A stretch of 64,000 nucleotides of DNA from Candidatus Omnitrophota bacterium. GTDB taxonomy: Bacteria > Omnitrophota > Gorgyraeia > Gygaellales > Profunditerraquicolaceae. The stretch spans positions 89,083 to 153,082 of the forward strand of contig JAKLGJ010000003.1 in NCBI GenBank assembly GCA_022710715.1. Direction: 5' to 3'. Positions 1-64,000 of this stretch are shown piece by piece. The stretch's first letter is position 1, and each line of letters starts with the position of its first letter. The translations under genes were made by a program, and so were the position numbers. The notes below the pieces were generated by a model that saw only the letters and a program-made list of their open reading frames with translations, did not search any database and had not been told where the DNA came from.

Positions 1-48
1 GTATTTCTGTGCATAATTTTCAAATAATGCTTCGTACCATTGTTTCAT
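1..48 (-). CDS. N-terminal 16 codons of a gene running off the left edge (MKQWYEALFENYAQKY...). The motif is reminiscent of SAM-dependent methyltransferase N-termini. Product uncertain.
   Basis: ATG on the minus strand at 48-46. An RBS-like AGGAAAGGA sits about 8 nt upstream at plus 55-63. The reading frame stays open to the window edge. Confidence 0.3.
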   Translation of the reverse strand, partial: MKQWYEALFENYAQKY

Positions 49-124
49 CTGCTATCCTTTCCTCTGACTATTTTCCCGGGACGTTTTGCCCGTTCTTCAC
101 CCACCCATTATTCGCAAAAACCCC

Positions 125-466
125 TTAACCCTCCCCTTTGTGCCGGTATTTGATCACCCGGACCTTCTCGAGAGTGATCAACCCCTCTTCGACCACCTCG
201 TCCAGGAACGGCAGCAGGGCAGTGAGTTTCTCTTCCGTATCCACGATTTCAATGACTACCGGCAGGTCTTCGGACAAACGCAACAGTTTTGCCGTATGCA
301 TCCGGCTGTCCGCGCCGAAACCCATGATCCCCCGAACGACCGTCGCGCCGGCCAGATTCAGTTCCCTGGCTTTAAGCACGATCTGCTCGTAGAGCGCTTT
401 GCCTTTATAGTGATCCGTCTCGCCGACAAAAATTCTCAACAACATGCCATCCTGCGGCAGGTTCAT
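125..466 (-). CDS. DUF190-family small protein (PII-like fold), the usual partner of CrcB fluoride channels
   Basis: 113 aa with typical DUF190 size and composition (RIFVGETDHYKGKALYEQIV..GATVVRGIMGFG). It lies immediately downstream of crcB in the same operon. Confidence 0.75.
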   Translation of the reverse strand: MNLPQDGMLLRIFVGETDHYKGKALYEQIVLKARELNLAGATVVRGIMGFGADSRMHTAKLLRLSEDLPVVIEIVDTEEKLTALLPFLDEVVEEGLITLEKVRVIKYRHKGEG

Positions 467-474
467 GAATCCTC

Positions 475-864
475 CTATTTATACAAACCGATCGCCAGCC
501 GTGCCAGTCCATACCCGACGAACACCAATCCGATACCCAGGACATTCGACAGAACGATATTCAAAAGCGCGATGCCGCGCTCGCTGTCCCTGATCAGATT
601 GAAATTCTCCAGAGCGAAAGTGGAGAATGTGGTAAACCCGCCCAGTATCCCGATAAAGATACCCATCTTGATATTCGAAGACACAGCCGCCCCTTCGAAC
701 AATCCCCAGAGAAACCCGATCGCCAGCGAACCGGAGAGATTCACCACCAGCGTACCGACCGGAAATACTCCGCCGGAAAACTTATAGTCGAGACCGGAGA
801 CGAAGTATCTGACCATCGATCCGAGCGCCCCGCCCAGGCCTATATAAAGAAGTTTTATCGTCAT
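475..864 (-). CDS. crcB: CrcB/Fluc fluoride ion channel
   Basis: 129 aa, four predicted TM helices. It has the CrcB-type motifs (GGALGSMVRY, GTLVVNLSGSLAIGF, GILGGFTTFSTF). It overlaps the upstream antiporter gene by 4 nt. Confidence 0.85.
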   Translation of the reverse strand: MTIKLLYIGLGGALGSMVRYFVSGLDYKFSGGVFPVGTLVVNLSGSLAIGFLWGLFEGAAVSSNIKMGIFIGILGGFTTFSTFALENFNLIRDSERGIALLNIVLSNVLGIGLVFVGYGLARLAIGLYK

Positions 865-2342
865 TTCTGCTCCGCATCGCTGCGCAGTACCGCCAGATTT
901 TTCTGCAATTCTTTGATATCGGGCTCATCGGCAAGCACCAGAAAAACATCGCCGCCTTCGATAACCGTCGAACCGTTAGGAACGATGAATTTTTCCCCGC
1001 GGGAAATGAGCACTACCAGCGCTTTCTGCGGAATCTTCAAATCGGCGATCTTCTTGCCTGCCGCATCCGAATCGAACGGGACGATCAGATCGGTCAGGGA
1101 AGCATCTATCCCTTTCATCTGCTCGAATTCGAGCGGATAACGCCTGCGCGCTCCCAGAGGCGCATTGACGCCGAGCAGCCTGGACACCATCGGAATGGAG
1201 GTGCCCTGAATGAGTACGGACGCCACGACCACGAAAAATACCACATTGAAAATCAAATGCGCCTGGGGTATGCCCGCCAGAAGCGGGAACGTCGCCAGGA
1301 TGACCGGCACCGCGCCGCGCAATCCCACCCAGGCGATCATCACCTTTTCCGGAAAACGGAAGTTGAACGGCAACAGGCAGACAAATATGCTCAACGGCCG
1401 GGCCAGAAATATCAGTATAACGGCGATAAGCAACCCGCTACCAACCACCGGAACGATCTGCGATGGAAAGACCAGCAAACCGAGAGTCAGAAACATGGTG
1501 ATCTGCATCAGCCAGGCCATGCCTTCGTGGAAACGGATGAGCGACCGTTTCTGCACGAACTCTTCCCTGCTCATCATCAAACCCAGAACATACACCGCCA
1601 GAAAACCGTTGCCCCGGGTCAGGGTGGTCAGGGAATAGGTCAACAGGACCAGGGCGATGGTCAAAACCGGGTATAATCCTTCGTATTCCAGCTTGATCCG
1701 GTTGACCAACTCGACGCACAACCGGGACATCGCATACCCTAAGAGCAGCCCGATGCCCATATCGAGGACGAATAGCGGCAGCAACTGCAGGAACGACGAT
1801 CCGCTGCGGGTAATGATCCCCAGAAAACCAAGGGTCAGAAAAACCGCCATAGGATCATTGCTTCCCGATTCCAGCTCCAGAAGCGGCTTCAGATGCCCCT
1901 TCAGGGATATCTTTCTTAACCGCAGCACGCTGAACACCGCCGCGACATCGGTGGAAGAAACGATAGCGCCCAGCAACAATCCTTCGGCCAGGGAGAATTT
2001 GAATATACCCATGGCGCATACGCCAACGATCAAAGCCGTCATTACCACTCCGGCAGTAGATAAGATCAACCCGGGGAGCAAAAGCGGCTTGACCGTTTTC
2101 CAGGTCGTGTCCAGGCCTCCGGAGAAAATAATGAAAATGAGCGCTACGACGCCGATGGATTTGGCGATACGGTAATTATCGAAATAGATCCCGCCCAGGC
2201 CTTCGGAGCCGGCCAGCATGCCGATGGTTAAAAACAGCAGGAACGCGGGAACGGCAAAGCGGTCGGAGAGCTTGCTCGAAACTATGCTCAACAACGCCAG
2301 CACTGCGATCCAGAGTAAAATCACTTCGATGGTAATAGGCAT
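861..2342 (-). CDS. CPA1-family monovalent cation/H+ antiporter (NhaP2/CvrA-like) with a C-terminal TrkA-C (RCK_C) domain
   Basis: 493 aa. A polytopic membrane N-terminal region is followed by a soluble C-terminal segment (ALVVLISRGEKFIVPNGSTVIEGGDVFLVLADEPD) typical of TrkA-C. Such antiporters commonly accompany crcB in fluoride-resistance operons. Confidence 0.8.
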   Translation of the reverse strand: MPITIEVILLWIAVLALLSIVSSKLSDRFAVPAFLLFLTIGMLAGSEGLGGIYFDNYRIAKSIGVVALIFIIFSGGLDTTWKTVKPLLLPGLILSTAGVVMTALIVGVCAMGIFKFSLAEGLLLGAIVSSTDVAAVFSVLRLRKISLKGHLKPLLELESGSNDPMAVFLTLGFLGIITRSGSSFLQLLPLFVLDMGIGLLLGYAMSRLCVELVNRIKLEYEGLYPVLTIALVLLTYSLTTLTRGNGFLAVYVLGLMMSREEFVQKRSLIRFHEGMAWLMQITMFLTLGLLVFPSQIVPVVGSGLLIAVILIFLARPLSIFVCLLPFNFRFPEKVMIAWVGLRGAVPVILATFPLLAGIPQAHLIFNVVFFVVVASVLIQGTSIPMVSRLLGVNAPLGARRRYPLEFEQMKGIDASLTDLIVPFDSDAAGKKIADLKIPQKALVVLISRGEKFIVPNGSTVIEGGDVFLVLADEPDIKELQKNLAVLRSDAEQK

Positions 2343-2344
2343 TA

Positions 2345-3118
2345 TTAGAGTAGTATCAGGCTTACGGCCATGATCGCCATACCGGCGAATACGCCGGCAA
2401 TAGCGATGTGATTGCCTTCCCCGCTGGATAAAGGCAACAGTTCGTCAAAACTGATGAAAACCATGATCCCCGCGACAAATGCCAGTGAAAAAGACAGAAA
2501 CACGACGGTCAGAAACGGCATCAGCAACAAAATGGCCAGAACCGCGCCTGCCGGTTCGGCAAAACCCGCAAGAAAAGAATACCAGAAGGCTTTTTTGCGG
2601 CTTTTGGTGGCATAATAAATGGGCATGGCTACGGAAATGCCTTCCGGGATGTTATGTAACGCTATGGCGATGGCCAGAGCGATGCCCAGCTTCAAATCAA
2701 CCATAGCGCTCATGAATACCGCCACGCCTTCGGGAAAATTATGAATGCCGATGCCGATGGCGGTGAAAATACCGGCGGCCATGAGTTTTTTGTCATGCGT
2801 GTCCTTATGTATCCTCTCTTCGATATACTCATGCGGAACCAGGAAATCGATGAGCATCATCAGGAGAATACCGGCGAAAAAAGCGACCTGCCCTTTCAGA
2901 AAACCTATGGTGCGAATGGAAGCGGGCAAGAGCTCAACCAGAGAAACATACACCATGACCCCGCAGGATACCCCCAGAAAAAACCGCAGGTAACTTTTCT
3001 TGAAATCGCTGATAAAGAAAGTCAGCAAGCTGCCGATCACCGTAAAAATACCCGCGAGAAAACTAAGCAGCAACGGCATCACAACCTTGCACGTAATCAT
3101 AATGGACCCCTTGGTCAA
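2345..3118 (-). CDS. zupT: ZIP-family zinc transporter ZupT
   Basis: 257 aa membrane protein. It has the ZIP signature histidines (HNFPEGVAVF, ALHNIPEGISVAM). Its stop is 3 nt from the start of the antiporter gene. Confidence 0.8.
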   Translation of the reverse strand: MTKGSIMITCKVVMPLLLSFLAGIFTVIGSLLTFFISDFKKSYLRFFLGVSCGVMVYVSLVELLPASIRTIGFLKGQVAFFAGILLMMLIDFLVPHEYIEERIHKDTHDKKLMAAGIFTAIGIGIHNFPEGVAVFMSAMVDLKLGIALAIAIALHNIPEGISVAMPIYYATKSRKKAFWYSFLAGFAEPAGAVLAILLLMPFLTVVFLSFSLAFVAGIMVFISFDELLPLSSGEGNHIAIAGVFAGMAIMAVSLILL

Positions 3119-3125
3119 TTCACGG

Positions 3126-3455
3126 TTACTTACTCTCCACTGCCTGACCGACAGGAAGTATCGCCACTATTTCCGATAACTGGATATACCCTTTGTCCGG
3201 CTTAAAATCCGTGGTGTATACCACCAGAAACGGCAAACCCTGTATCGAGGTGATCTCCAGGACTTTCACATTCTTGACCAGGCGCAGCCGCTCCTCGCCG
3301 CCGTAAAAATACACGTCATAGCGGGTATCGGCGTTAAAAGGAACCGACTCTTTGTCCGAAGCCGCTCTGCCGGTAGAGATCAAACCCAGAACTACCGTCG
3401 CGGCAAAAACCATGCTGATCAGCAAACTTATTTTTGTGCTCATGGCCTTTTGCAT
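3126..3455 (-). CDS. Small secreted hypothetical protein (109 aa) with an N-terminal signal peptide
   Basis: An N-terminal hydrophobic segment (KISLLISMVFAATVVLGLISTGRAAS) is followed by a soluble beta-rich region. I recognise no family. Confidence 0.45.
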   Translation of the reverse strand: MQKAMSTKISLLISMVFAATVVLGLISTGRAASDKESVPFNADTRYDVYFYGGEERLRLVKNVKVLEITSIQGLPFLVVYTTDFKPDKGYIQLSEIVAILPVGQAVESK

Positions 3456-3486
3456 CTTCCCCCCTTTTTCCTGACAGAAGGCGTTT

Positions 3487-4266
3487 CTACCGCAATTCTT
3501 CTTTCAAAATATAATAGAACGCTTCCCGCGCCTGGCGCTCGATCCAGGGCTTGTGTCCGCACGACTCAAGCTGGATAAACCGGAAATCCTGCACAACCGC
3601 AGTTAAGGGTTTATTCACCCCTTCAGCCGGATGCGGATCATGCTCTCCGTGTATAGCCACGACCGGACACTTGATCCGGCCGGCCAAACGCAGCAGCTCT
3701 CCGCTGGAACGCAACCGGTCCGCCTGCGGCCAGACGCTTTGAAAAATATCTTCCCGGAAATCCACGCTCGTTCCTTCTTCCGGTAAAGGATCGAAGGCAT
3801 CGGTCCGGGAGAACAGGGCGCCGAAACGCGCGAATGCCGAATTTCTGTCCTCGGCCCTTCCCTTATTCAGGATCACCATCAGTTCATCCGCTTCCGCCCG
3901 CTGGCGTTGATCCAGGCGCTTGAGCCGCGTATCCATGATCCGGACGGCATACCGTTCCTCGAACGGTCCGCTGCTCACCAGAATAAGTTTCCTGACGCAT
4001 TGGGGATTCCGCTCGGCGAGCAAACAACTCAACCACGCTCCCCAGGAAAAACCCACCAGGATGGCCGGCAGACTCGCCTGCGCCTGCAGGGTATCGCGTA
4101 ACTCTTCGATCTGCGCTTCTACCGAACACGCGGTCTGCAGCGGCTCTAACACACCCCGCTCCCCGGAAAGTTCCCGCGCGACCGCGGACATCTCGCCCGC
4201 CGCTCCCGGCCCTCCGTGAATGACTGCTACAGAATAAGGAGCATCACCGTATGTTCGCGCCGGCAT
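3487..4266 (-). CDS. Alpha/beta-hydrolase fold protein, serine hydrolase
   Basis: 259 aa. It has an HGGPG oxyanion region, a GFSWGAW nucleophile elbow (GxSxG) and a C-terminal His (CGHKPW). Confidence 0.7.
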   Translation of the reverse strand: MPARTYGDAPYSVAVIHGGPGAAGEMSAVARELSGERGVLEPLQTACSVEAQIEELRDTLQAQASLPAILVGFSWGAWLSCLLAERNPQCVRKLILVSSGPFEERYAVRIMDTRLKRLDQRQRAEADELMVILNKGRAEDRNSAFARFGALFSRTDAFDPLPEEGTSVDFREDIFQSVWPQADRLRSSGELLRLAGRIKCPVVAIHGEHDPHPAEGVNKPLTAVVQDFRFIQLESCGHKPWIERQAREAFYYILKEELR

Positions 4267-4270
4267 GGCT

Positions 4271-4939
4271 TCACGCTCCTGCTTTCCGCTTGCGTTTTTT
4301 TATGAATTCAACGATCAAATCAGCGCTTCCCAGAAGGAAAGCAATGATCAGCCAGACCACAATCTTCGCATCGATCTTTTCCCGTTCCACTAAAAGCTCA
4401 TCTTTCATGTGGAAGGCGATAGCCAGAAAGACCATCCAGATGATCAGTTTATATTCCTGGCTTTTATACCAGCGTTTGAAACTGAATCGCCATTTATCTC
4501 CCTTGCGATAAGGAAAGATAGCGGGAAGAAAAGCCGGGACTTTCTTCTTGTAATCCAGATAGGAATGCTGGAACTTGTCTTCGAGCATCCGCTCTTCTTT
4601 TTTCATCGTGCGGGTATAGGCGATGACAAACATGACGAAAAACACCGGGCCTATCCAGTACAATTTAAGCATCAGGATAAAACCGGCCAAGAGAAGCATT
4701 GTGCCCAGGTACAACGGATGCCGCACAAAAGCGTACGGGCCCGAAGTGGTCAATTTCTCCAGTTTGATGGCGTAGCCGTTAGCCCAGCTGCGCACAAGCA
4801 GCCCTGCGATAATGAAAACTATCCCGACGTTCATCGACCGTTCGCTGGATTCGGCAAAGATCACCGCCAGAACGCCGAACGGATAGAGAATGGCAAAACG
4901 CAACTTGAAGAACCGCTTCAACCGATTTGAAACATTCAT
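4271..4939 (-). CDS. Isoprenylcysteine carboxyl methyltransferase (ICMT/PEMT) family membrane methyltransferase
   Basis: 222 aa polytopic protein with the family signature VRHPLYLG and a downstream EE..L motif. Confidence 0.65.
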   Translation of the reverse strand: MNVSNRLKRFFKLRFAILYPFGVLAVIFAESSERSMNVGIVFIIAGLLVRSWANGYAIKLEKLTTSGPYAFVRHPLYLGTMLLLAGFILMLKLYWIGPVFFVMFVIAYTRTMKKEERMLEDKFQHSYLDYKKKVPAFLPAIFPYRKGDKWRFSFKRWYKSQEYKLIIWMVFLAIAFHMKDELLVEREKIDAKIVVWLIIAFLLGSADLIVEFIKKRKRKAGA

Positions 4940-5580
4940 AGGTTCTCCTCTTTGGCCGGGAACGAAAAAACGAAATAGATGGCGATGAGAAAATACAACG
5001 CCAGGGAAATATACGTGTGCACCCAGGCCATAGCCGCGGCGATGGTGTAGCTGACCGGACCGAACAGGAACGCGAAAAGTATCCCTTTGCGATACCGCTT
5101 AAGCGAAATGTTCTCTTTGAGCAAAGACCGGTGCTTAAGACCATAGAGCCTGGCCGCGACGAACGCCGTTCCCGTAACCGCCATCACCAGACCATAGAAA
5201 GCGACGGCCAGCGGATTATGCGGATAATCCCCCAACAGCGCGGTGGGAAACGGCACAAAACAAACCCACAAGAGCATATTCACATTCATCCAGAAAAGCC
5301 CGATATTGATCCCTTTGAACATCTCGAAAAGCCGGTGATGATTCATCCATACGATGCACAACGTCAGAAAACTGATCACCCAGCTGACGAATTTCGGCAT
5401 CAGCAGCATGATCGAACGCAAAAGCTGCCCGGCGGAATCCGCATGTTCGATATGGGGGACCTTGATCTCCAGGATCAACAGCGTCACGATGATCGCAAAA
5501 ACTCCGTCGCTAAAAGCCTCCACGCGGCTCTTGGTGAACACGCCGTATTTGAATAGTTTTCCCATATGTTCCTCGGTCAC
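4936..5580 (-). CDS. TMEM175/DUF1211-family membrane protein, a putative K+ channel
   Basis: 214 aa. The N-terminal motif RVEAFSDGVFAIIVTLLILEI matches the RxxxFSDGVFAIxxTLL signature of TMEM175 channels. Six predicted TM segments. Confidence 0.7.
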   Translation of the reverse strand: MTEEHMGKLFKYGVFTKSRVEAFSDGVFAIIVTLLILEIKVPHIEHADSAGQLLRSIMLLMPKFVSWVISFLTLCIVWMNHHRLFEMFKGINIGLFWMNVNMLLWVCFVPFPTALLGDYPHNPLAVAFYGLVMAVTGTAFVAARLYGLKHRSLLKENISLKRYRKGILFAFLFGPVSYTIAAAMAWVHTYISLALYFLIAIYFVFSFPAKEENL

Positions 5581-5900
5581 AGTTGCTCTCCTTCCTGAAA
5601 AGTCCGCACCAATTTTTCCTTGCGCCGGCGCGTCAACCGTTTAATCGCTCGTTCCGCAAGGATCGCCGGCTTGAAATAAGCGAACCTTTTCGCGTAAACC
5701 AGCTCTACCGGCCCTTTGCCTTTCAAATACCTGGCGCCGCGGCCGCTATTATGCAGCTTGATGCGTTGTTCCAGGTCTTTGGTGCTTCCGGTATAATACG
5801 CGCCGCTTGCGCAACGCACGATATAAACGTAAAAACCGCCGGTTTTCTTAAAAGGCTTGCGAACCCTTGTTTGTTTTCGGCCGGGTGCGGTCATACTCAA
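5577..5900 (-). CDS. GIY-YIG nuclease-superfamily small protein
   Basis: GIY-YIG-like motifs GFYVYIVRC...YYTGSTKDLEQRIKLHN. The true start may be an internal Met. Confidence 0.65.
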   Translation of the reverse strand: MSMTAPGRKQTRVRKPFKKTGGFYVYIVRCASGAYYTGSTKDLEQRIKLHNSGRGARYLKGKGPVELVYAKRFAYFKPAILAERAIKRLTRRRKEKLVRTFQEGEQL

Positions 5901-5918
5901 CCTGCGGGTTTGAAGTGG

Positions 5919-6329
5919 TTATTTCACCAGGGACTTTTCCAGCTTGAGAGCGAACGCGCGCGCTGCCTGCTGACCGCGGGCATCCGGTCGTCCGGCGCAG
6001 GTAAATTCGCCGATTATCCGGGCGCTTTTACGCGCCAGACGCCTGCGCAGCGCGGCATGCTTCAGCCAGCCGAAACCCCAGCCTCCGGTGGAAAAAATAA
6101 AAACTTTTTTCCCGGACAGCGCCAGCCGTTCGCTGCACTCAAGGATCGCCCGGTGATGGCGCCAGAAATGAATACCCGCGCCTAACCCGATAACGTCGGC
6201 TCGAGCGCAATCCGCCGGCAGAACTTCTGCTACAGCGCGCAATTGCGCATGCAACGATTCTGCAAGGGCGATTGCGATTTTTTCGGTATTTTTGAGGGGA
6301 CCGGAATGATAGACGATTAAGCTGTTCAT
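5919..6329 (-). CDS. Flavodoxin-like fold protein
   Basis: 136 aa. The N-terminal LIVYHSGPLKNTEKIA and the central IFSTGGWG are typical of flavodoxin-like proteins. Confidence 0.5.
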   Translation of the reverse strand: MNSLIVYHSGPLKNTEKIAIALAESLHAQLRAVAEVLPADCARADVIGLGAGIHFWRHHRAILECSERLALSGKKVFIFSTGGWGFGWLKHAALRRRLARKSARIIGEFTCAGRPDARGQQAARAFALKLEKSLVK

Positions 6330-6676
6330 AAATGTTGATAAAATTCCATCATCCGGGCAATGAGATCTCGGTGAGCGTCGTCAATCGCCAAGAATTCTAT
6401 CCGGGTATCGTAGGTGACTCCGTCGGCGCCAGGAGCAGACTCGACTACCCTGCCGATCAAACGCAACGGCTGCAACCGGGAAGGCCAGGGAACTTCCAGA
6501 ACCAGGCTTACTCCCCGCTGCAGTTTCCTTTCGGTGGTCAACAAAAATCCCCCGATGCTGGAATTCTTCGTCTGACCGGGCTTGAGATTCTCGATCACTC
6601 CCAGCACATGGTAATTAACCGGTATGCCGATTTCTTTGCGCGGGAACTGCCTGCGTTCCCGGTTTGAATAAGACAT
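6326..6676 (-). CDS. PilZ-domain (c-di-GMP-binding) protein
   Basis: It has RERRQFPR (RxxxR) and NSSIGG (D/NxSxGG) motifs. I prefer the start at the internal Met, which has an AGGGAG RBS 6 nt upstream. The longer ORF to 6730 would overlap the upstream gene by 44 nt. Confidence 0.6.
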   Translation of the reverse strand: MSYSNRERRQFPRKEIGIPVNYHVLGVIENLKPGQTKNSSIGGFLLTTERKLQRGVSLVLEVPWPSRLQPLRLIGRVVESAPGADGVTYDTRIEFLAIDDAHRDLIARMMEFYQHL

Positions 6677-6686
6677 CGTCCGCTCC

Positions 6687-7277
6687 CTAGGGAAGGTCGC
6701 CCCGCTTCTTGCGCAGATTATATTCCACAAATCCCGCCAGCACTTCCTGAATCCGGCTCGGCGGCGGCACTACGAAAAAATGCGACATGATCGCATGCGC
6801 CATCTCATGGCCAAGCACGGAAATGGAAATATCCGGATACGAAACGTAAATAGTGCTTTTTTCATGGTAATAAATCGCCCGCTCATTGAAATCCGTATTG
6901 AAAATCTGCTTGAACATCGCGCTTAAACTGGCCTGATCCGGCATGAGCCGGATAGTCCCGTGGAAACTGTACACATGGATATCCAGGACGTCGGAAATCT
7001 CCGTATAGAGACCGTCGATACTGTCCGCCAGGATAGTCTTTAAATCGTCGCCGGGCGTTCCCGCAGCCGGCTGTCCGAAAAGCAGGTATTCGAAATTAAG
7101 TTTGGTCAGTAACGCATAGGCGTCCATATCCCTTTCGCCGTAAACCGAAAAGTATTTGGATTCCACGATCAACTGCCCCCGGGCTTCCTGCGCGCACGCG
7201 TTCGCGGCGACGCACACCGCCCAGGCCAAACCGACTAAAAGTGTTGCGATTTTTCTCATCGGTCCTTTTGAGATCAA
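6687..7277 (-). CDS. Secreted protein with an HEXXH motif, a putative zinc-metallopeptidase-like protein
   Basis: An N-terminal signal peptide (KIATLLVGLAWAVCVAANACAQE). HEMAHAIMSH lies near the C-terminus. Confidence 0.45.
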   Translation of the reverse strand: MISKGPMRKIATLLVGLAWAVCVAANACAQEARGQLIVESKYFSVYGERDMDAYALLTKLNFEYLLFGQPAAGTPGDDLKTILADSIDGLYTEISDVLDIHVYSFHGTIRLMPDQASLSAMFKQIFNTDFNERAIYYHEKSTIYVSYPDISISVLGHEMAHAIMSHFFVVPPPSRIQEVLAGFVEYNLRKKRGDLP

Positions 7278-7846
7278 ATCTTGAAATAATTGAGCACTGC
7301 CTGGACATCCTCCAGGCGCCGGGAGAATTCAGGGCTGTCCTGGGGACCAACACAATAATTCTTATCCTTCAGGAAACCTTTCAGATCGTCGCAGCGTTCT
7401 TTCAATTCCGAATGCTTCTGACGCATGGTCAAACACATCATGCTCAAGGACTTGGCCAGATCTTTCAACTGATCCTTATCGCGGACGGTAAACGAGACAT
7501 TGAGATTTCCGCCGGTGAGCAAGTCGATCTCTTTTTTGATCCGGTAAAGCGGTCCGGCGATCTTATGCGACGTCAGCAGGGTCAGGAGGAATAAAACCAC
7601 GGACGAGACCAGCGTCACTCCCAGCAACGTCAGCATCACTACCGGCAGGATAAAATCCGAGGTGCGCTTGACCACCACGCGGGTGTTTTCGATAGCGACA
7701 GTGGTCGAATTCATCGAGAAGAACAGGATCAGCCCGCCGATCGCCAGCGAAGATAGAATGACTATCGTGCAGAACCGCAGGATGAACCGCGCCTGAAAAG
7801 CCCGGTCAATAAAGTACTTCCTACGTTTATTTGCGCTATTTGCCAT
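7274..7846 (-). CDS. Membrane protein with two TM helices and a HAMP-like domain
   Basis: TM1 is ILRFCTIVILSSLAIGGLILFF and TM2 is ILPVVMLTLLGVTLVSSVVLFLL. They are followed by a HAMP-like amphipathic segment (HKIAGPLYRIKKEIDLLTGGNLNV...). Confidence 0.45.
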   Translation of the reverse strand: MANSANKRRKYFIDRAFQARFILRFCTIVILSSLAIGGLILFFSMNSTTVAIENTRVVVKRTSDFILPVVMLTLLGVTLVSSVVLFLLTLLTSHKIAGPLYRIKKEIDLLTGGNLNVSFTVRDKDQLKDLAKSLSMMCLTMRQKHSELKERCDDLKGFLKDKNYCVGPQDSPEFSRRLEDVQAVLNYFKI

Positions 7847-7861
7847 GATGCTCCCTCCTGG

Positions 7862-8410
7862 TTACTGCTGCTCGGGCAGGTTCAACAGTTTATAATCGAT
7901 CTCAACAGCGGTCCTTTTCTTCAATTCATCTGTCCAGCGCTGCATAGCAAGCCGCTGTTTAACCTTAAAAAGCAGGATCTTGATCTGATCGTATACCTGG
8001 GCCAGCTCTTTATCGGGAAAATCTTTTTCCTTGTGCCGCAGATAATACTCCTCGATCTCCTTATCATCCACACGCACCCGCACAGAAACCTCGTTGACTT
8101 TACGGGCAAGCATCAGCTTCAAGAGAGATTGTTCCCAGAATAACTGCAGGTCCTGTAAAAATTGCGGGGCTTTATCCAGACCGAGCTGTTCAGCCTCGAT
8201 CAGGATGAGCTTGCGGGTGACATACGTGTCCAGGAACTCCTTGCGATCTGCACTCTGCCCCCGGGCTTTGCGGAAAGCCGAAAACGACTCATTGAATTCG
8301 GCGGCGGAAATCCCGATATCACCGATCTTTATCGCGGGTTTAGCCTTTTGCTCGCAGCCACAACAGGCTGCTACGACAATAGTTAACAAAACAACCGGCA
8401 ACCTTCTCAT
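7862..8410 (-). CDS. SurA N-terminal-domain-like periplasmic chaperone lipoprotein
   Basis: A lipoprotein signal (LLTIVVAACCGC) is followed by a helical chaperone-like region. It is the first gene of the minus-strand block. A TATAAT on the minus strand at 8449-8444 upstream is a plausible -10. Confidence 0.55.
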   Translation of the reverse strand: MRRLPVVLLTIVVAACCGCEQKAKPAIKIGDIGISAAEFNESFSAFRKARGQSADRKEFLDTYVTRKLILIEAEQLGLDKAPQFLQDLQLFWEQSLLKLMLARKVNEVSVRVRVDDKEIEEYYLRHKEKDFPDKELAQVYDQIKILLFKVKQRLAMQRWTDELKKRTAVEIDYKLLNLPEQQ

Positions 8411-8462
8411 AGGCCCTCCAGGTTAATATTTCTCTTTAGCAGTATTATACTCTTTAATCAAT

Positions 8463-8500
8463 AGAAAGCAAAAGAAAAAAAGGGGACGTTCCCCGGGGTA
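8463..8500 (-). repeat. Short GC-rich hairpin motif GGGGAACGTCCCC + GGGGTGGTACC. On the minus strand it is followed by a T7 tract. A second copy is at 16972-17003.
   Basis: I read a near-identical 31-nt string at 8478-8510 and 16972-17003 in the same orientation. It is a REP-like or terminator-like element. Confidence 0.5.
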
Positions 8501-8530
8501 CCACCCCTGCGATCCGCGAGCGTCCCTGGA

Positions 8531-8583
8531 TAAAAAAACATCCGGCAGTCTTGTTCTGCTGAACGAACAAAACTGCCGGACGC
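8531..8583 (-). terminator. Rho-independent terminator of tpsA
   Basis: On the minus strand the stem is CCGGCAGTTTTGTTC...GAACAAGACTGCCGG, followed by TGTTTTTTTA. It lies 45 nt after the tpsA stop. Confidence 0.7.
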
Positions 8584-8628
8584 GCTTATCTATCGTATGA
8601 ATGTCTGCGGCAAGCAGACACCTGCTCC

Positions 8629-11600
8629 CTATTTCTTTTTCTTCTGATCCTCTTCGGTCACAAAGTACGGAGACAACGGCCGGTTCATCCGGATATTATT
8701 CGAGATAAACTCGTACGCTCCGGCATCCAGACCGAGATCGTCAAAAGCGCCTGTGTCCGTGGGAGTCAACGGCCGATACCCGAAGAACGTAGTCGGGGTT
8801 GCCGGTTCGAAGGACGCCAAACGGTACACATTCAGTATCTCATAATACGCCAGCACTTCTTTCATTAACGGGTTGGACAGCTGGTTTAAAGGTATCACCG
8901 GCGGTTCGGGTTCCGGCTCGGGCCCGCCCTTCTCGCTGAAGTTCAAGGTCAACCCGGCTTGCGGAGTAAAATCTTCGCGCACATCGGCCGCGGACTTCGA
9001 ACCTTCCAGCACCTGGATACAGACCTTCAGGGGATTATCCGTCACCAGCGCTTCTGCCCCCAGCAGCGGAGTTTCCGGCCAGACCTGAAGCGGACCTTCG
9101 TTCAACGCGGGTTCATATCCTTCGAGCGGACCGAAATAATCGGTATCCATATCATTGTACAAGACATTCTTGGAAGGCAAACCAAGCGGGTCGAACGCGA
9201 TCGAAGGAACCACTCCGGTTACGGACGTTACGCCCGGACGGACGATGCCTTCAATACCGCCGGACATATCCGGATCCTTAGCTCCGGGATCGGCGAAATT
9301 ACCCACACCGATCGTCCCTTCAGGAGCGGAGAAATACGAAAAACCGCCTGCGATCACATTCGGACCGGCGGAAATACCCATTTCGAACATCGGGATACCG
9401 AATACCACGGGTGTCAGGTAATCCAACCCCTCTTCGCCCACATCGGAAATATCCATCAGATAACTCGCCAGCACCTCGCCGAACAATTCCGGATCGCCGG
9501 TATCGTGGAATATCATTTCGTAGAGATCGGCGAGCACTTCGCCGGCATTACCGACCGTCTCGCCGCTGATCCCCGGCCACCATCCGGTGCCGGCATAGAT
9601 CGAACCTGTCCGCGATTCCAGGAATACTCCGCCGCGCGGCGCGATCACCGAATTGACCAGCATATCGCCTTCGCTGGACACGTGCACGATACCGTCGCGA
9701 GCCGCCAGAGACGCCCCGACCTCGATCAACGGCAGAAATGCGGGGATCTCCTCTCCTCCCTCGTCTTCGTCTTCATCTCCGTCGCCGAAAAAATCTCCGT
9801 ACACAGGCGCATAGAGGCCGATCTCCAGCGCATTCGCTTCATCGATAAAGATATCGCCTGCGCAGTAGGAATAACCGGTAACGATATTCACGTCGGTTTT
9901 GATCGGCGCATCGGCGGTGCCCATATCGTATCGGGATACCATCCCCAGCCAGTTGGCGGTGACCACGCCGTTGCTCAAAATCGAACCCAGGATATCGCCT
10001 TCATATTCGAACCAGCGGAAGGATCCCGAATACTGATCGAGAATGAGCCCCAGTTGCAGGAACGGGTCGTTAAACACCATGGTCTCCAGACCGAGCGTCG
10101 CCGCCAGCACGGCATCCGCGGTGATATCGCCCATGGTGATATCGCCGAACAATGAACGCAGCAGAACCGCTCCGCCATAGGTATACTGCGCGCCGATATC
10201 GAAGGCCGAGCAGAAATAATCGGATAACCAGCTTTCCGCCAGACCGATCAGATCCGCGCCGCCCGCTGCCACAACGTTCGCCGCGATCAAGTCGGTACCC
10301 GACTGCATCAGTATCCCGGCAACAGAGGTTAAACTGGCTGCCGAAACCAAACCCTGGGTGTTGATCAAACCGCCGGCGAGCAATGCCACTCCGACAGGAC
10401 CGTTCTCGCTGGAAGCGCTGATCGTCGAACCAGCCGCGGTATTGATATCGCCTTTAGCCAGCAAAGCGATTCCCGACTCGCCGTTGACTTCCTGCGCGGC
10501 GATCATGCCCGCGTCAAGATTGATATTGCCGAACGTATTCATCACCACCACTGCGGTCGCCGGAGTGACCAGGCTCCCCGCTTCGGCCAGGATCAGACTC
10601 TTGTCTCCGGAGATGTTGATATCGCCGGCAAAAGGATAGTTGATTTCATAGGTGCCGAACGGGGAATTGAACTCGTCCGACTCTTCGTAATTCTGGAAGA
10701 ACACGCCCGCGAACCCGTCGCCTCCGACATGCGCGACCACTTCGCTGTCGACGATATTCACGTTGCCCTCGCGGGGATAGATGTACACCTCGGCGTCGCC
10801 GTCGTAATCCACCAGCGCATGCACGTGGCTTTCATTCTCGATAGTGATATCGCCCATCCAGGACTGCAGATCGATCTCGGAAGCGTCATCGCCCCAGCCG
10901 GCCTGGGCTATGACATCCGTGCCCTGCGTGCCGCCGACGATGATCGGGCCGTTGCGCGCAAGGATCTCGATGTTCGCCTGTCCGTTCATTCCCACCGTCG
11001 CCAGGACATCGGTATTGAACAGGGAGATCCCGTTGGTCTCGGTTTCATATTTGGAATACAGACCCGCATCCATGTACACGCGCGAACCGCCGTCTTCGCC
11101 GATACCCTCGCCGTACACGTAGGCTTCAACGATCGGGATCGCGCCGGTTTCATCTCCCACGACGATGCCGCCGTTATTGGCAAACAGATACGTGCCGGCT
11201 ACCCCGTTCCCCAGCACCACGGAACGCAAAGTGCTCTCTCCGGTAACTGCCAGCCCGGCATACGTATCCACGGAAAGATACGCTTCCCCGCTCATATCCC
11301 ACGGACTGTATCCGCCCGAAGACAGACTGCCCACGGACGCTTCGATATTGCTGTCATTCATGTTCGCTTCATACGCAGAAACGGAAACCAGCGCTCTTTG
11401 CAGTTCATCCGGCATTTCGGAATCCCAGCCGTTTTCGATATGCGAGACGATATCGGCGCCCTCCAGAGTCACGCCGGAGCCTTCGAGCCATACTTCGGAA
11501 GTGCCGTACCCTGAAACCTGCGCCTGTATCGCGCTATCGGTCAGGTTAAGACCGCCATCCGCGTAGAGAGAAACATAGGCGCCGCCGTCAACTTCGGCTT

Positions 11601-13416
11601 CCACGCCGTTAAGCACGTACGCGTCTATATCGCTTTCCAGAATGTCGATGCTACCCGCATTAAGATGTATCGAGGCATTGCCCTGGTTCCATACTTCGGA
11701 ATAGAGAAATGCTCCCTCGACGCTCAATTCGTCATACGCATTGAGAGATACCGTGGCGTCCGCCAGGCTGGTGGTATACGCCTGGATCATGCTGCCGCTC
11801 AACACCCGCAACGAACCTTCCGCCGCAGTCAAGTTGACGCTGGCAGGCGCTGAACCATAACACTGCGCCAGAATAGTTCCGTCCACGGTCAGGTTGCCGC
11901 TGTTCACCAGCAGGTTGATCGATTTGTCCCCGGGAGCCGGGCCGGTGGAAGACATATCATGCACCAGGGTATCCCCGTTGGTAACGATATCGATGACACT
12001 GCCCGTAGCCTCGATATTCTCCAGAGTCACCCCGTTTTCTTCCTCGATATATATATCGCCGTCAGACACTGAAGCGGTTAACGTATCCACATTGGTCGCG
12101 ACCCTGGCGTCCGACAAACCGATCCCATTGACCGCTTTCAAGTCCGCGCCGGGCGCGGTGATCAACCCGCCGCTGATAGAACCGCGGGCATCCGCGCTGA
12201 ACTTTCCCATCGCGGTAATATCCCCCAGCAACAAGTCGTTGCCGGTAATGGTGATATCGCCGCTGTTGGCGCTGGTGGTCTGGATCAAACCGGAATTATG
12301 ATAAAAATTGCCCAGTTCGCCCGCCGGCAAAGGACCGACTCCGGCATTGATGGTCAAACTGCACAGATGCGAAGAATCTTCATAAGCCGTGATGTCGGCG
12401 TTGACGTAAATATCGCCCTGATCCCAGATCACGACATCCGAACCCAGCAACATACCGCTGTTAATATACATAGCGCCGGTGGTCCCGTTAATCCGGAGCC
12501 TCCGGGAATTGATATCTGCGCCCAGCTGCGCGCCTTTAGACTCTATCGACACTTCGCCGCCCTCGGCATCAATCGCGCCGTCGACCGCGATTTCCTGATT
12601 CGCCTGCAGAACCACCAGGCCGGTGGAATCGTCGATGGCCGTCGCTTCGATAATCCCGTCCGTATTGATGGCCTTGTCGAAAATCCCGTCCAGGGTTTGG
12701 GCGGTCAAAACCACCTTGCCGCCGTTGGCGCTCAAGGTGCCGGAATTCCTTACCGCGTCAGCCGCGCCGGAAGGATTAACCAGCGTTTCTTCATCCACAA
12801 CCACATTGATGAATCCACTGGGGTCAAGGTTCAAAGTAACCGCGTTGCCGCTGGCCAGCGCGATGCTGCCCAGGCTGGCTTCGATCACGCCGGTATTCAC
12901 CACGCTCGAACCCAGCAACGCCACGTACCCGCCGGGAGCGGAAATATATCCCTGATTGACCACTTCTCCGCCCGAGCCGATGAACGAATATCTGCCCGCC
13001 AGAAAATCCGCGTCGGCGATATTCAAAGTAGAAGCGACCAGACCCGCGGTATCAACCCGGGCTCCGGCGCCGAAAAGCACTCCGTTGGGATTGACCAGGA
13101 ATATCCGGCCATTGGCAGTCAACGTGCCCAGAAGTACGGACGGATCAATCCCGACCACACGGTTCAAAGCAATACTGCCGGAATTAGGCTGGTTAAAATG
13201 CACAGCCTCGGGTTGAGCGATGGAGAAAGAATTGTAATTGGCTATCAAACGGTCCGTAGACTGATTGACCGTCAGAGTATCGGTTTGAGAGCGATCGAAG
13301 GTCGCGCTGCCCGCCACCACCTGCTCGCCTTCAGGCAAGCAATAGCCGTGTATCGGCCAGCACATAAAGGAAAATAAAACCAGCAAAGAAACCGGTTTTT
13401 TGATCAATGTGAACAT
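8629..13416 (-). CDS. Two-partner-secretion exoprotein TpsA (filamentous haemagglutinin/FhaB family), 1595 aa
   Basis: It has an N-terminal signal peptide and a canonical TPS/haemagglutination-activity domain (NQSTDRLIANYNSFSIAQPEAVHFNQP...FLVNPNGVLFGAGA). Long Gly/Asn/Thr/Ser-rich beta-helical repeats follow. There is an acidic stretch (GDGDEDEDEGGEE) and a PEPEPEP linker before a C-terminal domain of about 150 aa with no recognisable family. Confidence 0.85.
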   Translation of the reverse strand: MFTLIKKPVSLLVLFSFMCWPIHGYCLPEGEQVVAGSATFDRSQTDTLTVNQSTDRLIANYNSFSIAQPEAVHFNQPNSGSIALNRVVGIDPSVLLGTLTANGRIFLVNPNGVLFGAGARVDTAGLVASTLNIADADFLAGRYSFIGSGGEVVNQGYISAPGGYVALLGSSVVNTGVIEASLGSIALASGNAVTLNLDPSGFINVVVDEETLVNPSGAADAVRNSGTLSANGGKVVLTAQTLDGIFDKAINTDGIIEATAIDDSTGLVVLQANQEIAVDGAIDAEGGEVSIESKGAQLGADINSRRLRINGTTGAMYINSGMLLGSDVVIWDQGDIYVNADITAYEDSSHLCSLTINAGVGPLPAGELGNFYHNSGLIQTTSANSGDITITGNDLLLGDITAMGKFSADARGSISGGLITAPGADLKAVNGIGLSDARVATNVDTLTASVSDGDIYIEEENGVTLENIEATGSVIDIVTNGDTLVHDMSSTGPAPGDKSINLLVNSGNLTVDGTILAQCYGSAPASVNLTAAEGSLRVLSGSMIQAYTTSLADATVSLNAYDELSVEGAFLYSEVWNQGNASIHLNAGSIDILESDIDAYVLNGVEAEVDGGAYVSLYADGGLNLTDSAIQAQVSGYGTSEVWLEGSGVTLEGADIVSHIENGWDSEMPDELQRALVSVSAYEANMNDSNIEASVGSLSSGGYSPWDMSGEAYLSVDTYAGLAVTGESTLRSVVLGNGVAGTYLFANNGGIVVGDETGAIPIVEAYVYGEGIGEDGGSRVYMDAGLYSKYETETNGISLFNTDVLATVGMNGQANIEILARNGPIIVGGTQGTDVIAQAGWGDDASEIDLQSWMGDITIENESHVHALVDYDGDAEVYIYPREGNVNIVDSEVVAHVGGDGFAGVFFQNYEESDEFNSPFGTYEINYPFAGDINISGDKSLILAEAGSLVTPATAVVVMNTFGNINLDAGMIAAQEVNGESGIALLAKGDINTAAGSTISASSENGPVGVALLAGGLINTQGLVSAASLTSVAGILMQSGTDLIAANVVAAGGADLIGLAESWLSDYFCSAFDIGAQYTYGGAVLLRSLFGDITMGDITADAVLAATLGLETMVFNDPFLQLGLILDQYSGSFRWFEYEGDILGSILSNGVVTANWLGMVSRYDMGTADAPIKTDVNIVTGYSYCAGDIFIDEANALEIGLYAPVYGDFFGDGDEDEDEGGEEIPAFLPLIEVGASLAARDGIVHVSSEGDMLVNSVIAPRGGVFLESRTGSIYAGTGWWPGISGETVGNAGEVLADLYEMIFHDTGDPELFGEVLASYLMDISDVGEEGLDYLTPVVFGIPMFEMGISAGPNVIAGGFSYFSAPEGTIGVGNFADPGAKDPDMSGGIEGIVRPGVTSVTGVVPSIAFDPLGLPSKNVLYNDMDTDYFGPLEGYEPALNEGPLQVWPETPLLGAEALVTDNPLKVCIQVLEGSKSAADVREDFTPQAGLTLNFSEKGGPEPEPEPPVIPLNQLSNPLMKEVLAYYEILNVYRLASFEPATPTTFFGYRPLTPTDTGAFDDLGLDAGAYEFISNNIRMNRPLSPYFVTEEDQKKKK

Positions 13417-13442
13417 GTGTGCCTCCCTCTTTAAGGATAGTT

Positions 13443-15173
13443 TTAGAATTTGGTGCGCACCTCGATCCAGGGATGAGCGTGATCGCCATCCGACGGAGTC
13501 TTGTGCCCTATGGGATACCCGATTTCGATACGGGCGGAAATATTATCTTTTAGATTAAAACGCCAGCCAAATCCCCAGCCGCGCAGCGTTTCGTGTTTCT
13601 TATCGCCGGCTTGCGGACTGCGGATATGCGTGGTGCCCCAGTCGAAAAAGACGACAGTGCGCAAAACGGTATACAATTTTTCATCCGTGGTAAAAGGCAC
13701 TGCCCAGTCCTTGGGCAGGAAATAGATCGGGAAGGAGATTTCCGGCGATGAATACAACCCTTTATCCCCGGCTTTCTCGGCGGGAGGATACCCTCTGACG
13801 CTGGTAGCGCCGCCGATCTGGAATTCTTCGGAAGCGACCAGTGTGTGATTGGAATACTGGGCGTTGTTCTTCCAGAGCAGCGTCATCTCCAGGGGCAGCC
13901 GCTGCAGGCGGTAATAGTTCAGTATGCCTTTGGTGAAAGTTCCGCCGGAACCGACGCGGGAAGCATTAGGATCTTTATCTTCCATGCCCCCGAGTATATC
14001 GGAGAAACCCTGATTGATTTCCGGGCTGATGATATTCCTGCCCCAGAAGTCGGCAATATCCAGATCTGCGCCGACCTTGAGCATGCGCACCTGATCGCGG
14101 GAAGTTTGCGCGCCGGCGAGGAAGTTGCGGATGCGCTTATAGTCGAATCCCAGATTCAAACGCAGGTCCATGGTCTGGCCGTGGATCAGGCTCTGGCTCA
14201 AGAATAAACCGTAGATCTCGGCTTTACCCTGCGCGTTGACGTCCTTGAATTCTTTCCCCAGCTTAAGCTGGCTGTTCACCAGGTACGCGCCGACGCTGGT
14301 ATCCCTGGAGATCGGCAAACCGTAGCGCGCCTGTTCCAGATGCATGCGGTTGGCCTCGGCCATCTGACCCTTCAGATATAATTTGTCATCAAACCCCAGC
14401 AGGTTATTATGCTCCAGCACCAATGCGTATCTTTTCTTGCCGATATACCGGGAACCGAAATTATCGAACTCGAATCCGGCGTGGATGGGCAGTTGATCGG
14501 TCACTTCCACCACCACATCGGTAGTACCGGGGGCAGTTCCGGGCATAAGCGTAGCCCGAGCTTTGCGGTCGGGATGTTCGTTGATATAGATAAGGGATTT
14601 TTGCAGCTCGGAATAATCGAAATATCCGGAAGGCTCGACTGAAAGACGCTGCTCGAGCAGCGATGATTTAAAAAAACGGTTGCCCTTGACTTCAATTTTC
14701 CCCAGCTTGCCTTCCACCACCCGAATGACCAGATTGCCGTCAGTAATGGTCTGCGGCGGAATATAAGCGCGGGAAGTGACATACCCCTTTTTACGGTACT
14801 CGTCCGTGATCAGATCCGCTATCTTCTGTATCGCCCTAAGTGTAAGAGCCTGCCCTTCATAGGCGGCAACGATGTTGCGCACCTCGTCCCGGCCAAGCAA
14901 AGTTGCGCCTTCGACCGTGATCGTTTTGACCATGGTTTTCGGACCGCTTTCATCGGTAACGATCTCCGCTTCAGCCGTGCCTGCCGGAGCGGCTTTTTTA
15001 GTCTCTATCTTTTGTTCGAGCTCTCGCGCTTTCTTGATATCTTGATCCTGGCGGGTTTGTCCACCTATGGTCTGCGATGCCGGAGGCTGCTGGCTGTAAG
15101 AAATACCGGTAAGAACAAAAACAGAACAAATCAAAAGAGCCGCGCTCCCGATTAGCACCTTGGCAGTTCTCAT
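13443..15173 (-). CDS. TpsB outer-membrane transporter (ShlB/FhaC/HecB family) with POTRA domains
   Basis: The signal peptide is MRTAKVLIGSAALLICSVFVLTG. I prefer this start over the track's 15257 because it has an AAGGAAG RBS. It carries FhaC-type POTRA motifs and a C-terminal beta-barrel ending ...WIEVRTKF. It sits immediately upstream of tpsA. Confidence 0.85.
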   Translation of the reverse strand: MRTAKVLIGSAALLICSVFVLTGISYSQQPPASQTIGGQTRQDQDIKKARELEQKIETKKAAPAGTAEAEIVTDESGPKTMVKTITVEGATLLGRDEVRNIVAAYEGQALTLRAIQKIADLITDEYRKKGYVTSRAYIPPQTITDGNLVIRVVEGKLGKIEVKGNRFFKSSLLEQRLSVEPSGYFDYSELQKSLIYINEHPDRKARATLMPGTAPGTTDVVVEVTDQLPIHAGFEFDNFGSRYIGKKRYALVLEHNNLLGFDDKLYLKGQMAEANRMHLEQARYGLPISRDTSVGAYLVNSQLKLGKEFKDVNAQGKAEIYGLFLSQSLIHGQTMDLRLNLGFDYKRIRNFLAGAQTSRDQVRMLKVGADLDIADFWGRNIISPEINQGFSDILGGMEDKDPNASRVGSGGTFTKGILNYYRLQRLPLEMTLLWKNNAQYSNHTLVASEEFQIGGATSVRGYPPAEKAGDKGLYSSPEISFPIYFLPKDWAVPFTTDEKLYTVLRTVVFFDWGTTHIRSPQAGDKKHETLRGWGFGWRFNLKDNISARIEIGYPIGHKTPSDGDHAHPWIEVRTKF

Positions 15174-15444
15174 AGTCTCTTCCTTTCGTTTAATGTTGTT
15201 ATCCACCAGGGTTCTATAGTAGCTTAAAGACAAATAAAGTAAAGTGGCCGTTTCCACTTTTTATTGACTTTCTTCCACTTGAATTATTGGCGTATCCGAC
15301 TGCGGTTGAGTGGGATTTAAACCTGCTGAAAACGCTTTCAATATGACAATTGTAGCATAAAATCAGCCAAAAAACAAACTTATTTATAAACTTTTTACTA
15401 ACCACCGGCTTAGCCTGAATTATTCGAAATTCTAACCATCACCC

Positions 15445-15473
15445 TTGACAAGTTGGCTTTCAAAGGTTATACT
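15445..15473 (+). promoter_or_regulatory. Near-consensus sigma70 promoter TTGACA-N17-TATACT for the first PEP-CTERM gene
   Basis: TTGACA is at 15445-15450 and TATACT at 15468-15473. The track's ORF start at 15453 lies inside this promoter, which supports the downstream start at 15510. Confidence 0.5.
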
Positions 15474-15509
15474 TGCTTTATGAAAGCGTTTTCAAACCAA
15501 AGGACAAAA

Positions 15510-16028
15510 ATGATCAAACAATTACGTCTTGCCCTGCTCTCTTGCGCCGCGCTGGCGTGCCTGTCCGGTAACCTCAATGCATCAGAGCCTTTCTACAGGA
15601 TGTGGATGACCGATGCGGAAAACGTGGTCCCCACCGAGAACGTCGAGGTTTTCAACGGCACTACCCCCTGGGTCTACATCCGCTACATGGGCGACCGGAA
15701 TTCAGATGACGTCATCGGCCCCGGAACCATCAAAACGTTCTGGACCTGGGACGGCACACCCGTTGATATTACCTATAATATAACCACTTCCGGGAATAAG
15801 AATGACTTCTGGATCCCCTTCAATGAGACCTCATTCGGAACAATGGCCGCCGGTAACTGGACAGTAACGGCAACCTCGACCCTTTTTACCTCCGGTAAAG
15901 TCAAAACTTACTTTGATTCGAAAACCTTCAAGCTCAACCCGGTTCCCGAACCGATCAGTTCATTTCTCTTTCTCACCGGCGGTTTAACCATGGCCTTTGG
16001 TCTTAAACGCGGCAAAAGGAAAAAATAA
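15510..16028 (+). CDS. Secreted PEP-CTERM-sorted protein (exosortase substrate)
   Basis: Signal peptide MIKQLRLALLSCAALACLSGNLNA. The C-terminus is PVPEPISSFLFLTGGLTMAFGLKRGKRKK, which is a PEP motif plus a TM helix plus a basic tail. Confidence 0.75.
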   Translation: MIKQLRLALLSCAALACLSGNLNASEPFYRMWMTDAENVVPTENVEVFNGTTPWVYIRYMGDRNSDDVIGPGTIKTFWTWDGTPVDITYNITTSGNKNDFWIPFNETSFGTMAAGNWTVTATSTLFTSGKVKTYFDSKTFKLNPVPEPISSFLFLTGGLTMAFGLKRGKRKK

Positions 16029-16204
16029 TGATAAATAAACTCTTTACTCTTCTTTACGCTTTTGTTGGCCTCCTGTTTTTTCTTACCAGCCAGGCGCTGG
16101 CCATGGAACAGATCGCTCCGGAACCGGTGAGCACCACTCTTTTTCTGACAGGCAGCGGAGTTTTGTTCGTTGCCGCGAGGTTGCGCGGAAAAATAAAAAA
16201 ATAA
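16028..16204 (+). CDS. 58-aa mini PEP-CTERM protein, a signal peptide directly fused to a PEP-CTERM anchor
   Basis: It is not in the ORF track. I translated it by hand as MINKLFTLLYAFVGLLFFLTSQALAMEQIAPEPVSTTLFLTGSGVLFVAARLRGKIKK*. The start overlaps the upstream stop (TAATG). A strong terminator follows. Confidence 0.55.
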   Translation: MINKLFTLLYAFVGLLFFLTSQALAMEQIAPEPVSTTLFLTGSGVLFVAARLRGKIKK

Positions 16205-16218
16205 GATTTTTCCTTCCC

Positions 16219-16252
16219 GGGGGAGGCTCTGTCCTCCCCCTCTTTTTTTTCT
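16219..16252 (+). terminator. Rho-independent terminator
   Basis: GGGGGAGGCTCTGTCCTCCCCC followed by TCTTTTTTTT. Confidence 0.75.
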
Positions 16253-16404
16253 ACTCTGACCGCCTTCTGAAACAAGAAGAAAAAAGTCAATAAAAAGTGG
16301 AAAAAAACTATTGCTTAATTCGGCTTTTCTGCTATTATAGAAGCAATTAGCGGTCATCACTGATGGATGACAAGTTCTTTTTTCCTAAACAAAGGCAGGT
16401 CGAT

Positions 16405-16968
16405 ATGAAAAAACTGATCGTTTTCTTGTTCTGCGCCATCACGTTCGTTTTAGCTTTATCTTCTTCGGCTTCCGCTATAACCGCTGAAGTCAGCGATTAT
16501 TTCCAGATCATGATGACCAACACTCCCGGCGTTGTGCCGAGCGTCTCGCAGGAAAACTTCGACCTGGGCGAAAAACCCTGGCTCTATTTGAGCTTCTATG
16601 ATGGCGTGGGCTCGTTCGAGGATATTGGCTTCAGCGTGACCGGTTCATTCTGGACGTTCGAAGATTCGGATCCGGCAAAGACCTATCTCAAAACAAAATT
16701 CGGCGACACCAACGACCTGTGGATCAGCTTTTCGGACAGTTACTGGAATTCCATCGAGAAAGCCGGGAACTGGACCGTGGAGGCATTCTCGCTGGTTCAG
16801 GCAATACAGGACGATGTCAAATCCGCTTGCGGCAACTGCTGCAACTGGCAGTCCTTCAAAGGCGAAATCGGATTCAAAGTCAATCCCGTCCCGGAGCCGA
16901 TTTCCACCCTGCTCTTTCTCGTTGGCGGCGGCACACTGTTCGCCACCGGCAGGCTGCGCAAAAGCTAA
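16405..16968 (+). CDS. Secreted PEP-CTERM-sorted protein
   Basis: Start at MKKLIVFLFCAITFVLALSSSASA, with a TTGCTT-N16-TATTAT promoter-like site at about 16311-16345. The C-terminus is PVPEPISTLLFLVGGGTLFATGRLRKS. It is a paralogue of 15510-16028 (shared FWT.ED/NDLWISF motifs). Confidence 0.75.
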   Translation: MKKLIVFLFCAITFVLALSSSASAITAEVSDYFQIMMTNTPGVVPSVSQENFDLGEKPWLYLSFYDGVGSFEDIGFSVTGSFWTFEDSDPAKTYLKTKFGDTNDLWISFSDSYWNSIEKAGNWTVEAFSLVQAIQDDVKSACGNCCNWQSFKGEIGFKVNPVPEPISTLLFLVGGGTLFATGRLRKS

Positions 16969-17018
16969 TCGGGGACGTTCCCCAAGGTACCACCCCTGCA
17001 ACAATTAGCAGGATGTAC

Positions 17019-17050
17019 ATCAAAAAAAAGGAGGCGTCAGCCTCCTTTTT
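17019..17050 (+). terminator. Rho-independent terminator
   Basis: GGAGGCGTCAGCCTCC followed by TTTTTATTT. Confidence 0.75.
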
Positions 17051-17128
17051 ATTTATAGATCCATTCAGAGAAAATTGATAACCATTGGCCCCCTCAAAAG
17101 GGGGAGCAATCCAACCAGGAGGTAATTA

Positions 17129-17683
17129 ATGTGTAAACGTTTGTTTTTCGTACTCTGCATTTGCGCAACGATTTTGTCTCTTTCAACCCTGGCTTTCGCC
17201 AAGAACCCCAACAGCAACGGCGCAGATAACGGCGGCGGCAACGGAATCGTGGACATCTTCATGACTTCCGATTACGATGTCTTCACCCCGCAGCCGAGTT
17301 TCCACGAAGACGAAACTCCCTGGCTGTACTTGAAACTTCAGGATTCGGTTACCCAGGTCACCGGCAACTGGTGGTTCTGGAATAAAGGGAACCAGGATTG
17401 GGCGGCCTCCTTTGATACCGCCAACCTTGATCCGCTGGTATGGGAATCCCATTCGTCCGACAATAGCGACGGCACCAAGAACCTCTGGCTGACCAGGCTG
17501 GATATCGATGACGCCGTGGCGCATGATCAGTGGTGGCACATCAACAACGTGCACACTTCCTGTCCTAATGGCGGCGGATCGACCAAGTACCACGTTACTC
17601 CCGAGCCTATCAGCTCATTATTGTTTTTGATCGGCAGCGGCGCGATGTTCGCCGGCGCGCGCATGCGTAAAAACCGGGCGTAA
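17129..17683 (+). CDS. Secreted PEP-CTERM-sorted protein
   Basis: AGGAGG RBS. Signal peptide MCKRLFFVLCICATILSLSTLAFA. The C-terminus is VTPEPISSLLFLIGSGAMFAGARMRKNRA. Confidence 0.75.
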   Translation: MCKRLFFVLCICATILSLSTLAFAKNPNSNGADNGGGNGIVDIFMTSDYDVFTPQPSFHEDETPWLYLKLQDSVTQVTGNWWFWNKGNQDWAASFDTANLDPLVWESHSSDNSDGTKNLWLTRLDIDDAVAHDQWWHINNVHTSCPNGGGSTKYHVTPEPISSLLFLIGSGAMFAGARMRKNRA

Positions 17684-17720
17684 CCCTGACGGATCATCTG
17701 CCTGAAGCAGACAACTTAAC

Positions 17721-17753
17721 AAGAAGGACGCTTCCGTACGAAGCGCCCTTCTT
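17721..17753. terminator. 14-bp stem hairpin between convergent genes, a putative bidirectional terminator
   Basis: AAGAAGGACGCTTC-CGTA-CGAAGCGCCCTTCTT. The U-tracts are weak on both strands. Confidence 0.4.
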
Positions 17754-17776
17754 GTTTCCTGCAGCAACAGCAGCTC

Positions 17777-18445
17777 CTACCCTGCCTTCATTCTCCTCGC
17801 AACACCCAGCACGCCTGCGCCCAACCCGAACAACACCATACTCACCGGTTCAGGCGTAGTCGTCACTTTCAGGTACGGCCGTAATTCCCGGCCGGTATAT
17901 TCCGATGCATAGAACCGGGCGTTCAACTCGTTATTCATCGCGTCCAGATTATTTTCCAGGACAAAGCCGTAATTCGCGCTGCCCTGGGCCCAGGCGTTCA
18001 GAGTCGGTTCTATCCCCTTCCATTGCCGCCAGCCCTCCACCGGATCGCCGATCCCCAGAGAGCTTACGGCCACAGCTTCATAGGCCGGTCGGGTATTCCA
18101 GGTAATGCCTGATTCGCTCCACGCCTGCGTCACCGCGTGCAGGTTAAGCGCATCCCCGGGTGAATTCGTTCCGGAATACTCGTAGGCGAACAACGACGCG
18201 GACTTTATTGTCTGCCCCCGCAATACGCCCAGGTCAGCCTCGCTGAACTTAAGATACGCTTCAGCCAGGCCGGAACGGTCCCGGACCGTCATATACGTAT
18301 TGTTACCGTAATTAACCTCGGGGCTGGCGTCATTCACCCAGGCATCCTCTGACGGCCAGAAGACGTACTCCTGGTCTGCCTGCGCTTGTCCCGTCCAGAC
18401 CGCGCACCAACAGACCAGCCACACCCACAATCGCAGCTGCTGCAT
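17777..18445 (-). CDS. Secreted PEP-CTERM-sorted protein (222 aa)
   Basis: AAGGAGG RBS. Signal peptide LRLWVWLVCWCAVWTGQAQA. The C-terminus is TTPEPVSMVLFGLGAGVLGVARRMKAG. Confidence 0.75.
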   Translation of the reverse strand: MQQLRLWVWLVCWCAVWTGQAQADQEYVFWPSEDAWVNDASPEVNYGNNTYMTVRDRSGLAEAYLKFSEADLGVLRGQTIKSASLFAYEYSGTNSPGDALNLHAVTQAWSESGITWNTRPAYEAVAVSSLGIGDPVEGWRQWKGIEPTLNAWAQGSANYGFVLENNLDAMNNELNARFYASEYTGRELRPYLKVTTTPEPVSMVLFGLGAGVLGVARRMKAG

Positions 18446-18535
18446 CGTTACCTCCTTGCAAAGAGGTTAGCCGGACGCAGCGCTCTCCTGCGGCTCTGCG
18501 TCTCATACTAATAGACGCAGGCCGGCCCGAAATCT

Positions 18536-18628
18536 AACAACAAAAATTATCCACAGGCGACCGCAGGGAGTCCCGCCCGAAGAGTATCCCCAGTGACAGT
18601 GGGAGAGTCCCGGACGGCCTGTGGATAA
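18536..18628 (-). terminator. Long hairpin of about 80 nt plus a T-tract, terminating giant gene A1. Its arms contain DnaA-box-like TTATCCACA motifs in inverted orientation.
   Basis: The arms are TTATCCACAGGCG...CGGCCTGTGGATAA, at 18547-18559 and 18614-18628. On the minus strand the structure is followed by TTTTTGTTGTT. It begins 4 nt after the A1 stop codon. Confidence 0.5.
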
Positions 18629-18631
18629 CTT

Positions 18632-21600
18632 CTACGGGTTTGCCTGGTAATCGCGGTAATTGGAATAAATTTCGGCGAGAATCCGGTGAGCCTGTTCTTC
18701 CAGAAGGATCGGACGCGCGTCGTGGAATAAACTCTGATAATCCGAGTCGCGGATAAGCTGATATGCCCCGAACACAAAATACACATTCTTCATCTGCTCG
18801 GGATGATCCAGGAACCACTGCATTTCATGAGAAGTCACCGATCCCTGCTCCACCTTGCTGTCCCCGAGAACAGCCTCGGGAACAAAGAACACGATCGGCC
18901 TGCCTTCAGAGGTGATCTCATTCAAATAACGGGTGGTATGATCTTCCCGATCTCCGTAGCGCCGGTCATATTCGGACATCCATTCTTTTAGATCTCCGGC
19001 TAAAGCCAGGGCTGAATAATCGTCCTGGGAATGGTACGTAGTGATCCCCAGCGCTTCCCCGTCCCGGTTGCGGAAGCTCGCCAGATTCTCGAGATAATCA
19101 TATATGGATATGACCCCTGCGGATTTTGCGCGCATAGCTGCAATCTGCGCCGCAGACAAACCGCTCAACTGCACTTCCCGCTCAAAATCCACCGGCTGCA
19201 GGATCGCATGATCGGCCTGCGCCAGCCGCTGCTGCACATAATCCGGCCGGTTTTCCACTTCGATCCGGAATAACGCGCGCCCGGCTTCGCTCTGGGCAAG
19301 CCTGATGAGTTGATCCTGCGACAAAAGCGACTTCAGCTCTTGAGAGCTCTTACCCGAAACCTGCAACTGCGCCCGTATAACATCCGGGGCCTTTCCGGTC
19401 AGCTCTATAATCGTATTGATCGCCAGATTCCTGTCTTCTCCGGTGGACGTGAACGCCTGCTCGACAGCCACTTTGGCTAACGGCGTTATGCCGGGTATCT
19501 GCGGCACGACGGTTGATTGTTTAACTTCCGCGCGCCCCTGATTTACCGTTTCTTCAAGCCTGGCGATCTGCGCGCTGATCTCCGCGTCGATCTTCACCGC
19601 TTCTCTCTGACCGGCTTCGGAGCGGATACTCGCGGCATTGCTCACCGCTCTTCGCTGCTGCAACTGCTTCAACCGCGCCAGTTCCCCTTCCGCCTGTTTC
19701 ACCTGCGCTTCAGTTGGCCCGCCGAGGCAGGCGGCAGCAATACTTCCGGCCCTTTCCACAGTCACCTCAACACCCTGATCTCTCAAAGCTTTCTGCATCT
19801 GACTGGCGAGATCTTTACCGCTCAAAGAAGCTCCGGACATTTGCTGGGCTATGGTATCGATCGCTTCATCGCTAAGACCGCGCAATGGATTGTCAGGATT
19901 GCTGCTGGCGCGCACGAACCGGATACCCCGGTCAAAAATATCTCTGCGGTTTTCTAATTGCGGACGATACGCTGAAGAATAATAATCAAGCACATTCTTA
20001 TGTGTACCGGCAAGAATAGCTTGTCTGATCGCATCCGCGTTCTGCGTAAGATGCGCATAGAAATCGTCCGTAACCACTCCGGACAAAGAAACATAATTTT
20101 GTGAAAGTGCGGGATTTTTCTCAATCATATCTTTCATAGCTTTACTACTTGCAATCAAATTACTGGTCATGCGACGGGAAATATCCATGGAGTCGACCGT
20201 GGAAAGATAATCCGACATCTCCCTTTCGACAAAGGTATCCAGCTGCGCCCTGTCTACATTTTCGCGGAGTTCCTCCGCTATCCCGGAATAAACAAAATCC
20301 GCCCAACCCCGGGCATCGTACTTCTGCGTTAATGGATTGGCACGCATATCTTCCGGGAAAGCATTGTCGAAATCGGATAAAGCGATATGTTTTCCGCTTT
20401 CCCTGCTGGTGACCGTTATTTCAGCGAGTTTTTCCAGATCAGCCAAAGGGCTCAAAACATTATACAGAGACCTCTTGGTCCCGATTTGCTTCAGGACATT
20501 ATTGATCTGATGAGGATCCTGCGCGTGCAGATACATCTTAAGCATATCGCTCACCGGAAAAGCCTTCGCTCGGATCAGCGTTTCCTGATCACCCATAATT
20601 GTTCCACCAATCAGCCAGTTTATCTTAATGAAAGAACCTCTTCCTGTTTTCATTTGTCCGGAATCTACAAATGCGGAAATTTCGTTAAGCGCATCTTGAG
20701 TATCCTTGTTCTCGAGCGATTGAGGACGCTCGCCTATCTGCCGCACAAAACGCAATACCGCGCGATAATCAAAATCTCCGCTCTTGGTCAAGCGTAAATT
20801 ATTGTTAAGAACGTCCTGCTTATAGCTTCCTCCGGTCTCATCGGTAATTTTCCAGCCTCCTTCATTATCACGATAAATACTCAACCGGTCCAGGGTAGCC
20901 GCTTTATTTCTTATCCCGCTATACTGGGACTCCACCACATATCCTTCCAGATTGACGATATCGGCATGCACTCCAAAGGTTTTCTCGATCTCCTGTTTAA
21001 AATCCCGTAACGCGCCCATCTCATCTTCCGTCAACACCACGTTGGCTGTTGCGGAAGGTCGCACGATAAGGTCGATATCGGAATAACCGTTGTCCTGTTT
21101 GCCGCCAAGCACCATTCTGCGCGCCGTCCCTCCGCCAAAAGCGATCTCCAATCCTTCGAATTCCGCCCTGGAGGCAATTTCTGCGATCATCGGGCTGATC
21201 TCAATTGAAACGCTGCTCTGATCCGGGAACCGCGCATCTGCTCTTACGTTACCGGCTTCAGGCTGTTGGAATGAAGGAACATTTGCGCCATTGAGCCCTG
21301 CGCGCCCGGCAATTGCCGTTGCCATATTCTGCAGGACCCGGTCCATCTGCTCCGCCGACACCTCGATATTCTGGCGCACCGCGCCGCTGGGCATCTTCTC
21401 ATTGATCCCGACATTGACCCCAAACACGGATACATCCGTACGATCTCCGCTATTGACCACCGAACCTTTGGAATAATACTTACTGAAAAAATCGCCATCC
21501 CTGGGCAAGCCCAGAGAATCTTTATAAAATTGTTCCAGCACTCCGATCATATCCTTAGTATAAACGTTGCCCTCGTATTCTTCTCCCAGAAAACTCTTGC

Positions 21601-24600
21601 CGTTCGCATTTGGTTTCTTGAGATTAATGAAGTTATCATGCAGAGTTTGCGCAAGTTCCTGCGCATCCCGCTGCCGGGTGACCGGATTGTTCAACCGCTC
21701 GCACGCGGCTTGCGCGTTTTTCTGCGCGAAGGCCGAAAGACGCTCGATTTCCGGCCCGTCGAAATGCCTGCCCATATTCTCGTTCATCCGGTCGAACGGG
21801 ATATCCTTATCGCTCAACCAGTGTATCGCGCCGTCCGATCCTTGAGTGCCGACCCTGACATCAAAAAGGTACATGCTGCCGTCCCGCTCAACCCGATACA
21901 CGCCGTCAAGGTCCGGCAGTTTGACACCGATAAATGTGACGAACACCTCGTTGATTTTCTCCGTGATTCCGGCTGCATCCTTTGCGCCCCGGATATACAT
22001 TGTTGTGCTGGAGGCGTAATCCATGTGATTATGGAGCAAAGATTCCAGCGCGCCTCTCACATCATTTTCCAGAAGCGAACGTTGCTGCGCGGCATCCCTA
22101 TCCCCGGCAGGTGCTATCCCTGCGCGCTGCGTGATATATTCGCCCAGATTTCGCAGGATCCTATCCATAGCCTTACGGTCCAGGTTCGTGGTCCGCACCA
22201 CGCCGGCTGCGGTCATCTCAACCTCGCCGACTGTAACCCCCAGAATGCCGGTCGTCTGGCGATCTCCAACATTTACCACCTGCCCCTCATGATTAAACTG
22301 ACTATTCAAAAGAAATCCATTTCCAGCTGGAGGTAATCCCAATTCTGTTTTATAGACCTCTTCTAAGCGCACAAGAACATCGGTAGGATGGACGTTTCCA
22401 CGGAAGAACTCTGGCTTACCGGCATATTTTTTCTGGAAATCACTTTCTATCTGCGGCAAAAGAGTATCTACGATTCTATCTCTGAATTGCGGACTCTGCA
22501 GATTGACCACCGCTTGCTGCGCTGCCGCCACAACCTGCGTTTTCATCCGCTCAAGAGACGTGCCGCTGAAAGTTTCCGCGATATTCTTATTCATCGTTGC
22601 AAAATCGATCTGGGCATCCGGCAGCCAATTGATCCTGCCATCAGCCTGTCGTTGCCCGGACAGAACGTCAAATACATAAACATCTCCTGTTGCATCAACA
22701 CGCATTAACTTTTCATTGAAGCCGTTGATGACCCCTGAAGGTAAACGAACTGCGTTAAGCAATACTGACTCTATTCTCCCGACCGGGTCAACCGACGGTT
22801 CACGCAGGATACCGACTAACCATTGCCCGGTTTTATTGTTACTATCCTGCAGAGTAACCAGTCTGTGCTCCAGGTCTCTTTCTATCGGCAATGACGTTTC
22901 TTCCGGAACCGGCGCCGTCGCTCTGTTCAACAGCCGGGAGGCTATAGACTGAACTCTATCCATTATCGAAGTGCCTTCTGCAACGGAGTTTTTCTCGACT
23001 CCAGCGGCGCGCGGAACAATCGGCCCGCCCAAGCACAAGGTAATGATGCCGCCTGCTTCAGACTGGGATAGCGGCGTGCCGCGCTGCTCCATATACTCCA
23101 TCAGCACCCGCTCATGCGTGCCGTAATCCGCGCGGGTCAGCCTCGAAGCGAGATCGCCGATCTCTCCGGAACTCAGATCCTTCAAGCGCGAATTCGCCGT
23201 CCCCTGTTCGAACTCCAACCCTCTCCTGAACACATCGTTACCCGAATTTTTCTTCTCGCCCGGAGACAGGCGCATCCCGGCGCCGGAAGCCCTGTTGATC
23301 ACCTCTTCTATGGCGAAATATATCCCGCTGCTGGTCCCGATCATCTCGTAATAATTCTGTGCCGCCCGCCCCAGAGCCGGATCGAGCGCGTTCGCTCTTT
23401 CCGCCAGAGCCGCGTACTCTTCGTATTTGTGCGACCATTCCCGATCCAGGGAAATTCCCGGAGACAGATTCTCGCCGATGAGCACGTCGCGGGTATCGCG
23501 CACATACGGCTTCAGCGCTGCCACAAAATCCTCGATCTGCTGCGCGCCCGGCCGTTCGCTTAAATACACGGTAACCGGATCATACCGGTCATACCAGTGT
23601 CCGGCTGTTGCGGGAGTCTTGTACCGGTTGACCAGTTCCGGGTATTTAAGCATAAATCCGTCCAGGGACTCGATCAGCCCTTCCTGCGCCAGGGCATTGA
23701 CGGAAAAACGCCAATCAGTTCCCGAGATATCCGCAGTATCGCGATCAGCCGGAAGCCGGTAGATGAACCCTTCGCCGGCATAGGTAGAAACAACTTCCTC
23801 TCCATTGACCAGACGCGGTTTAGACGCTCTATCGGCTATCGCAGGATCCTCGGAAGGCCGCGGGTTGTAAGAAGTGTGGCGCGCAGAGGAATACAGATCG
23901 CGGATAAAACGGCTATACATGCTCTGCGCATTATGCGGAACCCCGTATGCCTGGGACATATAATCGTAGCTCCATTCCGGGTCGCTCCTCGATCTGTCGA
24001 TATAATCGCAATATTCCTGAATCGCTCTTACCCGGGCTGTCTGGTGCTGCGGATAATCCGCTTCTGCGGATAAACTGTTGCTCCATGCCTCTTCGGCTGT
24101 CTGCCTCTGCGTCTTAATCACGGCCGGTTTATCTTTAGCGGGGGCGGTCTGCGCTTGCTGTTTGCTGCCGGCCGCCTGTTCGCCGCCCGCTGCCTCTGAC
24201 GCGCCGGCAGGCGCCATTTCGAGATCGATCAACCTGTTTGTTGCCGGGATAACCTCGGGCATGCGCCTTTCATTGTCGACCTGCTTTTGCGGCTGCGGCT
24301 CGGCGCTTGCAGAAGACGTCCGACTGCCGGAGACAGGCCGGTTCGACAATGCCTCGTCGTACGCTACCCGCGCCGAAGTATCTTTGCCGATGCGCTCGTA
24401 CGCCCAGTTGATGTCGATCATTCTTTCGGAACCTGCGGGATTCACGTCCGGGTGATACTGCTTGGTCTGCGCGCGGTAAGCTTTGTTTATTTCGGCCGGA
24501 GTTGCATCCCGGTTCACCTTGAGAATATCGTACGCCGACTCGCCGTTGCGATACACCTCTGCGTCAGTCGGCCGCACTGCCGAATCCGCCGGCCGGTCAA

Positions 24601-27600
24601 GACTGACGCTGCCGCCGTAGCGAGGAATGGCGAAGAACGGCAGCCAGCCCAGCAATTGGGCGTCCTGTTCGGTCATACCCAGCGTAGATTGCGTGACATC
24701 GTTGAAGAGCAAAGCGTTGGTCCCGGCGGTAAAACCGCTGAAGAACACCGCGTCATCCACGCTGCGCAGGAATGCGCCGGGCGTGGTCGGGAACATGGTC
24801 AGCCAGCTCTTCTGCACCGCGCCTTCTCCGGCGCTGGTCAACTCGCGTCCCAGAAGCGTTCTGGCCGTGCCGCGAAAATATCCATACGTCCCGGTATTTT
24901 GCGCCCACCGGGCGATACGGCCGGTACCCGCGGGATCCCATGTGGATGTAGTCAATCCCGCGACCTCGGTCAACGGACCCAGCCATAAGCCGGTATCTTT
25001 AGGAGAACTCGCCGCGCTCAACAACAGGTCCTGATACCAGGGCAGGCCTTCTTCGCCGTGCGGCCCGATCATCTCATCCGCAGACCAGTCGCCGGTGGTC
25101 AAACCCTCCCAGACATTGCCCAATCCCCAACCCACGGTATGGAACACCGGACCGACGAACACGAACGAACCCGCGCCGCGCAAAGAATCCGCTGCCAGCG
25201 TTTCCGGAGCCAGCGCATACGCGCCCAGCCGGCTGTCCACTCCCAGCAAATACCTGCCGGCCATCTGGCCGGTGCCGGATTCCGTACCCAATAAATAATT
25301 ACCCGCTCTGCCGGCAACGCCGGTCAATCCCAGTCCCTGCAATCCGGCGCTGAAGATAAATCCCTGGCCGTAGCCGTGACGCGCCGACTGCACCGTATCT
25401 TCCAGACTCGAAAGTCCCTGACCGCTGATCAAAGAATAGGCGTTATCCGAAGCTGCGGACACGCCTGCCCAGACCGCTCCGGAACGGGCAGCGCCCTGGA
25501 TCAATTTTCCTGCCTGCATACCCCGGCTGCCTGCGGCGAAAATCTCCTCACCTGCGCTCGACAACGCTATGCCGGTTTCCGCGGTGCCTCCCAGAATATC
25601 CGCTACCTGCATGCTCCGGGAGCCGATAGCCAGCGCCTCGTCGCCGATCAACGGGCTGACCAGCGTCAAAACCAGCGCCGCATCCGATGCCAGGTCCATC
25701 CAGGTATACGTCTGGGGTGTGAAAGTATAACTGGCCGTCGCCAGCGGATTTTTATTCACGCCGGCAGACACTACGGAAGACTGCCCGGAAGCATTCGCTG
25801 TTTCAGTATACGCATTCCATTCGGAAGAATCGATAAAAACCGAGGGGATCGCTCTCAAAGTAGTGATGCTCAACGGAGCGGGAATGCTGTTGATCAGCCC
25901 CGCGTTATACGCTTGATCGCCGGAATTAAGCAACGCCGGATCGACCGGGTTTTCATCGAGATACTGCTGCACATTATCCATTACGGATTGATCCACCACT
26001 GCGTTCATCTGGCCGCTGATCGTCGCTGATGCGCCCGCCCAGCCCGAAGCCAGACTTACCCAGAAATCGCCTTCAGCCTGGCCGAGCAGATACTGCGCGA
26101 CTACCGCTTTATGCTGCCGCTGCGCGCCGGTCTCTTCGGGCAGATCATTCCAATAGGTATACGCGCCCATCACGTCCGCCGCCTGGCTGTCTGACGGGCG
26201 ATAGCTGGCCACGAATTCTCCCTCGGCATTGAGCTCGTACCCCAGGCTCTGCGTCACCACGCTGATCTCATTGGGCAAAGTCACCAGAGAGCTCGGCTTG
26301 AGCATATCCGGGCTGACCCAGCCGGTGCGCTGTTTTCCGCTGCCGTCGGTATAGGTAACCATCACGTTGCCGTAGATGAAATTGAACATCCCCGGGTCAT
26401 CCTGGATCGCCTGCTGGCTCACCGGATACATTTTGCTGCCGTCGCTGCCGGCAACCGTCACGTTCACCGTGCCCTGGTACGTTCCGGGAATAGTGGTCGA
26501 GAATGAAACCCCGTCAATGCTGATCACGTCGGGATTCAACGCGTTATTGGCCGCCTGCGCCCCTTCCTGCATGCCATTGGCCCAGCCGCCGGTGATACCG
26601 CCGATAACCGCAGCCAATCCGATGTTCAGCTGCTCAACCAGCCCGGGAGCGCTCTGATGCCCGACCATAGAGGCCACGTTGCCCTGCGCGTCGAGAGTAA
26701 TAGTCACCTGCTTACCGGGATCCTGGCTATCGGTCAAAATGATAGTCGTATCGCCAATAACTTCTATCTCGGTCTGGCTGCTTAGAGCCATGGATTGTCC
26801 GTTGATGTTCAAGTACTGCACCGGGGCGTCCGCTTCAGTGGACCGGCTCACCGACACATGCTCGGACATAGCGGCGACCGAATAGTCCGTCCCATTACTG
26901 CTCACTACCGCTCCCTGCGCGTCTGTGGAATAAACGATAGCCCCGGAAGGATCCAGGACCACGGCATGGCGATTTTCATCATACTGGCCGGCAAGCTTAC
27001 CCTGTTCATAAACCTGTATCAGCGTCCTGCCGTTGGCGTCCGTGGTGACAAACTCGTAATTCTGCGCGTCCAGGTAATTCCGGTATTTTCCGGAAGCGCC
27101 GGTGGAATCCTGAACCGTCCACGGCGTGCCGTCATCCTTATACAGCGTGGTCACCGTGCGAGTACTGCCGTCGGGATTAGCCAGATACGTATACTGTTTG
27201 AACGGCACGAACTGTTGCTGGCCGTTGGCGTTGGTGATGGTATACCCCTCGGTAACGCTCTGGGTGTGCTCTGCGCCGACAGCATCGTAACTTTTCACGG
27301 TAATACGATCAGAGGTGCGAATAGTCGTGGTCCGGCTGGCCGGATCGAAAATCCCGGCAGTCAGCATATCGTTTATATTCCTCGCGCTTTGATTGATCTG
27401 ATTATTGATCTGCTGCATGGTCCCTGCGCCGGTTCCGGGAATTGCCGCCGCGGCCTGCAGTATGCCGATAGTGCGCACCTCGGCATTAACGTCATCGGCG
27501 CTGTAATATCCCGCTGGCGTGGCCATGCCCTGGGTCTGGCCGTTGACGGTCAATATTCCATCCGTAACCACATAGGCCGTTCCGTCCTGGCCTTGCAGGG

Positions 27601-30600
27601 TCAGGGTATTTCCGTCGGATGTCGAGCCGGCAACCATGATCTTACCCAGGCTGCCGTCGGCAGTGCGCTGATAATATGCGCCGGTGTTCTTATCCTTATA
27701 GAGCTGGCCGCGGTCGTCGACCGCGATCATGGTCGTGCCGGAACTTGAAGCCAGCGTATCGAGTACGGACTGGGGCAGGGACTGTCCGGTCTGACCTTCG
27801 TAGGTGCTCTGGAACAATAATCGGATCTCTCGATCGGAAAGCGGCTGGCCGATGCTTTCCTGAAAAGCTATGGTCTGCGCGACAGCCGCAGCCACGCCGT
27901 TATCCGCAGGCTGGTTGAGGATCGGCTTGAATGCCTCGATCTGCGTGCCGTCCGGATTCCTGCCGCCGGTGGCTGAAAGTATCGCCAGCAGATCCATAGT
28001 CGCTCCGGTATCTCCGGCATTTGATCCCGCGATCAATCCCGGCAAAACATAATTATCCCGGTAATAGGGATCATCCAGAGCGTTCTGCAAAGGCTTGAGG
28101 CTTTCGATGGTCGTGCCGTCGGGATTCTTGCCGCCGGTCACCGCGTAAACATAATTAAGCTGCTGCTGCGCGCCGACGTCGCCTCCGGCAGCTTTTTCCT
28201 GCAGATCAGGCACCAGGTAATAATCCCGGTAATACGGGTTGTTGGCGTCTGCGGCAAGCTGGCGTTCCTCCAGCGTCGGTTCGGACCGGGCAGGAGAACG
28301 GGCTTGCTGATCCACTGCTCCCCAGGACATAAAACCGAATGAGTTTCCGTTGTAAGACCATCTTCCCTTACCGAGCAGCCCGGCGCTATCTTTGCGGATG
28401 GTCAGGGCGGAGCAGGATGCGCCGATCTCCGGGGTCTGTCCGGGAACCAGGATCGCCTGCAGCGGAACGTAAAAAGTCTGATCATCGGCGCTGAAGGTCA
28501 CATTCGCATAGCGCACGAAATCCGGGATGATCACCTGCCCGTGTTCGTCCGTCGCCGGATCGGCGCTTAATCCCATCAAACCGGTTATTTCTTCCATACC
28601 GATATCTGCCGCAGCCAGATCGCTGGACTTGACCACTTTCCAGGTCCCTTCCTCTCCTTCGAATGGAGACGGCACGTAGACCGCGGAATAAACCAGGCCG
28701 GTGACATCATATTGCTTGCCGTTGATGGTAGCCGTACAGGTTTGTATCTGATCCGCGCCTTCATAATTATTGGCCTGCCAATTTGAGACGTTCGATTCGG
28801 ACAGAGCTACGGCGCACGCAAGAATATCCTGGCTGGGCGGCAGCTGATGATACGTATAGGTATACAGCCATAAAGCGGCGTGCTCCAGCTGCGGAGTCCA
28901 TACCAGAGGATTGTCTAGAGAAATGGTAACACCGGCCGGCGCCTGTTTGGATTCGTCTATTCTTACTTTAGCCACGACTCCGTTGTCGATACTCACCCAG
29001 GACTGGCTGTTGCGGTCGAGAAAATTCACGTTCTTCGGTACTGTTCCGTCCGCGCCGAGGCTGAAATCCGCGTTCGCGGTAAGCACCGTACCGTCGGCAA
29101 GGCCGAAGGCATCGCCTTTTTTATAGCCGGTCTGCAGGAATTGGCCGTCGGCTTGAGCAACCCATTGCCGGCCGTTGGAGGTGAATGCGGTGCCGGCAGG
29201 GATCACCCCGTTGGCTGCGTTAAAATCTTTAGCTGCGGTAAGGACGGTTTTGTCGTTCAGGGTGATGGTGTCGCCGGCTTTATACGACGTCTGCACGAAT
29301 CCCACTGCGTCGTGAATGGTATAGTCCTGCATGTCGCGCGGACCATTAAGACATGTCCAGGTCCTGCCCTGCTCGTCGGTTAACACCGTTCCCGAAGGCA
29401 TGGCGATACTGCCGGCGCGCGAAACCGCCATCGTACATGACTGGGTGGCGGTCAAAGTAACTCCTTCGGCTATTTCGAAGGTATCTCCCGGTTTGACGGT
29501 CAGATTGACCATTCCGCCTTCGGTGGACGCCCATTGATTGCCTGCGGCATCCACGTAATTGGAAGTTTTATTATTCCCGGGTTGCGAGCGTAGCACGGTG
29601 CCGTCGACAAGTGTAATAACCGCAGTCCTGGAATTCCCGGTTTCCGTGGAGGCTACGGCAACCGGCGCGCGCAAAGGCATATCGGCCCAGGCGATGTTGC
29701 CGGATCCCGGAACGATATTCCCCACGCCTGCCACGCGCAGGGTTCCTTCGATATTCAACCCGGTTGTTTTAGAAAGAAGCGCATCGGGAATGCGGGAATC
29801 GGCGGTCAACACAGGATAATCGCGGAATGCGGTTGCGGGAGAAACGGTATTTGCCGGATCGGCTGCGTCCGGGTTTACTGCCGTGGCTTTGCCGAGCATC
29901 CGGGTGACGGTTTCCGGCTGCATCTGCCTGATGATCGCGTTTGCCTGCTTCAACCCGAGATTCTCATGCTTGAGCAGGCTGGCGCCGATAGCGGTCTCCA
30001 CATGATCCATGGCCGGACCGGCCTTTTCCGCCTGCATCGCCTTAAGGATGGACGCCGCTCTGGGCAAACCTTGATTTGCCGCCGCGACGCTATTTAATAC
30101 TTTACCTGCGGTTTCCGGCTGAAGAGAGTTCATCATCTCTCCGGCCCGGGACAGATCAAGCGTGGGATCGGCGATAATCTTTGCGATCACATTCGCAGGC
30201 ATCCCCTGAAGGATGGACGCGAGATGCTGTTTATCGTTTAGCAGCTCCATCACCGACACCGCTTTGGGCGTTTCGACCGAAGCGATGAGCATTCCGGCTA
30301 TTTGAGTATCCATCTGCCCGAAAACTTCCGCCAGCGCCGGCGGTTCGAATGATTTGCTGTTGATAATGTCTACCGCGTTCTGCGTGCGCATATTCTCCAG
30401 AATAGTCGCGGCCTGTCCCGGATCGGTCATCTGCGCAAGGATCGCGGCGGAATTGCCGGGTGTGCCGGCGGCAAGGATATCCGCGGCTTTGTTCGCCCTG
30501 ATCTCTCCCATGATCCGCGCGGCCTGGTTGTTCTGGACCTGCCCCAGGATAGCAGTGGCGGTATCAGTGGTAATCGCATCGTTATTGAGGATCGACGCGG

Positions 30601-31546
30601 CTTTCTCTGCGGACAACTGGGTCAGGATCTGGCCGGCCAGTGCGGCGTTGCCGGATTGCGTCATGCTGCTGATCACCGCGGCGCCGATCGCCGGCGAAAC
30701 GGAACTGATCATCGTGACCTGCTGGGCCATGGACGCCTGTCTCATCGTGGCCAGGGAATTCAGCAGATTGACGTCGGCTTGATTTACTACGGAATCCGCA
30801 TTGAGATCCATGCTCGCGGAAACCACACCCGAATTGACAGAACTGGTAAATGTGGAGACATCCGCGCTGTTGAACACCGCGTTGCCGTCGAAATCGAGCT
30901 GGCTGGTGAGGGTGGAATTCGGCTGCCAATTGCCGGTGCTGACCAGATTATACGATGATGTGTTCATCACCGAAGAAAATGCTGTATTAGAAAGTGTGGC
31001 ACTGGAAACCGTGCCGGTCTGGACATTGGACAGAATATCGCGGTTAAACGATCCTTCGATGGTTGACCCCGCGCGCGTAGCAAAATCGAATCTATCGCTC
31101 ATGATGCCTGCGTCCGCTGCCGTGGGCATAATGGGAGTAAACCCGCCCAACGCTTCCGAAGGAATTACCGGTTTAAATGTATCGGTTATGCTTACGCCGG
31201 CGAATCCCGCATCGGATAATCTTACATTAGCGAAACTCGAGATCGATTCAGAAGGAATACTTGGCTTGATAATATTATCCGCCTTATAAGAGTCGAGTAT
31301 CGGGCTTGAGTAAGAAATCGGGCTGTCCGTGAATTTGGAGGCCAGGGAACTGGGGCTGACGAAACCCGAACCGGAGTAAGATGGAATAACGCCGCCGGTA
31401 TCCCCGCTTCCGGAGGTCTGATCGGAAGAACTGCTAAGCTGAATCCCCAGGGGGCCTTCAAGCGCGGAACTGGAATACTGGATAAAAGGATTAAAGGTGA
31501 GCAGCAACGATAAAAACAGGCTGCAGATTTGGCGTAATGCTCTCAT
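18632..31546 (-). CDS. Giant secreted multidomain protein A1, about 4300 aa (4335 aa from the track's start at 31639). It contains a dockerin-like motif, MgtE-N-like repeats, the family A core, a J domain, tandemly duplicated modules of about 200 aa and an NTase motif.
   Basis: I prefer the start at the ATG at 31546, which has an AGGAGA RBS and begins directly with the signal peptide MRALRQICSLFLSLLLTF. The track's 31639 start has no RBS and lies inside hairpins. Domains read from the translation: dockerin-like DxNxDxxVN repeats at about 30760-30905; MgtE_N-like A..IL..M repeats at about 30200-30760; the core shared with A2 at about 24560-25920 (EEGLPWYQDLLLSAASSPKDTGLWLG); a J domain with HPD at 24349-24560; tandem modules at about 21300-22710; and an NTase motif GGGTARRMVLGGKQDNGYSDIDLIV at 21041-21140. 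Confidence 0.8.
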   Translation of the reverse strand: MRALRQICSLFLSLLLTFNPFIQYSSSALEGPLGIQLSSSSDQTSGSGDTGGVIPSYSGSGFVSPSSLASKFTDSPISYSSPILDSYKADNIIKPSIPSESISSFANVRLSDAGFAGVSITDTFKPVIPSEALGGFTPIMPTAADAGIMSDRFDFATRAGSTIEGSFNRDILSNVQTGTVSSATLSNTAFSSVMNTSSYNLVSTGNWQPNSTLTSQLDFDGNAVFNSADVSTFTSSVNSGVVSASMDLNADSVVNQADVNLLNSLATMRQASMAQQVTMISSVSPAIGAAVISSMTQSGNAALAGQILTQLSAEKAASILNNDAITTDTATAILGQVQNNQAARIMGEIRANKAADILAAGTPGNSAAILAQMTDPGQAATILENMRTQNAVDIINSKSFEPPALAEVFGQMDTQIAGMLIASVETPKAVSVMELLNDKQHLASILQGMPANVIAKIIADPTLDLSRAGEMMNSLQPETAGKVLNSVAAANQGLPRAASILKAMQAEKAGPAMDHVETAIGASLLKHENLGLKQANAIIRQMQPETVTRMLGKATAVNPDAADPANTVSPATAFRDYPVLTADSRIPDALLSKTTGLNIEGTLRVAGVGNIVPGSGNIAWADMPLRAPVAVASTETGNSRTAVITLVDGTVLRSQPGNNKTSNYVDAAGNQWASTEGGMVNLTVKPGDTFEIAEGVTLTATQSCTMAVSRAGSIAMPSGTVLTDEQGRTWTCLNGPRDMQDYTIHDAVGFVQTSYKAGDTITLNDKTVLTAAKDFNAANGVIPAGTAFTSNGRQWVAQADGQFLQTGYKKGDAFGLADGTVLTANADFSLGADGTVPKNVNFLDRNSQSWVSIDNGVVAKVRIDESKQAPAGVTISLDNPLVWTPQLEHAALWLYTYTYHQLPPSQDILACAVALSESNVSNWQANNYEGADQIQTCTATINGKQYDVTGLVYSAVYVPSPFEGEEGTWKVVKSSDLAAADIGMEEITGLMGLSADPATDEHGQVIIPDFVRYANVTFSADDQTFYVPLQAILVPGQTPEIGASCSALTIRKDSAGLLGKGRWSYNGNSFGFMSWGAVDQQARSPARSEPTLEERQLAADANNPYYRDYYLVPDLQEKAAGGDVGAQQQLNYVYAVTGGKNPDGTTIESLKPLQNALDDPYYRDNYVLPGLIAGSNAGDTGATMDLLAILSATGGRNPDGTQIEAFKPILNQPADNGVAAAVAQTIAFQESIGQPLSDREIRLLFQSTYEGQTGQSLPQSVLDTLASSSGTTMIAVDDRGQLYKDKNTGAYYQRTADGSLGKIMVAGSTSDGNTLTLQGQDGTAYVVTDGILTVNGQTQGMATPAGYYSADDVNAEVRTIGILQAAAAIPGTGAGTMQQINNQINQSARNINDMLTAGIFDPASRTTTIRTSDRITVKSYDAVGAEHTQSVTEGYTITNANGQQQFVPFKQYTYLANPDGSTRTVTTLYKDDGTPWTVQDSTGASGKYRNYLDAQNYEFVTTDANGRTLIQVYEQGKLAGQYDENRHAVVLDPSGAIVYSTDAQGAVVSSNGTDYSVAAMSEHVSVSRSTEADAPVQYLNINGQSMALSSQTEIEVIGDTTIILTDSQDPGKQVTITLDAQGNVASMVGHQSAPGLVEQLNIGLAAVIGGITGGWANGMQEGAQAANNALNPDVISIDGVSFSTTIPGTYQGTVNVTVAGSDGSKMYPVSQQAIQDDPGMFNFIYGNVMVTYTDGSGKQRTGWVSPDMLKPSSLVTLPNEISVVTQSLGYELNAEGEFVASYRPSDSQAADVMGAYTYWNDLPEETGAQRQHKAVVAQYLLGQAEGDFWVSLASGWAGASATISGQMNAVVDQSVMDNVQQYLDENPVDPALLNSGDQAYNAGLINSIPAPLSITTLRAIPSVFIDSSEWNAYTETANASGQSSVVSAGVNKNPLATASYTFTPQTYTWMDLASDAALVLTLVSPLIGDEALAIGSRSMQVADILGGTAETGIALSSAGEEIFAAGSRGMQAGKLIQGAARSGAVWAGVSAASDNAYSLISGQGLSSLEDTVQSARHGYGQGFIFSAGLQGLGLTGVAGRAGNYLLGTESGTGQMAGRYLLGVDSRLGAYALAPETLAADSLRGAGSFVFVGPVFHTVGWGLGNVWEGLTTGDWSADEMIGPHGEEGLPWYQDLLLSAASSPKDTGLWLGPLTEVAGLTTSTWDPAGTGRIARWAQNTGTYGYFRGTARTLLGRELTSAGEGAVQKSWLTMFPTTPGAFLRSVDDAVFFSGFTAGTNALLFNDVTQSTLGMTEQDAQLLGWLPFFAIPRYGGSVSLDRPADSAVRPTDAEVYRNGESAYDILKVNRDATPAEINKAYRAQTKQYHPDVNPAGSERMIDINWAYERIGKDTSARVAYDEALSNRPVSGSRTSSASAEPQPQKQVDNERRMPEVIPATNRLIDLEMAPAGASEAAGGEQAAGSKQQAQTAPAKDKPAVIKTQRQTAEEAWSNSLSAEADYPQHQTARVRAIQEYCDYIDRSRSDPEWSYDYMSQAYGVPHNAQSMYSRFIRDLYSSARHTSYNPRPSEDPAIADRASKPRLVNGEEVVSTYAGEGFIYRLPADRDTADISGTDWRFSVNALAQEGLIESLDGFMLKYPELVNRYKTPATAGHWYDRYDPVTVYLSERPGAQQIEDFVAALKPYVRDTRDVLIGENLSPGISLDREWSHKYEEYAALAERANALDPALGRAAQNYYEMIGTSSGIYFAIEEVINRASGAGMRLSPGEKKNSGNDVFRRGLEFEQGTANSRLKDLSSGEIGDLASRLTRADYGTHERVLMEYMEQRGTPLSQSEAGGIITLCLGGPIVPRAAGVEKNSVAEGTSIMDRVQSIASRLLNRATAPVPEETSLPIERDLEHRLVTLQDSNNKTGQWLVGILREPSVDPVGRIESVLLNAVRLPSGVINGFNEKLMRVDATGDVYVFDVLSGQRQADGRINWLPDAQIDFATMNKNIAETFSGTSLERMKTQVVAAAQQAVVNLQSPQFRDRIVDTLLPQIESDFQKKYAGKPEFFRGNVHPTDVLVRLEEVYKTELGLPPAGNGFLLNSQFNHEGQVVNVGDRQTTGILGVTVGEVEMTAAGVVRTTNLDRKAMDRILRNLGEYITQRAGIAPAGDRDAAQQRSLLENDVRGALESLLHNHMDYASSTTMYIRGAKDAAGITEKINEVFVTFIGVKLPDLDGVYRVERDGSMYLFDVRVGTQGSDGAIHWLSDKDIPFDRMNENMGRHFDGPEIERLSAFAQKNAQAACERLNNPVTRQRDAQELAQTLHDNFINLKKPNANGKSFLGEEYEGNVYTKDMIGVLEQFYKDSLGLPRDGDFFSKYYSKGSVVNSGDRTDVSVFGVNVGINEKMPSGAVRQNIEVSAEQMDRVLQNMATAIAGRAGLNGANVPSFQQPEAGNVRADARFPDQSSVSIEISPMIAEIASRAEFEGLEIAFGGGTARRMVLGGKQDNGYSDIDLIVRPSATANVVLTEDEMGALRDFKQEIEKTFGVHADIVNLEGYVVESQYSGIRNKAATLDRLSIYRDNEGGWKITDETGGSYKQDVLNNNLRLTKSGDFDYRAVLRFVRQIGERPQSLENKDTQDALNEISAFVDSGQMKTGRGSFIKINWLIGGTIMGDQETLIRAKAFPVSDMLKMYLHAQDPHQINNVLKQIGTKRSLYNVLSPLADLEKLAEITVTSRESGKHIALSDFDNAFPEDMRANPLTQKYDARGWADFVYSGIAEELRENVDRAQLDTFVEREMSDYLSTVDSMDISRRMTSNLIASSKAMKDMIEKNPALSQNYVSLSGVVTDDFYAHLTQNADAIRQAILAGTHKNVLDYYSSAYRPQLENRRDIFDRGIRFVRASSNPDNPLRGLSDEAIDTIAQQMSGASLSGKDLASQMQKALRDQGVEVTVERAGSIAAACLGGPTEAQVKQAEGELARLKQLQQRRAVSNAASIRSEAGQREAVKIDAEISAQIARLEETVNQGRAEVKQSTVVPQIPGITPLAKVAVEQAFTSTGEDRNLAINTIIELTGKAPDVIRAQLQVSGKSSQELKSLLSQDQLIRLAQSEAGRALFRIEVENRPDYVQQRLAQADHAILQPVDFEREVQLSGLSAAQIAAMRAKSAGVISIYDYLENLASFRNRDGEALGITTYHSQDDYSALALAGDLKEWMSEYDRRYGDREDHTTRYLNEITSEGRPIVFFVPEAVLGDSKVEQGSVTSHEMQWFLDHPEQMKNVYFVFGAYQLIRDSDYQSLFHDARPILLEEQAHRILAEIYSNYRDYQANP
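24349..24560 (-). other. DnaJ-type J domain embedded in giant protein A1
   Basis: YDILKVNRDATPAEINKAYRAQTKQYHPDVNP...INWAYERIGKD. This has the canonical helix II-HPD-helix III pattern. I located the DNA by reverse-translating YHPDVNP at 24426-24446. Confidence 0.6.
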
Positions 31547-31564
31547 GCTTTCTCCTGATCGCTG

Positions 31565-31597
31565 AAAATAAAAAACCCAAGGCAGCGATACCTTGGG
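31565..31597 (-). terminator. Strong intrinsic terminator 8 nt upstream of the RBS of giant gene A1, a putative transcription attenuator
   Basis: Minus-strand CCCAAGG-TATCGCTG-CCTTGGG followed by TTTTTTATTTT. A second GC hairpin CCCGCTGCCAAATGCAGCGGG lies at 31631-31651, further upstream. Confidence 0.6.
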
Positions 31598-31796
31598 TGA
31601 AAAAAACGTTCCCTTTGGTAACGCAGCCTCCCGCTGCATTTGGCAGCGGGACTGTCGCTTTGCGCCCCCCGATTACTCGAGGTTTGCCTTTATCAGTAGA
31701 ACTCTTCTTCTACTTACCTATTATTACTATTATATTTCCAACATATTAAGTATAGCACATTTTTGCTAAATTTCAACCTTACCAATTGCACAATTA

Positions 31797-31923
31797 GCAG
31801 ACGTTTTCCCCATCCGCATGTGGCACATTGACTTACAAAGATATTGTTCCGCACCGCCAAATTGACGCATAAATAATATTTTTGTAACCAATTGCCGCAC
31901 ATGCGGATGGGGAAAGCGTCTGC
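31797..31923. repeat. 127-nt intergenic inverted-repeat element, copy A. The arms are about 29 nt (GCAGACG(C)TTTCCCCATCCGCATGTGGCA) around an AT-rich core.
   Basis: It starts 2 nt after the stop codon of giant gene A2. The other copies, also exactly 127 nt, are at 42787-42913 and 62687-62813. The cores of A and B are identical (ATTGACGCATAAATAATATTTTTG). Confidence 0.75.
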
Positions 31924-31925
31924 GG

Positions 31926-34900
31926 TTAAAGGTTCAGGTCTCCGTAGCCGGGCATGGAATCTAGAGACTGATAAAGCTCTCGGCATGCGCTAAGCAATTT
32001 TTCCCGTTCCGCCGCATTCAATCCCGATTTCTCAGCCTTGGCCGTCAACTCGCTGACGGTTCTAAAAGCAAGCTCGGTTTGCGGCGCGCAAGCGCCCTCC
32101 GCCTGCAACTCTTTGTCTAAAGCCGCGTACCGCTGGCGATAAACCCCAAGGCTCGCAGCCAAAGGATGCGCCTGCCATTGCTCCGGAGTTAAAACGATCC
32201 TGTTCCGCTCACTGTTTTCCTTATCCAGCTTAAAGCTGGTTTGCTTGAAGCTGGCGGACATTTCGTTGCCATAGTGCCCGATCACTTCCGGTCCGTTGCC
32301 ATAGAAAAACCAACTATTCGCGAATTTCGTCAACGCCCGCACATACCTTAACATTTCATTCCGTTGTTCCGGAGAATACATCCCGGGATTCTCGGCGAGG
32401 AACTTCATCACCGGCCCGACAACGGTCTTTCGTATATCCCGATAAGCAGCGAACGGGTCATTTCCGTTCCCCAGCTGCAAAGATCTGGGAGTTCCATGCC
32501 CGCCGATCACCAGCAGATCGATAGATCCCGGTTCATTGGAATTTTTGATCCACTCCACGGCCTGGGTCAACGAATTGACTTCTTTGGTCCTTACTTCATA
32601 GCCGGAACTTTTCAGCTGTTCTTCAAGATCCCTTTCTTTGAATGCTCCATTATGATCGGAGGACGGCGTAAGGATCACCGCGATCTTTGTTTTTGCATCT
32701 TTTTCGATTGTTTCCCTCGCCGCTGTTCCACCCGCGACAAAACATTCCCCATCCCTTTTCACCGGCGCGCCCTCCATACGAACTTCCATTACCCCGTCAT
32801 AATGCACCGCATAATTCACCTTGTCGATCGCGCCTTTGTCACTGAAGTCTATCCGCATACTGCTGGAGGAATGCTGGGCGCCGAATGTCCGGCGGTCACC
32901 CAGGGCCTTGGACACTTCTGTCGCCAGATTGACATTATCGCCAGGCGTTACGGCTCCCGTAGAACAGCTGTTCAATATAATATCTGCATTCTCTTTCAAA
33001 TACGGACCGATCTCCTGCAATTGCGCCACGTTCTCCAGGCTCAATTTCGCGTCTTTCATCGACTCGCGCATCTGCTCGACGATATCCGGGATATGCCGGG
33101 AGATGTTCTCCAACTCCGCCTTACTCTGCGCAGACATCCCCAGCTCTTCCGGATAATGCTCTTCGAAAGTCCTTTCCCTGGCGGCTTCGGAGCCCGGCTT
33201 CTTTTCCGGCGCCGGCAGCAGATCATCAATAGCTGGCGCTTTAGCGTGAGTTTCCCGGTCAAAGGCAATCGCGTCCTCGGGACAATACCTGATCCACTCC
33301 CTCATCTGTTCCGCTACGGATTCTGACGCAAAACTGTATTCCTGCCGTAATTCCTTCGCTTTCTCCTGCCAGGCATTGATCTCATACAACTCATGTTCCA
33401 GCACCCGTTGATTAGCGGCATGCTCGGCATCCACATAAATAACCGCCTCACCGTACACCCTGCCCAGGCCGATATGCGCCAGCTGACCGGTTTTTTCGAG
33501 CAATCCTTCGATCGGAATAACCCGCGCAGCCGCACCGCAGCCTTCGGCTAAAGGATAGTTCTTAATATTGGTTTTGTCCGCAAGCAGATCGGCTGGCAGA
33601 TTGGCCTTAACATGCTCGTTTACCGCGGTATGCGTAGCTTTTTCCGCGCCGCCGGCAGCGAGATTGATATCCACTTCGTTTTGCGCGTCATCAGCCGCTT
33701 GCAGTTCCCTCCGACCGCTGTTTTCGGGGATCAGGTCTTTCTGCAGACGGATGTAATCGCGAATATCCAGCAGCTGATTATACGTTTCTTTGGCTTGCTC
33801 CAGCGCCTTCTGCCCCTTCTCTTTATTCTCGGCTTTACGCACAACTTGCAAAGGAGAAGCAGCCACCCGGTCCAGCTCTTTAATCGAGCTCCCGATCAAA
33901 TCAATCTGACGGTCGAGCTCTTCGAGCATGGATTCGCATTCCTGGCGGTTGATCGAACGCAGGTCAATGCGGGATTTCAGTATCCCTTCCGTAAACGGCC
34001 TGTGGATCTTTCCGATTTCCCACAGAATCTGGTTAGCCCGGTACGCGCTGGAGGTTCTGTCTTTCACCCAGTTTTCCGCCTTTGCCCCCAGCCATTCCTG
34101 CGCGTTGAGGAAACGATCCAGGGCGCTGTCGCCGATATGCTCCCACGGCCGGTCATGCATCAGATTCGGACTTGCAGACAACCCCAGGCCGTACGACATT
34201 GCCCCGGACGAATACAGATTAAAATGCTTAACCAGCCCTTCCGCCTTCCTGAACGCCTCTTCCACCGGAGTGAACACGAACTCATTCTCCGAGATCATCG
34301 GCAGCCAACCCCAGTTCTTATCCTGCACGCGCACGCCCATCGGGCCGAAATCATAATCCTGGCTGACCTTGATCTTCGCGGGATCTTTCTGCTGAACAAT
34401 CAGAGGAAGCAATTTCGGTATCGCTTCAGGCGAAGACACCTGCACATCGATCTCCCTGCCTTCGAGAAGATTATCCGGGATCTCGCCGAACAAGTTCTTC
34501 ACATCGAAAATATCCTGCAGATGCTCCAGGGAAATCTCATACTCTTCGGTAACACTGGAATAATCTTTAGCGGGATCGTACGGCCTGGATCCCGGGTCAA
34601 CCGTCTTGATCAGGAAATAGGGATCGCGTCCGGCAACAAACTGGATATCCACCACGCTGCCTTCCATGCCGCGCTTGCCACGAGAGAACGCATACGCGTA
34701 CAGCTTCATCGCCAGCTGGGCTTTCTGATTATTATTCAATCCGTCGAAGTTGTTCACCACGAAATCGAATATCTTCTTCTCGTTCTCGTTGCGCCAGGTC
34801 CTCCAGTCGTCATTGACTTTCTCTTCATACTGCACCCTGACCGACGCGCTCGGCAACTGCCCGCCGGACTCTTTGCCGATCTCGGTCAAACTGGTGGAAT

Positions 34901-37900
34901 CAGCTGTCATTTCGGCGTTCTTTTCACCACTCTTGCCGGAATGTTCCACCTCGTTGCGCGGAAAATGAATGATCCCTTCCACATCGAATCCCTGGTCCTT
35001 CAGATCGATGTAACCCGAGCGCTCCCCGGGTTCGGTAGAGGCGATCACGGAGTTGGAAATGCGGGTGATCCCGCTGAATCCGCTGCGGGCGCTGAATGCA
35101 TCCCACCCCTTCTGTCCTTCGCTGATCCCTGCGACAATGCGATGCTCGATCCCGTGGTCCTGGAGGCTCTGCGGGATCTGCGCGGGATCGTTGATATGCG
35201 CGTAGCCGGTGATCGCAACTGCTTTCGCGCCGGGATTCTTCTCCAGGAAATCGGAGATGTATTCTCCCATATATTTACCGCGATTCACCGCTTCCTCCTC
35301 GGCTGTCCATTCTTTCTTGCGCATGTCTTCGGGCATATCCATGAAGACCACATCCAGCCCCGCGTCTTGAGCGGCTTTGATCTGCTGCTTAAAGCGGTGC
35401 GATAAGCGGGTTCTCATGGCGATGACATCTGCGTCCTCGACTTTCAAATCCGACTGGATCTCGAAAATCGCATGCGTGGCGCCCGCATCCTTAAGCGCCT
35501 GCATCTGCCGCGCAAAACCCCGCTGCAGCCCGTTATTTCCGTGATTGGTATCTCCGATCACCAGCGCCCTGACGCCCTGCATCAACTCTGCGTAAGGCAC
35601 CTGCGCGCGCCAGCCCTTCTCTACCAGCGCGCCCCAGGGCGTATCCGTATGCATCCAATCGTAGAGGCTTTTTGGATTATTCATCAAAATACTGGTAAAC
35701 GCGTTTTGCCTGTTCGGCTCTTGTTGCGCGCGGCCGATCAATCCGCCGACCGCATCCTTGATCCTGGTCAGAACGGAGCCTTGCGCTTGAGCCTCTTTGT
35801 CCGGCACTGTCGGAAGGTTTGCCGCTGGGCCGTCGCTGGAGATGATGAAATCCGCGTCCCCGGGCGCGGCCTCGCAGTCCGCGCTTCTTTTTTCCGCTAC
35901 ATAGCCATTGCCGATCGTTCCCGAATCTCTGGAAATATCTCTCTCATACACATTACCCAGTATGAACGGCAGCATTCTTTTCAGCTCTTCACTCGGCCTG
36001 AAATGTACGCTTTCCTGTACCGGTTCCTCATGATACGTATATTCGATATCTTCTACCGCACCTTTGTCATCGAATTTCAACCTGAATGAAGCGGAATCGT
36101 GATGCGGAGCCAGGACTTTCCTGCTCACTGCAGCGCTGATTTTGTCCGCGAGATTCTCGCCCTCTCCTGCGGTGCTGCCGGTACTGCAGCTTTTCAGAAC
36201 CACCAAAGCATCGTCAGCCAGGCGATCGCTGATCTGGCTCAACCGCTCGGCGTTATTGAAATCCAGGGACATCTGCGCTGTTTTGTAAAGATACTCTTTC
36301 ATCCCTTCGGCCAGAACCGGATAGTCGGTTTTCATCTGCCGCAAAGCGCTAAGAGCCTGAATGATGGATTGCTGGCGGGCATAGATCGCCTGATAGCTTT
36401 CAGAAGCGGCAAAATAATCCGCCTCCAGCGGCTTTAAAGCCGCGTACCCGTCCAAGACCCGCTGCCATTTGGCATCGATTTCCGCCTGGGATTTGCCCTC
36501 GGATAACGCAGCATCATGCTCCCTATGGGCGTCTTCTATTACGCGCCTCTGGGCAAGCAGTTTATCCATTGCGGATTCCTGCGTTATTCTCGCCTGCGCG
36601 GCAGGAGCTTCGATCTCTTTCAATCTTTGCTCCCAGCTCTGCGTTTCTATGCCGGCCAGGGTCTTTTCGACGGCAGAGATAAATTCCTGCACCCCTCCTT
36701 CAAGATACCATTTTGCTCCGGCTACGCTGTTCAACTCACCCACGAGAGCTTCGATCTCTTTCTCCTGGTCGGCAGAAACAAGGTCCGGATTTTCCCGGAC
36801 CAACCGCTGCAAAGACTGCTCCAGGGACTGCACTGCCGCATAGGTCTTTTTGAATATCTGACTGACCTTATCCCTGCCGGCATCCATCCAGTCGGTAAAT
36901 TCCATTCCCTGCTTGCCGCCATGGCCGCCCAGAAGCAATAGATCGGCTTTCTGAACGAGAGTGGACTGTTTGATAAAATCGATCGCTTCATCCATATCTT
37001 TGACCACTTTGTGCGCCACGTCGTAACCGCGATCCAGCAGGGCCTGGACATGGTCATAACTCCCGGCAAAAGCGCCGTTCCAGTCGCTTTGCGGCAATAC
37101 CACCACCGCTTTTTTCTTCGCAGGCTCTTTGCCTTCCGCGCGCAAACCCTCGTTGTGAAATTCCTGCGCTTTCTGCGCGATTTCCCGCTGGCGCTCGGCG
37201 CCGGCTTCTTTGTCGTTCATCCACTCGCGCAGCTTATCGCCCAGTTTACCGTCGGCGATATCCCGATCGGTAACTATGCCTTTTTCTTTGGCGAATTGCT
37301 TCCAGGCGTTCAGTTCCGCGAGCTCATGCCGCGCCTTGGCCTCGTCGCGCGCGTAAACCGCGTTCTCCCCGCGGCCGGCGTGGTCAGCCTCGAAACGGCC
37401 GTCGATGATCACCAGCGTCCCGTCGGCTTCGATGCGCAGTTCGCCGTGTTCAGTCTGTATGCGGCCGCCGGCCTTCTCGACGCGCGCTCGCAGATCGAAA
37501 CGGCCGTCAGATCTTTTGCCCGCGCCGATCTCATTACCCAGCGTATCGATGGTCTGCGCGATCTTTCCCGCCTCATGATACGCCTCGTGCTGCGCGCGGG
37601 TCGAACCGCCGTTATTCCCGCTGGAAATGGCCGGATCAAGAAGCGTATCCGCGAGCCCGTTGACCATGCCTTCTAAATCATCTAACCCGGGCAGCCGTTC
37701 CACTTTTACAAATTCTTTTCCGATATTCCTGCTCAGATCATCCACATTATTCCGGTCGATCGCAGCTTTAAAAACAGTAATAATGCTCTGGCCGTTTTTG
37801 GCCGGATTGAAATTGGCGCCGACGCTCACCAGTACTTGTTTACCGTCGCCGAAATCGGTCATGAACTTGACTTTATCCTGGCCGGGAACCATCCAGCAGT

Positions 37901-40900
37901 CGCCGCGCTCTATGGCTTCCACCGTTTTAGCCAGCATATCCTGGGCAGACATCTCATTGCGCGCCAGCACATGTTTATCCACGGCATGGCTCATCCCGTA
38001 CGGCTTAACCCTGTTTTTCTTGCTCGATCCCTTGCCATTGAGCTCGGTAAGTTCGGCTGCCTGTCCATCGGAAATCCCCGGTTTGATCGCCACTTCGAAT
38101 ACGTCCCCGAACTCATGGCCGAACTTCTCTTCGATCATTTCCCTGGTCAATTCCGGGACTCCGATCGTGGTCACGGCGGTCTCCGCCATATCCAGTATAT
38201 CCTCATAGATTTTCTTATACTCCCGGCTATCCTCCCCGAAAGCATCTCTGGCCTTTCTCAACTCGGCTATTTTGGCGTCGATATCATTCTTTGCCTTGTT
38301 TAATCCGGATGCCAGATCATTGATGCCGATTTGGGATCCGACAACCGCGTCTTTCAGGCTGAAGGAGAACTTCGCCCACAAACTATTGGTATAAAATTCG
38401 TCTTCCAGCTTGGCGGCCGTTTGCTGTCGTATTTCCCGGGCCTCCTGCGAAAGGGTTTTGTCATTAAGCCAATCCTGCATCTTACCGCCCAGAACGCCCT
38501 GTTCGATATCCTGCTCTGTGGCGATCCCCTCTTTAACGCTGAATTCCTTCCAGGCGCCTGATTCCGCAAGCTGCTGTCGGGCTCCCTTGATATCCGCGGC
38601 ATACACCGCATTCTCATTCCGGCCGAAATGATCCGCGCCGAAACGTTTGTCGATCATGACCATCGTGCCGTCGTCTTCTATGTGCAGAGAACCCGTAGCA
38701 GTTTTGATCGTTCCGCCTGCAGCGTCGATCAAAGCCCTGAAGTCGTACTTATTGTCGCTGCGCAGCTGCGCTTTAAGCTCCGCGCCGATCGAGTTGACCA
38801 CTTCGCCGATCTTGTTCTGCTGGTGGAAAAGATCATGCTCGATCCGGGAAGAGGTATACAGCGGATTATAAGAAGGATTTTGCTTAACGGTTCCCGTGTA
38901 CCGCGGCACCATCATGAAGGGGATCCAGCTCAAGATGCCGGCGTCCTGGGCAGTGATCCCCAGATTGTCCCGCGTCCAGTCGTTGTTGAGCGCGGCGTCG
39001 GTCCCGGAGGTCAGTAACGAGAAAAACACCGCGTTATCAACGTGGTTATAGAGGCCGTCCAGGGTTCTGGGCGTATCCAGCAGCCAGTTCGGACGAGCAG
39101 CCAGTTCCGCAGCAGTTAATTCCGCGTCGGTTTTGATTGCGGCTTCTGATGTCGCAAGCCGGACATCCGTGCCTAGCGCGGTTTTCAGCGAACCGCGCAG
39201 ATACCCGTACTTGCCGGTGTTCGCCGCCCAGCGCGAAACCAAACCCTCGCCGCCCGGATCGAGCACACCGCTGGTAGCGCCGAATATTTCCGTAGCCGTG
39301 CCCAGCCACAAACCGGTATCTTTGGGAGAGCTTGCCGCGCTTAAAGCCATATCCTGGTACCAGGGCAGGTTTTCTTCGCCGCGCGGGCCTTTCATCTGCG
39401 CCAGGTGCGGATCCCAGTGCAGATTCAATTCGCCATTCTCATCGAACAGGAACGACTCGCCGAGTGATTCCAGGCCGGTGCCCACCGCGTGGAATAACGG
39501 ACCCACGCCGATAAACGTAGTTGCGCCGGTCAAAGAATCGGACGCAATCTTGCCGGGGACCTCGGCATAATTCTCCACAATCTTGAGCGTATTAGCTCCC
39601 CAGCGGGTCAATGTGCCGTAATTCTTAGGCGCTGCCTGCACCGTATTGGCTAACTCGCCCAGGCGCGTAGCTTTAGAAAAAATGCCTGCCCCCTGAATTA
39701 CGCCGGAGAACAGAAATCCGCTGCCGAACCCCTGTTTGGCCGATCTGGCCACCTGATCCCACTTGATCTCTTCGCCGCTGATCGCCGAATAAGCGATATC
39801 CGAAGCTGCGGACACCCCCGCCCAGACTGCGCCGCTCTTTGCCGCGCCCTGCACGAACCTGGCTGCGTTGAATCCTTTCTGCGTATCTGCGATACATCCG
39901 CTTAACGTCCCCGCCTTACTCAAAAGACTTTCCGAACGCACGGCAACGGTTAACGCCTCTTCGGCTGCGCCAAGTTTGGCAACCTGCCCCAGTTTCGCCG
40001 CTTTTGATCCGATCTGCGCTATCTTGCTGCCCACGGCAGCTTCTTCATCCCCGGGCCAGGGAGTCAACGCGGTCACGATCATCGCTCCCGTAGATACCGC
40101 ATCCAGCAGAGCGTACGTCTGCTCCGTACGGGTTAACGAACTCATCGCGTCTTGCGTGGCGGGCAATTTCTCGCGCATCTCATCCGTGGTAAAATAAATC
40201 TTTTCATCCTGCCCCGCCGATGCTGACGTAACCTGCTGCGCCTGCGGCCCCTGCCCCAGATACGCGTCCCATTTGTCGGTCGCAACAAACGCCGACGGTA
40301 TCGCGCGCAGATCGTTGATCCCCAGCGGAGCGGGCAGGCCGTTGATCCATCCGGAAGCTATATTCTGTCCGGCAACATTCCTGTATTCCTGCGTCTGGTA
40401 CGCTTCGGGATGAGCTTTAAGATAATCCTGCACTTGCTGCAACTGCGCCTGTTGTTCCCGGGTATCCGCTGCGCCAGGCATGATCTTGCCGATGATCAAA
40501 GCAGCGGGAATAAAAGCGCCCAATGCGCCATTGACGCCTGTCCGGACCGCAGACTGTGAATCAGCTTGAGCCAGTATCTCTTCTCCTTTAAGCGTTTTTT
40601 CCACCGAACCATCTTCCAGTTTGTTCCATTCATTGCACTGCTCCTGGAGCGAAGCTTCTTCGATCTTTGGGCTCTCATACCAGTAGGTCATCGAGCCGTT
40701 CTGGTCGATACCGCAGCCGATGCGGATAGTAGACGTACTTGACTGCGTGGGCATATCCACGATGCTCTCGGAAACCGGCCGCAACTCCTTGCCATGGACA
40801 TACCCCGTCTTGACCTGGTCGTTTTCGGTATAGGTGACTTTTTCTTCTTCGCCGTATAGCCAGCTGCTCACCGAATCCAGCAAAGGCACGTCATGCAGGT

Positions 40901-42644
40901 CAAAGAAGCCTTCGCCCTTGCTATTGAGTATCTGCGACTGGGAAACAGTGTACGTCCGGTTATCCGCTCCGGTAACTTTCACCGCGCCCGGCGTTTCGCC
41001 GGGAGCCGTCTGATAAAATACCTGGCCGTCTATTTCGATGCTTTCCGGGTTGTGGAATGCGTGCTCGGCCTGCAGCGTCGGCAATGGATCCCCCGTCACC
41101 AGAGAAGTGAACCTGGCCACGCCGTGCTGAATGACTGCCAGCGGCGAGGTCTTTCCGGACACGACATCATCCCAGGTGTAATCCGCGGTATTGACCGGCG
41201 TGCCGGAAGTCAATTTTCCCTGATCGTCGACGGTATACATCATTTTCTTGTCGTCATTGGCGCCGTCGATTACCATGATCGTATTCCCGTAAACCTCGAC
41301 TCCGGCATTGGCGGGCAGAAGCATGGAATTATTCCCGACCGTAATTGTTTGCGTCGCTGCCCGGCTATCGGATTCTGTTGAAGGATCCGGCGCGCTATCA
41401 CGTGCAGTAAGCGCTAAAAGACCTGACACTATCGATGTGGAACCGGCATGAGCGCCCGGGAGGCTTTTATCAGCGCTGCCGGCAAGCCCGGCGCATAAAG
41501 AAAGACCGGCTGCGCCTAACCCTGTAACCGGGGCTGCAGTCAACGCTGCAGTCAAAAGGCTGCCGCCCTGCGATAAAGCATTCTCCACCGCGCTTGTTGA
41601 TCCGGATGCGGAATCCCGGGACGCTGCCCCCGCGTTCAGACCGGTCCAGGAATTAACCGACTGCGTCAGCGCGCCGGACAACGAGCTTACTGTGGAACTC
41701 GCGGAAGTGGCGACAGCGTTCAAGCCGGCGGTAACGGCATTAGCTGCGCCGCCAAGGAAGTTTCCCGCTGCCTGCGCTGCGCCGTTTACCGCACCCCCGA
41801 TCGCGCCCAGGATATCCAGGCCGGCGCCGGAGATCTCCTGCATCTGCTCGACAGAAAGCTGCACGCCAACCGGCTGATCGCAAGTCAATGCGAACCCGGT
41901 CCATTCTTTTTCGAATATTTCGCGGGACAGGCGGGTAACGTGGTTATTATCAGTGTAGGTCACGAACGAGTCATTTGCGCCGATCAGAGTCACATAATGA
42001 CCCTGTCCGTTACCCAGGTCGAGATGCACAATGGCCGGATTATTCAGCGCGGTCAGCTGATCATAGGTCATCTGGGTCCCGTACATGTCCAGGCCGTATT
42101 GCCGGGCGACGTTCTGAATACCGAACATGCTGGTCTGGCCGTTCTGGGTATACGGTTCAAGATTCCGCGCAAGGATAGAAGAATCTACGCCGGGCAGGAA
42201 CAGGGTCAACGATTGCACCGCGCAATTATACTGCACGGGACTAAACGAAGCGACTGCCGCGGAATTGGAAAAACCCGGTGTGGAAAAGGCCGGCTGCAGG
42301 GAAGAAACCTGCGGAGCGACAAAACTCCGCAGAGATGGCGGGCTGAAACTGCTTAACGCGCTGGCTGCCGGTTGGGTGAAGCTCGGGCTGGAGAACGAAT
42401 TCGCCGGCTGGGAAAGAGTAAGGCTGGCAGGCTTGGAGAAACTGATCCCCGTTGATTGCAACTTGAGCCCGGAAGATGAAGTTGAGGTTGATGACGAAGT
42501 TAAAGTCGATGATGTGCCGCAAGACGGAGCGCTGAAATCGAAAGCCTGGGCGGGAATGGTTTGATTGGAGATGAAGCAAACGAGAATAAAAATACTAACA
42601 CAACGAAAACCGACTCGCTGTATTCCGTGGCTTTGAGGGAGCAT
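31926..42644 (-). CDS. Giant secreted multidomain protein A2 (3572 aa), a paralogue of A1. It has an N-terminal C39-like papain-fold peptidase domain, the family A core, and duplicated modules.
   Basis: Signal peptide RVGFRCVSIFILVCFISNQTIPAQA. A Ser-rich low-complexity linker follows. The C39-like region (NCAVQSLTLFL...PAIVHLDLGNGQGHYVTL) is at about 41890-42255. The core shared with A1 is at about 38900-40375 (ENLPWYQDMALSAASSPKDTGLWLG). Tandem modules of about 120-180 aa (DGTMVMIDKRFGADHFGRNENAVYAAD and DGTLVIIDGRFEADHAGRGENAVYARD) are at about 37150-38750. Two modules carrying conserved GGHG and LxSCSTG motifs are at about 36170-37115 and 32480-32990. Confidence 0.8.
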   Translation of the reverse strand: MLPQSHGIQRVGFRCVSIFILVCFISNQTIPAQAFDFSAPSCGTSSTLTSSSTSTSSSGLKLQSTGISFSKPASLTLSQPANSFSSPSFTQPAASALSSFSPPSLRSFVAPQVSSLQPAFSTPGFSNSAAVASFSPVQYNCAVQSLTLFLPGVDSSILARNLEPYTQNGQTSMFGIQNVARQYGLDMYGTQMTYDQLTALNNPAIVHLDLGNGQGHYVTLIGANDSFVTYTDNNHVTRLSREIFEKEWTGFALTCDQPVGVQLSVEQMQEISGAGLDILGAIGGAVNGAAQAAGNFLGGAANAVTAGLNAVATSASSTVSSLSGALTQSVNSWTGLNAGAASRDSASGSTSAVENALSQGGSLLTAALTAAPVTGLGAAGLSLCAGLAGSADKSLPGAHAGSTSIVSGLLALTARDSAPDPSTESDSRAATQTITVGNNSMLLPANAGVEVYGNTIMVIDGANDDKKMMYTVDDQGKLTSGTPVNTADYTWDDVVSGKTSPLAVIQHGVARFTSLVTGDPLPTLQAEHAFHNPESIEIDGQVFYQTAPGETPGAVKVTGADNRTYTVSQSQILNSKGEGFFDLHDVPLLDSVSSWLYGEEEKVTYTENDQVKTGYVHGKELRPVSESIVDMPTQSSTSTIRIGCGIDQNGSMTYWYESPKIEEASLQEQCNEWNKLEDGSVEKTLKGEEILAQADSQSAVRTGVNGALGAFIPAALIIGKIMPGAADTREQQAQLQQVQDYLKAHPEAYQTQEYRNVAGQNIASGWINGLPAPLGINDLRAIPSAFVATDKWDAYLGQGPQAQQVTSASAGQDEKIYFTTDEMREKLPATQDAMSSLTRTEQTYALLDAVSTGAMIVTALTPWPGDEEAAVGSKIAQIGSKAAKLGQVAKLGAAEEALTVAVRSESLLSKAGTLSGCIADTQKGFNAARFVQGAAKSGAVWAGVSAASDIAYSAISGEEIKWDQVARSAKQGFGSGFLFSGVIQGAGIFSKATRLGELANTVQAAPKNYGTLTRWGANTLKIVENYAEVPGKIASDSLTGATTFIGVGPLFHAVGTGLESLGESFLFDENGELNLHWDPHLAQMKGPRGEENLPWYQDMALSAASSPKDTGLWLGTATEIFGATSGVLDPGGEGLVSRWAANTGKYGYLRGSLKTALGTDVRLATSEAAIKTDAELTAAELAARPNWLLDTPRTLDGLYNHVDNAVFFSLLTSGTDAALNNDWTRDNLGITAQDAGILSWIPFMMVPRYTGTVKQNPSYNPLYTSSRIEHDLFHQQNKIGEVVNSIGAELKAQLRSDNKYDFRALIDAAGGTIKTATGSLHIEDDGTMVMIDKRFGADHFGRNENAVYAADIKGARQQLAESGAWKEFSVKEGIATEQDIEQGVLGGKMQDWLNDKTLSQEAREIRQQTAAKLEDEFYTNSLWAKFSFSLKDAVVGSQIGINDLASGLNKAKNDIDAKIAELRKARDAFGEDSREYKKIYEDILDMAETAVTTIGVPELTREMIEEKFGHEFGDVFEVAIKPGISDGQAAELTELNGKGSSKKNRVKPYGMSHAVDKHVLARNEMSAQDMLAKTVEAIERGDCWMVPGQDKVKFMTDFGDGKQVLVSVGANFNPAKNGQSIITVFKAAIDRNNVDDLSRNIGKEFVKVERLPGLDDLEGMVNGLADTLLDPAISSGNNGGSTRAQHEAYHEAGKIAQTIDTLGNEIGAGKRSDGRFDLRARVEKAGGRIQTEHGELRIEADGTLVIIDGRFEADHAGRGENAVYARDEAKARHELAELNAWKQFAKEKGIVTDRDIADGKLGDKLREWMNDKEAGAERQREIAQKAQEFHNEGLRAEGKEPAKKKAVVVLPQSDWNGAFAGSYDHVQALLDRGYDVAHKVVKDMDEAIDFIKQSTLVQKADLLLLGGHGGKQGMEFTDWMDAGRDKVSQIFKKTYAAVQSLEQSLQRLVRENPDLVSADQEKEIEALVGELNSVAGAKWYLEGGVQEFISAVEKTLAGIETQSWEQRLKEIEAPAAQARITQESAMDKLLAQRRVIEDAHREHDAALSEGKSQAEIDAKWQRVLDGYAALKPLEADYFAASESYQAIYARQQSIIQALSALRQMKTDYPVLAEGMKEYLYKTAQMSLDFNNAERLSQISDRLADDALVVLKSCSTGSTAGEGENLADKISAAVSRKVLAPHHDSASFRLKFDDKGAVEDIEYTYHEEPVQESVHFRPSEELKRMLPFILGNVYERDISRDSGTIGNGYVAEKRSADCEAAPGDADFIISSDGPAANLPTVPDKEAQAQGSVLTRIKDAVGGLIGRAQQEPNRQNAFTSILMNNPKSLYDWMHTDTPWGALVEKGWRAQVPYAELMQGVRALVIGDTNHGNNGLQRGFARQMQALKDAGATHAIFEIQSDLKVEDADVIAMRTRLSHRFKQQIKAAQDAGLDVVFMDMPEDMRKKEWTAEEEAVNRGKYMGEYISDFLEKNPGAKAVAITGYAHINDPAQIPQSLQDHGIEHRIVAGISEGQKGWDAFSARSGFSGITRISNSVIASTEPGERSGYIDLKDQGFDVEGIIHFPRNEVEHSGKSGEKNAEMTADSTSLTEIGKESGGQLPSASVRVQYEEKVNDDWRTWRNENEKKIFDFVVNNFDGLNNNQKAQLAMKLYAYAFSRGKRGMEGSVVDIQFVAGRDPYFLIKTVDPGSRPYDPAKDYSSVTEEYEISLEHLQDIFDVKNLFGEIPDNLLEGREIDVQVSSPEAIPKLLPLIVQQKDPAKIKVSQDYDFGPMGVRVQDKNWGWLPMISENEFVFTPVEEAFRKAEGLVKHFNLYSSGAMSYGLGLSASPNLMHDRPWEHIGDSALDRFLNAQEWLGAKAENWVKDRTSSAYRANQILWEIGKIHRPFTEGILKSRIDLRSINRQECESMLEELDRQIDLIGSSIKELDRVAASPLQVVRKAENKEKGQKALEQAKETYNQLLDIRDYIRLQKDLIPENSGRRELQAADDAQNEVDINLAAGGAEKATHTAVNEHVKANLPADLLADKTNIKNYPLAEGCGAAARVIPIEGLLEKTGQLAHIGLGRVYGEAVIYVDAEHAANQRVLEHELYEINAWQEKAKELRQEYSFASESVAEQMREWIRYCPEDAIAFDRETHAKAPAIDDLLPAPEKKPGSEAARERTFEEHYPEELGMSAQSKAELENISRHIPDIVEQMRESMKDAKLSLENVAQLQEIGPYLKENADIILNSCSTGAVTPGDNVNLATEVSKALGDRRTFGAQHSSSSMRIDFSDKGAIDKVNYAVHYDGVMEVRMEGAPVKRDGECFVAGGTAARETIEKDAKTKIAVILTPSSDHNGAFKERDLEEQLKSSGYEVRTKEVNSLTQAVEWIKNSNEPGSIDLLVIGGHGTPRSLQLGNGNDPFAAYRDIRKTVVGPVMKFLAENPGMYSPEQRNEMLRYVRALTKFANSWFFYGNGPEVIGHYGNEMSASFKQTSFKLDKENSERNRIVLTPEQWQAHPLAASLGVYRQRYAALDKELQAEGACAPQTELAFRTVSELTAKAEKSGLNAAEREKLLSACRELYQSLDSMPGYGDLNL

Positions 42645-42786
42645 GAGTATTCCTCATATACTATGCTCCTCCTTATTTGTGAGACCCCTTCCCATGAGAG
42701 ATTCTCCCATAGGTACTACAAGTGTACCCCAAAAACCCCTCATTTCAATACTTCTACGACCTACTTTCGCAACCGCTTTCAAACCC

Positions 42787-42913
42787 GCAGACGCTTTCCC
42801 CATCCGCATGTAGCACAAAGATTTACAAAAATATTATTTGGCACCGCTAAATTGACGCATAAATAATATTTTTGCAACCGACTGCGGCACATGCGGATGG
42901 GGAAAGCGTCTGC
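42787..42913. repeat. 127-nt intergenic inverted-repeat element, copy B
   Basis: It ends 2 nt before the stop codon of giant gene B1 and lies upstream of the A2 start. Its arms and core match copy A. Confidence 0.75.
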
Positions 42914-42915
42914 GA

Positions 42916-45900
42916 TTACAATAAGGCTATGAGTTCTTTCAGGTCTGATGGAGTTGAGATAGCGCGCTCTTCTTCCATCTCCAGGATCGCGCTCACGCAA
43001 TCCACCACCTGCTTTTTCTGCTTCAAGGCATCCTGCCGGCCTGCACACGCCACCAGCAATTCTTTCATTTCCCGGCAGGGCATCTCGCCTTTAGCCATGG
43101 TTTTGCGGATATCCGCCCAGCGTTGATCCAATTCCGCCAGGCTCAATCCGGCCAGTGCTCCGGCAGCGGCTGCGTCAATCGGCGCGACAGCCGGCAGCGA
43201 CTGCACGGGCAGCGCCCGCATATCGATACCGCCGAGATCCGCAGGCGCCTGGGCATTCTCAACCGGCAATCCGCCATTCAGCAGGGCTTTCTCAACAGCC
43301 AACCGGACATACTCGTCCAGGATCTCTTCTCTGGACTTGCCGCTGTCGATCAGCGCCACCAGCATGGGGAAGAACGGCTGATTCCAACTAAGTCCGGCAA
43401 GTTCGCGCATCACGAACTCACTACGCCGCCCATAATAAGCCAGCGGAGCGATCATCTTATAAATACTATACTCTTCAATGCCCGCAGCTTTTCCCTGAAG
43501 CATCAGTTCGTTCGCAGCCTGCAGGCCGCCTTCCACCTTGATCAACTTACCGAGATGATTTTCTTCACGTTTATTCAACGCCTGTTCGAATGCGGCGATA
43601 GCGAAGAAACGTTCTTTTCCGCTATCCCCGACCAGTTGTTGATTGACCACATCGGCATTGAAATCGTTGCAAAGCGCCTCATACACCACCGTAGACATTG
43701 CTTCGGAAGCCAGGTTAACCTCGGGATGATTCTTAGCTGCGCTGAACACCGCCACCATCATCCTGGCCGTTTCCGCGCGACGGCGCGTACCGCTCAAACG
43801 GAAGATATTGGCGTCAATATTCAATGACAGCGGATACGCCATCCCGGGCTTGAATCCCGCTTCTGTCATCAACGGGATCAATTGTACCAATTCAGCGCTG
43901 AATGCTTCGGCCTCCCGGACGGAAAAACTCCGTTCCAGCGTGCCCCTGAAAATGCTCTCCAGAATGTTATTAGTCATCACTGCATTGATGCCATTTCTCC
44001 GCATGACCGGCAGCAATTTGATGACCGCCTCTCGCATTTGCGCGCCTTCTTCAGGATGCATAGCCTCAACAGCGACGACGATTTCATTGATATCATTCGG
44101 CCCCAACCCCGCTCCGGCCAGTTGCAGAATCAGCCGGCCGTTTTTCTTCAATACCCCGGCGCTCTGTTTCAAACCCTTAAGCCCCTCAAAAACAGACTTG
44201 AATACGGCGTACGAACTCTCCTTCTTGCCGCCGTCAGTACTTTCCGTTGTTGCAACCTGCCGCTTCCAATCTACAGCTGCAAGAACTTTGCATAGATCCA
44301 GCTCGTAGCCGGCCATCGAAACCACATCATCGACCAATCCACTGGTCTTAGCTTCCTGCACTTCAGCCTCATCGGGACCGGCTGCCACCATGAATTTCAG
44401 CGGCCGCCGCTCTCTGCCATTGGCCCGATCAAGCTTGTCGAGCTGGCGGACAAACCAGCTTCCGTTTTCCTTGATCAACTTCGGCATCAACTCATCGAAC
44501 TTTTCCCAAAATTCGTCTTCGCGCATCGCCCGGGTGAACTCCGCTTCGTTGCGATCGAGCCCGAACCGTTCGAACTGCTTCCACGTCCCGCCCATCGGGA
44601 AATCGTTATCCGAGATGACGATATCGATGCCGCCGCGCTCCTGCGTCACCGCCTGATACAGGCCGAATGCGGTATAAGCGTCGCCGGCGACAAAGATATT
44701 TTCCGGTTTCACTCCGATCCCCGCCAGTAATTGCTCGATACCTATCTGCCAGTCGATTTCGTCTATCACCACCAGAACTTTCTTATCCCGGATCTGCTCG
44801 CCGATCTTCTCCGCCACCAACGGCACCAGCACAGTTTCGACCAGAGGCCGGTACATATAGGAAGTAGTCTTTCTCGATTGCTCGACAGCAGCGATCGCTT
44901 TATCGAGAGTAACCGGCACGGTTGCCCCGCTATGAGATAAGCGTCTTGCCTCTCCGGTCAACCTGTCTGCTCCGGCGGCAAAAGCTGTTTTGATCCCGCT
45001 AACGATCTTCTCGCCTGTCGACATTTCCTCCTCGAAAACAAACCCGGCAGCTTCAGCCAGGTCCCGGACTACCATGGGAATGGTAATCTCCATTCTCGGT
45101 TTGCTGACTATCGCCGCGATCATTCCCCTGGACTTGGCCGCCTCGGCACCCGACTCTTCCGGATCGGCGCCGGACGTCCAGATGATCGGGATATCGATCC
45201 CCTGCCCTTTGTTCACCTGCTGAATCTGATCAGCCAGCCACAAGCCATCTTTCTCCAGATGCTCGGCGCTGAACGGCATGCTGTGGTCGGTGCTGACCAG
45301 ATCGAATGCGCGGCCCTGCGCGATCGCTTCCCGGTACTTCTCCAGTGCTTCCACCGGATTGCCCGCTGTTTCTATATCGGAAAAACCCAGCGAACGGTAC
45401 ATAATGGAAACGAGTTCACGCATTGCTTTTTCATCATCCACCACCAGGATACGCTTATCGCGCGCGTATTCCCGGACATCCTTTTTGACCAGTTCAATCA
45501 AACTAAAACTCAATCTATCGTATTCACGCTGATTGCGCGTTTGCATGGCGAGCGTATACGCATCTTTTATCTCCTTCGCGCGCGCGCCGCCGTCGCCGGG
45601 AATTTCCGCCACCGCTAATCCGTCCAGTGCCGACTGTCCTGCCGCGAATTCTTCCAAAACGTTCTGACGCTGGAACAGCTTATGTTCCAGGCTCTTGATC
45701 TTCGCTTTGCTTAATTTCATCCTTCTAGCCAATCCTGCGTCGCGGACTCCGCCCCTCATCCGCTGCACTTCCATATCCGCCAGACGCTCTTTTTCTTTAA
45801 GAAGGATCTGCTGCCATCTGGCATAGTTCTTCCCGCCGTCCAAAGAACCGACCAGGAACACGTCGTCGGCAGCCGGAATAACCCGCTCATTGCCCTTGTA

Positions 45901-48900
45901 CTGGCCGTTGGGATCAAGGCCGTCTTTTCCGACAATAACCAGCCACAACCCGATATCCTTGCCGTCCCTGTCGACGATTGCAGCGGTATCATAGACTTCG
46001 CCGCCGTTAACCTCGGCCTGCATCCAGCTATACCCGTTCATGGTCAGGACACCGAGATTTTCCAGTTCGTGAAGCAAAGCGAAGCGGATTTCCTGCCTCG
46101 TATCTCTATTAACCGCTTCATCCGTATATACGTTAATAAAGATATTGTCGCCTTTTTTAAGCTTCGACCAATCGATGGTCTGATCTTTACCGGCGTACTC
46201 TTTAGCTTTTTTTACCGAGATGACCGGATCCTTGATGCCGTTTTTGGCCAGAATACTCTCCAACTCGTCTATAACGTTCACTTTGTTGGTATAGAGCAGC
46301 GGCGACATAAACTCTACCGGTAACAGGAACGACGCGCGATTAAGGATTGCGCCGGGCTGTTCAAGAGTCAACCGGTCCTCCTTCTCCTCTTCATCAGCCT
46401 GAAAGGACCCAATAGAATAGTCTCTTTTGAGCATGCTCATGATATCAGGCAGTTTTTGATTTATTTTGTGGTTAACATAGCGGCCTGCAAGAAACACCCC
46501 GACGATCCCGGCGAAGACGCCAAAATACACCGCAGTAGCAACACCCAGGAATTGCATGATTATTAAAGCCGGAATAGCAACGAAGCCGAACCCATAAATG
46601 CTGGTTGCCGGAAAAATCCTCTTGCCCATGATATATTCCAGCAACTCGACGTCCGGAAGATTGTCCATTTGGTTCCTGAACAGAACCTCGTTGACAGTAA
46701 CAATGTCCAAGTCCTTTTCGGGGATGCTTCTCAACTCCTTGATCACCTCGTTGACCGGCCGCGAATTCCTGTCCAGGGTTTGATCAAGGAACAGGTTCGT
46801 CCCTATTTCGCGAACGAAAGCGTCCAACGCCAGATATCTTTTGGCACCGGTGAATAAAGAATACGCACCTACCAGCACCAATGGCACCCCTGTTATCAGA
46901 CTGCCGATGGTTGTGGCAGTCAGCAGCAGAAAAGCGCCGGCACCGGCAATCGTCGTATACATCCCGAGAGCAAGCATAGATTTCTTCCGGGCTTCGGCGA
47001 ACAATGCTCTTAAGGCAGTGAGGCTGCGCGCGCTGTTAAGCCCTTTCCTCTGCATGTCGAATACGGTTTTGTATACTTCATGCGCGGGATATTTGTCCGC
47101 TTTAGCGTCGATCCCGGTGAACTGCTCTTCTATCAGCTTGTTCTCCTGTATCTTCTTGAGCGTCTCTTCTTTCCCGCCGTCCTGAACCTCGCCTTCCACT
47201 TCAGCCCTGGTCTTTTTGAACTGATCGTTTACTCGTTCAACCGTCAGATATCCGCCCAGATAGACAATCCCTGCAACGCACAATCCCAGCACCACCCCCA
47301 ATACGCCCATTATCGGCGAGATCATGCCTACCAGGACAGCCCCTATCAATCCGCCGGAGGCAATCACAGGCGCTGCGGCAAAACCGCTCCAGAGCATCTC
47401 ACGCGTCCTTAAGAAGCCGGCATATCTTTCGATCGCCCCGGGTTCCTGCTTCAGTTTATTCACCAGGAACCTGAATTCCCGCTCCATCTTTTCCCTATCC
47501 CTGCGCAGGATATCGGCATAATAGGCTTCACGTGACGGCTCTTTCAGCTTGTGCCTGTCATAATACCCTTCGTCGAAATTATATACGCTCATAATCGCTT
47601 TCATCTGCGCGTACACCCGCCGGTTGCCGCCGTCGCTAGTTCTTTCGTCTGCCTCGTCAACGATCCGGCCGTCTTTTTCCCGCGCAAACTTCTCCGCCAG
47701 CTCGACAATATCCTTAACGCCGGCCTCGTCCATCGCGCGCTTGATCCCCTTGACTGCGGATATGACCATGGCTTGCGAGAAAGCGTCGTTGGAGTAATCT
47801 CTCCAGGCAGGATCAGGATTTATTCCGCCTTTATTGAGGATGAGCGTTCCGATGCTTCGTGCATGTCCTAAAACCTCTTTTTGCCAGCGCACGTAGGCAG
47901 CCAGGCCGAAAGCCGTCACCGCCCCGACAGCCGCGACCAGGCCCAGGGGATGCGCGATGAACATCACGAACCCTGCGGATCCCAGCACGCCTAAACCGAT
48001 CAATCCCGGGATGCTGTATTTCGCCCGATCCTGTCTTTTTTGCGCGAAGGCAACGTACTCCGACAGCTCCTGGTCGGTATACTTCTTCGCGGTCAGATAG
48101 TTCCTCGCTCCTTGTGCGGCTTGATCGATCTGCCCGACGACGTCGGACTCTCGAGACGCATTGCTCTGCAGCAGAATAAACAATCGTTCGAGCTCGTCAG
48201 TAAGCGCGTTCCAGCGCTTGCGGGTTTCGGACGTGATTGTGATTGAAGACGCCTTCAACGTGCCGCCGTCGACGGCTTGCGGATCAACCGCATCGGTCAT
48301 CGACGCGGGGATCTCTATCCTGGTCACCCCGGTAACGACATCCTTGGTCCTGTTCACTTTCCCCGCCCAATAAAAACTCCTGGCATACGACCGGTAGCTT
48401 TCTCCGGTCAATCTGCCCCGGATATACCCATCCGATATATACCGCGACCCGCTCGAGTACTCGTCATTGGCCAGGATAACTTCCATGCGCTGTCCGTTAT
48501 TCAACACTACCGTAACCGGGACCCCGTACAGAGCGACGGATTTAAAATCCAGCGAAATCTTATCCCAATCCGACTTTTTCAGGAGCGCTCGTTTAGTGTA
48601 CGTTCTGGGGCTCATCAGCTTGATTACCGCCGTAAGGCTGGAGCGCTGGCGCTTTTCCAGTTCGGGATTTTCAGCCATCGTTTCATAGATCTTGACCGCT
48701 GCCGGCCGGAACATGGCCAGCTCAACCAGCCTGTGAATGAGCGTTCTGAAAGTTTCCGCATCATACGAATCGGTTCTATCGATGAAATCCCACTTATCCC
48801 CGAAATGCAGGTGATCGTATCTCTCGCGCACATCCCTTTCCGCCGCTTCAAACGCGCTGTCTATACGGTCCTGAAGCGAGCCGCCGTCGTTAACTTCGGC

Positions 48901-51900
48901 GGACTGCTCGTCAGACTTCTCCTCCGGCGGGGCCAGGAACTTAACCGTCACCCGGTACTTGCTGGTCGGCGAGCTTATCTTGAACGTTCCTGCCGGCGAT
49001 ATCAGGATCAGGTTATCAGAGCCTTCTTCCAGATAAATCTTCCAATCGCCGGTATAGCTGATCTGAAAAGGAACGACATATTCTCTCTGGACCTTGTCGG
49101 TTTCGGTAATCTTCGTTTGCTTGACTTTATTCAGAGAAGAAATGATCAGCGTCTTTTTACCGTTATCCCTGTACCAGACAATAGTCCCATGCTTACGGAA
49201 AGGCACAACCAGCAGATCAGCGCGCACCGCCTTGTATAACTCATCCAGCGCTTTGCCTTCCGCGCTATTGCCCTCCGAGCTATTTTCGAATTTTTTCGCC
49301 CGGATAGCCAGACCGCGCAGAACGTCGGCTGCGCGTATTGCATCTTCGCGACTATCCACCTCCGCCAGCTTGATCTCCTGCGCCTGCGTCGCATCATCCC
49401 CGCCGTCGTTACCGGCAGCATCATCGGCAGACGCGTCTTCTGCAGTCTTCAACATCAGGGCAATACCGCGCGCGCCTATCATCGGGTCGGATTCACCGGT
49501 CAAAGTACCCATTGTAAGCATGGACCTATATTCATCGGACTTGACAGGTTCCCGATACTGCGCATGATCAACGTGAACCATAAGAAACGGCGCCAGGGCG
49601 TTCGCTTTCCGGTCTATCCCCGTGATCGCTTTAAACACGTTGTCGTAAATCGATTTGCTGTCGAGGAACGCATACAGAATAGAATACAGCTTCATTTGTT
49701 CCCGCGGAGACCAGTTTTCGTTCACCACTTCATTCCACGTCTTCCCATAGGTGATAGCTTCCGCTGCAAAAAATATCTTGATCCGCTGGCGGATAGTCAA
49801 CCCGTCTTTTACCATTAATCCGCCATCCATACCCCTGAACGAACCGGGACCGTCTCCCCGCGCCGGCGGCTCCACTTCGCCCATGGTCCGCAGCACCTCG
49901 ATGGCGTCGCGCAGTTCCATAGCATAGATCTCTGAGCTACGCTGCGCAACATCCTGCGGTTCCACCTCAACGGCCAGAATATCCCTTCCACGATGGATCA
50001 CCGGCAACCCGTCTTCGTCAGTCTGGCTACCGCTGATATACAATCGCTCCGGCATCAATTCGAGGTATGGCGTGATCGCGGTGCGCTTGAATGCCGGCTG
50101 CATCTTGATCTGCGCAGCGACCTGCTGCAGCTGGAGATACTCCCGCGCGCCCGACTGCTCGCCACCGCGCACTTTGGCCAGGCCCCAGTCCCACAAAGCC
50201 ATCGCCCAGCGGTCATACAGCGAGACCTCGCTTGCCAGTTGTCCGCCGTCGTTGTCCGTTTCGCGCGCCGGGATCTCCATGCCCACAATCCCGCCGACTG
50301 CGCCGGTAGACTTGCGCTCATGACCGGCCAGATAAAAAATATGGCTGCGCGGCTGCTCTTCTCCGGCATATTTCCCGAAGAAGCCGTTGTTGGTATAGCT
50401 GGTCCTGTTAGAAAGAATTACTTCTTTTCTCTGGCCGTTCTTGAACACCACGGTAACCGGAATGCCGTACCTGCTCACCAGGCCGATGTCTTCAGCGACC
50501 AGATCTTTTTCCGCAAACGTATCGACCTTATTCAGAAGGTCCTGAACGGAATAACTCCTCGGCCGCAGCAATTCGACCGCCTGCTGCAGGACAAACTGCT
50601 GGCGCTGGCTCATGCCGCCTTTTTTGAGCATCCGCTCATATTCTTCTACCGCCGCAGGTTTATACAATGCCAGGTCGATCAGCCGGTGGATCACGGTCAA
50701 TTCCTTGCCCTCGCTGTAATGCTTGCGCATGGATTTATACATTTCCCGGTCGCTGAAATGCAAAGTGCCGAATTCCCTGTCCAGTTCTTCTTCCGCCGCA
50801 TCGAATATTATATCGATACGGTCTTTGATCGTTCCCCCGTCGTTATCGGCGTCGCGCGCCGGGATCTCCATGCCTACGACCCCGCCGATCGCGTCGGTTT
50901 CCCCTTTGAAAGGCTTGCCTCTCCAGTACAACAGCATCATCCTGTCGTGCTCATCTCCGGCGTACTTCACATAGAACTTACCGTTGCTCAACCATTCCGG
51001 CCCGTGATCATAATGGCTGTTGTACAGAAACACTTCCTGCCTCTTGCCGTTCTTGAAAATGACCGTAACCGGAATACCGTAATCGCGCACCATACCCAGG
51101 TGATCGGCCATTTCCCGCGATATTTCTTTCTTGCTGAAATCCACTTTCCCGTACACCCGCGGAGTCAAAAGATCAACTACTTTGGTTAATGCCGCCCGGT
51201 CGCGCTTATTCGTCCCGGGATCAGCCAGCAACTCTTTGTAGAGGTCCAGCGCTTCCGGGATAATGATACCCATGGTCACCAGCTCACCGATAAGCAAGCG
51301 TTCGATCTTATCCCGGTACTCGTCAGACAAACTCATATAGAAATATTTTTCCCGGTTATGCAAATTATTGTACTCCTGCGCAAATTCCTTATCCGCGGCT
51401 TCGAATACGCGCCGCACCCGGTCGCGCATCCGCTGCCGAATCGTCCCCCCGTCGCTGGCCTCCGAATTGAGGACTTGCTCGGCCGTCGCGTTAGTTTTCG
51501 CCATCTGATAGGTAAAAATAGCCGGCAGCCAGGCAAAAAATGCGGTGGCGGCGAGGCCAATTTCCAGGCTGTGAGTGAACAAACCGCCAAAAATTCCGCC
51601 TATAGCGATGAACAATCCACCTATGATCATGCCTATGGCCATCATCCAGTTTTTGGCCCAGTAGAAATTACTCTTACCGCGGGATCTGGAGTAAGAATCA
51701 CCGGCGGTATCGGTATAAGCGTTCAACCCACCCACCAGGTCAGGCGCATGTAAAATTGACGATATCAAATAGAACATTCCAGGATACAAGCCGAGAATGC
51801 TGGCTGTGATAAAATCCGTAAATATTTTAGTCGTGGCCAATGACGGCACAGCCAGCATACTTACCACCAGTGCAACCGGCAGAACAAAATAAATCAGCGG

Positions 51901-53172
51901 ATACAGGTAATACAGCCTGGAGAGCGTTTTAGCTTGCGCCTTCAGGTCGTCCATTGTCGGCTTTTCTTTGCCGCCGTCCGGAGTCTCCTCTTCGCCGGTA
52001 ACTTCCTTGAGCACAGAGCCGTCGCGGCTGACTTCCATCAGATTATCTTTCAGTATTTCGACCTCTCCGGCCGATGCGCTCGCAGGATTCGCCTGCCCTA
52101 TGCCGGGCAATGCGTTCTGCCCTGCCCGCAGGCTCACGCCGCCGCTGAAGTACTGCCGCACAACCATTCCCCTGCCGGTGCTGACGGTTTCGCTTAAATT
52201 GTATTCGCCCTGCTCAAACGATTTCTTGTAATCGCGGTAATACTGCTCTTTCGACCAGGCCTTATGAGAAATCACGCCTTCGAGATTCCGGCTGTCGATA
52301 CGCGAGATATACCCTTGCGCGCCTTCCAGCTGCGTCTGCGCACCACCCGGTCGCGCCCCGTAACGCTGCTTGAACCATTGCGCCAGGATCAAAGCATAAT
52401 ACACCTGGCGTAACCCCGCGTACTTGCGTGAAGAATTGACTTCGCGGGTCAATTTCGGCAGGATCTCCTCGCGGATGATCGCCGAGGAATATTCGTTAAG
52501 CTGCTTCAAACGCGGATCATCGAATTGATACTGCGTGCCGGCGATCCAATCCTGCTCGAGCATGACTTTCAGCGATGCTTTAAAAATATACGCGCTGGTC
52601 TGATTCTCGCGCACCAGTATCTCGCCCGGAACGATCCAGGGCCGGGTAATGGTGGGAATGCTGACTTGCTGAGCGCCGAACAGCTCTTCGGCTTTTCCAT
52701 ACAGCTTATTCCAGTAATTCCTTCCCTCGCTGGTCTTAGGCGAAGTGAATCTGGCCATATCCTTCTTCAACTGCAGGTCGGCTGCCAGAAGGATGCGCCC
52801 GGCGTCAGTCTGCGCCAGATACGGATCGATAACCTGATCCGCGTTATCCGGCCGCAAATTCACCCAGAAGGACGTATTCGGCAGAGCCAGACCGATAGTG
52901 AAGAATTTCATCAGCTCATCGGTTGCCAGCTTGACCTCTTTAGGCTTGAGCTTGCGCGCGTCACCTTTGTCCAGCACGAGATTGAAATCGTGTTTGACCT
53001 CATCGAAGCGCAGGCTGCGCAACTGCACCGGCCGGAATCTATCCGGCGCGACGTACCCGTTGATATACGCGGGCACAGGCATCTGCGGCGCGACCTGGGC
53101 AAAACCGGATTGCTCCAGGACCAAAGCCAGTACCAGGGTGATGGCGATTGTGCGATTGATCATCTTGAACAT
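42916..53172 (-). CDS. Giant modular membrane/surface protein B1 (3418 aa). It has a conserved family B N-terminal domain, internal TM clusters, three DGG-bounded repeats of about 200 aa, two CheY-like receiver domains and a conserved family B C-terminal domain.
   Basis: AAAAGGAG RBS. Signal peptide MFKMINRTIAITLVLALVLEQSGFA. The N-terminal domain at about 52120-53172 is roughly 75-80% identical to that of B2. A four-helix TM cluster spans aa 417-556, about 51505-51924. Tandem repeats are at 50245-51453, with a third copy at 48265-48888. A second TM cluster and the block shared with B2 are at about 45840-47400. REC domains are at about 44330-45470. The C-terminal domain at 42916-43233 is shared with B2 and B3. 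Confidence 0.8.
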   Translation of the reverse strand: MFKMINRTIAITLVLALVLEQSGFAQVAPQMPVPAYINGYVAPDRFRPVQLRSLRFDEVKHDFNLVLDKGDARKLKPKEVKLATDELMKFFTIGLALPNTSFWVNLRPDNADQVIDPYLAQTDAGRILLAADLQLKKDMARFTSPKTSEGRNYWNKLYGKAEELFGAQQVSIPTITRPWIVPGEILVRENQTSAYIFKASLKVMLEQDWIAGTQYQFDDPRLKQLNEYSSAIIREEILPKLTREVNSSRKYAGLRQVYYALILAQWFKQRYGARPGGAQTQLEGAQGYISRIDSRNLEGVISHKAWSKEQYYRDYKKSFEQGEYNLSETVSTGRGMVVRQYFSGGVSLRAGQNALPGIGQANPASASAGEVEILKDNLMEVSRDGSVLKEVTGEEETPDGGKEKPTMDDLKAQAKTLSRLYYLYPLIYFVLPVALVVSMLAVPSLATTKIFTDFITASILGLYPGMFYLISSILHAPDLVGGLNAYTDTAGDSYSRSRGKSNFYWAKNWMMAIGMIIGGLFIAIGGIFGGLFTHSLEIGLAATAFFAWLPAIFTYQMAKTNATAEQVLNSEASDGGTIRQRMRDRVRRVFEAADKEFAQEYNNLHNREKYFYMSLSDEYRDKIERLLIGELVTMGIIIPEALDLYKELLADPGTNKRDRAALTKVVDLLTPRVYGKVDFSKKEISREMADHLGMVRDYGIPVTVIFKNGKRQEVFLYNSHYDHGPEWLSNGKFYVKYAGDEHDRMMLLYWRGKPFKGETDAIGGVVGMEIPARDADNDGGTIKDRIDIIFDAAEEELDREFGTLHFSDREMYKSMRKHYSEGKELTVIHRLIDLALYKPAAVEEYERMLKKGGMSQRQQFVLQQAVELLRPRSYSVQDLLNKVDTFAEKDLVAEDIGLVSRYGIPVTVVFKNGQRKEVILSNRTSYTNNGFFGKYAGEEQPRSHIFYLAGHERKSTGAVGGIVGMEIPARETDNDGGQLASEVSLYDRWAMALWDWGLAKVRGGEQSGAREYLQLQQVAAQIKMQPAFKRTAITPYLELMPERLYISGSQTDEDGLPVIHRGRDILAVEVEPQDVAQRSSEIYAMELRDAIEVLRTMGEVEPPARGDGPGSFRGMDGGLMVKDGLTIRQRIKIFFAAEAITYGKTWNEVVNENWSPREQMKLYSILYAFLDSKSIYDNVFKAITGIDRKANALAPFLMVHVDHAQYREPVKSDEYRSMLTMGTLTGESDPMIGARGIALMLKTAEDASADDAAGNDGGDDATQAQEIKLAEVDSREDAIRAADVLRGLAIRAKKFENSSEGNSAEGKALDELYKAVRADLLVVPFRKHGTIVWYRDNGKKTLIISSLNKVKQTKITETDKVQREYVVPFQISYTGDWKIYLEEGSDNLILISPAGTFKISSPTSKYRVTVKFLAPPEEKSDEQSAEVNDGGSLQDRIDSAFEAAERDVRERYDHLHFGDKWDFIDRTDSYDAETFRTLIHRLVELAMFRPAAVKIYETMAENPELEKRQRSSLTAVIKLMSPRTYTKRALLKKSDWDKISLDFKSVALYGVPVTVVLNNGQRMEVILANDEYSSGSRYISDGYIRGRLTGESYRSYARSFYWAGKVNRTKDVVTGVTRIEIPASMTDAVDPQAVDGGTLKASSITITSETRKRWNALTDELERLFILLQSNASRESDVVGQIDQAAQGARNYLTAKKYTDQELSEYVAFAQKRQDRAKYSIPGLIGLGVLGSAGFVMFIAHPLGLVAAVGAVTAFGLAAYVRWQKEVLGHARSIGTLILNKGGINPDPAWRDYSNDAFSQAMVISAVKGIKRAMDEAGVKDIVELAEKFAREKDGRIVDEADERTSDGGNRRVYAQMKAIMSVYNFDEGYYDRHKLKEPSREAYYADILRRDREKMEREFRFLVNKLKQEPGAIERYAGFLRTREMLWSGFAAAPVIASGGLIGAVLVGMISPIMGVLGVVLGLCVAGIVYLGGYLTVERVNDQFKKTRAEVEGEVQDGGKEETLKKIQENKLIEEQFTGIDAKADKYPAHEVYKTVFDMQRKGLNSARSLTALRALFAEARKKSMLALGMYTTIAGAGAFLLLTATTIGSLITGVPLVLVGAYSLFTGAKRYLALDAFVREIGTNLFLDQTLDRNSRPVNEVIKELRSIPEKDLDIVTVNEVLFRNQMDNLPDVELLEYIMGKRIFPATSIYGFGFVAIPALIIMQFLGVATAVYFGVFAGIVGVFLAGRYVNHKINQKLPDIMSMLKRDYSIGSFQADEEEKEDRLTLEQPGAILNRASFLLPVEFMSPLLYTNKVNVIDELESILAKNGIKDPVISVKKAKEYAGKDQTIDWSKLKKGDNIFINVYTDEAVNRDTRQEIRFALLHELENLGVLTMNGYSWMQAEVNGGEVYDTAAIVDRDGKDIGLWLVIVGKDGLDPNGQYKGNERVIPAADDVFLVGSLDGGKNYARWQQILLKEKERLADMEVQRMRGGVRDAGLARRMKLSKAKIKSLEHKLFQRQNVLEEFAAGQSALDGLAVAEIPGDGGARAKEIKDAYTLAMQTRNQREYDRLSFSLIELVKKDVREYARDKRILVVDDEKAMRELVSIMYRSLGFSDIETAGNPVEALEKYREAIAQGRAFDLVSTDHSMPFSAEHLEKDGLWLADQIQQVNKGQGIDIPIIWTSGADPEESGAEAAKSRGMIAAIVSKPRMEITIPMVVRDLAEAAGFVFEEEMSTGEKIVSGIKTAFAAGADRLTGEARRLSHSGATVPVTLDKAIAAVEQSRKTTSYMYRPLVETVLVPLVAEKIGEQIRDKKVLVVIDEIDWQIGIEQLLAGIGVKPENIFVAGDAYTAFGLYQAVTQERGGIDIVISDNDFPMGGTWKQFERFGLDRNEAEFTRAMREDEFWEKFDELMPKLIKENGSWFVRQLDKLDRANGRERRPLKFMVAAGPDEAEVQEAKTSGLVDDVVSMAGYELDLCKVLAAVDWKRQVATTESTDGGKKESSYAVFKSVFEGLKGLKQSAGVLKKNGRLILQLAGAGLGPNDINEIVVAVEAMHPEEGAQMREAVIKLLPVMRRNGINAVMTNNILESIFRGTLERSFSVREAEAFSAELVQLIPLMTEAGFKPGMAYPLSLNIDANIFRLSGTRRRAETARMMVAVFSAAKNHPEVNLASEAMSTVVYEALCNDFNADVVNQQLVGDSGKERFFAIAAFEQALNKREENHLGKLIKVEGGLQAANELMLQGKAAGIEEYSIYKMIAPLAYYGRRSEFVMRELAGLSWNQPFFPMLVALIDSGKSREEILDEYVRLAVEKALLNGGLPVENAQAPADLGGIDMRALPVQSLPAVAPIDAAAAGALAGLSLAELDQRWADIRKTMAKGEMPCREMKELLVACAGRQDALKQKKQVVDCVSAILEMEEERAISTPSDLKELIALL
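44330..45470 (-). other. Two CheY-like receiver (REC) domains embedded in giant protein B1
   Basis: REC1 is KRILVVDDEKAMREL...FDLVSTDHSMP...IIWTSG...AAIVSKP, which carries the acidic pair, the phospho-acceptor Asp, Thr/Ser and Lys signatures. REC2 is KKVLVVIDEIDWQ...IDIVISDNDFP...FMVAAGP. I located the DNA by reverse-translating LVVDDE at about 45440 and LVVIDEIDW at about 44745. Confidence 0.55.
50245..51453 (-). repeat. Tandem duplication of an in-frame coding module of about 200 aa (about 600 nt) inside B1. A third diverged copy is at 48265-48888.
   Basis: Each copy starts with DGG(T/S)hxxRID. It contains hLHFxD, RLhxLAhaKPAAV, YG(I/V)PVTV(I/V)FKNG(Q/K)RxEV(I/F)L and GMEIPAR, and ends at the next DGG. 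I counted residues 574-777 and 778-976 of the translation, and 1429-1636 for the third copy. Confidence 0.65.
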
Positions 53173-53228
53173 CTTTTACTCCTTTTTAAAGTTTCAATTA
53201 AGTGAAAATAAAAAACGCCGCGATCTTT

Positions 53229-53251
53229 TTAGAACCGTGGCGTAATTCTAA
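53229..53251. promoter_or_regulatory. Palindromic site TTAGAA-CCGTGGCGTAA-TTCTAA, about 60 nt upstream of the B1 start codon
   Basis: Its counterpart upstream of B2 at 62565-62589 reads TTAAGAA-CCGTGGCGTAA-TTCTTAA. The spacer is identical and the arms carry compensatory changes. Confidence 0.5.
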
Positions 53252-53324
53252 CAGAAAATTTGTTCCTGTGTTTGAAAACGCTTTCAGCTTTTTATATAAA
53301 TAAGTATACCCTATAAAAAGCTAA

Positions 53325-53377
53325 TTTTCAAGTGGTGGGCGCTCCCTTATCCCCTTGTCGCACAAGGCTTAAGGGAA
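53325..53377 (-). terminator. GC-rich hairpin just downstream of the B2 stop, a putative terminator or 3' stabiliser
   Basis: GGTGGGCG...CCTTGTCGCACAAGG...CGCCCACC, an imperfect dyad. On the minus strand it is followed by a moderately T-rich run (TTGAAAATTAGCTTTTTATAGG). Confidence 0.4.
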
Positions 53378-53396
53378 ACGCCCACCTGTCTCCCAT

Positions 53397-56300
53397 TTAT
53401 GATATTGCCAGTTGGATAATTTCCTTCATTTCACCGGCAGTAGGAAGCGCACGCTCCTCTTCCATTTCCAGTATCTGCTTGATGAACAATACCGCTGTAT
53501 GCATCTGCTGCGTTGCATCTGCGCGGGCATTACATACCGCGACGAATTCTTTCAGCTCCCGGTACGGCATGGAGCCGGATTTCACTTTCTCCTGAATGTT
53601 CAACCATTTGGCGTCTAGTTCGGCCAGCGGCATCTTCATCGCCTGCGGCATTGACTGCAGGATCTGCGCCGGATTGACCGCGCCGATCACCGCCTGCGAC
53701 TGGATCGGCAGAGCCCGGAAATCCACGCCGCCGGTGTTATCAGGCGTCTTCTTGGCAGCGGCAGCGTCCGCTACTGCCTGCGCCGGGCCGGATTTCAGCA
53801 GCGATTTAAGCTTTTCAATGATCGCCGTAAATCTGCCGCCGTCATTTTCTCCCAACTCATTGAACAAAACCTTTTTAGCAGGTTCATTCAACTTGTCGAT
53901 ATTTTCTTCGATCAGCGCATACACAAAAGGCTGGTCTCCGGCCGCTTCCAATCCTCTTTCGGCGATTATCTTCTCTTCCGCCTTTGCGATATGCACTAAA
54001 GCTTCGGCCGTCTCGTCAAGATCATACCGGCCGTCTTCGAGTATACGCCAGAGAGCTCTGGCTTTGAGAATATCCTTCCCGTTATCGTTATAGTCCCAAA
54101 GAAGTTCCGCAATTTCCTGAACATTATTTTTCGTTTTTATCCCGGCCTGATCCATCACCAGCAGCAAAGCGACTTGAGCTTTGATGCTGAACGGGGCAAT
54201 TTTACCCAACGCTGTTATCGCTTCAGAAACTCTCTTTACTTCGCCCGATTCAGGAATATAATCCTGCTCTCTGCTGAAACGGGTCAAAAGCATCGGCACG
54301 TACAAAGTGAGACCAAGCTTCTCCTGGACGATTTTACGGCTGACGTCCTGACTGTCTGTTCTGATTATCCTGCTATTGATCAAACCTAAGGTCACTCTGG
54401 CGGGTTCGCTTGAGGCAAACTCGTCAAGTCCGGTCACGGCGTCGATACGCTGTTTCAATGCCCCGTCGGCCTCGATGTCAATGAACAGACGGAGCATCCC
54501 GATGGTGAAAATGATCTTATTCTTCACATATTCTCTGGCAAAAGGATCTTTATTTTCGATCCCTTCCATCAGATTTGCCAGATACTGCGCATACTGTTTG
54601 TTTTCCAGCATATAATTCATATCTTCAATTTCGGCAATGAGAGGCTCGCCGACTAACGTGCGAAGCTTGATCGAGATATTTTCGTTAACCAGCGGATCTT
54701 TTCCGCCGTCGAGGTCGTCCAGGTCCAATCTGGCAATAGCATTACGGTACACAGCTTGCACTGCTTCGTAATTACTGCTGCTATTTTCTATGACGTCGAT
54801 TTCCTCTCTGATGTTTCGCATCTGGCCCGCAGTCCTGTTCGCGAGCGACATACTGCCATACATCGGCATGTTTCGCAAAGACCGATAATTCGCCCGCAGT
54901 TTTTCAGTTTTCTTATTTGCATCATCAAGGGCGCCGTCTATATTCTTAATCATCTGTGTGAAGAAAATCTTCAATCCCGCGCTGTCCCTGCTTTCTACAA
55001 ATTGTCTTACTTCCCTCAAATCGACCGTGCCGTTTGACCCCTCTTTCATTTCCTCAACGATTTCGGCCTTGAATCGATCGATCTTCAGGTCATGCGCCAG
55101 CGCATCCGCGAAGGCCTTGAGCGCTGCATTGGTCTCAAGAGGATTGTTGGATTCGGCAAAGAATGCATCGTCTTCCACTATGCCCGCGTTGATCAATCTT
55201 ACCAGTTCTTCAGCAACCGCCTCGCGGATTCTCTGCGCATCCCGCGCCTCATCCGGATCATTGATCAACTGGTAGAACGTTGACAACGCCGGACCATTGA
55301 TCGACTTTTCACTTCTGAATATCGTTCCCAAAGCCCGCACTATGGTTTCCCTTAAAGAAACGTGGGCGGCCGATTTTGAACCCAACAACAAAGCTGTGAT
55401 CATTTCAGCTTTCCGTTGGTCGTTAGCTTTCACCAAAGTAACCATATCATTAACCGTCTCGGTCAAATCGGATATCGTACTATTCTTGCTGGCGAATCTA
55501 GTCAGCGCTATGCTTGAATTCAATGCTAAAGAATCGATAACAGCCGGATTCACGGCTTTCAACGTTTCGCGCAAACCTGTCAGAAAAGCAATGTTATTCA
55601 TTAACCCTTCATAAACAACTGCCTTTTCAAGAATGGAATAATCATTGTTTGCTACGGCGATCATCGTTAGCGCTTCCGCAGCAATAGCTGTTTCCCCCTG
55701 CGAGCTGCGATCAAAGTTCGCGATGATGAAATCAGCTGCCGGGAGATAACCCAATTTACCGAGTTGCTGAATAATTTCAATCTTTTCTTCGAAATCCATC
55801 TTTCCATAAGCATTGAACTGCTTGGTGAGCTCCTGGAACCTTGCCATTTGGACCCGCCGCTCTTTGGTCAACCCGCCGTCAGAGACCTCGCCATTGATCT
55901 CGTCAAGTTCAGCCAGGGCCAGTTCGGCCTGCTTGCGCACTGCCATGGACTCCTGGTCATTTTCGTTGTAATTATTATTCAGAACATCATGCAGAACATC
56001 TCTGGCGTACTGCGTGTTGATCCGTTTTAACGCCCAGATCGCTTCCCGCTTGACTTCGAGAGACGCGATAGCGCCTTTACTCAAGATCGCCGCCAGGCTC
56101 TGAACAGCCGCCACAGGCTCGAACCGGAACAGATCAGCCACAGCCCGGATCGCGGTAATGCGCGTTCTTTCCGCTCTGGGATCCGCCCTGTAGGTCTCTC
56201 CCTGTCTCACCTGCATCGCCGCAATCACCGCCCGCAGAACATCAACATTGCCGACTTCAGTCAGCTTCTGGATCGCTGCCCTGCGCAACCCCGTAGACTT

Positions 56301-59300
56301 GTTCTGCAGAACATCCAGCATCGCGTACATAACTATTTCAATATCACCGCTGTAGTCCTTTAAGATGTTAACGATATTAAGCTTATCGTGAAATTCTCCT
56401 AATGTTGCATTGCGCTGATTAAGCTCCTGATTATAGAATCTGATCTCGACATCCTGGACCTTCGTTCCTCCGTCAAAAACGTCCGCGTCCTGTTCAATCG
56501 CCGAAGCTAAAATCGTGAATAAAGCAGCAACTGCAGCTTCTTTGGCTGCTTCATTTTCGTTATTACTGCCTATTATCCTGACCATCGACATGGCTTCATC
56601 TAGATTACTATCCACTGCGGTCTTTTCACAGGCTCGCGTGACCAGGGAAAAAGCGCCCCAGGTGTAATCTGTCCTCCAATGGCTCCAGGCAATCAAACCT
56701 ATACCCATAAAAGCAAACTCTGGTTCAACCGGCCCCATCCGGGTATACAGATCGGCAAACTCCGAGAGGCCCATTTTAAGTTCGGGAGTCACTTCCACCT
56801 TGGACTTCCCCGAGGCAACATCCCGGAGAAATACTGCAAACTCCCTGGCTTCTTTCTGCACATCGCCTATCGTGCCTTCATCAGCCGCTCTAATATCGTC
56901 AATGCTTAAATATCTAAAATAAGTCTTCGAATTCTGCTTTTTTAAATTCTCGATTATCGTTTTATTGGTAGTGCGCAACGCATAGTCCGCATTATCAGAC
57001 AGTCGTCTGATTGCCAGATCAAGAACTCTGTCGTCTGCGATATCTCCCACAAAAGCATCGTAATTATTCTCGATCAGCTTGATATCATCGCGGAACATCC
57101 TGGTGATGCCTGCGTAGTGTGACGACGCTTGTCCATCTCCTTGAGCGATGAACTGAATAATCCGCAGGCCTCTTTCCATCTGGGGTATCAATTCCCTCAC
57201 GACCTTAGCGCTGCCGCCGTCGGCTACGGCTTCAGGCTGCACGGGTAAGCGAACGGTCTCCAGATCCCTGGCGAAACGATTGAGGTTTTTAATATTTTCA
57301 TTGAGCGTAGCTATACGCGGTTCAAACGTTCTCACCTGCTCCAACTGATCGTTTCGCTGATGAATATAGGGCGCCCACTCTTTAACCTGTTTATCAGACG
57401 GTCTTTCGCCACGCCAAGCAGCTTCAATACTATCGGCAATACGCTTATTCTCCTGGGCCGACAATAACAGTTGCTGTTTGTGCTGAATCGTGAGATCCAA
57501 TTCATCCTGCAAAGTCTGAATAAGCTCGTCTACGAAATTGATAAGCGCCTTCTGGTTCTTGATTCCTTTCAATTCGGCACGCTGATCGGCGGTAAATTCG
57601 ACGGCCTCTTCGATCCGGCCGGCGAATTTCTGCACCTCGCTCTTAGCGTCGAAGATCAACCCGAATTCAGCTGCTTTAAGGATGTCCAACGTTAAATCCT
57701 GCAACGCCAGATCCCCGTGTTTAACCGCAATGCTCTTTATAATTTCTTCTTTATCAGACGGGAAATATACATTCAAACCGTTGGTCCAGGCCAGATAACG
57801 GATATGCTGCTCAATATCCGCATCTTTATCCTTCACCCGTATCGTCTGGAGATTAGGCTTAACCGCCCTTCCTTCCCACAACGAGAGCTCCCAGGCATAC
57901 TTACCGGTCAACAAATCCGGCAACTCGCGAAAATAATACGGAGATTCCCAATCATGCTTGCCGCCGTCATTGAGCTCCGAAACATGCACGACTTCGCCTG
58001 TGTTTCCCACACTTCCGTAGTATACCTGCCCTTCGAGATTATTCTTGGGTAAACCCAGCTGGTTGGCGCGATCCATATATATTGCCGCCAGCATACTTGC
58101 TTCTTGATTAACACTCGAACTGAAAAGCGCGTCCTTAACGCCCATTCCAAAGACTTCTTCGAACGTTCCTTGAATTGTTATCTGCACATCCTGGGCTACT
58201 TCGTGAAAATAGTTGGTTTCTTTGACCGTAAACGTTTTGCCTTTCAGATTCGCCGGCTTGCTCGCATTCTCTCTGCCTTTACCGAATTTGGCAAATTCAA
58301 CCGCGCTGTCCTCCTTAGCCCAGGACAGCGGTTTGCTGATATCATCTTCCGAGACCATATCCGGCTTACCGAACACCTTGAACTCCACCGGCTCGGTGCT
58401 TTTCGCTGCATCTAAAGTCAGTTGGGGAATCGAAGTCCACGCATCTTCAATAGTATCGCCCATCAGCCGTATTGACTGAATAGTATCTTTATAGATCGGC
58501 GCGAACTCGTCGCTGTCAAGATCCTTGACATACAGCCAGAACGGAAAATAATCGTTGTTCAAATATTCGAATTTACAATCCCACTCGACGCCGTCCTTGA
58601 AAACGACAGTGATCTTTTGCCCCTTGAAAGGCTCAACCAGTTTAGCCTGGACGGCCAATCCGAAATTCTCCATTGACAGCCCTGTCCGCAATCCCGATTG
58701 CAACTCCTGGACGGAAGGCAAGCCGGCTTTTTTGACCAGGCGGTCAAGGAAAAACCGGTACATTTTATTGCTTAGTACGATCGCGATCACACCCGCGCCC
58801 ATTGCCGCTGCGAAAGCCAAAGCGAATCCAAACGGCATAAGCGCCGCGCCAAGCACTATAATCGTCGCCGTAGAAACGGCCGCCGAATACTTGATCGCTT
58901 TATCTTTCAGATCTGCGAGTTGAGAATCCGAAAGCTTATCCTTCAAATTCCCGCCGTCTCCGGTTTCCATTCCGTCATTCCTCAGCGAGGTTTCCGGCGC
59001 ATAATTATCTATTATTTTGTCTGTTACCCCCAACAATCCGGTAAATACAACCCCACCCAGGACAATTCCCATCGCATATTGAGCCAAGCTAATATTCGGG
59101 TTAGCGATCATCATATTACCGGCCAAGAATGAGCCAAGGATCATCCGTCCCGGGAAAGTCAACACCAAATAGTCGGTAATCTGACGCACTATTTCCTTAC
59201 TTACTATTTTAGTCGCCATCCATATCAATGCGTCATATGCGAGGCCGCCCACGATACTGCCCATCGCATAGTGCGCGAGAGTATTTGTCGGATCAGTGAT

Positions 59301-62300
59301 CATCGATAGGCTCATAAGGGTCGAACCAACCAGAAAACGTCCGGAGTGAGTAACGGTTAGAAAATCAAAAAGACTCCGGTATACTTCTTTGCTTTTGCGA
59401 TTGCCGCCGTCCGGCGAGCCGACCAGGAACACGTCGTCGGCAGCAGGAATCACCCGCTCATTGCCCTTGTGCTGGCCGTTGGGGTCAAGGCCGTCTTTTC
59501 CCACAATGATCAGCCACAGCCCGATGTCGTTTTTGTCGCGATCGACTATCACTGCAGTGTCGTAAACTTCTCCACCGTTGAGCTCCGCCTGCATCCACCT
59601 GTACCCGCTCATGGTCAGGACGCCCAGATTTTTCAGTGCCTTAAGCAATTCAAAACGGATTTCCTGCCGCGTGTCGGCGTTCACATCCTCATCCGTATAC
59701 ACGTTGATATATATATTGTCGTTTTTCTTAAGCTTCGACCAATCGATCGTTTGATCCTGGCCGGCGTACTCCTGGGCTCTTTTCACCGAGATAACCGGGT
59801 TCTTGATCCCTTTTGCGGTCAGCACCCTCTCCAGTTCGTCGATCACGTTGACTTTGTTCGATTCAAGCAGCGGAGACATAAACTGTTTAGGCAGTGTGAA
59901 CGACTCGCGGTTAAGAATGGCGCTTGTCTCTTGCAGCGTCAACTGTGCTGACCCTTCTAAATCAAGCGGATCAAGTTTAAAATATTTAGGATCTGCATAA
60001 GCGATAAATCCAAGATATCGTCCCACCAGAGTATAAATATTTCTGTCATTAGCGAGGGACGCCATGATTTCCATTCCCGCAAGAATAGCCTTGGCTTTCT
60101 TTGCACTGGCTTGCGTTTCAAAAAGTCCTTCCTCACGCAGCATCTTCTCTGCCGAAGCGACCTTGTTTGATGAATCCCTAACCCGATGAGCGCAAGTACT
60201 CACAATTTGAGCAGCACTATTAAATTCATCTTCATTTAGTTCATGCTCAGTCAAAACTTTAACGATTGCCTGTATCTGTTTTTCGATCTGCTTTCCATAA
60301 GAGCTTAGACTATCCCTATGCACGTCCAAGTGCGATACGCTAGCCAAGTAGTCAGACACAAACTTAGCTCTCTGCGCCGAAACAACAGTCAGCCGGGCTT
60401 CCTTCTCCTCCTCTTCAGCAGCCTGATTGGGAGCAAAATAATACTCCTCTTTGAGCATGCTCATGATATCAGGCAATTTTTGATTTATTTTGTGGTGAAC
60501 ATACCTGGCTGCAAGAAAGACTGCAGCGATCCCGACAGAGACACCCACCATCACCGCCGCAGAGACGCCCAATAATCCCATAGTCATTAAAGCCGGAAAG
60601 GCAACAAAGCTGAACCCAAAAATGCTGGTTATCGGGGAAGTCCTCGTGCCCATGATATACATCAACAAATCGATATCCGTCCGATTCAACATCTTGTTCC
60701 TGGACAAGACTTCTCTGACCGTACCGCGGTTCAATTCCTTTCCGGGAATACTTCTCAACTCCTTGATCACCTCGCCGAACGGCCGCGAATTCTTGGCCAG
60801 GATTGGATCAATGGTCAATTGCGTCCCTATTTCGCGGACAAAGGTATTCAATACCAGATACCTTTTAGCCGATAAAAATAATAAAAAACCGCCTATCAGA
60901 AACATGGGTACCCCTGCTATCAGAGTACCGCTTATAGAAAGGAAAGCGCCCACCCCAAGAATCATCGTAGCCTGACCCATTCCAAGCGCCGATTGTTTCC
61001 GAGCTTCGTCGAACAATGTTTTTAAGGCAGTGAGGCTGCGCGCGCTGTTCAATCCTCTCTCCTGCAATTCAAATACGGTTTTGTATACTTGATTCGCTGA
61101 ATATGACTGCGCTTCAGGCTTGATCTCGTTGAACTTCTCGAAAATCTGCTGATTCTCCGCATCTGCTTTCCCGCCGTCCGGCCCCTTCTCATCCTGTGGG
61201 GGAGCCTTAAATTCTTCGGCGACCCGGTCTCTGGGCAAAGCTGCGCCGCCGGCTTTCAGAGGCATCTTCGACACGGCAAGTGCGAGTTCAGCTTCGAGCC
61301 CATCATCAATAATCCTGCCGTCCGGCTTCACTTTGATCAAACCTTCTTCGAAGCGGGTGCCGGCAGGAATTTCTACGGTCGGACGGGAGATCGCTTCGTA
61401 ATTCTGCGCGCCGCCGGCCTTCAATGTGAAAGCTGACGGATCTATATCGGCAAACCTGATGCCGCCGCTGAAGTACTGGCGGATAATCATGCCCGTGGGA
61501 GTTGAAACAGTCTCGCTGATATTGTATTCGCCCTTCTCGAATGATCTCTTGTAATCATTGAAATACGTGTCCCTGGACCAGGCTTTGGCGCTGGTCAAGC
61601 CGGTCAGGTCGCGCTGGTCGATCTTTGATGCGGCGCTGCCTTCCTGGCCGCGGTATTTCTCCTTGAACCACTGCGCCAGAACCAGAGAATAATACACCTG
61701 GCGCAATGCGGCATACTTTTTCGACGAGTTGACTTCGCGGGTAAGTTTCGGAAGGATCTCTTTACGGATGATCGCGGAAGAATATTCGTTGAGCTGCTTG
61801 ATCTTGGGATCGTTGGACTGGAACAACGCGTTGTTGGGAAGCCAATCCTGCTCCAGCATGACTTTCAAAGTGGCTTTAAAAATGTAAGCGCTGGCAGGAG
61901 TTTCGCGCACCAGGATCTCGCCCGGAACAATCCAGGGGCGGGTGATGGTGGGAATGGTAATGTCCTGACGGCCGAAGATCTCTTCGGCTTTGGAATAAAG
62001 TTTGTTCCAGTAATTCTTCCCCTCTTTGGTCTTGGGGGAAGTAAAAGCAGCCATGTCTTTCTTCAGCTGCAGATCGGCAGCAAGCAGAATACGGCCGACT
62101 TCGGTTCTCTCCAGCCAGGGGTCGATAACCTGATCTTTGGCATCCGGGCGCAAATTAACCCAGAAAGTGGAATTCGGCAGAGCGATCCCTATATTGAAAT
62201 AGGAAACCAGTTCTTTAGTGGTTAGTTGGACCTGCTGCGGCTTGATCTTGCGCGCATCGCCTTTGTCCAGAAGCAGGTTGAAATCCTGGCTTTTCTGGTC

Positions 62301-62468
62301 AAAGCTGATGCTGCGCAACTGCACCGGGCGGAATTTGTCCGGGGCGACATAGCCGTTGATGTATGTCGGAATGTTGAATTGCGGAGCGACTTGAGCGAAA
62401 CCTGATTGTTCAAGAACCAGACAGAAAACTACTGCGAATGCGACAATGCGTTTTACTAATTTGAACAT
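53397..62468 (-). CDS. Giant modular membrane/surface protein B2, about 3020 aa (3036 aa from the track's start at 62507). It is a paralogue of B1.
   Basis: I prefer the ATG at 62468, which has an AAGGAG RBS 7 nt upstream and gives MFKLVKRIVAFAVVFCLVLEQSGFA, aligning with the B1 N-terminus. The family B N-terminal domain is at about 61420-62468. The central shared block is at about 59400-61180 (TM cluster plus LTLQETSAILN...FLVGSPDGG), with near-identical DNA stretches to B1, for example 46441-46470 versus 60458-60487. It has multiple internal TM clusters. HEAT/ARM-like alpha-helical repeats occupy the C-terminal third. The family B C-terminal domain is at 53397-53715. Confidence 0.8.
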   Translation of the reverse strand: MFKLVKRIVAFAVVFCLVLEQSGFAQVAPQFNIPTYINGYVAPDKFRPVQLRSISFDQKSQDFNLLLDKGDARKIKPQQVQLTTKELVSYFNIGIALPNSTFWVNLRPDAKDQVIDPWLERTEVGRILLAADLQLKKDMAAFTSPKTKEGKNYWNKLYSKAEEIFGRQDITIPTITRPWIVPGEILVRETPASAYIFKATLKVMLEQDWLPNNALFQSNDPKIKQLNEYSSAIIRKEILPKLTREVNSSKKYAALRQVYYSLVLAQWFKEKYRGQEGSAASKIDQRDLTGLTSAKAWSRDTYFNDYKRSFEKGEYNISETVSTPTGMIIRQYFSGGIRFADIDPSAFTLKAGGAQNYEAISRPTVEIPAGTRFEEGLIKVKPDGRIIDDGLEAELALAVSKMPLKAGGAALPRDRVAEEFKAPPQDEKGPDGGKADAENQQIFEKFNEIKPEAQSYSANQVYKTVFELQERGLNSARSLTALKTLFDEARKQSALGMGQATMILGVGAFLSISGTLIAGVPMFLIGGFLLFLSAKRYLVLNTFVREIGTQLTIDPILAKNSRPFGEVIKELRSIPGKELNRGTVREVLSRNKMLNRTDIDLLMYIMGTRTSPITSIFGFSFVAFPALMTMGLLGVSAAVMVGVSVGIAAVFLAARYVHHKINQKLPDIMSMLKEEYYFAPNQAAEEEEKEARLTVVSAQRAKFVSDYLASVSHLDVHRDSLSSYGKQIEKQIQAIVKVLTEHELNEDEFNSAAQIVSTCAHRVRDSSNKVASAEKMLREEGLFETQASAKKAKAILAGMEIMASLANDRNIYTLVGRYLGFIAYADPKYFKLDPLDLEGSAQLTLQETSAILNRESFTLPKQFMSPLLESNKVNVIDELERVLTAKGIKNPVISVKRAQEYAGQDQTIDWSKLKKNDNIYINVYTDEDVNADTRQEIRFELLKALKNLGVLTMSGYRWMQAELNGGEVYDTAVIVDRDKNDIGLWLIIVGKDGLDPNGQHKGNERVIPAADDVFLVGSPDGGNRKSKEVYRSLFDFLTVTHSGRFLVGSTLMSLSMITDPTNTLAHYAMGSIVGGLAYDALIWMATKIVSKEIVRQITDYLVLTFPGRMILGSFLAGNMMIANPNISLAQYAMGIVLGGVVFTGLLGVTDKIIDNYAPETSLRNDGMETGDGGNLKDKLSDSQLADLKDKAIKYSAAVSTATIIVLGAALMPFGFALAFAAAMGAGVIAIVLSNKMYRFFLDRLVKKAGLPSVQELQSGLRTGLSMENFGLAVQAKLVEPFKGQKITVVFKDGVEWDCKFEYLNNDYFPFWLYVKDLDSDEFAPIYKDTIQSIRLMGDTIEDAWTSIPQLTLDAAKSTEPVEFKVFGKPDMVSEDDISKPLSWAKEDSAVEFAKFGKGRENASKPANLKGKTFTVKETNYFHEVAQDVQITIQGTFEEVFGMGVKDALFSSSVNQEASMLAAIYMDRANQLGLPKNNLEGQVYYGSVGNTGEVVHVSELNDGGKHDWESPYYFRELPDLLTGKYAWELSLWEGRAVKPNLQTIRVKDKDADIEQHIRYLAWTNGLNVYFPSDKEEIIKSIAVKHGDLALQDLTLDILKAAEFGLIFDAKSEVQKFAGRIEEAVEFTADQRAELKGIKNQKALINFVDELIQTLQDELDLTIQHKQQLLLSAQENKRIADSIEAAWRGERPSDKQVKEWAPYIHQRNDQLEQVRTFEPRIATLNENIKNLNRFARDLETVRLPVQPEAVADGGSAKVVRELIPQMERGLRIIQFIAQGDGQASSHYAGITRMFRDDIKLIENNYDAFVGDIADDRVLDLAIRRLSDNADYALRTTNKTIIENLKKQNSKTYFRYLSIDDIRAADEGTIGDVQKEAREFAVFLRDVASGKSKVEVTPELKMGLSEFADLYTRMGPVEPEFAFMGIGLIAWSHWRTDYTWGAFSLVTRACEKTAVDSNLDEAMSMVRIIGSNNENEAAKEAAVAALFTILASAIEQDADVFDGGTKVQDVEIRFYNQELNQRNATLGEFHDKLNIVNILKDYSGDIEIVMYAMLDVLQNKSTGLRRAAIQKLTEVGNVDVLRAVIAAMQVRQGETYRADPRAERTRITAIRAVADLFRFEPVAAVQSLAAILSKGAIASLEVKREAIWALKRINTQYARDVLHDVLNNNYNENDQESMAVRKQAELALAELDEINGEVSDGGLTKERRVQMARFQELTKQFNAYGKMDFEEKIEIIQQLGKLGYLPAADFIIANFDRSSQGETAIAAEALTMIAVANNDYSILEKAVVYEGLMNNIAFLTGLRETLKAVNPAVIDSLALNSSIALTRFASKNSTISDLTETVNDMVTLVKANDQRKAEMITALLLGSKSAAHVSLRETIVRALGTIFRSEKSINGPALSTFYQLINDPDEARDAQRIREAVAEELVRLINAGIVEDDAFFAESNNPLETNAALKAFADALAHDLKIDRFKAEIVEEMKEGSNGTVDLREVRQFVESRDSAGLKIFFTQMIKNIDGALDDANKKTEKLRANYRSLRNMPMYGSMSLANRTAGQMRNIREEIDVIENSSSNYEAVQAVYRNAIARLDLDDLDGGKDPLVNENISIKLRTLVGEPLIAEIEDMNYMLENKQYAQYLANLMEGIENKDPFAREYVKNKIIFTIGMLRLFIDIEADGALKQRIDAVTGLDEFASSEPARVTLGLINSRIIRTDSQDVSRKIVQEKLGLTLYVPMLLTRFSREQDYIPESGEVKRVSEAITALGKIAPFSIKAQVALLLVMDQAGIKTKNNVQEIAELLWDYNDNGKDILKARALWRILEDGRYDLDETAEALVHIAKAEEKIIAERGLEAAGDQPFVYALIEENIDKLNEPAKKVLFNELGENDGGRFTAIIEKLKSLLKSGPAQAVADAAAAKKTPDNTGGVDFRALPIQSQAVIGAVNPAQILQSMPQAMKMPLAELDAKWLNIQEKVKSGSMPYRELKEFVAVCNARADATQQMHTAVLFIKQILEMEEERALPTAGEMKEIIQLAIS

Positions 62469-62564
62469 GGGAGACTCCTTCTCTTTGTCTCCCCTCCCCC
62501 ACAACATTGTGTTTTAAAAAAAACCCGGTTTTTAAAAGACTCTTTGCTTGCGCAATAGAGATCG

Positions 62565-62589
62565 ATTAAGAACCGTGGCGTAATTCTTA
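62565..62589. promoter_or_regulatory. Palindromic site TTAAGAA-CCGTGGCGTAA-TTCTTAA upstream of B2
   Basis: See 53229-53251. It has the same position relative to the start codon. Confidence 0.5.
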
Positions 62590-62686
62590 ATTGACTAACT
62601 AACTCCTGATTGTACTAACAAGTATACGGATTACTGGACTGATTACAAGACGAAATATCAATATTATTGAAACCGCTTTCAAAACA

Positions 62687-62813
62687 GCAGACGCTTTCCT
62701 CATCCCAATGCGGCACAATGCATTACAATAATATTCTATATACGCCAATTCTTAAGCCGGTAATAATATCATTGCAACCTATTGCCGCATTTAAAGATGG
62801 GGAAAGCGTCTGC
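62687..62813. repeat. 127-nt intergenic inverted-repeat element, copy C (more diverged core)
   Basis: The outer arms GCAGACGCTTTCC / GGGGAAAGCGTCTGC are conserved. It overlaps the stop codon of the deaminase gene by 1 nt and lies upstream of B2. Confidence 0.65.
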
Positions 62814-63295
62814 TAATAGAGTTGTTTGTGGGGGAGGCGGTGCCAGTCGGAGAAAAGCTGACGGCATTCTTTGAGGAGGGAACTGCGCTTGAGGCAGATC
62901 GAGCTTTTGCCCAGCGACTTCAACCTGGCGCTGGAGACTTTGAATTCGTTGAAGCCAATCTTACTGGCATCGGCGATATTCGTGCCGTACACGATCTTGC
63001 CGATCCTGGCCCAATGAATCGCGGCAAAGCACATCGGGCAGGGTTCGGTGGTGGTGTACATCACGCAATTTGATAAATCGAACGAACCGGCCAGCTTTGA
63101 AGCTTTGCGGATAGCGTTGATCTCGGCATGGCAGGTTGCGTCGTTCTTGAGCACGGTGTTGCGCGCCACAGCCAGCACCCGGCCGCGTTTCACAATGCAG
63201 GCGCCGAACGGCCCACCTTCCATGGTCTTCAGATTCTTGCGCGCTTCTTTGATCGCCAGAAGCATGAAGTGCTCATCGTTTTTCTTCATGCTCAT
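62813..63295 (-). CDS. CMP/dCMP-type zinc-dependent nucleoside deaminase (TadA/guanine-deaminase-like), 160 aa
   Basis: CHAEINAI (His-Ala-Glu) and PCPMCFAAI (Cys-x-x-Cys) zinc-binding motifs. The size is typical of the TadA/GuaD family. Confidence 0.7.
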   Translation of the reverse strand: MSMKKNDEHFMLLAIKEARKNLKTMEGGPFGACIVKRGRVLAVARNTVLKNDATCHAEINAIRKASKLAGSFDLSNCVMYTTTEPCPMCFAAIHWARIGKIVYGTNIADASKIGFNEFKVSSARLKSLGKSSICLKRSSLLKECRQLFSDWHRLPHKQLY

Positions 63296-63337
63296 ATTCT
63301 CGCATATTCCCGCTTCAAATCAAGCTAAATCCCGGAC

Positions 63338-64000
63338 TTATAAAATAGCCAGAATTTCCTTCATTGCCGGCGCAGTGACCACAGCAGCGTCCTCTTCCAT
63401 CTTCAATACTTCCATGATCCAGCTTGAAGCGCGTTTAAGACTCTCACAGGCGTCTTTGTTTCCGCCGCAAGCCTTAATATAGGAACGCATTTCTGCGTAC
63501 GGCATCTCGCCGGACTGCGCTCTGGCCTGGATCGCCTGCCACTGCTGATCCAGTTCCCGCACGTTTACCTGCGCCACAGCCCCGGCAACCGCTTCAGCCG
63601 CTACTCCAGAGCCTGCAACCGCAGCCGGCTGCCCGGCCACCACAGGGATCATCCGGAAATCCACGCCGCCGAGATCTTCCGGCGCCGCAGGTTGAACATC
63701 ATCCACCGCTGCGTCCTTCAGCCCGCCATCCAACGCATCGCCTTGAGCCAGCGGTTTCTCGATCTGCCCCAGAGCCTGCAACACGGCTACTGCGTCGCGC
63801 AATTCCATACTCGCGATTTCTCTGCTGTAATCCTTATACTCTTCCAGCGTAAGCTCTTCCTTAGGAGACAAATCCCTCCCCAGCACAACTACCGGGTCGC
63901 CGTTGTCATTCTTCAAGGTCGAGCTGATATACATTCTCTCCGGAAGCAATTCCTGTAGAGGCGTTTTAACGGTTTCTAAGAATTCGCGGCTGCCCGTAAT
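63338..64000 (-). CDS. C-terminal 203 aa of a third family B giant protein (B3), which continues beyond the window
   Basis: It ends with the family B C-terminal domain (GGVDFRMIPV...ELDQQWQAIQARAQSGEMPYAEMRSYIKACGG...IMEVLKMEEDAAV...KEILAIL). It also carries an MPERMYISS...YSREIASMELRDAVAVLQALGQIE module that is internal in B1, followed by a DGG. Confidence 0.7.
   Translation of the reverse strand: MTGSREFLETVKTPLQELLPERMYISSTLKNDNGDPVVVLGRDLSPKEELTLEEYKDYSREIASMELRDAVAVLQALGQIEKPLAQGDALDGGLKDAAVDDVQPAAPEDLGGVDFRMIPVVAGQPAAVAGSGVAAEAVAGAVAQVNVRELDQQWQAIQARAQSGEMPYAEMRSYIKACGGNKDACESLKRASSWIMEVLKMEEDAAVVTAPAMKEILAIL

Follow-up and report, generated by a model that had tools for sequence, protein, structure and literature searches.

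The window analysed here, a 64,000-nt stretch of Omnitrophota DNA, contains five giant genes on the minus strand, A1, A2, B1x, B2x and B3, the fifth represented by its 3' end. Four open reading frames (ORFs) of 4335, 3572, 3418 and 3036 aa are present exactly as claimed in an earlier note on this DNA, and the tail of a fifth, also described there, is open from 63338 to the end of the window and belongs to a gene that is complete in the source contig (L002:450-9131; called at 2893 aa, with an alternative start that would give 2870 aa). All five share a strand, as the earlier note had stated, but the head-to-tail array described there is interrupted by a deaminase gene between B2x and B3. The genes are located as follows:

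18632..31546, minus strand: A1, 4304 aa from Met32, the likely true start (longest ORF form 18632-31639, 4335 aa)
31926..42644, minus strand: A2, 3572 aa
42916..53172, minus strand: B1x, 3418 aa
53397..62468, minus strand: B2x, 3023 aa from Met14, the likely true start; identical to P0001 (longest ORF form 53397-62507, 3036 aa)
62813-63295: cytidine/nucleoside deaminase gene, 160 aa, between B2x and B3
63338..64000, minus strand: 3' end of B3, frame open to the window end; equals P0020

Position 31546 is the likely start of A1 because a Shine-Dalgarno sequence (AGGAG) precedes Met32 and a riboswitch overlaps the longer ORF. The likely B2x start is similarly an internal Met (62468), based on the position of its Shine-Dalgarno sequence. 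The long start of A2 has AAGGAGG/GAGG upstream, and the GTG start given for A2 in the database (residue 143) has no Shine-Dalgarno sequence. This disagreement over the A2 start, together with the origin of the source assembly as a metagenome-assembled genome, might suggest that the ORFs are artefacts, produced by chimeric assembly or repeat collapse, or else pseudogenes that are open by chance. We find this scarcely credible. The B2x protein is identical on 12 contigs and its neighbouring genes are identical in the ENA, JGI and NCBI assemblies (three places compared); because these independent assemblies agree on the B2x locus, chimeric or collapsed ORFs are very unlikely. Moreover, none of the five genes has an internal stop across 9-13 kb, each is preceded by a Shine-Dalgarno sequence and a promoter-like site, and the N- and C-domains of the B genes are strongly conserved over hundreds of homologues.

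Several putative regulatory elements lie between the genes:

31575..31598, minus strand: terminator-like hairpin and T-run, between the aptamer and the A1 start codon
31613..31697, minus strand: GEMM-I-clan aptamer (c-di-GMP-I-GGC, RF03167), 5' leader of A1
31749-31776, minus strand: promoter-like site of the same form as that of B1x (below), for A1
31797..31928, minus strand: palindromic 132-nt element, copy 1, overlapping the A2 stop codon
42721-42748, minus strand: promoter-like site of the same form, for A2
42787..42918, minus strand: palindromic 132-nt element, copy 2, overlapping the B1x stop codon, 89% identical to copy 1
53303..53331, minus strand: promoter-like site TTGAAA-17-TATACT, upstream of B1x
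62621-62648, minus strand: promoter-like site of the same form, for B2x
62687..62818, minus strand: palindromic element, copy 3 (degenerate, 68% identical), overlapping the deaminase stop, upstream of B2x

The promoter-like sites, which are consensus matches only, suggest that the giants are separate transcription units. The A1 leader matches RF03167 over the whole model (80/80 positions, E = 1e-11) and is assigned to clan CL00126 by a covariance-model score just above the gathering score (60.2 vs 59 bits), as a putative c-di-GMP-type riboswitch. As in genes controlled by c-di-GMP-I (GEMM-I) riboswitches, a full-length CL00126 aptamer in the 5' leader is followed by a terminator-like hairpin, here with a 10-bp stem (ACCCAAGG...CCTTGGGT) followed by TTTTTATTTT, which is probably the expression platform of the riboswitch. 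The A1 copy differs from these genes in that it fits the GGC variant best, and barely above gathering, and in that the gene under its control encodes a giant of 4304 aa; to our knowledge, the ligand of this variant is not established. An A-family relative from another metagenome, P0124, has a c-di-GMP-I aptamer (RF01051, 60 bits vs 35) directly before its start codon (L088:804-899). Copy 1 of the palindromic element has 26-nt arms with 0-1 mismatches and a predicted RNA fold of -68.2 kcal/mol (z-score -9.1). The riboswitch and the 3'-end palindrome are absent from the earlier note, as are the C39 domain of A2 and the DGG marks described below.

A1 and A2 form a separate, rare family with signal peptides and almost no membrane helices (0-1 hydrophobic segments). 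A1 contains two MgtE_N stretches, a DnaJ domain, a nucleotidyltransferase-like module and a weak match to FliG_M that is below the Pfam threshold. In A2, the signal peptide and an S/T-rich linker are accompanied by a peptidase domain, a core shared with A1, and weak matches to TraG-D_C and DUF4347. The peptidase domain is located at:

41874..42233, minus strand: C39 (double-glycine) cysteine peptidase domain of A2, about residues 138-257

This domain matches PF03412 with E = 1e-12 (48.5 bits, cut-off 22) and can be aligned with the ComA peptidase structures 5xe8, 3k8u and 8hf6 through the catalytic Cys and His. The catalytic residues are conserved (Cys motif QYNC, His motif GHYV, and the Asp position) and all are included in the protein made from the Shine-Dalgarno-backed long start. 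With the Cys, His and Asp of a papain-like C39 enzyme in place, it is a predicted peptidase, and its placement after a signal peptide suggests that it would be located outside the cytoplasm. The bacteriocin ABC peptidase region of NCBIfam also matches here, at scores falling far short of those set for full-length transporters, and Pfam and NCBIfam searches of A2 found no ABC_tran or ABC membrane domains. No N-terminal peptidase of C39 or S8 type was found in A1, B1x or B2x, and neither A1 nor A2 matches any PADLOC defence-system model.

B1x, B2x and B3 are members of one large family, the B family, which is restricted to Omnitrophota. We found 441 protein matches, from Omnitrophota wherever a lineage is named, with 46-63% identity in the N-domain and otherwise unrelated cargo, and 471 loci in species-representative genomes, some of which have 5-6 copies. 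Family members share a frame in which a Sec-type signal peptide and a conserved N-domain of ~340 aa precede a variable series of modules, each about the size of a domain. The C-terminus is again conserved and consists of a GG(I/V)DFRxLP motif and a four-helix bundle joined by a Pro/Ala spacer. The N-domains of B1x, B2x and B3 are 53-66% identical to those of homologues, contain the motifs FWVNLRPD, RPWIVP and LRQVYYSL, and end in YFSGG, of which SGG is invariant. Across the alignment the C-terminal motif reads GG(I/V)D(F/L/M)RxLP and it is present in all three proteins. Structures were predicted for the N-domain of B2x (pLDDT 79.8) and for the C-domain (pLDDT 83), and the N-domain matched no known fold. 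The conserved blocks have no match among Pfam models, NCBIfam models or solved folds, in line with the earlier note, which recognised no family in them. Its proposal that the giants found new families fails for the B family, which already numbers more than 440 public proteins and 471 loci, and long mosaic Omnitrophota proteins have been published (West-Roberts et al. 2023, 10.1101/2023.11.21.568195; Nielsen & Lui 2026, 10.64898/2026.06.07.730766). The B family itself is previously undescribed and is defined here by its frame of N-domain and C-domain. A search of 2.9 million viral contigs found the N-domain on only two fragments, both short. The parts of the three B genes are:

B1x, minus strand: N-domain to 52138; C-domain 42919-43260; Response_reg domain; transmembrane-hairpin modules
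B2x, minus strand: N-domain 61461-62468; C-domain 53400-53738; transmembrane hairpins; HEAT repeats
B3, minus strand: GH9 domain (the precomputed Pfam entry lists GH9 only); C-domain inside the window

The modules of the family thus include both two-helix membrane hairpins and domains that are normally cytoplasmic; among the homologues, the latter include glycolytic enzymes, kinases and methyltransferases.

All five N-termini have the features of a Sec-type signal peptide when read from the sequence (a charged start, a hydrophobic core and an AxA-like cleavage pattern), as the earlier note had observed, and the giants are therefore predicted to be exported. The earlier note had further read the region as a cell-envelope or surface island. 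Beside A1 are genes for TpsA, TpsB, a CBM96 protein and a borderline PEP-CTERM protein, and c-di-GMP riboswitches often act on surface-structure genes. Together with the signal peptides and the GH9 domain of B3, this might indicate that the five giants are secreted surface proteins that found new giant-adhesin families. We consider this improbable. In 17,000 aa we detected no repeats of the adhesin type, the domains present being of types such as DnaJ, MgtE_N, Response_reg, HEAT and C39, and homologues contain the enzymes listed above. A TPS domain (PF05860) is present only in a neighbouring 1595-aa protein (8629-13416) and absent from A1, A2, B1x and B2x in the Pfam scan, which argues against the giants being TpsB cargo. 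In the other genomes examined, B-family genes stand singly amid housekeeping genes, outside envelope islands, and the B family is already populous. The surface-island reading is thus not borne out and adhesins, with DnaJ, MgtE_N, FliG_M, Response_reg and HEAT domains in place of repeats, were rejected as an identity for the giants.

Comparison of the paralogues showed that B1x and B2x share an N-terminal region of ~390 aa (62% identity), two central blocks (56% and 77%) and a C-terminal region of ~114 aa (39%), and that B3 has the N-domain, the C-domain and one module in common with them. The earlier note had assigned N-terminal, central and C-terminal blocks to all three; the terminal blocks are indeed common to all, and the two central blocks belong to B1x and B2x. 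Conservation at the DNA level, which the note had extended to both families, holds for the B1x/B2x blocks (74-81% identity) but is limited to a single 92-nt block (75%) between A1 and A2. The A1/A2 protein core also exists as described, though it is larger than the ~450 aa given, at about 750-830 aa with 36% identity (A1 residues 1569-2314). The portion of each protein that is shared with paralogues is 17-33%, which fits the earlier estimate of 60-80% unrelated mosaic sequence. The blocks shared with homologues stop at defined junctions, and one module crosses the A and B families, the C-terminal module of A1 matching a B-family protein from another genome (L018). These results support the view, also put forward in the note, that the giants are mosaics that arose by duplication plus module exchange.

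The borders of B-family modules carry a recurrent in-frame mark, which is a new observation. In its DGG form the mark reads (K/R)-D-G-G-(T/S) and is nearly always encoded as GAC-GGC-GGN (oligonucleotide GACGGCGG). The positions of the DGG codons are:

B1x, minus strand: 51970-78, 51445-53, 50833-41, 50242-50, 49819-27, 49399-07, 48880-88, 48262-70, 47626-34, 47173-81, 45832-40, 45586-94, 44227-35
B2x, minus strand: 61170-78, 59403-11, 58950-58, 57960-68, 57213-21, 56466-74, 55872-80, 54702-10, 53835-43
B3, minus strand: 63722-63730, the sole one inside the window

B1x, B2x and B3 contain 13, 9 and 8 copies, respectively (about 1 expected; that for B3 refers to the full gene), and A1 and A2 contain none. 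B1x has 13 modules bounded by DGG. Over the marked proteins, the median module length from one DGG to the next is 200 aa. In 51 homologues we counted 337 copies against 39 expected. Other lineages use an SSP mark, S-(A/S)-S-S-P-(V/I/L) encoded as AGY-TCG-CCG (151 copies in the DGG-poor group vs 22 expected), which occupies the slots of DGG, including those after the N-domain and before the C-domain. The type of mark is specific to lineage and genome; for example, the five paralogues of JPNA_metabat.7 contain 25 DGG and no SSP. Between 33% and 36% of the ends of homologue-shared blocks fall within 10 aa of a mark, vs 5% of random positions. A recurrent mark is missing from 40 of the 199 family members (about one fifth), and such punctuation is thus not obligatory.

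On these grounds, we tentatively interpret the giants as modular envelope or effector-carrier proteins, a plausible reading if still short of a probable one, in which the marks would be sites of processing and/or shuffling. The B proteins would be exported and anchored in the inner membrane, and the marks would be recognised as sites at which the chain is processed into modules, possibly by a double-glycine protease such as the C39 domain of A2, while doubling as in-frame junctions for module exchange. The B family would then carry variable cargo between its constant ends in the manner of a polyprotein, with a role either at the cell envelope or in the interactions with hosts or prey that typify Omnitrophota, and expression of the A family may be tied to second-messenger signalling. 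We draw the link from A2 to the B proteins from adjacency at the present locus and from Gly-Gly specificity, and from nothing further; C39 or A-type genes never adjoin the B genes at 82 other B-family loci, 7 of which have tandem B-family sets. The export of cytoplasmic-type enzymes is a paradox for an exported carrier, and the topology is taken from crude hydropathy.

It is also possible that the marks are in-frame recombination junctions or linker scars that are never cut, and that the proteins are intact, giant, membrane-anchored scaffolds whose modules are swapped at GACGGCGG or AGYTCGCCG by microhomology-mediated or site-specific recombination. Synonymous codon usage at the marks exceeds that of context-matched controls (GAC 90% vs 61%, GGC 83% vs 61%, TCG 51% vs 2%), and the constraint remains significant after these controls (p from 1.5e-8 to 1.4e-7). 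A pure protease-site model does not explain this constraint, which points to a role at the DNA or RNA level. Of the 20 occurrences of GACGGCGG on the coding strand of the window, 18 are in-frame DGG codons in B genes. The termination of homologue-shared blocks at marks, the lineage- and genome-specific mark type, the module common to A and B families, and the existence of mark-less members also agree with junctions. However, RecA-type recombination needs more than 8-9 nucleotides, no recombinase gene lies in the vicinity, the codon bias is in part a general D-G and G-G codon-context effect, and marks are kept at the N- and C-domain borders, where shuffling is unnecessary. In DGG, the second Gly codon is free to vary at its third base while the encoded residue stays constant. 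Preferences for particular neighbours (K/R at -1 and T/S at +1 of DGG; A/S at -1 and V/I/L at +1 of SSP) exist only at the amino-acid level, the flanking nucleotides having zero information content, which indicates that a peptide is recognised. Overall, we regard the processing of marks and the alternative without cleavage as about equally likely.

The predicted processing can be compared with known systems. The A2 domain resembles the C39 peptidases of ComA/PCAT1 exporters in aligning with the Cys and His of ComA and keeping the Asp, and the candidate sites end in Gly-Gly. It differs from these exporters in having no ABC moiety. ComA/PCAT1 substrates have an amphipathic leader helix with conserved hydrophobic positions, whereas no extended amphipathic leader or hydrophobic periodicity of this kind was found upstream of DGG. 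MARTX toxins have constant N- and C-terminal regions around a variable, recombining effector array, and an internal cysteine protease cuts between their modules. The B proteins are a functional analogue in their constant ends and variable module array, with cleavage here only predicted; unlike in MARTX toxins, the candidate protease is on a separate protein (A2) and the B proteins contain membrane hairpins. Pfam searches detected no RTX repeats, C80 domain or T1SS genes in the four scanned giants or flanking genes.

Closer to the present proteins are the Archaeovorins and multi-enzyme metabolic cluster proteins, which are likewise from Omnitrophota, carry a signal peptide, in some cases together with transmembrane helices, and combine unrelated, often cytoplasmic-type enzyme domains with mostly unique sequence. 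Some published giants have an N-terminal C39 peptidase beside the signal peptide, as only A2 does here. Archaeovorins are recognised by SecA_DEAD and SecA preprotein-binding domains, numerous transmembrane helices and a gene >90,000 bp; the giants described here fall outside this class, and the Pfam scan found no SecA_DEAD match in A1, A2, B1x or B2x. The published catalogues cover genes >90,000 bp (West-Roberts et al. 2023) and proteins of at least 10,000 aa (Nielsen & Lui 2026), compared with 2,900-4,300 aa here, and most published giants have T2SS or pilus genes on their flanks, unlike the B-family genes examined. Cleavage of Omnitrophota giants by C39 or S8 peptidases has been proposed, with the cleavage points stated to be unknown (West-Roberts et al. 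2023). Neither study mentions the N/C-domain frame, DGG or SSP, the synonymous constraint, the riboswitch or the 3' palindrome.

Omnitrophota are characterised by giant and long mosaic proteins, and the literature leaves unanswered whether they exist as single chains or cut pieces and how their mosaic architecture arises. The marks are a possible answer to whether and where giants are cut or reassembled. With ~470 loci, constant ends and a size of 3-4 kaa, the B family is a tractable class, and the present locus adds a short mark at module borders that lends itself to computational detection, a neighbouring gene for a candidate protease, and a riboswitch linking the A family to second-messenger control. 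The marks also allow giants to be split rationally into modules for structure prediction, and synonymous constraint, which is unusual in a protein linker, may hint at a new mechanism of in-frame module exchange. A bolder interpretation, and in our view an unlikely one, is that DGG and SSP are a hitherto unrecognised punctuation code, read both as a protease peptide site and as a nucleic-acid site for module exchange. It is similarly doubtful, though conceivable, that under such a code a dedicated protease would cut bacterial polyproteins into domain-sized products, with DGG cut by a secreted A2-like C39 peptidase. If true, the code would supply the cleavage map missing in the field, and part of the proteome would be made as virus-like polyproteins, in effect fused operons; the homologue P0096 strings together GAPDH, PGK, an aldolase-like domain, TPI and enolase.

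The four complete giant ORFs on the minus strand have the coordinates and sizes that the earlier note had claimed, as an ORF listing confirmed, and the reading frame of the fifth gene, known from its tail, has no stop between 63338 and the end of the window. B2x, one of the three B-family genes, encodes a protein that matches an annotated protein of a Candidatus Omnitrophota MAG at 100% identity, and 12 contigs encode this protein identically. The order B3 (2893 aa, with a GH9 domain), a 160-aa deaminase, B2x and B1x is the same in the three assemblies shown from ENA, JGI and NCBI. Because these copies agree in both protein and gene order, chimeric or collapsed ORFs are very unlikely; we give an artefactual origin of the ORFs almost no credence, and the five giant genes are real. 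Judged by Shine-Dalgarno motifs, A1 probably starts at 31546 (4304 aa) and B2x at 62468 (3023 aa); such motifs also back the long start of A2, which takes in a signal peptide and the catalytic cysteine.

The paralogous relationships are also as claimed, except for the size of the core shared by the two A-family proteins, A1 and A2, which had been put at about 450 aa and measures ~750-830 aa at 36% identity. The blocks common to B1x and B2x are an N-terminal block of ~390 aa (62% identity), two central blocks (56% and 77%) and a C-terminal block of ~114 aa (39%). B3 has both ends and one internal module in common with its paralogues. The paralogue-shared fraction of each giant protein is only 17-33%. 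Conservation of blocks at the DNA level holds for B1x and B2x (74-81% identical), but for A1 and A2 it is confined to one 92-nt block (75%).

A homologue search with B2x returned 441 proteins, and all of those with a source name come from Omnitrophota. They match just the first 10-16% of the query (46-63% identity), and the remainder of these homologues (1.7-5 kaa) carries very varied Pfam domains. They range from GAPDH, PGK, TPI, enolase and phosphomannomutase to ROK kinases, histidine-kinase ATPases, methyltransferases, GNATs, AAA ATPases, metallophosphoesterases, HEAT repeats and GH9. When one genome per species was scanned, 471 B-family loci were located, nearly all in Omnitrophota-named MAGs and the rest mostly labelled 'uncultured Planctomycetales'. 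Some genomes have 5-6 copies, tandem sets occur in 7 of 82 B-family loci, and on viral contigs the N-domain was found only as two short fragments. At the C-terminus, a linear GG(I/V)DFRxLP motif is followed by a spacer rich in Pro and Ala and then by a predicted four-helix bundle (model pLDDT 83), which is similar only to generic helical repeats. The stretch between the constant ends is filled by hydrophobic hairpins and unrelated modules, which gives B-family proteins a mosaic interior within a constant frame. Long mosaic Omnitrophota proteins of at least 10 kaa have already been described, together with their signal-peptide/transmembrane topology and N-terminal C39 domains (West-Roberts et al. 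2023, 10.1101/2023.11.21.568195; Nielsen & Lui 2026, 10.64898/2026.06.07.730766). In contrast to those giants, the B family is below 5 kaa, and a family of this size with a conserved N-domain/C-domain frame is unmentioned in either paper.

Tandem same-strand arrays of 3-4 B-family genes were seen in other Omnitrophota genomes (L018:4485-19409, L013, and JBAZLM010000004.1 with loci L042, L066 and L067), some with short members of ~1000 aa. Tandem amplification is therefore recurrent in the family. All B-family N-termini (e.g., window 62380-62468) have nearly the same sequence where the signal peptide ends, (I/V)FEQSGFAQ(V/I). As this conservation goes far beyond the needs of a signal-peptidase site, it may point to a dedicated signal for sorting or processing.

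Two tripeptides mark the B-family proteins. B1x has 13 copies of DGG, B2x 9 and B3 8, compared with ~1 expected by composition, and the tripeptide is absent from A1 and A2; in 51 homologues there are 337 DGG against 39 expected. Its consensus is (Q)(K/R)-D-G-G-(T/S), set within small polar linker sequence, of which EEETPDGGKEKPT is an example and a candidate substrate of the C39 peptidase domain of A2. In homologues that lack DGG, the enriched motif is S-(A/S)-S-S-P-(V/I/L) (151 vs 22). SSP occupies the same two constant slots, just after the N-domain and 10-40 residues ahead of the C-domain, as well as internal positions. The C-domain co-varies with the mark (MPY and a short end with DGG, IPS and a 28-aa extension with SSP), and the type of mark is uniform within a genome; for example, five paralogues from JPNA_metabat.7 have 25 DGG and no SSP. 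No recurrent mark is present in 40 of 199 B-family members (about one fifth), and a search for a third punctuation motif in members with neither mark found none. Ends of shared blocks lie within 10 residues of a mark in 33-36% of cases, compared with 5% of random positions, the spacing from one DGG to the next is domain-sized (median 200 aa), and recognisable Pfam domains fall between marks rather than across them. These three results show that the marks delimit modules.

The marks are also constrained at synonymous positions. Codon use at DGG was tested over 145 sites in 21 genes from many genomes.

Codon use at the DGG and SSP marks.
DGG aspartate, GAC: 90% in the mark; 61% in the control (D-G not then G); 35% elsewhere in the gene; p = 1.5e-8
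DGG first glycine, GGC: 83% in the mark; 61% in other G-G contexts; 37% elsewhere in the gene; p = 2.7e-5
SSP middle serine, TCG: 51% in the mark; 2% in other S-P contexts; p = 1.4e-7

The codon of the second glycine of DGG is free, and the nucleotides flanking the marks carry no information. General codon-pair bias accounts for part of the synonymous bias at the marks, not all of it. On the coding strand of the window, there are 20 occurrences of the nucleotide word encoding the DGG mark, GACGGCGG, against 2 expected, and 18 of the 20 are in-frame DGG codons of B1x or B2x. The word is absent from the 24 kb of A1/A2 and from the plus strand, which, with its in-frame placement in B genes, rules out a genome-wide Chi-like word. 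An SD-like internal start signal was also rejected: start codons do not follow DGG with any consistency, and there is a bias against GGA-GGN, the form that would produce GGAGG. Since the flanking amino-acid preferences are encoded by degenerate codons, the marks are constrained as peptides, and they are constrained also as 8-9-nt nucleotide strings. Punctuation by DGG/SSP at module borders, with synonymous constraint, is unmentioned in the two papers on Omnitrophota giants.

The N-termini of A1 and A2 resemble signal peptides, and both proteins are nearly free of hydrophobic segments. The C39 peptidase domain of A2 (PF03412, E = 1e-12), aligned to ComA peptidase-domain structures, keeps the catalytic Cys in the motif QYNC and the His in GHYV; the position of the Asp is retained too. 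A double-glycine-leader-like stretch, EISGAGLDILGAIGG followed by AVNG, lies right after this domain (residues ~262-284, window 41790-41860, minus strand) and could be a self-cleavage site freeing the protease domain. A homologue search with the C39 region gave no matches, nor did one with A2 residues 1-1300, in which S/T-rich words probably drowned the signal. Very few proteins have the shared A core: 1.84 billion representatives, searched exhaustively with HMMER, gave 7, A1 and A2 included, one of which is a spurious eukaryotic NACHT protein. P0124, an A-family relative from another metagenome, also has C39 domains. A1 contains MgtE_N and DnaJ domains and a weak FliG_M match. Its nucleotidyltransferase-like module is 29% identical to a module in a B-family protein of another genome, and modules therefore move between the two families. 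PADLOC returned no matches for A1 or A2.

The leader of A1 contains a riboswitch.

Features of the A1 leader.
31613-31697, minus strand: GEMM-I-clan aptamer, c-di-GMP-I-GGC (RF03167), full length in Rfam (60.2 bits, E = 1e-11)
31575-31598: terminator-like hairpin 3' of the aptamer, followed by the Shine-Dalgarno motif and start codon of A1

The hairpin is probably the expression platform. A canonical c-di-GMP-I aptamer (RF01051; L088:804-899) lies directly upstream of the start of P0124, the sole other A-family gene with a 5' end to examine, and scores 60 bits, where the gathering score is 35. No such aptamer was found in six B-family loci or upstream of A2, B1x and B2x. There is a link between the riboswitch and the A family, and such control is unmentioned in either of the two papers.

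We tentatively propose that the five giant proteins would be exported, with the B proteins anchored in the membrane, and that the marks would serve as processing sites, shuffling junctions or both. The C39 domain of A2 may then be a protease acting at DGG, and the cargo may act at the envelope or in host/prey interaction. Cleavage of Omnitrophota giants by C39 or S8 domains has been proposed, and missing cleavage points were said to block the analysis (West-Roberts et al. 2023, 10.1101/2023.11.21.568195); processing at the marks fits both that speculation and that remark. It is weakened by four points: the nucleotide-level constraint, which is not expected of a protease site alone; the B-family members without marks; the fact that no leader-like helix precedes DGG; and the lack of conserved A-B linkage in other genomes, where none of 82 B loci has C39, A-core or other A-type genes nearby. 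Because of these points we hold our proposal at somewhat below an even chance, and regard marks that are junctions or linkers without cleavage as a serious competitor, only slightly less likely. The synonymous constraint favours such junctions, but the peptide-level preferences exceed what a recombination junction alone predicts.

The earlier note had read the whole region as a surface island.

Neighbours of A1 and palindromic elements.
8629-13416: TpsA, 1595 aa, two-partner secretion, adjoins A1
13443-15257: TpsB, 604 aa, two-partner secretion, adjoins A1
17129-17683: borderline PEP-CTERM protein (20.6 bits, cut-off 20.7)
17777-18445: CBM96 protein, adjoins A1
31797-31928: 132-nt near-perfect palindrome over the stop codon of A2
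42787-42918: second copy, over the stop codon of B1x
62687-62818: third copy, over the stop codon of the deaminase gene

The TPS pair, the CBM96 protein and the borderline PEP-CTERM protein do flank A1, but the giants themselves lack TPS domains. For the B genes the envelope setting did not hold up, as homologous B genes elsewhere stand singly among housekeeping genes, and an adhesin island is improbable. Small ORFs at 6687-8410 and 15453-16968 gave no Pfam match.

A promoter-like TTGAAA-16/17-TATACT site is present in the upstream spacer of each giant gene. The first two palindrome copies are 89% identical and the third has degenerated; the element has 26-nt arms and folds as RNA with -68 kcal/mol (z = -9.1). 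Two scans of the metagenome collection did not find the element. Matches to microRNA families were far under gathering scores and reflect only the long hairpin. We read the palindrome as a 3'-end hairpin, a terminator or mRNA stabiliser, copied along with the cassettes; alternatively, it may be a MITE-like element. A stop-codon palindrome is unmentioned in the two papers. The deaminase between B3 and B2x (62813-63295, minus strand, 160 aa), present in all three assemblies shown, is of the cytidine/deoxycytidylate type, judged by its HAE...PCPMC motif and matches to dCMP_cyt_deam_1 and MafB19-deam.

Two riboswitches unrelated to giant genes were seen in the flanks of B loci: a fluoride riboswitch directly downstream of a tRNA (L009:4339-4402) and a TPP riboswitch (L011:440-553). 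Among the homologues from other genomes, P0096 (3600 aa) combines GAPDH, PGK, an aldolase-like GatZ domain, TPI and enolase in one signal-peptide-bearing protein, a string of consecutive lower-glycolysis steps that resembles a gap-pgk-tpi-eno operon fused into one gene; 530 residues separate the N- and C-domains of its GAPDH. In P0065 (2561 aa), Enolase_C is N-terminal to Enolase_N.

Follow-up and report, generated by a model that had tools for sequence, protein, structure and literature searches.

The window, that is, the whole stretch of 64,000 nucleotides that was analysed, carries a giant gene (G1) on its minus strand, next to a second giant (G2). The ORF finder reported G1 as 18632–31639 (−), a frame of 4,335 codons that is uninterrupted for 13 kb and has a J domain inside it. 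This start at 31639 falls within a riboswitch aptamer, and the real start of G1 is probably the ATG at 31546, which has AGGAGA 6 nt ahead of it and gives a 4,304-aa product that is on record in the representative protein library and in other assemblies. The features of G1, its leader and G2 are as follows:

31613–31697, minus: c-di-GMP-I-GGC riboswitch aptamer in the G1 leader (Rfam RF03167, 60.2 bits against a gathering score of 59, E 5e-12, model 1–80 of 80)
31575–31598, minus: terminator-like hairpin and T-run between the aptamer and the RBS, a candidate expression platform
18632–31546, minus: G1, 4,304 aa from the likely true start
31460–31546, minus: signal-peptide-like N-terminus, MRALRQ-ICSLFLSLLLTF-NPFIQYSSSA/LEG, with n, h and c regions and small residues at −3 and −1, read from the sequence
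30758–30895, minus: dockerin-like pair of Ca-binding loops (DFDGNAVFNSADV / DLNADSVVNQADV), sub-threshold, a hint only
30071–30553, minus: MgtE_N/FliG_M-like helical repeats (PF03448, E 4.3e-13, four stretches; PF14841 weak)
24605–26842, minus: module common to G1 (residues 1600–2345) and G2 (residues 422–1253)
24605–25717, minus: conserved module core (G1 residues 1975–2345)
24608–24628, minus: boundary motif I-P-R-Y-G-G-S closing the module, from a six-sequence alignment
24356–24535, minus: J domain, residues 2369–2428 in ORF numbering or 2338–2397 from the likely true start (Pfam PF00226, PDB matches, translation)
24446–24454, minus: HPD tripeptide, residues 2396–2398, directly after predicted helix II
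24020–24355, minus: low-complexity linker after the J domain, about 110 residues rich in Ala, Gln, Pro, Ser and Glu, read from the sequence
18632–24019, minus: orphan C-terminal region of about 1,800 residues, cytoplasm-type in composition
31926–42644, minus: G2, a 3,572-aa ORF with a signal peptide, Peptidase_C39, the module (38886–41381) and an unrelated cytoplasm-type C-terminal half

The N-terminal segment is the sole TM-grade hydrophobic stretch in G1 (0.3 on a crude Hessa-type scale, on which true TM helices lie below about 1.2), and between it and the J domain no TM-grade helix was found on this scale. The dockerin-like loops are visible by eye as a motif and matched Pfam Dockerin_1 below threshold (E 0.73, 10.5 bits, profile 3–53 of 57). 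An internal repeat is also found in the N-terminal half (residues 310–449 vs. 388–541). Residues 32–2345 have a secreted-type composition, with 5% Lys + Arg and an abundance of Ser, Thr, Asn, Gln and Gly, and residues 2346–4335 have a cytoplasm-type composition, with 11.2% Lys + Arg and 14.2% Asp + Glu. In the same window, Lys + Arg amounts to 3.3% in the secreted protein TpsA and 6.5–8% in PEP-CTERM proteins, compared with 12.4% in a cytoplasmic hydrolase and 12.6% in the receiver-domain segment of a further giant, G3. The composition of G2 splits alike, around the same module. This composition switch supports different compartments for the two halves of G1.

The J domain (translation of 24356–24535: AYDILKVNRDATPAEINKAYRAQTKQYHPDVNPAGSERMIDINWAYERIGKDTSARVAYD) matches the DnaJ family PF00226 over essentially the full profile (2–63 of 63) with an E-value of 1.7e-12 and 47.7 bits, about 20 bits above the gathering score of 27.8. 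The initial annotation had claimed a canonical J domain with an HPD motif at 24349–24560. Its peptide is indeed found on the minus strand, where Pfam, PDB and translation agree, and both the J domain and the HPD tripeptide fall inside that interval. All 33 PDB sequences matched by phmmer are J domains, the top match being C. elegans dnj-12 (2och; E 8e-8); the HPD of G1 lines up with that of dnj-12 and DNAJA1, and the helix II and III core positions align with solved J domains. In an AF2 model of low confidence, the region adopts a helix-helix-loop-helix-helix arrangement with HPD in the II–III loop; the pLDDT of 35–58 there is explained by an alignment that had no J-domain depth. The PF00226 match is far beyond chance, and the domain is, by its sequence, complete and canonical. 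The annotation had further placed it inside a secreted protein. That description suits the Sec-like N-terminus and the first ~2,300 residues, which are secreted-type, but not the J domain, which heads the cytoplasm-type half: it is not embedded in exported-type sequence, and its position is the exact point of the composition switch. The annotation had also offered two ideas on function, Hsp70 co-opted by the producer or an effector that acts on the Hsp70 of a target, and these still lead among the explanations considered below.

G1 does not have the class A/B DnaJ layout, which starts with an N-terminal J domain and continues with a Gly/Phe region, in some cases a CxxCxGxG zinc finger, and substrate-binding domains at the C-terminus. 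NCBIfam returned J-domain part-matches only, to the DnaJ, TopJ, DjlA and CbpA models; that to TIGR02349 (DnaJ) covers 3–82 of 354 positions and scores 47 bits against a cut-off of 377. Because the DnaJ and CbpA models match only in part, the J domain lies mid-chain and an Ala/Gln/Pro-rich linker follows it, G1 can be assigned a genuine class C (J-domain-only) domain, predicted to be an Hsp70-recruiting co-chaperone module. The domain itself is ordinary, and its setting, in the middle of a 4,304-residue bacterial protein, is rare. A search with the J domain and its flanks gave two word-sharing candidates only and returned no homologue, and in the literature consulted J domains are mentioned neither for giant bacterial proteins nor for Omnitrophota. 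As the domain is made only after ~2,340 residues, it cannot assist the first steps by which the N-terminal half is exported; a role in cis would more plausibly concern the ~1,900 residues that follow it, or else partner proteins.

The two halves of G1 are joined by the module, which is helical and rich in Gly, Ala and Ser. Its copies in G1 and G2 share 36% identity over 854 aa (BLASTP, E 1e-107). It is very rare, with six true matches among 1.84e9 (1.84 billion) representative proteins. The G1 and G2 modules together found no relative in 185,579 species genomes, and a metagenome scan turned up the contig of one family member (P0003) only; the six-sequence alignment is too diverse for scanning collections. 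A PDB profile search with the module gave no match, and a search with G1 residues 1600–2700 returned nothing at 1e-5, a threshold too strict for the database-scaled E-value. Across the six family members the boundary motif reads P-x-Y-[GST]-G (P-x-Y-G-G). The sequences beyond it are wholly unrelated, and every pairwise BLAST match among the members stops there. The module and its boundary motif mark the end of the exported-type part and the start of the cytoplasm-type part in both G1 and G2, and the J domain of G1 begins 23 residues past the module. The module contains no TM-grade helix, its best crude Hessa-type values being 3.5–4.4, whereas TM helices in G3 and another giant, G4, range from −1.4 to 1.2. 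An AF2 prediction of module plus J domain from six sequences gave an all-alpha model with a pLDDT of 49, too poor for a fold search.

The relatives differ in what surrounds the module. P0004 has a strong TM helix (846–864) upstream of it as well as a C39 peptidase domain, P0003 has a PRTase-CE domain after it, in the cargo position, and P0006 has a weak DEAD/ResIII match after it (E 0.0024, below threshold). The PRTase-CE and DEAD/ResIII domains are both nucleotide-dependent. SecA-like domains were also sought in the relatives, where the sub-threshold match of P0006 was the only candidate and PDB gave no matches; SecA_DEAD matched none of G1, G2 and P0003–P0006. The J domain was not seen in four relatives from other samples, all of them incomplete fragments, and G2 also lacks one, which indicates that the module is not always paired with it.

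The linker that follows the J domain has no family matches, and the orphan region has no homologue in Pfam, NCBIfam, PADLOC, PDB or protein databases. A search with the C-terminal 1,907 residues of G1 returned nothing, and no toxin family was detected in the C-terminal half with Pfam and PADLOC. The orphan region contains two internal duplications (residues 2980–3175 vs. 3249–3449, and 2802–2921 vs. 3900–4027). An NTase-like motif seen by eye around residues 3480–3510 (GGGTARRMVLGG...SDIDLIV) has no profile support and is not claimed; single-sequence structure prediction of this stretch gave a pLDDT of 35, too poor for a fold search.

Among the other genes of the window, the adjacent giants G3 and G4 both contain clear-cut TM helices, beyond which lie domains of cytoplasmic type (Response_reg, HEAT), so giants with a cytoplasmic C-terminus are the local norm. 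Downstream of G1 lies a gene for a CBM96/PEP-CTERM protein, and serA-like housekeeping genes occupy the downstream position in L002; no immunity-like gene directly follows G1 or P0003. A nearby TpsB pairs with its own TpsA, the TPS domain being on a separate 1,595-aa protein, and no known trafficking domain (TPS/FHA, Rhs, PAAR, LXG, RTX and similar) was detected in G1 or G2. The Na+/H+ exchanger of the window is 60–72% identical mostly to proteins of Omnitrophota MAGs, and its syntenic best match is labelled Phycisphaerales. The window has no marker gene; its host is probably Omnitrophota-like.

We tentatively favour, with confidence short of even, an envelope protein whose N-terminal half lies outside and whose C-terminal half lies in the cytoplasm of the producer, with the J domain recruiting the cell’s own DnaK. 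The topology, the DnaK recruitment and the client are all things that we infer. The Sec-type signal peptide would export the N-terminal ~2,000–2,300 residues, including the dockerin-like and MgtE_N-like repeats, the rare Gly/Ala/Ser-rich module would hold the chain at the inner membrane, and the C-terminal ~1,990 residues would remain in the cytoplasm. Given the module just ahead of it and the flexible linker of ~110 residues behind it, the J domain would be held close to the membrane on the cytoplasmic side, where its HPD loop could dock ATP-bound DnaK and set off hydrolysis. DnaK would then be loaded onto nearby segments, most plausibly the orphan C-terminal region while it emerges and folds, or alternatively partner giants of the same cluster. 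Transcription of G1 may be gated by the cyclic-dinucleotide riboswitch.

This arrangement is consistent with a complete canonical J domain, with the composition switch at that domain and the same split around the module in G2, and with the C-in topology of the adjacent giants. The TM helix upstream of the module in P0004 and the nucleotide-dependent domains after it in P0003 and, weakly, in P0006 also point this way. Bacterial J domains work with ATP-dependent DnaK or HscA, which to our knowledge occur only in the cytoplasm, and the tethering of J domains to membranes is a known design (DjlA, Sec63, Pam18). Published Omnitrophota giants offer a parallel in their N-terminal extracellular parts, C-terminal anchors and intracellular SecA-like ATPase regions, the last of which have been proposed to serve the giant’s own biogenesis (10.1101/2023.11.21.568195; 10.64898/2026.06.07.730766). 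Against the preferred topology, no stretch of the module reaches TM-grade hydrophobicity, so that a standard predictor might call G1 signal-peptide-only and fully exported; TM predictions for Omnitrophota giants have, for their part, been called unreliable (10.1101/2023.11.21.568195; 10.64898/2026.06.07.730766). The low confidence of the AF2 module model and the absence of a fixed partnership between J domain and module also count against it, and the total divergence past the boundary motif looks more like polymorphic cargo than like an apparatus conserved in the cytoplasm.

Like DjlA, Sec63 and Pam18/Tim14 (class C/type III), G1 has a single J domain that comes with neither a Gly/Phe region nor a zinc finger, placed beside a membrane-associated segment (a proposal in G1) that would localise Hsp70 action. 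The NCBIfam part-match to DjlA lies at the HPD region, and there is no homology to DjlA, Sec63 or Pam18 beyond the J domain. DjlA has 271 aa, with a single clear TM helix at the N-terminus and its J domain at the C-terminus, whereas the J domain of the 4,304-aa G1 is mid-chain, preceded by a non-classical helical module and followed by 1,900 orphan residues. The Omnitrophota giants (“Archaeovorin”, dockerin-type; West-Roberts et al. 2023 preprint) resemble G1 and its neighbours in their tandem multi-thousand-residue genes, dockerin-like loops, cytoplasm-type domains downstream of an anchor and proposed built-in biogenesis helpers, which are SecA-like there and a J domain in G1. G1 is much shorter than the giants described (>30,000 aa), and no SecA_DEAD domain was detected in it; the papers (10.1101/2023.11.21.568195; 10.64898/2026.06.07.730766) make no mention of a J domain, and the module is not described in the West-Roberts et al. 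2023 preprint.

The main rival, which we consider unlikely, is that the whole of G1 is exported and its C-terminal half moved into a prey or host cell as cargo that uses the Hsp70 found there. The module would be a soluble-to-membrane translocation domain, and the J domain, as the first element to emerge in the target, would capture its Hsp70/DnaK, to pull in and refold the ~1,900-residue cargo, in the manner of Sec63 and Pam18 beyond a translocon, or to subvert the chaperone network, in the manner of the effector HopI1. A signal peptide without a classical TM helix suits such a protein, as do module helices of marginal hydrophobicity, which would be expected if the module is soluble before insertion. 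The family layout, conserved as far as P-x-Y-[GST]-G and unrelated beyond, is that of polymorphic toxins; the cargo regions are orphans, and the PRTase-CE domain of P0003 sits in the cargo position. More speculatively, the C39 domains of G2 and P0004 could free the cargo at the Gly-Gly boundary. Omnitrophota have been proposed as predators or parasites (10.1101/2023.11.21.568195), and J-domain effectors have been described (e.g., PMC6802931). However, neither G1 nor P0003 is followed by an immunity-like gene, no toxin family is detected in the cargo, whose ~2,000 residues far exceed known polymorphic toxin tips, and G1 is accompanied by no outer-membrane or target-entry machinery of a known kind, the nearby TpsB having its own TpsA. 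The TM helix of P0004 would, moreover, put its module and “cargo” in the producer cytoplasm. The specific proposal that the module is a new translocation domain, with the J domain leading a ~1,990-residue cargo so that prey Hsp70/DnaK pulls in and refolds the imported chain, is quite unlikely. If true, this would amount to an import motor like Sec63/BiP and Pam18/mtHsp70 that a toxin carries with it, and the C39 peptidase of G2 might release the cargo at the conserved Gly-Gly.

Polymorphic and MARTX-type toxins share with this family the conserved N-terminal and central parts, the sharp boundary motif and the unrelated C-termini, and cysteine peptidase domains occur on both sides (C39 in G2 and P0004, CPD in MARTX). 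Unlike them, the family has no recognised toxin or immunity family and no RTX, FHA, Rhs, PAAR or LXG trafficking domain, and the cargo region of G1 is about ten times longer than typical toxin tips. HopI1, a type III effector of Pseudomonas syringae, leaves its producer and engages a foreign Hsp70 through the HPD of its J domain, beside which lies a Pro/Gln-rich region; in G1, delivery is a proposal only. HopI1 is small, is a T3SS substrate and carries its J domain at the C-terminus; in G1 the signal is of Sec type, there is no T3SS context and the J domain lies mid-chain.

G1 could also be a surface protein that is exported in full; its J domain, having no Hsp70 partner, would then be a relic or a unit of four helices with a purely structural role. 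This would fit its signal-peptide-only appearance, which has been reported for about 9% of long Omnitrophota proteins (10.64898/2026.06.07.730766), and a J domain unique to G1 in the small family seen is expected of recent domain accretion. We regard it as very unlikely: an unused J domain would be expected to decay, yet the HPD and helix II/III core are preserved and the match spans the whole profile, and the 1,990 residues around it are cytoplasm-type in composition. Highly improbable, too, is a chain of 4,304 residues that is entirely cytoplasmic or peripheral, whose N-terminal hydrophobic segment is no export signal and whose J domain is in its normal compartment. MgtE_N- and FliG-like repeats are usually cytoplasmic, and the signal-peptide call was read from the sequence. 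Yet the first 29 residues fall into n, h and c regions as in a Sec signal, the N-terminal half is as poor in Lys and Arg as the secreted proteins of the window and carries dockerin-like loops (sub-threshold), and G2 has the same design, with C39 behind a signal peptide, as in Omnitrophota giants (10.1101/2023.11.21.568195). A mis-assembly or frameshift that fused a small J protein to unrelated genes, for which we found no supporting point, is refuted: 9,814 bases at the gene end (~9.8 kb, including the J domain and its junction with the module) are identical base for base in three assemblies from different sources (JGI 3300010429, ENA ERZ27257456 and Logan SRR4244739), so the J domain is no assembly chimera, and within the 13 kb frame the sequence on either side of the J domain is in phase with conserved module sequence. 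The three assemblies hold no strain variants over these ~9.8 kb from which a dN/dS for the J domain could be computed.

How multi-thousand-residue chains are made, folded and positioned across the envelope is an open question for the giants of Omnitrophota and related uncultured bacteria. The self-help devices suggested in published work are built-in SecA-like domains; a J domain built into the chain would add a second one, independent of them, by recruiting the general Hsp70 machine. If the C-terminal half were instead delivered to prey, G1 would be the first bacterial J-domain effector outside plant pathogens and would bring a new translocation module. The function of a J domain is readily assayed, and the HPD-to-QPD exchange is its classic null mutant. 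Giant J proteins are known from eukaryotes, namely sacsin (about 4,579 aa) and DNAJC13/RME-8 (about 2,243 aa, J domain mid-chain); like G1, they have one canonical J domain in a multi-thousand-residue protein, where it is presumed to bring Hsp70 to the place at which the giant itself acts. A bacterial counterpart is TopJ of Mycoplasma, a J-domain co-chaperone dedicated to building a large adhesion apparatus, which G1 matches over the J domain only (NCBIfam E 2.2e-7, 29.8 against a family cut-off of 300). TopJ is a separate polypeptide with an N-terminal J domain, whereas the J domain of G1 is mid-chain.

G1, a giant minus-strand gene, carries a real J domain and not a chance match (residue numbers follow the open reading frame).

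18632–31639, minus strand: G1 open reading frame, 4,335 codons
24356–24535, minus strand: J domain, G1 residues 2369–2428, AYDILKVNRDATPAEINKAYRAQTKQYHPDVNPAGSERMIDINWAYERIGKDTSARVAYD (translation)
24446–24454, minus strand: HPD tripeptide of the J domain (translation)

Pfam PF00226 matched G1 over profile positions 2–63 of 63 with 47.7 bits (E 1.7e-12; threshold 27.8 bits), and when the domain was searched against all PDB chains with phmmer, 33 of the 33 sequences matched were J domains (best E 8e-8). By sequence criteria, the domain is thus a member of the J-domain family. The initial annotation had described a canonical J domain with an HPD motif; profile score and tripeptide both bear this out, and the whole feature falls within a single minus-strand open reading frame. 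The DnaJ, CbpA, DjlA and TopJ models of NCBIfam align to G1 through their J-domain segments only. Neither a Gly/Phe region nor a zinc finger is present around the domain, which makes this a class C, J-domain-only arrangement and not a class A or B DnaJ. An AF2 model of low confidence has four helices, with the HPD in the loop after helix II. Three assemblies (JGI, ENA, and Logan) agree base for base over the final 9,814 bases of G1, a stretch that takes in the J domain with its junctions, which excludes an assembly chimera or artefact.

The ATG at 31639 chosen by the ORF finder lies inside a riboswitch aptamer.

31776–31749, minus strand: promoter-like TTGAAA-16-TATACT
31613–31697, minus strand: c-di-GMP-I-GGC riboswitch aptamer (Rfam RF03167, full model, 60.2 bits, E 5e-12; gathering score 59 bits)
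31575–31598, minus strand: terminator-like hairpin and T-run in the G1 leader

Given this overlap, the order of the leader (aptamer, terminator-like hairpin, AGGAGA ribosome-binding site, ATG at 31546) and the 4,304-aa product on record from other gene callers, the start of G1 was taken as 31546. Judging from the aptamer and the intrinsic-terminator-like hairpin in the 5′ leader, a cyclic dinucleotide appears to switch this giant protein. The protein from 31546 begins MRALRQ-ICSLFLSLLLTF-NPFIQYSSSA/LEG, a predicted N-terminus with the n/h/c layout of a Sec signal peptide, and this signal-like stretch is the sole TM-grade hydrophobic segment in G1.

G1 is the last gene of a same-strand tandem array of five or more giants.

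31926–62507 in the window, plus 450–9131 on an outside contig (L086/L087): giant-gene array
Just outside the window: further giant, 2,893 aa, GH9 domain
G4: 3,023 aa, HEAT-repeat match
G3: 3,418 aa, receiver domain
G2, next to G1: about 3,430–3,572 aa, signal peptide, C39 peptidase, module shared with G1
G1: 4,304 aa, J domain
8629–18445: two-partner secretion pair and small PEP-CTERM cluster (one with CBM96)
13443–15257: TpsB
8629–13416: TpsA, 1,595 aa

G3 and G4 are paralogues (62% identity over the first 400 residues, with TM blocks in common), and each has many strong TM helices. The contig that carries the array measures 1.62 Mb. Directly downstream of the giants are a CBM96/PEP-CTERM protein, small PEP-CTERM proteins and a separate TpsB/TpsA pair.

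The composition of G1 falls into two parts, and the split coincides with the J domain. K+R make up 5.3% of residues 32–1975 and 4.9% of residues 1975–2345, the conserved core of the module (Ser+Thr+Asn+Gln+Gly 39 and 38%, respectively), and 11.2% of residues 2346–4335, where D+E reach 14.2%. Secreted proteins in the window have K+R of 3.3% (TpsA) and 6.5–8% (PEP-CTERM proteins), while the cytoplasmic references have 12.4% (hydrolase) and 12.6% (G3 receiver-domain segment). The earlier description of G1 as a secreted protein is therefore only partly supported: it suits the exported-type N-terminal half, whereas the J domain heads a half of cytoplasm type. The N-terminal half also contains beta-rich internal repeats, a sub-threshold match to a dockerin-like pair of calcium loops, and helical repeats.

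30071–30553, minus strand: MgtE_N/FliG_M-like helical repeats (MgtE_N-like E 4.3e-13)

The location is unusual for this type of domain, known chiefly from cytoplasmic portions of Mg transporters and of the flagellar switch. Downstream of the J domain, a low-complexity linker of ~110 residues is followed by ~1,800 residues with two internal duplications, for which no relatives were detected in Pfam, NCBIfam, PADLOC, PDB or an index of 5.8 billion proteins. Within this region, GGGTARRMVLGG...SDIDLIV (G1 ~3480–3510; window ~21100–21200, minus strand) resembles the nucleotidyltransferase head of poly(A) polymerases and CCA-adding enzymes; the motif had no profile support, and its single-sequence AF2 model (pLDDT 35) was unusable.

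The J domain is preceded by a rare helical module (G1 1600–2345) that shares 36–41% identity with G2 422–1253. When a profile built from both was run against 1.84 billion representative proteins, seven matched: G1, G2, four incomplete fragments from other metagenomes (P0003–P0006), and one spurious repeat protein. The conserved core is Gly/Ala/Ser-rich and predicted to be all-helical (AF2, pLDDT 49). The G1 module has no TM-grade segment, its best scoring 3.5–4.4 on a crude Hessa-type scale on which the clear TM helices of G3 and G4 score −1.4 to 1.2. All members are conserved through the motif F-x-x-[IV]-P-x-Y-[GST]-G and unrelated past it.

24608–24628, minus strand: boundary motif in G1
~38886–38910: equivalent site in G2

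Past this boundary each member continues differently: in G1 the J domain begins 23 residues on, P0003 carries a PRTase-CE domain, P0006 shows weak similarity to DEAD/ResIII, P0004 contains a P-loop in a region that matched no family, and G2 goes on for 2,300 charged residues unrelated to the others. A variable half of cytoplasm type thus opens with the J domain in G1, and among the few module relatives the domain is found in G1 only. Since C39 peptidases cut after Gly-Gly and homology stops at the motif, P-x-Y-[GST]-G could be a processing site for them; the residues upstream fit a classical double-glycine leader poorly. G2 has one C39 peptidase and P0004 has three such domains.

P0004 residues 349–465, ~700–830, and ~2463–2592: C39 peptidase-like domains

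These lie on both sides of a strong TM helix and of the module, a placement that no simple topology accommodates; publications on such giants describe the same trouble in telling compartments apart.

J domains work only where ATP and Hsp70 are present, i.e., in a cytoplasm. Composition places this one at the head of the cytoplasm-type half without saying whose cytoplasm that is. Our preferred reading, held tentatively, is an N-out/C-in arrangement in the producer. The module would keep the chain at the inner membrane, with the N-terminal half out and the C-terminal half in, and the linkers would tether the J domain at the membrane-proximal cytoplasmic face, where it would load the producer's own DnaK onto the C-terminal region of 1,900 residues as this emerges, or onto partner giants. 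This arrangement is favoured because the cytoplasm of the producing cell is where bacterial J domains usually work, the neighbouring G3 and G4 clearly adopt such a topology, P0004 has a strong TM helix upstream of its module, and the published picture of Omnitrophota giants fits. In those proteins, signal peptides go together with C39 domains, the N-terminal parts are of dockerin type, and a C-terminal anchor precedes intracellular regions; SecA-like domains within the chain have been proposed to serve self-secretion, TM predictions are unreliable, and J domains are unmentioned in both preprints (10.1101/2023.11.21.568195; 10.64898/2026.06.07.730766). The main weakness of the N-out/C-in reading is that G1 lacks a classical stop-transfer helix. 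The biogenesis or translocation role first proposed for the J domain is also narrowed, as a domain made only after ~2,340 residues is of no help to early export of the N-terminal half.

The main rival reading, rather less likely, is that the C-terminal half is delivered cargo whose J domain would capture the Hsp70 of prey. G1 has the signal-peptide-only look of AB-type or polymorphic toxins, and the marginal hydrophobicity of its module would be expected of a domain that is soluble before insertion, but the cargo would be very large and delivery machinery linked to G1 is absent. The associated Gly-Gly-cutting C39 peptidases and the proposed predatory lifestyle would also suit delivery, whereas the P0004 TM helix would put that module and its cargo on the cytoplasmic side in the producer. 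The G1 family has in common with polymorphic toxins a sharp boundary past which the tips are unrelated; however, the hallmarks of the latter (known trafficking domain, toxin family, and immunity gene) were not detected, and G1 is therefore not filed under them. That G1 is exported in full and its J domain a relic is improbable, and a wholly cytoplasmic G1 marginally more so.

By analogy, the J domain would work most like those of the membrane-tethered class C J proteins DjlA, Sec63, and Pam18. G1 can also be likened to sacsin and DNAJC13, eukaryotic giants that each have one J domain embedded in the chain. The domain is ordinary in sequence and unusual in setting: it lies at the hinge between exported-type and cytoplasm-type halves and adjoins a very rare module. 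As far as we could find, a mid-chain J domain in a riboswitch-controlled, 4,304-residue envelope protein is undescribed.

A palindromic element of ~130 nt occurs twice among the giant genes.

31797–31923: first copy
42786–42916: second copy

Its arms of 52 nt are 81% complementary, and the copies, nearly identical where aligned, sit immediately past the stop codons of the giants G2 and G3, each upstream of the next giant gene. Matches to miRNA precursors were spurious; the elements could be terminators or form a small family of repeats. A housekeeping transporter of the window shares 60–72% identity mostly with Candidatus Omnitrophota MAGs, and its single syntenic best match carries the label Phycisphaerales. 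The producer probably belongs to Omnitrophota or to a nearby PVC-group lineage. The same organism recurs in six or more independent metagenome assemblies (JGI, ENA, Logan, and NCBI MAG GCA_035916395.1), with identical proteins and DNA identical over 9.8 kb, which speaks for a clonal population of wide occurrence and against a one-off bin.

Follow-up and report, generated by a model that had tools for sequence, protein, structure and literature searches.

We found that A1, a very long gene of an uncultivated Omnitrophota bacterium, is preceded by a class I c-di-GMP aptamer followed by a separate intrinsic terminator, i.e., a well-known type of RNA switch stands here ahead of one very long gene. 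We consider it likely that the leader acts as a riboswitch via transcription termination, with OFF logic, such that binding of c-di-GMP, the putative in vivo ligand, would stop RNA polymerase before the gene. The A1 leader offers a first entry point to the regulation of a long Omnitrophota gene, and in metagenomes the same aptamer-terminator layout is also found ahead of other large genes for secreted proteins.

Organization of the A1 leader

The window, i.e., the whole stretch of DNA that was analyzed, comprises 64,000 nt of Candidatus Omnitrophota bacterium (GCA_022710715.1 JAKLGJ010000003.1:89083-153082), with A1 on the minus strand. The 5' UTR, read on the sense strand and with its expression platform included, runs in the order promoter, aptamer, terminator, RBS and ATG:

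18632-31546, minus strand: A1, the regulated gene (4304 aa; ~13 kb)
31546-31544, minus strand: A1 start codon ATG, read directly
31556-31551, minus strand: RBS AGGAGA, read directly and unpaired in all predicted folds
31564-31557, minus strand: 8-nt spacer CAGCGATC from terminator end to RBS, read directly
31565-31598, minus strand: intrinsic terminator, stem-loop 31598-31575 (ACCCAAGGUA-UCGC-UGCCUUGGGU), then a U-run to 31565
31580-31592, minus strand: predicted antiterminator 3' strand GGUAUCGCUGCCU (end of the terminator 5' arm, loop, first bases of the 3' arm)
31599-31612, minus strand: P1-extension 3' strand GGAACGUUUUUUUC, predicted to form 13 bp with GAAGAAGAGUUCU (31710-31698) in the minimum free energy (MFE) fold of the full leader
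31613-31697, minus strand: c-di-GMP-I (GEMM-I) riboswitch aptamer (Rfam cmscan, 60.2 bits, E=1e-11)
31617-31629, minus strand: predicted antiterminator 5' strand AGGCUGCGUUACC (long-helix 3' strand, A91, C92 and first P1 base)
31659-31620, minus strand: long second helix of the aptamer, with its tip at 31650-31630
31682-31667, minus strand: first hairpin of the aptamer, with a GUAA (GNRA) tetraloop at 31676-31673
31695-31714, minus strand: upstream hairpin AGUAGAA (31714-31708) with UUCUACU (31701-31695), predicted in the RNAfold MFE
31749-31776, minus strand: sigma-70-type promoter of the A1 transcription unit (10/12 consensus matches, TG present)
31798-31922, no strand assigned: inverted repeat of 125 nt between the A2 stop codon (31926-31928) and the A1 promoter

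The start of A1 at 31546 is used by gene calls on five public contigs, and the product from this start has a signal-peptide-like N-terminus. Its recognized domains are an MgtE_N-like domain (332-396) and DnaJ (2338-2397) only; a region of ~850 aa is shared with A2 at 35% identity. The promoter combines the -35 element TTGAAA (31776-31771), a 16-nt spacer and the extended -10 element TGcTATACT (31757-31749), and the predicted transcription start at ~31744-31742 would give a leader of ~195 nt. This is the nearest good promoter to A1, and the gap between terminator and RBS is too short for any, as the earlier note had stated. Promoters of the type TTGAAA/TTGTAA-N16-17-TATACT/TACACT are also present upstream of A2, A3, A4 and Omnitrophota homologues; thus, all four long genes are equipped with a promoter of their own and form separate transcription units. 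The inverted repeat is context outside the switch and lies at the boundary of the A2 and A1 transcription units; the window holds three copies, compared to 0.24 arm matches expected by chance (17-nt arm pattern), and its predicted fold reaches -68.2 kcal/mol (z = -9.1).

The leader as a whole folds far better than its shuffled versions (z = -4.9, 0/200). Its sequence is identical in all three assemblies that carry it, and because two independent assemblies are among those compared, an assembly artefact is ruled out.

A class I c-di-GMP aptamer

The best Rfam model for the aptamer was RF03167 (c-di-GMP-I-GGC), which was matched over model positions 1-80 of 80 and above its gathering score of 59. 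One more match of the same clan (CL00126) exceeded its own gathering score and was suppressed as the lower-scoring one; this was presumably RF01051, with a gathering score of 35 bits. The two-helix architecture and the conserved junction (AAAGGCAAACC ... GGGNCGCAAAGC ... UUACC) are present, and both helices are predicted by RNAfold. In the Rfam consensus alignment, the equivalents of the ligand-contact nucleotides G20 (31688), A47 (31661) and C92 (31618; Vc2 numbering) are all canonical; their contact roles have been described, together with a universally conserved interhelical C-G pair (PMC4744006, PMC5888326). This pair is formed here by C44 (31664) and G83 (31627), and G31627 is invariant in related aptamers. 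Across 24 aptamers of the same subtype, which were retrieved with a core-only pattern, compensatory changes were found in 13 of 21 stem pairs. Rfam's own P1 consists here of two standard pairs only and one flagged mismatch, and inspection of the second helix revealed no 11-nt tetraloop receptor motif. No gene for a c-di-GMP cyclase or phosphodiesterase was seen within the 64-kb window.

The earlier note had described a second GC hairpin upstream of the terminator at 31631-31651. This hairpin exists, one nucleotide away from those coordinates (CCCGCTGC at 31650-31643, CAAAT at 31642-31638, GCAGCGGG at 31637-31630), but the Rfam match identifies it as the tip of the aptamer long helix and not as a separate element. 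Since a c-di-GMP-I aptamer is recognized, the riboswitch is the one that applies among the means of readthrough proposed in that note.

The intrinsic terminator

Read on the minus strand, the terminator consists of the stem CCCAAGG (31597-31591), the loop TATCGCTG (31590-31583), the stem CCTTGGG (31582-31576) and the T-run TTTTTTATTTT (31575-31565). The terminator scan also called this site, with the stem counted as 10 bp and the loop as 4 nt (31598-31575), and its RNAfold energy is -15.4 kcal/mol. Both direct reading and the scan therefore confirm that the terminator ends 8 nt before the AGGAGA RBS, as originally noted, and the description of an attenuator-like leader, in which expression of A1 must pass a promoter-proximal terminator, is supported.

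In a strict scan of the minus strand over 64 kb (at least 7 perfect pairs, at least 4 of them GC, and at least 6 T in 8), we detected seven terminator-like sites, including that of the A1 leader. Four of the six others lie in short gaps just past gene ends (8580, 17046, 17748) or within a short gene (4072), and the giant ORFs hold the other two. Given this rarity, a site would fall by chance within the 67 nt that separate aptamer and RBS with a probability below 1%. A terminator occupies the equivalent relative position in ~12 of 25 distinct related aptamer loci. Promoter-proximal terminators also stand before A3, A4 and the homologues of other Omnitrophota, there without a recognizable riboswitch.

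Proposed switch and alternative pairings

Under the proposed mechanism, transcription would begin at the A1 promoter, and the first ~130 nt would fold into the aptamer, closed by a long P1; the terminator would emerge 14 nt after the aptamer. Two outcomes would then be possible: (i) with c-di-GMP bound, the aptamer and P1 would be locked, the terminator hairpin would form and RNA polymerase would stop before A1; (ii) without c-di-GMP, the aptamer 3' strand, including the C92 contact, would pair with the emerging 5' arm and loop of the terminator, and this antiterminator would block termination, so that the 13-kb A1 would be transcribed. OFF is the most likely logic because the aptamer includes no part of the terminator, and the two are able to coexist. 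Both the OFF direction and the antiterminator pairing come from structure prediction, with borderline complementarity of the two strands (p ~0.07).

The predicted P1 extension closes the whole aptamer, and its 3' strand ends directly beside the terminator; an equivalent P1 (CCCGUUG/CAAAGGG) occurs in the closest aptamer relatives (L013, L020, L030 and L032). In the predicted ligand-free fold, i.e., in partial transcripts and in the structure with a forced antiterminator, the upstream hairpin sequesters the P1 5' strand. Folding of the leader in silico, as proposed in the earlier note, did yield an alternative pairing, the antiterminator, in which 31629-31617 pairs with 31592-31580 over 11 bp. 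For transcripts with 3' ends at 31582-31578, this structure has the lowest predicted free energy and is favored over the intact aptamer by 4-5 kcal/mol, a small advantage confined to a transcript window ~4 nt wide. For the full leader, the state with aptamer, long P1 and terminator has -60.5 kcal/mol, compared to -55.2 kcal/mol for the antiterminator state, which is the MFE as long as the 3' arm of the terminator has yet to be made. The antiterminator duplex has -17.5 kcal/mol versus -12.8 +/- 2.9 for shuffles, and 2.6% of genomic windows pair as well as its strands. The pairing would also explain why the terminator loop, at 8 nt, is unusually long. The search for an orthologous leader returned only the identical copies in three assemblies and, because these are identical, covariation support is lacking for P1, its extension and the antiterminator. 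The same antiterminator is absent from the four closest aptamer relatives.

Alternative explanations

The same riboswitch could operate with ON logic, in which the terminator forms by default and c-di-GMP promotes readthrough, as in Bc2 of Bacillus thuringiensis, a class I ON switch whose terminator is immediately beside the ORF (PMC4933901). High c-di-GMP usually favors surface and adhesion factors, among which the signal-peptide-like N-terminus of A1 might place its product, and the antiterminator evidence in the A1 leader is weak. However, ON logic requires that the bound fold exclude the terminator, whereas the terminator hairpin shares no nucleotide with the aptamer or the P1 extension, aptamer and terminator coexist in the leader MFE, and no upstream segment was found that pairs with the terminator solely in the bound state. 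A genuine ON-type layout, in which the 5' arm of the terminator is the aptamer 3' strand, was seen in two metagenomic loci (L025 and L033), indicating that the analysis is able to distinguish the two designs, and this layout is missing in the A1 leader. We thus regard ON logic as unlikely. A different ligand, e.g., 3'3'-cGAMP (GEMM-Ib), or a 'GGC' variant with altered or unassigned specificity, is suggested by the top Rfam label, RF03167, and by the G instead of A in GGG-G-CGC and the A at position 19. Comparison of the two Rfam consensus sequences, CGC-G-AA in RF03167 versus CGC-A-AA in RF01051, points to A47 > G as the position that defines the GGC variant, whereas the A1 aptamer has CGC-A-AA (A31661). 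Among the A47-bearing relatives, RF01051 was given to the three whose second helix is long and receptor-like (loop GAAA in two and GGAA in one), and RF03167 to the others, suggesting that the label tracks peripheral architecture, not the binding pocket. The cGAMP class reportedly has a characteristic A at position 20, whereas this position is G here (G31688). A ligand other than c-di-GMP is, accordingly, very improbable.

Processive antitermination by a NusG paralogue of the LoaP/RfaH type, loaded in the leader, had been put forward in the earlier note; the gene is very long, and the riboswitch-less terminators before A3, A4 and the Omnitrophota homologues suggest that a trans-acting factor may exist in the lineage. 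Yet the leader is taken up by a complete ligand-sensing aptamer, no NusG/KOW Pfam match was obtained among window ORFs of at least 150 aa, and no GGCGGTAG-like (ops-like) motif is present in the transcribed leader from 31744 to 31547; the sole relaxed match, at 31858, is upstream of the promoter, within the inverted repeat. Moreover, the four long genes have separate promoters, so a long operon in need of polarity suppression does not exist, and we give this proposal only a very slim chance. That the hairpins are coding, with translation from ATG 31639, or that the leader works by ribosome-mediated leader-peptide attenuation, has a negligible probability. An open frame does run from 31639 to 31546 (31 codons), but this ATG sits in an aptamer hairpin loop and has no Shine-Dalgarno sequence, whereas 31546 has a strong RBS before it and a signal-peptide-like sequence after it and is the start in the independent gene calls on five contigs; the start at 31639, which the earlier note had singled out as evidence against its own reading, is thus not borne out. 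There are just two ATGs in the leader, neither with an RBS, and the other one (31745) opens a 4-codon frame at the extreme 5' end of the transcript.

Comparison with known systems

The c-di-GMP-responsive OFF switch that we favor for A1 resembles Cd1 (Cdi-1-3) of Clostridioides difficile, a class I OFF switch in which c-di-GMP raises the terminated product (PMC6366702): in both, the 5' UTR of a very long unit (the 23-kb flgB operon in the case of Cd1) carries a GEMM-I aptamer with an intrinsic terminator downstream of it. The host of Cd1 is Gram-positive and the operon flagellar, whereas here the host is a diderm of a candidate phylum, the unit is a single 13-kb gene and the OFF logic is predicted. 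Bc2, which precedes cap (collagen adhesion protein) in B. thuringiensis, is an ON switch, and most of its transcripts stop at the leader terminator (PMC4933901). Like the A1 leader, it has a class I aptamer and an intrinsic terminator right next to the ORF, which encodes a large secreted or surface protein; however, the ligand disfavors the Bc2 terminator, whereas that of A1 is a separate hairpin compatible with the folded aptamer.

Vc2 of Vibrio cholerae, the structural reference for GEMM-I, has G20, A47, C92 and the interhelical C-G pair at positions equivalent to those of A1, but its GAAA tetraloop docks into an 11-nt receptor, whereas the A1 aptamer has GUAA, no receptor motif and a much longer predicted P1. 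The RF03167 variant, although the best-scoring model, has a consensus G at the A47 position, where the A1 aptamer has A. LoaP and RfaH likewise offer a means of passing RNA polymerase through terminators into very long units, but this route depends on a NusG paralogue together with a leader element that recruits it; no such paralogue was detected among the window ORFs (at least 150 aa), and no such element in the leader.

The metagenomic loci L019, L027 and L030 (second aptamer) share with A1 a c-di-GMP-I aptamer, a separate terminator and a very large gene for a secreted protein: a TPS exoprotein of >2843 aa, an RHS/subtilase protein of 2317 aa and a TPS-like protein of ~2384 aa, respectively. 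Their downstream proteins and leader sequences are unrelated to those of A1. In L019 and L027, as proposed for A1, an aptamer long-helix strand supplies the antiterminator and pairs with the 5' half of the separate terminator, over 12 bp (p=0.006) and 14-20 bp (p=0.003), respectively.

A predicted riboswitch leader upstream of A1

The 13-kb gene A1 is preceded by a leader in which a c-di-GMP-I-class aptamer and an intrinsic terminator lie between the promoter and the ribosome-binding site.

Elements of the A1 leader (all minus strand)
31776-31749: extended -10 promoter, TTGAAA-16-TGcTATACT, ~45 nt upstream of the aptamer
31697-31613: c-di-GMP-I-class aptamer, full-length Rfam match (60.2 bits, E=1e-11)
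G31688: equivalent of the Vc2 ligand contact G20
A31661: equivalent of the Vc2 ligand contact A47
C31618: equivalent of the Vc2 ligand contact C92
C31664 with G31627: conserved interhelical pair
31597-31591 and 31582-31576: terminator arms CCCAAGG and CCTTGGG, with loop TATCGCTG
31575-31565: TTTTTTATTTT, directly after the terminator stem
31556-31551: AGGAGA, separated from the terminator by an 8-nt spacer
31546: ATG of A1

Reading the minus strand directly confirmed the terminator that the earlier note had placed immediately before the A1 ribosome-binding site. The second hairpin described there is also present, at 31650-31630, one base away from its reported coordinates, and corresponds to the tip of the long helix of the aptamer. 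The terminator scan assigned a 10-bp stem to the leader site. A strict scan returned only seven such terminators on the minus strand of the 64 kb, this one included; of the other six, four closely follow gene ends or lie in a short gene, and two are inside the giant ORFs. The leader folds far better than shuffled sequences (z = -4.9), and two independent public assemblies carry it with identical sequence. On five contigs, gene calls place the A1 start at 31546. Translation from the in-frame ATG at 31639, named in the earlier note as an alternative, was rejected: this codon has no Shine-Dalgarno sequence and sits in an aptamer loop.

Class of the aptamer

The roles of the ligand-contact and interhelical bases are described for Vc2 (PMC4744006, PMC5888326). 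The top-scoring Rfam model for the A1 aptamer is the "GGC" variant (RF03167), and another family from its clan also scores above threshold at this site. The consensus sequences of RF03167 and RF01051 (c-di-GMP-I) differ at a sole core position, where the A1 aptamer has A. Within a set of relatives that all carry this A, RF01051 was assigned to the three whose second helix is long and receptor-like (two having a GAAA loop and one GGAA), and RF03167 to the others. Therefore, the Rfam label reflects peripheral architecture. The sequence-testable defining features of c-di-GMP-I are present, and we file the A1 element as a canonical aptamer of this class whose loop is GUAA. The GGC variant, with its definition inferred by comparing both Rfam consensus sequences, and the cGAMP class were rejected, as the A1 aptamer fails the defining features of both. 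A permissive Rfam scan of the A2-A4 leaders gave chance-level matches only, e.g., plant microRNA models on inverted repeats.

Predicted direction of the switch

The minimum-energy fold of the full leader (-60.5 kcal/mol) consists of the aptamer, a 13-bp extension of its closing helix P1 (31710-31698 paired with 31612-31599 in the computed fold) and the adjoining terminator. The terminator and the aptamer have no base in common; thus, the bound aptamer is compatible with termination. In an alternative fold (-55.2 kcal/mol), the aptamer 3' strand AGGCUGCGUUACC (31629-31617, including the C92 equivalent) pairs with GGUAUCGCUGCCU (31592-31580), i.e., the end of the terminator 5' arm, the loop and the start of the 3' arm, and a small upstream hairpin takes up the P1 5' strand. 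For transcripts that end at 31582-31578, the alternative fold has the lowest energy, by a margin of 4-5 kcal/mol. The compatibility of aptamer and terminator, together with the alternative fold, predicts an OFF switch: if c-di-GMP is bound, the terminator would form and transcription would stop before A1, and if it is not, the alternative pairing would permit readthrough into A1. Within the riboswitch reading, we consider the OFF direction somewhat the likelier; we only infer it, because the antiterminator complementarity is borderline compared to shuffles (p ~0.07; equalled by 2.6% of genomic windows) and because GTDB, the protein database and the exact-protein look-up yielded no orthologue of the leader for a covariation test.

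The A1 N-terminus gave a weak Chloroflexi match only among the GTDB genomes, and every assembly found by the exact-protein look-up carries the identical leader. Segments of A1 gave nothing usable against the large protein database. The matches listed by this protein search were all <700 aa, and two A1 segments used as queries did not recover the 4304-aa A1 itself. The search may reach very long proteins poorly; thus, the apparent absence of A1 relatives is weak evidence.

Other routes past the terminator were also considered. The earlier note had favoured antitermination by a LoaP/RfaH/NusG paralogue, an idea that was not supported here: no NusG/KOW match was found among the window ORFs and no ops-like motif in the A1 transcript. 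Processive antitermination is unneeded for explaining the A1 leader; a trans-acting factor may serve the leader terminators of A3 and A4, which have no riboswitch. A second antiterminator candidate is AUAUGUUGG at the 5' end of the transcript, which is complementary to the terminator arm CCAAGGUAU; it was set aside because most of it precedes the likely start site and it is independent of the aptamer. By eye, the P1 3' strand CCAAAGG could also pair with the terminator 3' arm CCUUGGG, but no computed fold contains this pairing.

Related aptamers in other loci

Scanning metagenomes with a core-only pattern, we obtained 29 loci with 24 distinct aptamers, among which 13 of 21 stem pairs show compensatory changes; about half of these aptamers are followed by a separate terminator 3-36 nt downstream. 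Two of the loci resemble A1 in layout. L019 has its aptamer ahead of a TPS exoprotein gene (>2843 aa) and L027 ahead of an RHS/subtilase protein gene (2317 aa). At each locus, a strand of the aptamer's long helix is strongly complementary to the 5' half of the terminator (12 bp, p=0.006, and 14-20 bp, p=0.003, respectively). The antiterminator layout predicted from these sequences is of the same design as that of the A1 leader. A contrasting ON design is found in L025 and L033, where the aptamer's own 3' strand is the terminator 5' arm. The nearest relatives of the A1 aptamer (L013, L020, L030 and L032) have terminators and lack the A1-type antiterminator.

Several loci show further arrangements. 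In L020 (2512-2590, minus strand) and L030 (41-119, plus strand), the closest relatives of the A1 aptamer each carry a terminator and point towards a convergent 625-aa ORF, with no same-strand gene downstream; these elements may act as antisense or stand-alone riboswitch transcripts. L030 also has a second aptamer and terminator ahead of a TPS-like ORF (~2384 aa). One metagenomic contig, L017, carries three c-di-GMP-I aptamers within 3 kb (1009-1099, 3660-3750 and 3899-3989), two of them only ~150 nt apart.

The four long genes and their leaders

Four tandem same-strand ORFs of 3036-4304 aa, with signal-peptide-like starts and very few recognisable domains, span 18632-62507 of the window, which comes from a diderm bacterium and also encodes a ShlB/FhaC-TPS pair and PEP-CTERM proteins.

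Recognised domains of the long genes (minus strand)
A1: 4304 aa, signal-peptide-like start; MgtE_N-like and DnaJ domains only
A2: Peptidase_C39, weak TraG-D_C
A3: response-regulator receiver
A4: HEAT

A1 and A2 have in common a region of ~850 aa (35% identity). A3 and A4 are paralogues with 62% identical N-terminal domains, for which there are hundreds of homologues, the named ones almost all from Candidatus Omnitrophota MAGs. In one such MAG (L045, 21-335), the gene immediately preceding an A3/A4-family gene encodes PilZ, a receptor domain for c-di-GMP, which indicates that the phylum has c-di-GMP signalling. Where A2 starts (42209-42644) is uncertain: the first-ATG ORF has 3572 aa and a good signal peptide, public gene calls give 3427-3430 aa, and a terminator-like hairpin (42333-42308) lies between both candidate starts.

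The promoter type of A1 also occurs ahead of A2, A3 and A4; therefore, the four long genes are separate units. A 125-nt inverted repeat, which separates the A2 stop codon from the A1 promoter, is present in three copies with arms CAGACGCTTTCCCCATC...GATGGGGAAAGCGTCTG.

Copies of the 125-nt inverted repeat
31798-31922: ahead of A1
42788-42912: ahead of A2
62688-62812: ahead of A4

Each copy begins at most a few bases from the stop codon of the preceding gene, and 20-40 nt separate its end from the next promoter. The repeat lacks a U-run, and its folding energy is -68 kcal/mol (z = -9). At the corresponding place, A3 is preceded by another long hairpin, at about 53385-53335. The repeat could serve as an insulator, operator or RNA 3'-end element, or it could be a MITE. 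A palindrome, GAAA(A/G)CG(C/T)TTTC, occurs upstream of A3/A4-family promoters in several Omnitrophota MAGs (L036, L038, L039, L044 and L045) and at about 62690-62660 and 42790-42760 in the window; it resembles the repeat ends (GGAAAGCGTC) and may be a transcription-factor operator.

The leaders of A3 (53173-53300) and A4 (62469-62618) contain a hairpin and U-run after the promoter. The 5' arm of the hairpin is a conserved block, UUAC(N)GCCACGGUUCUUA, which also precedes homologues in two further Omnitrophota MAGs (L036, ~560-700; L042, ~380-500). The complementary 3' arm differs each time (GCGGCGU, AACCGGG, CGUGGC and UUGUGG) and is followed by the U-run. This element has no Rfam match at E<=5 and is a candidate undescribed attenuator or antiterminator target. 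A speculative and rather unlikely reading is that the four long genes form an array of separately insulated units, each with its own attenuator. In such a unit, a long hairpin (or inverted repeat) would be followed by a TTGAAA-TATACT promoter, then a leader terminator, then the gene; A1 would be read out by c-di-GMP, and A3 and A4 would have the different, undescribed leader element. On this reading, the conserved block with its varying 3' arms would be consistent with a new antitermination signal, dependent on a protein or a ligand, for a gene family that is widespread among Omnitrophota.

Relation to known systems

By the A3/A4 N-terminal domain, the window belongs to Candidatus Omnitrophota, a phylum noted for very long genes that are uncharacterised in function and expression conditions. 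Riboswitches, c-di-GMP, promoters and terminators go unmentioned in the two searchable papers on these giant genes. A c-di-GMP switch on A1 would provide a concrete, testable hypothesis for timing, namely production of the protein when c-di-GMP is low, provided that the OFF prediction is right; the leader is also a compact RNA open to in vitro assays that need no culture of the organism. c-di-GMP-I riboswitches whose expression platform is a terminator are textbook elements, already known ahead of large surface-protein genes, and the A1 element itself is therefore ordinary; its significance comes mainly from the Omnitrophota long-gene context. Cd1 of C. difficile, a class I switch ahead of a 23-kb operon, is OFF-acting (PMC6366702), and the A1 leader with its class I aptamer is predicted to work likewise. 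In Bc2 of B. thuringiensis, the terminator adjoins a large secreted-protein ORF (PMC4933901), as in the A1 leader; however, Bc2 is an ON switch, whereas A1 is predicted to be OFF.
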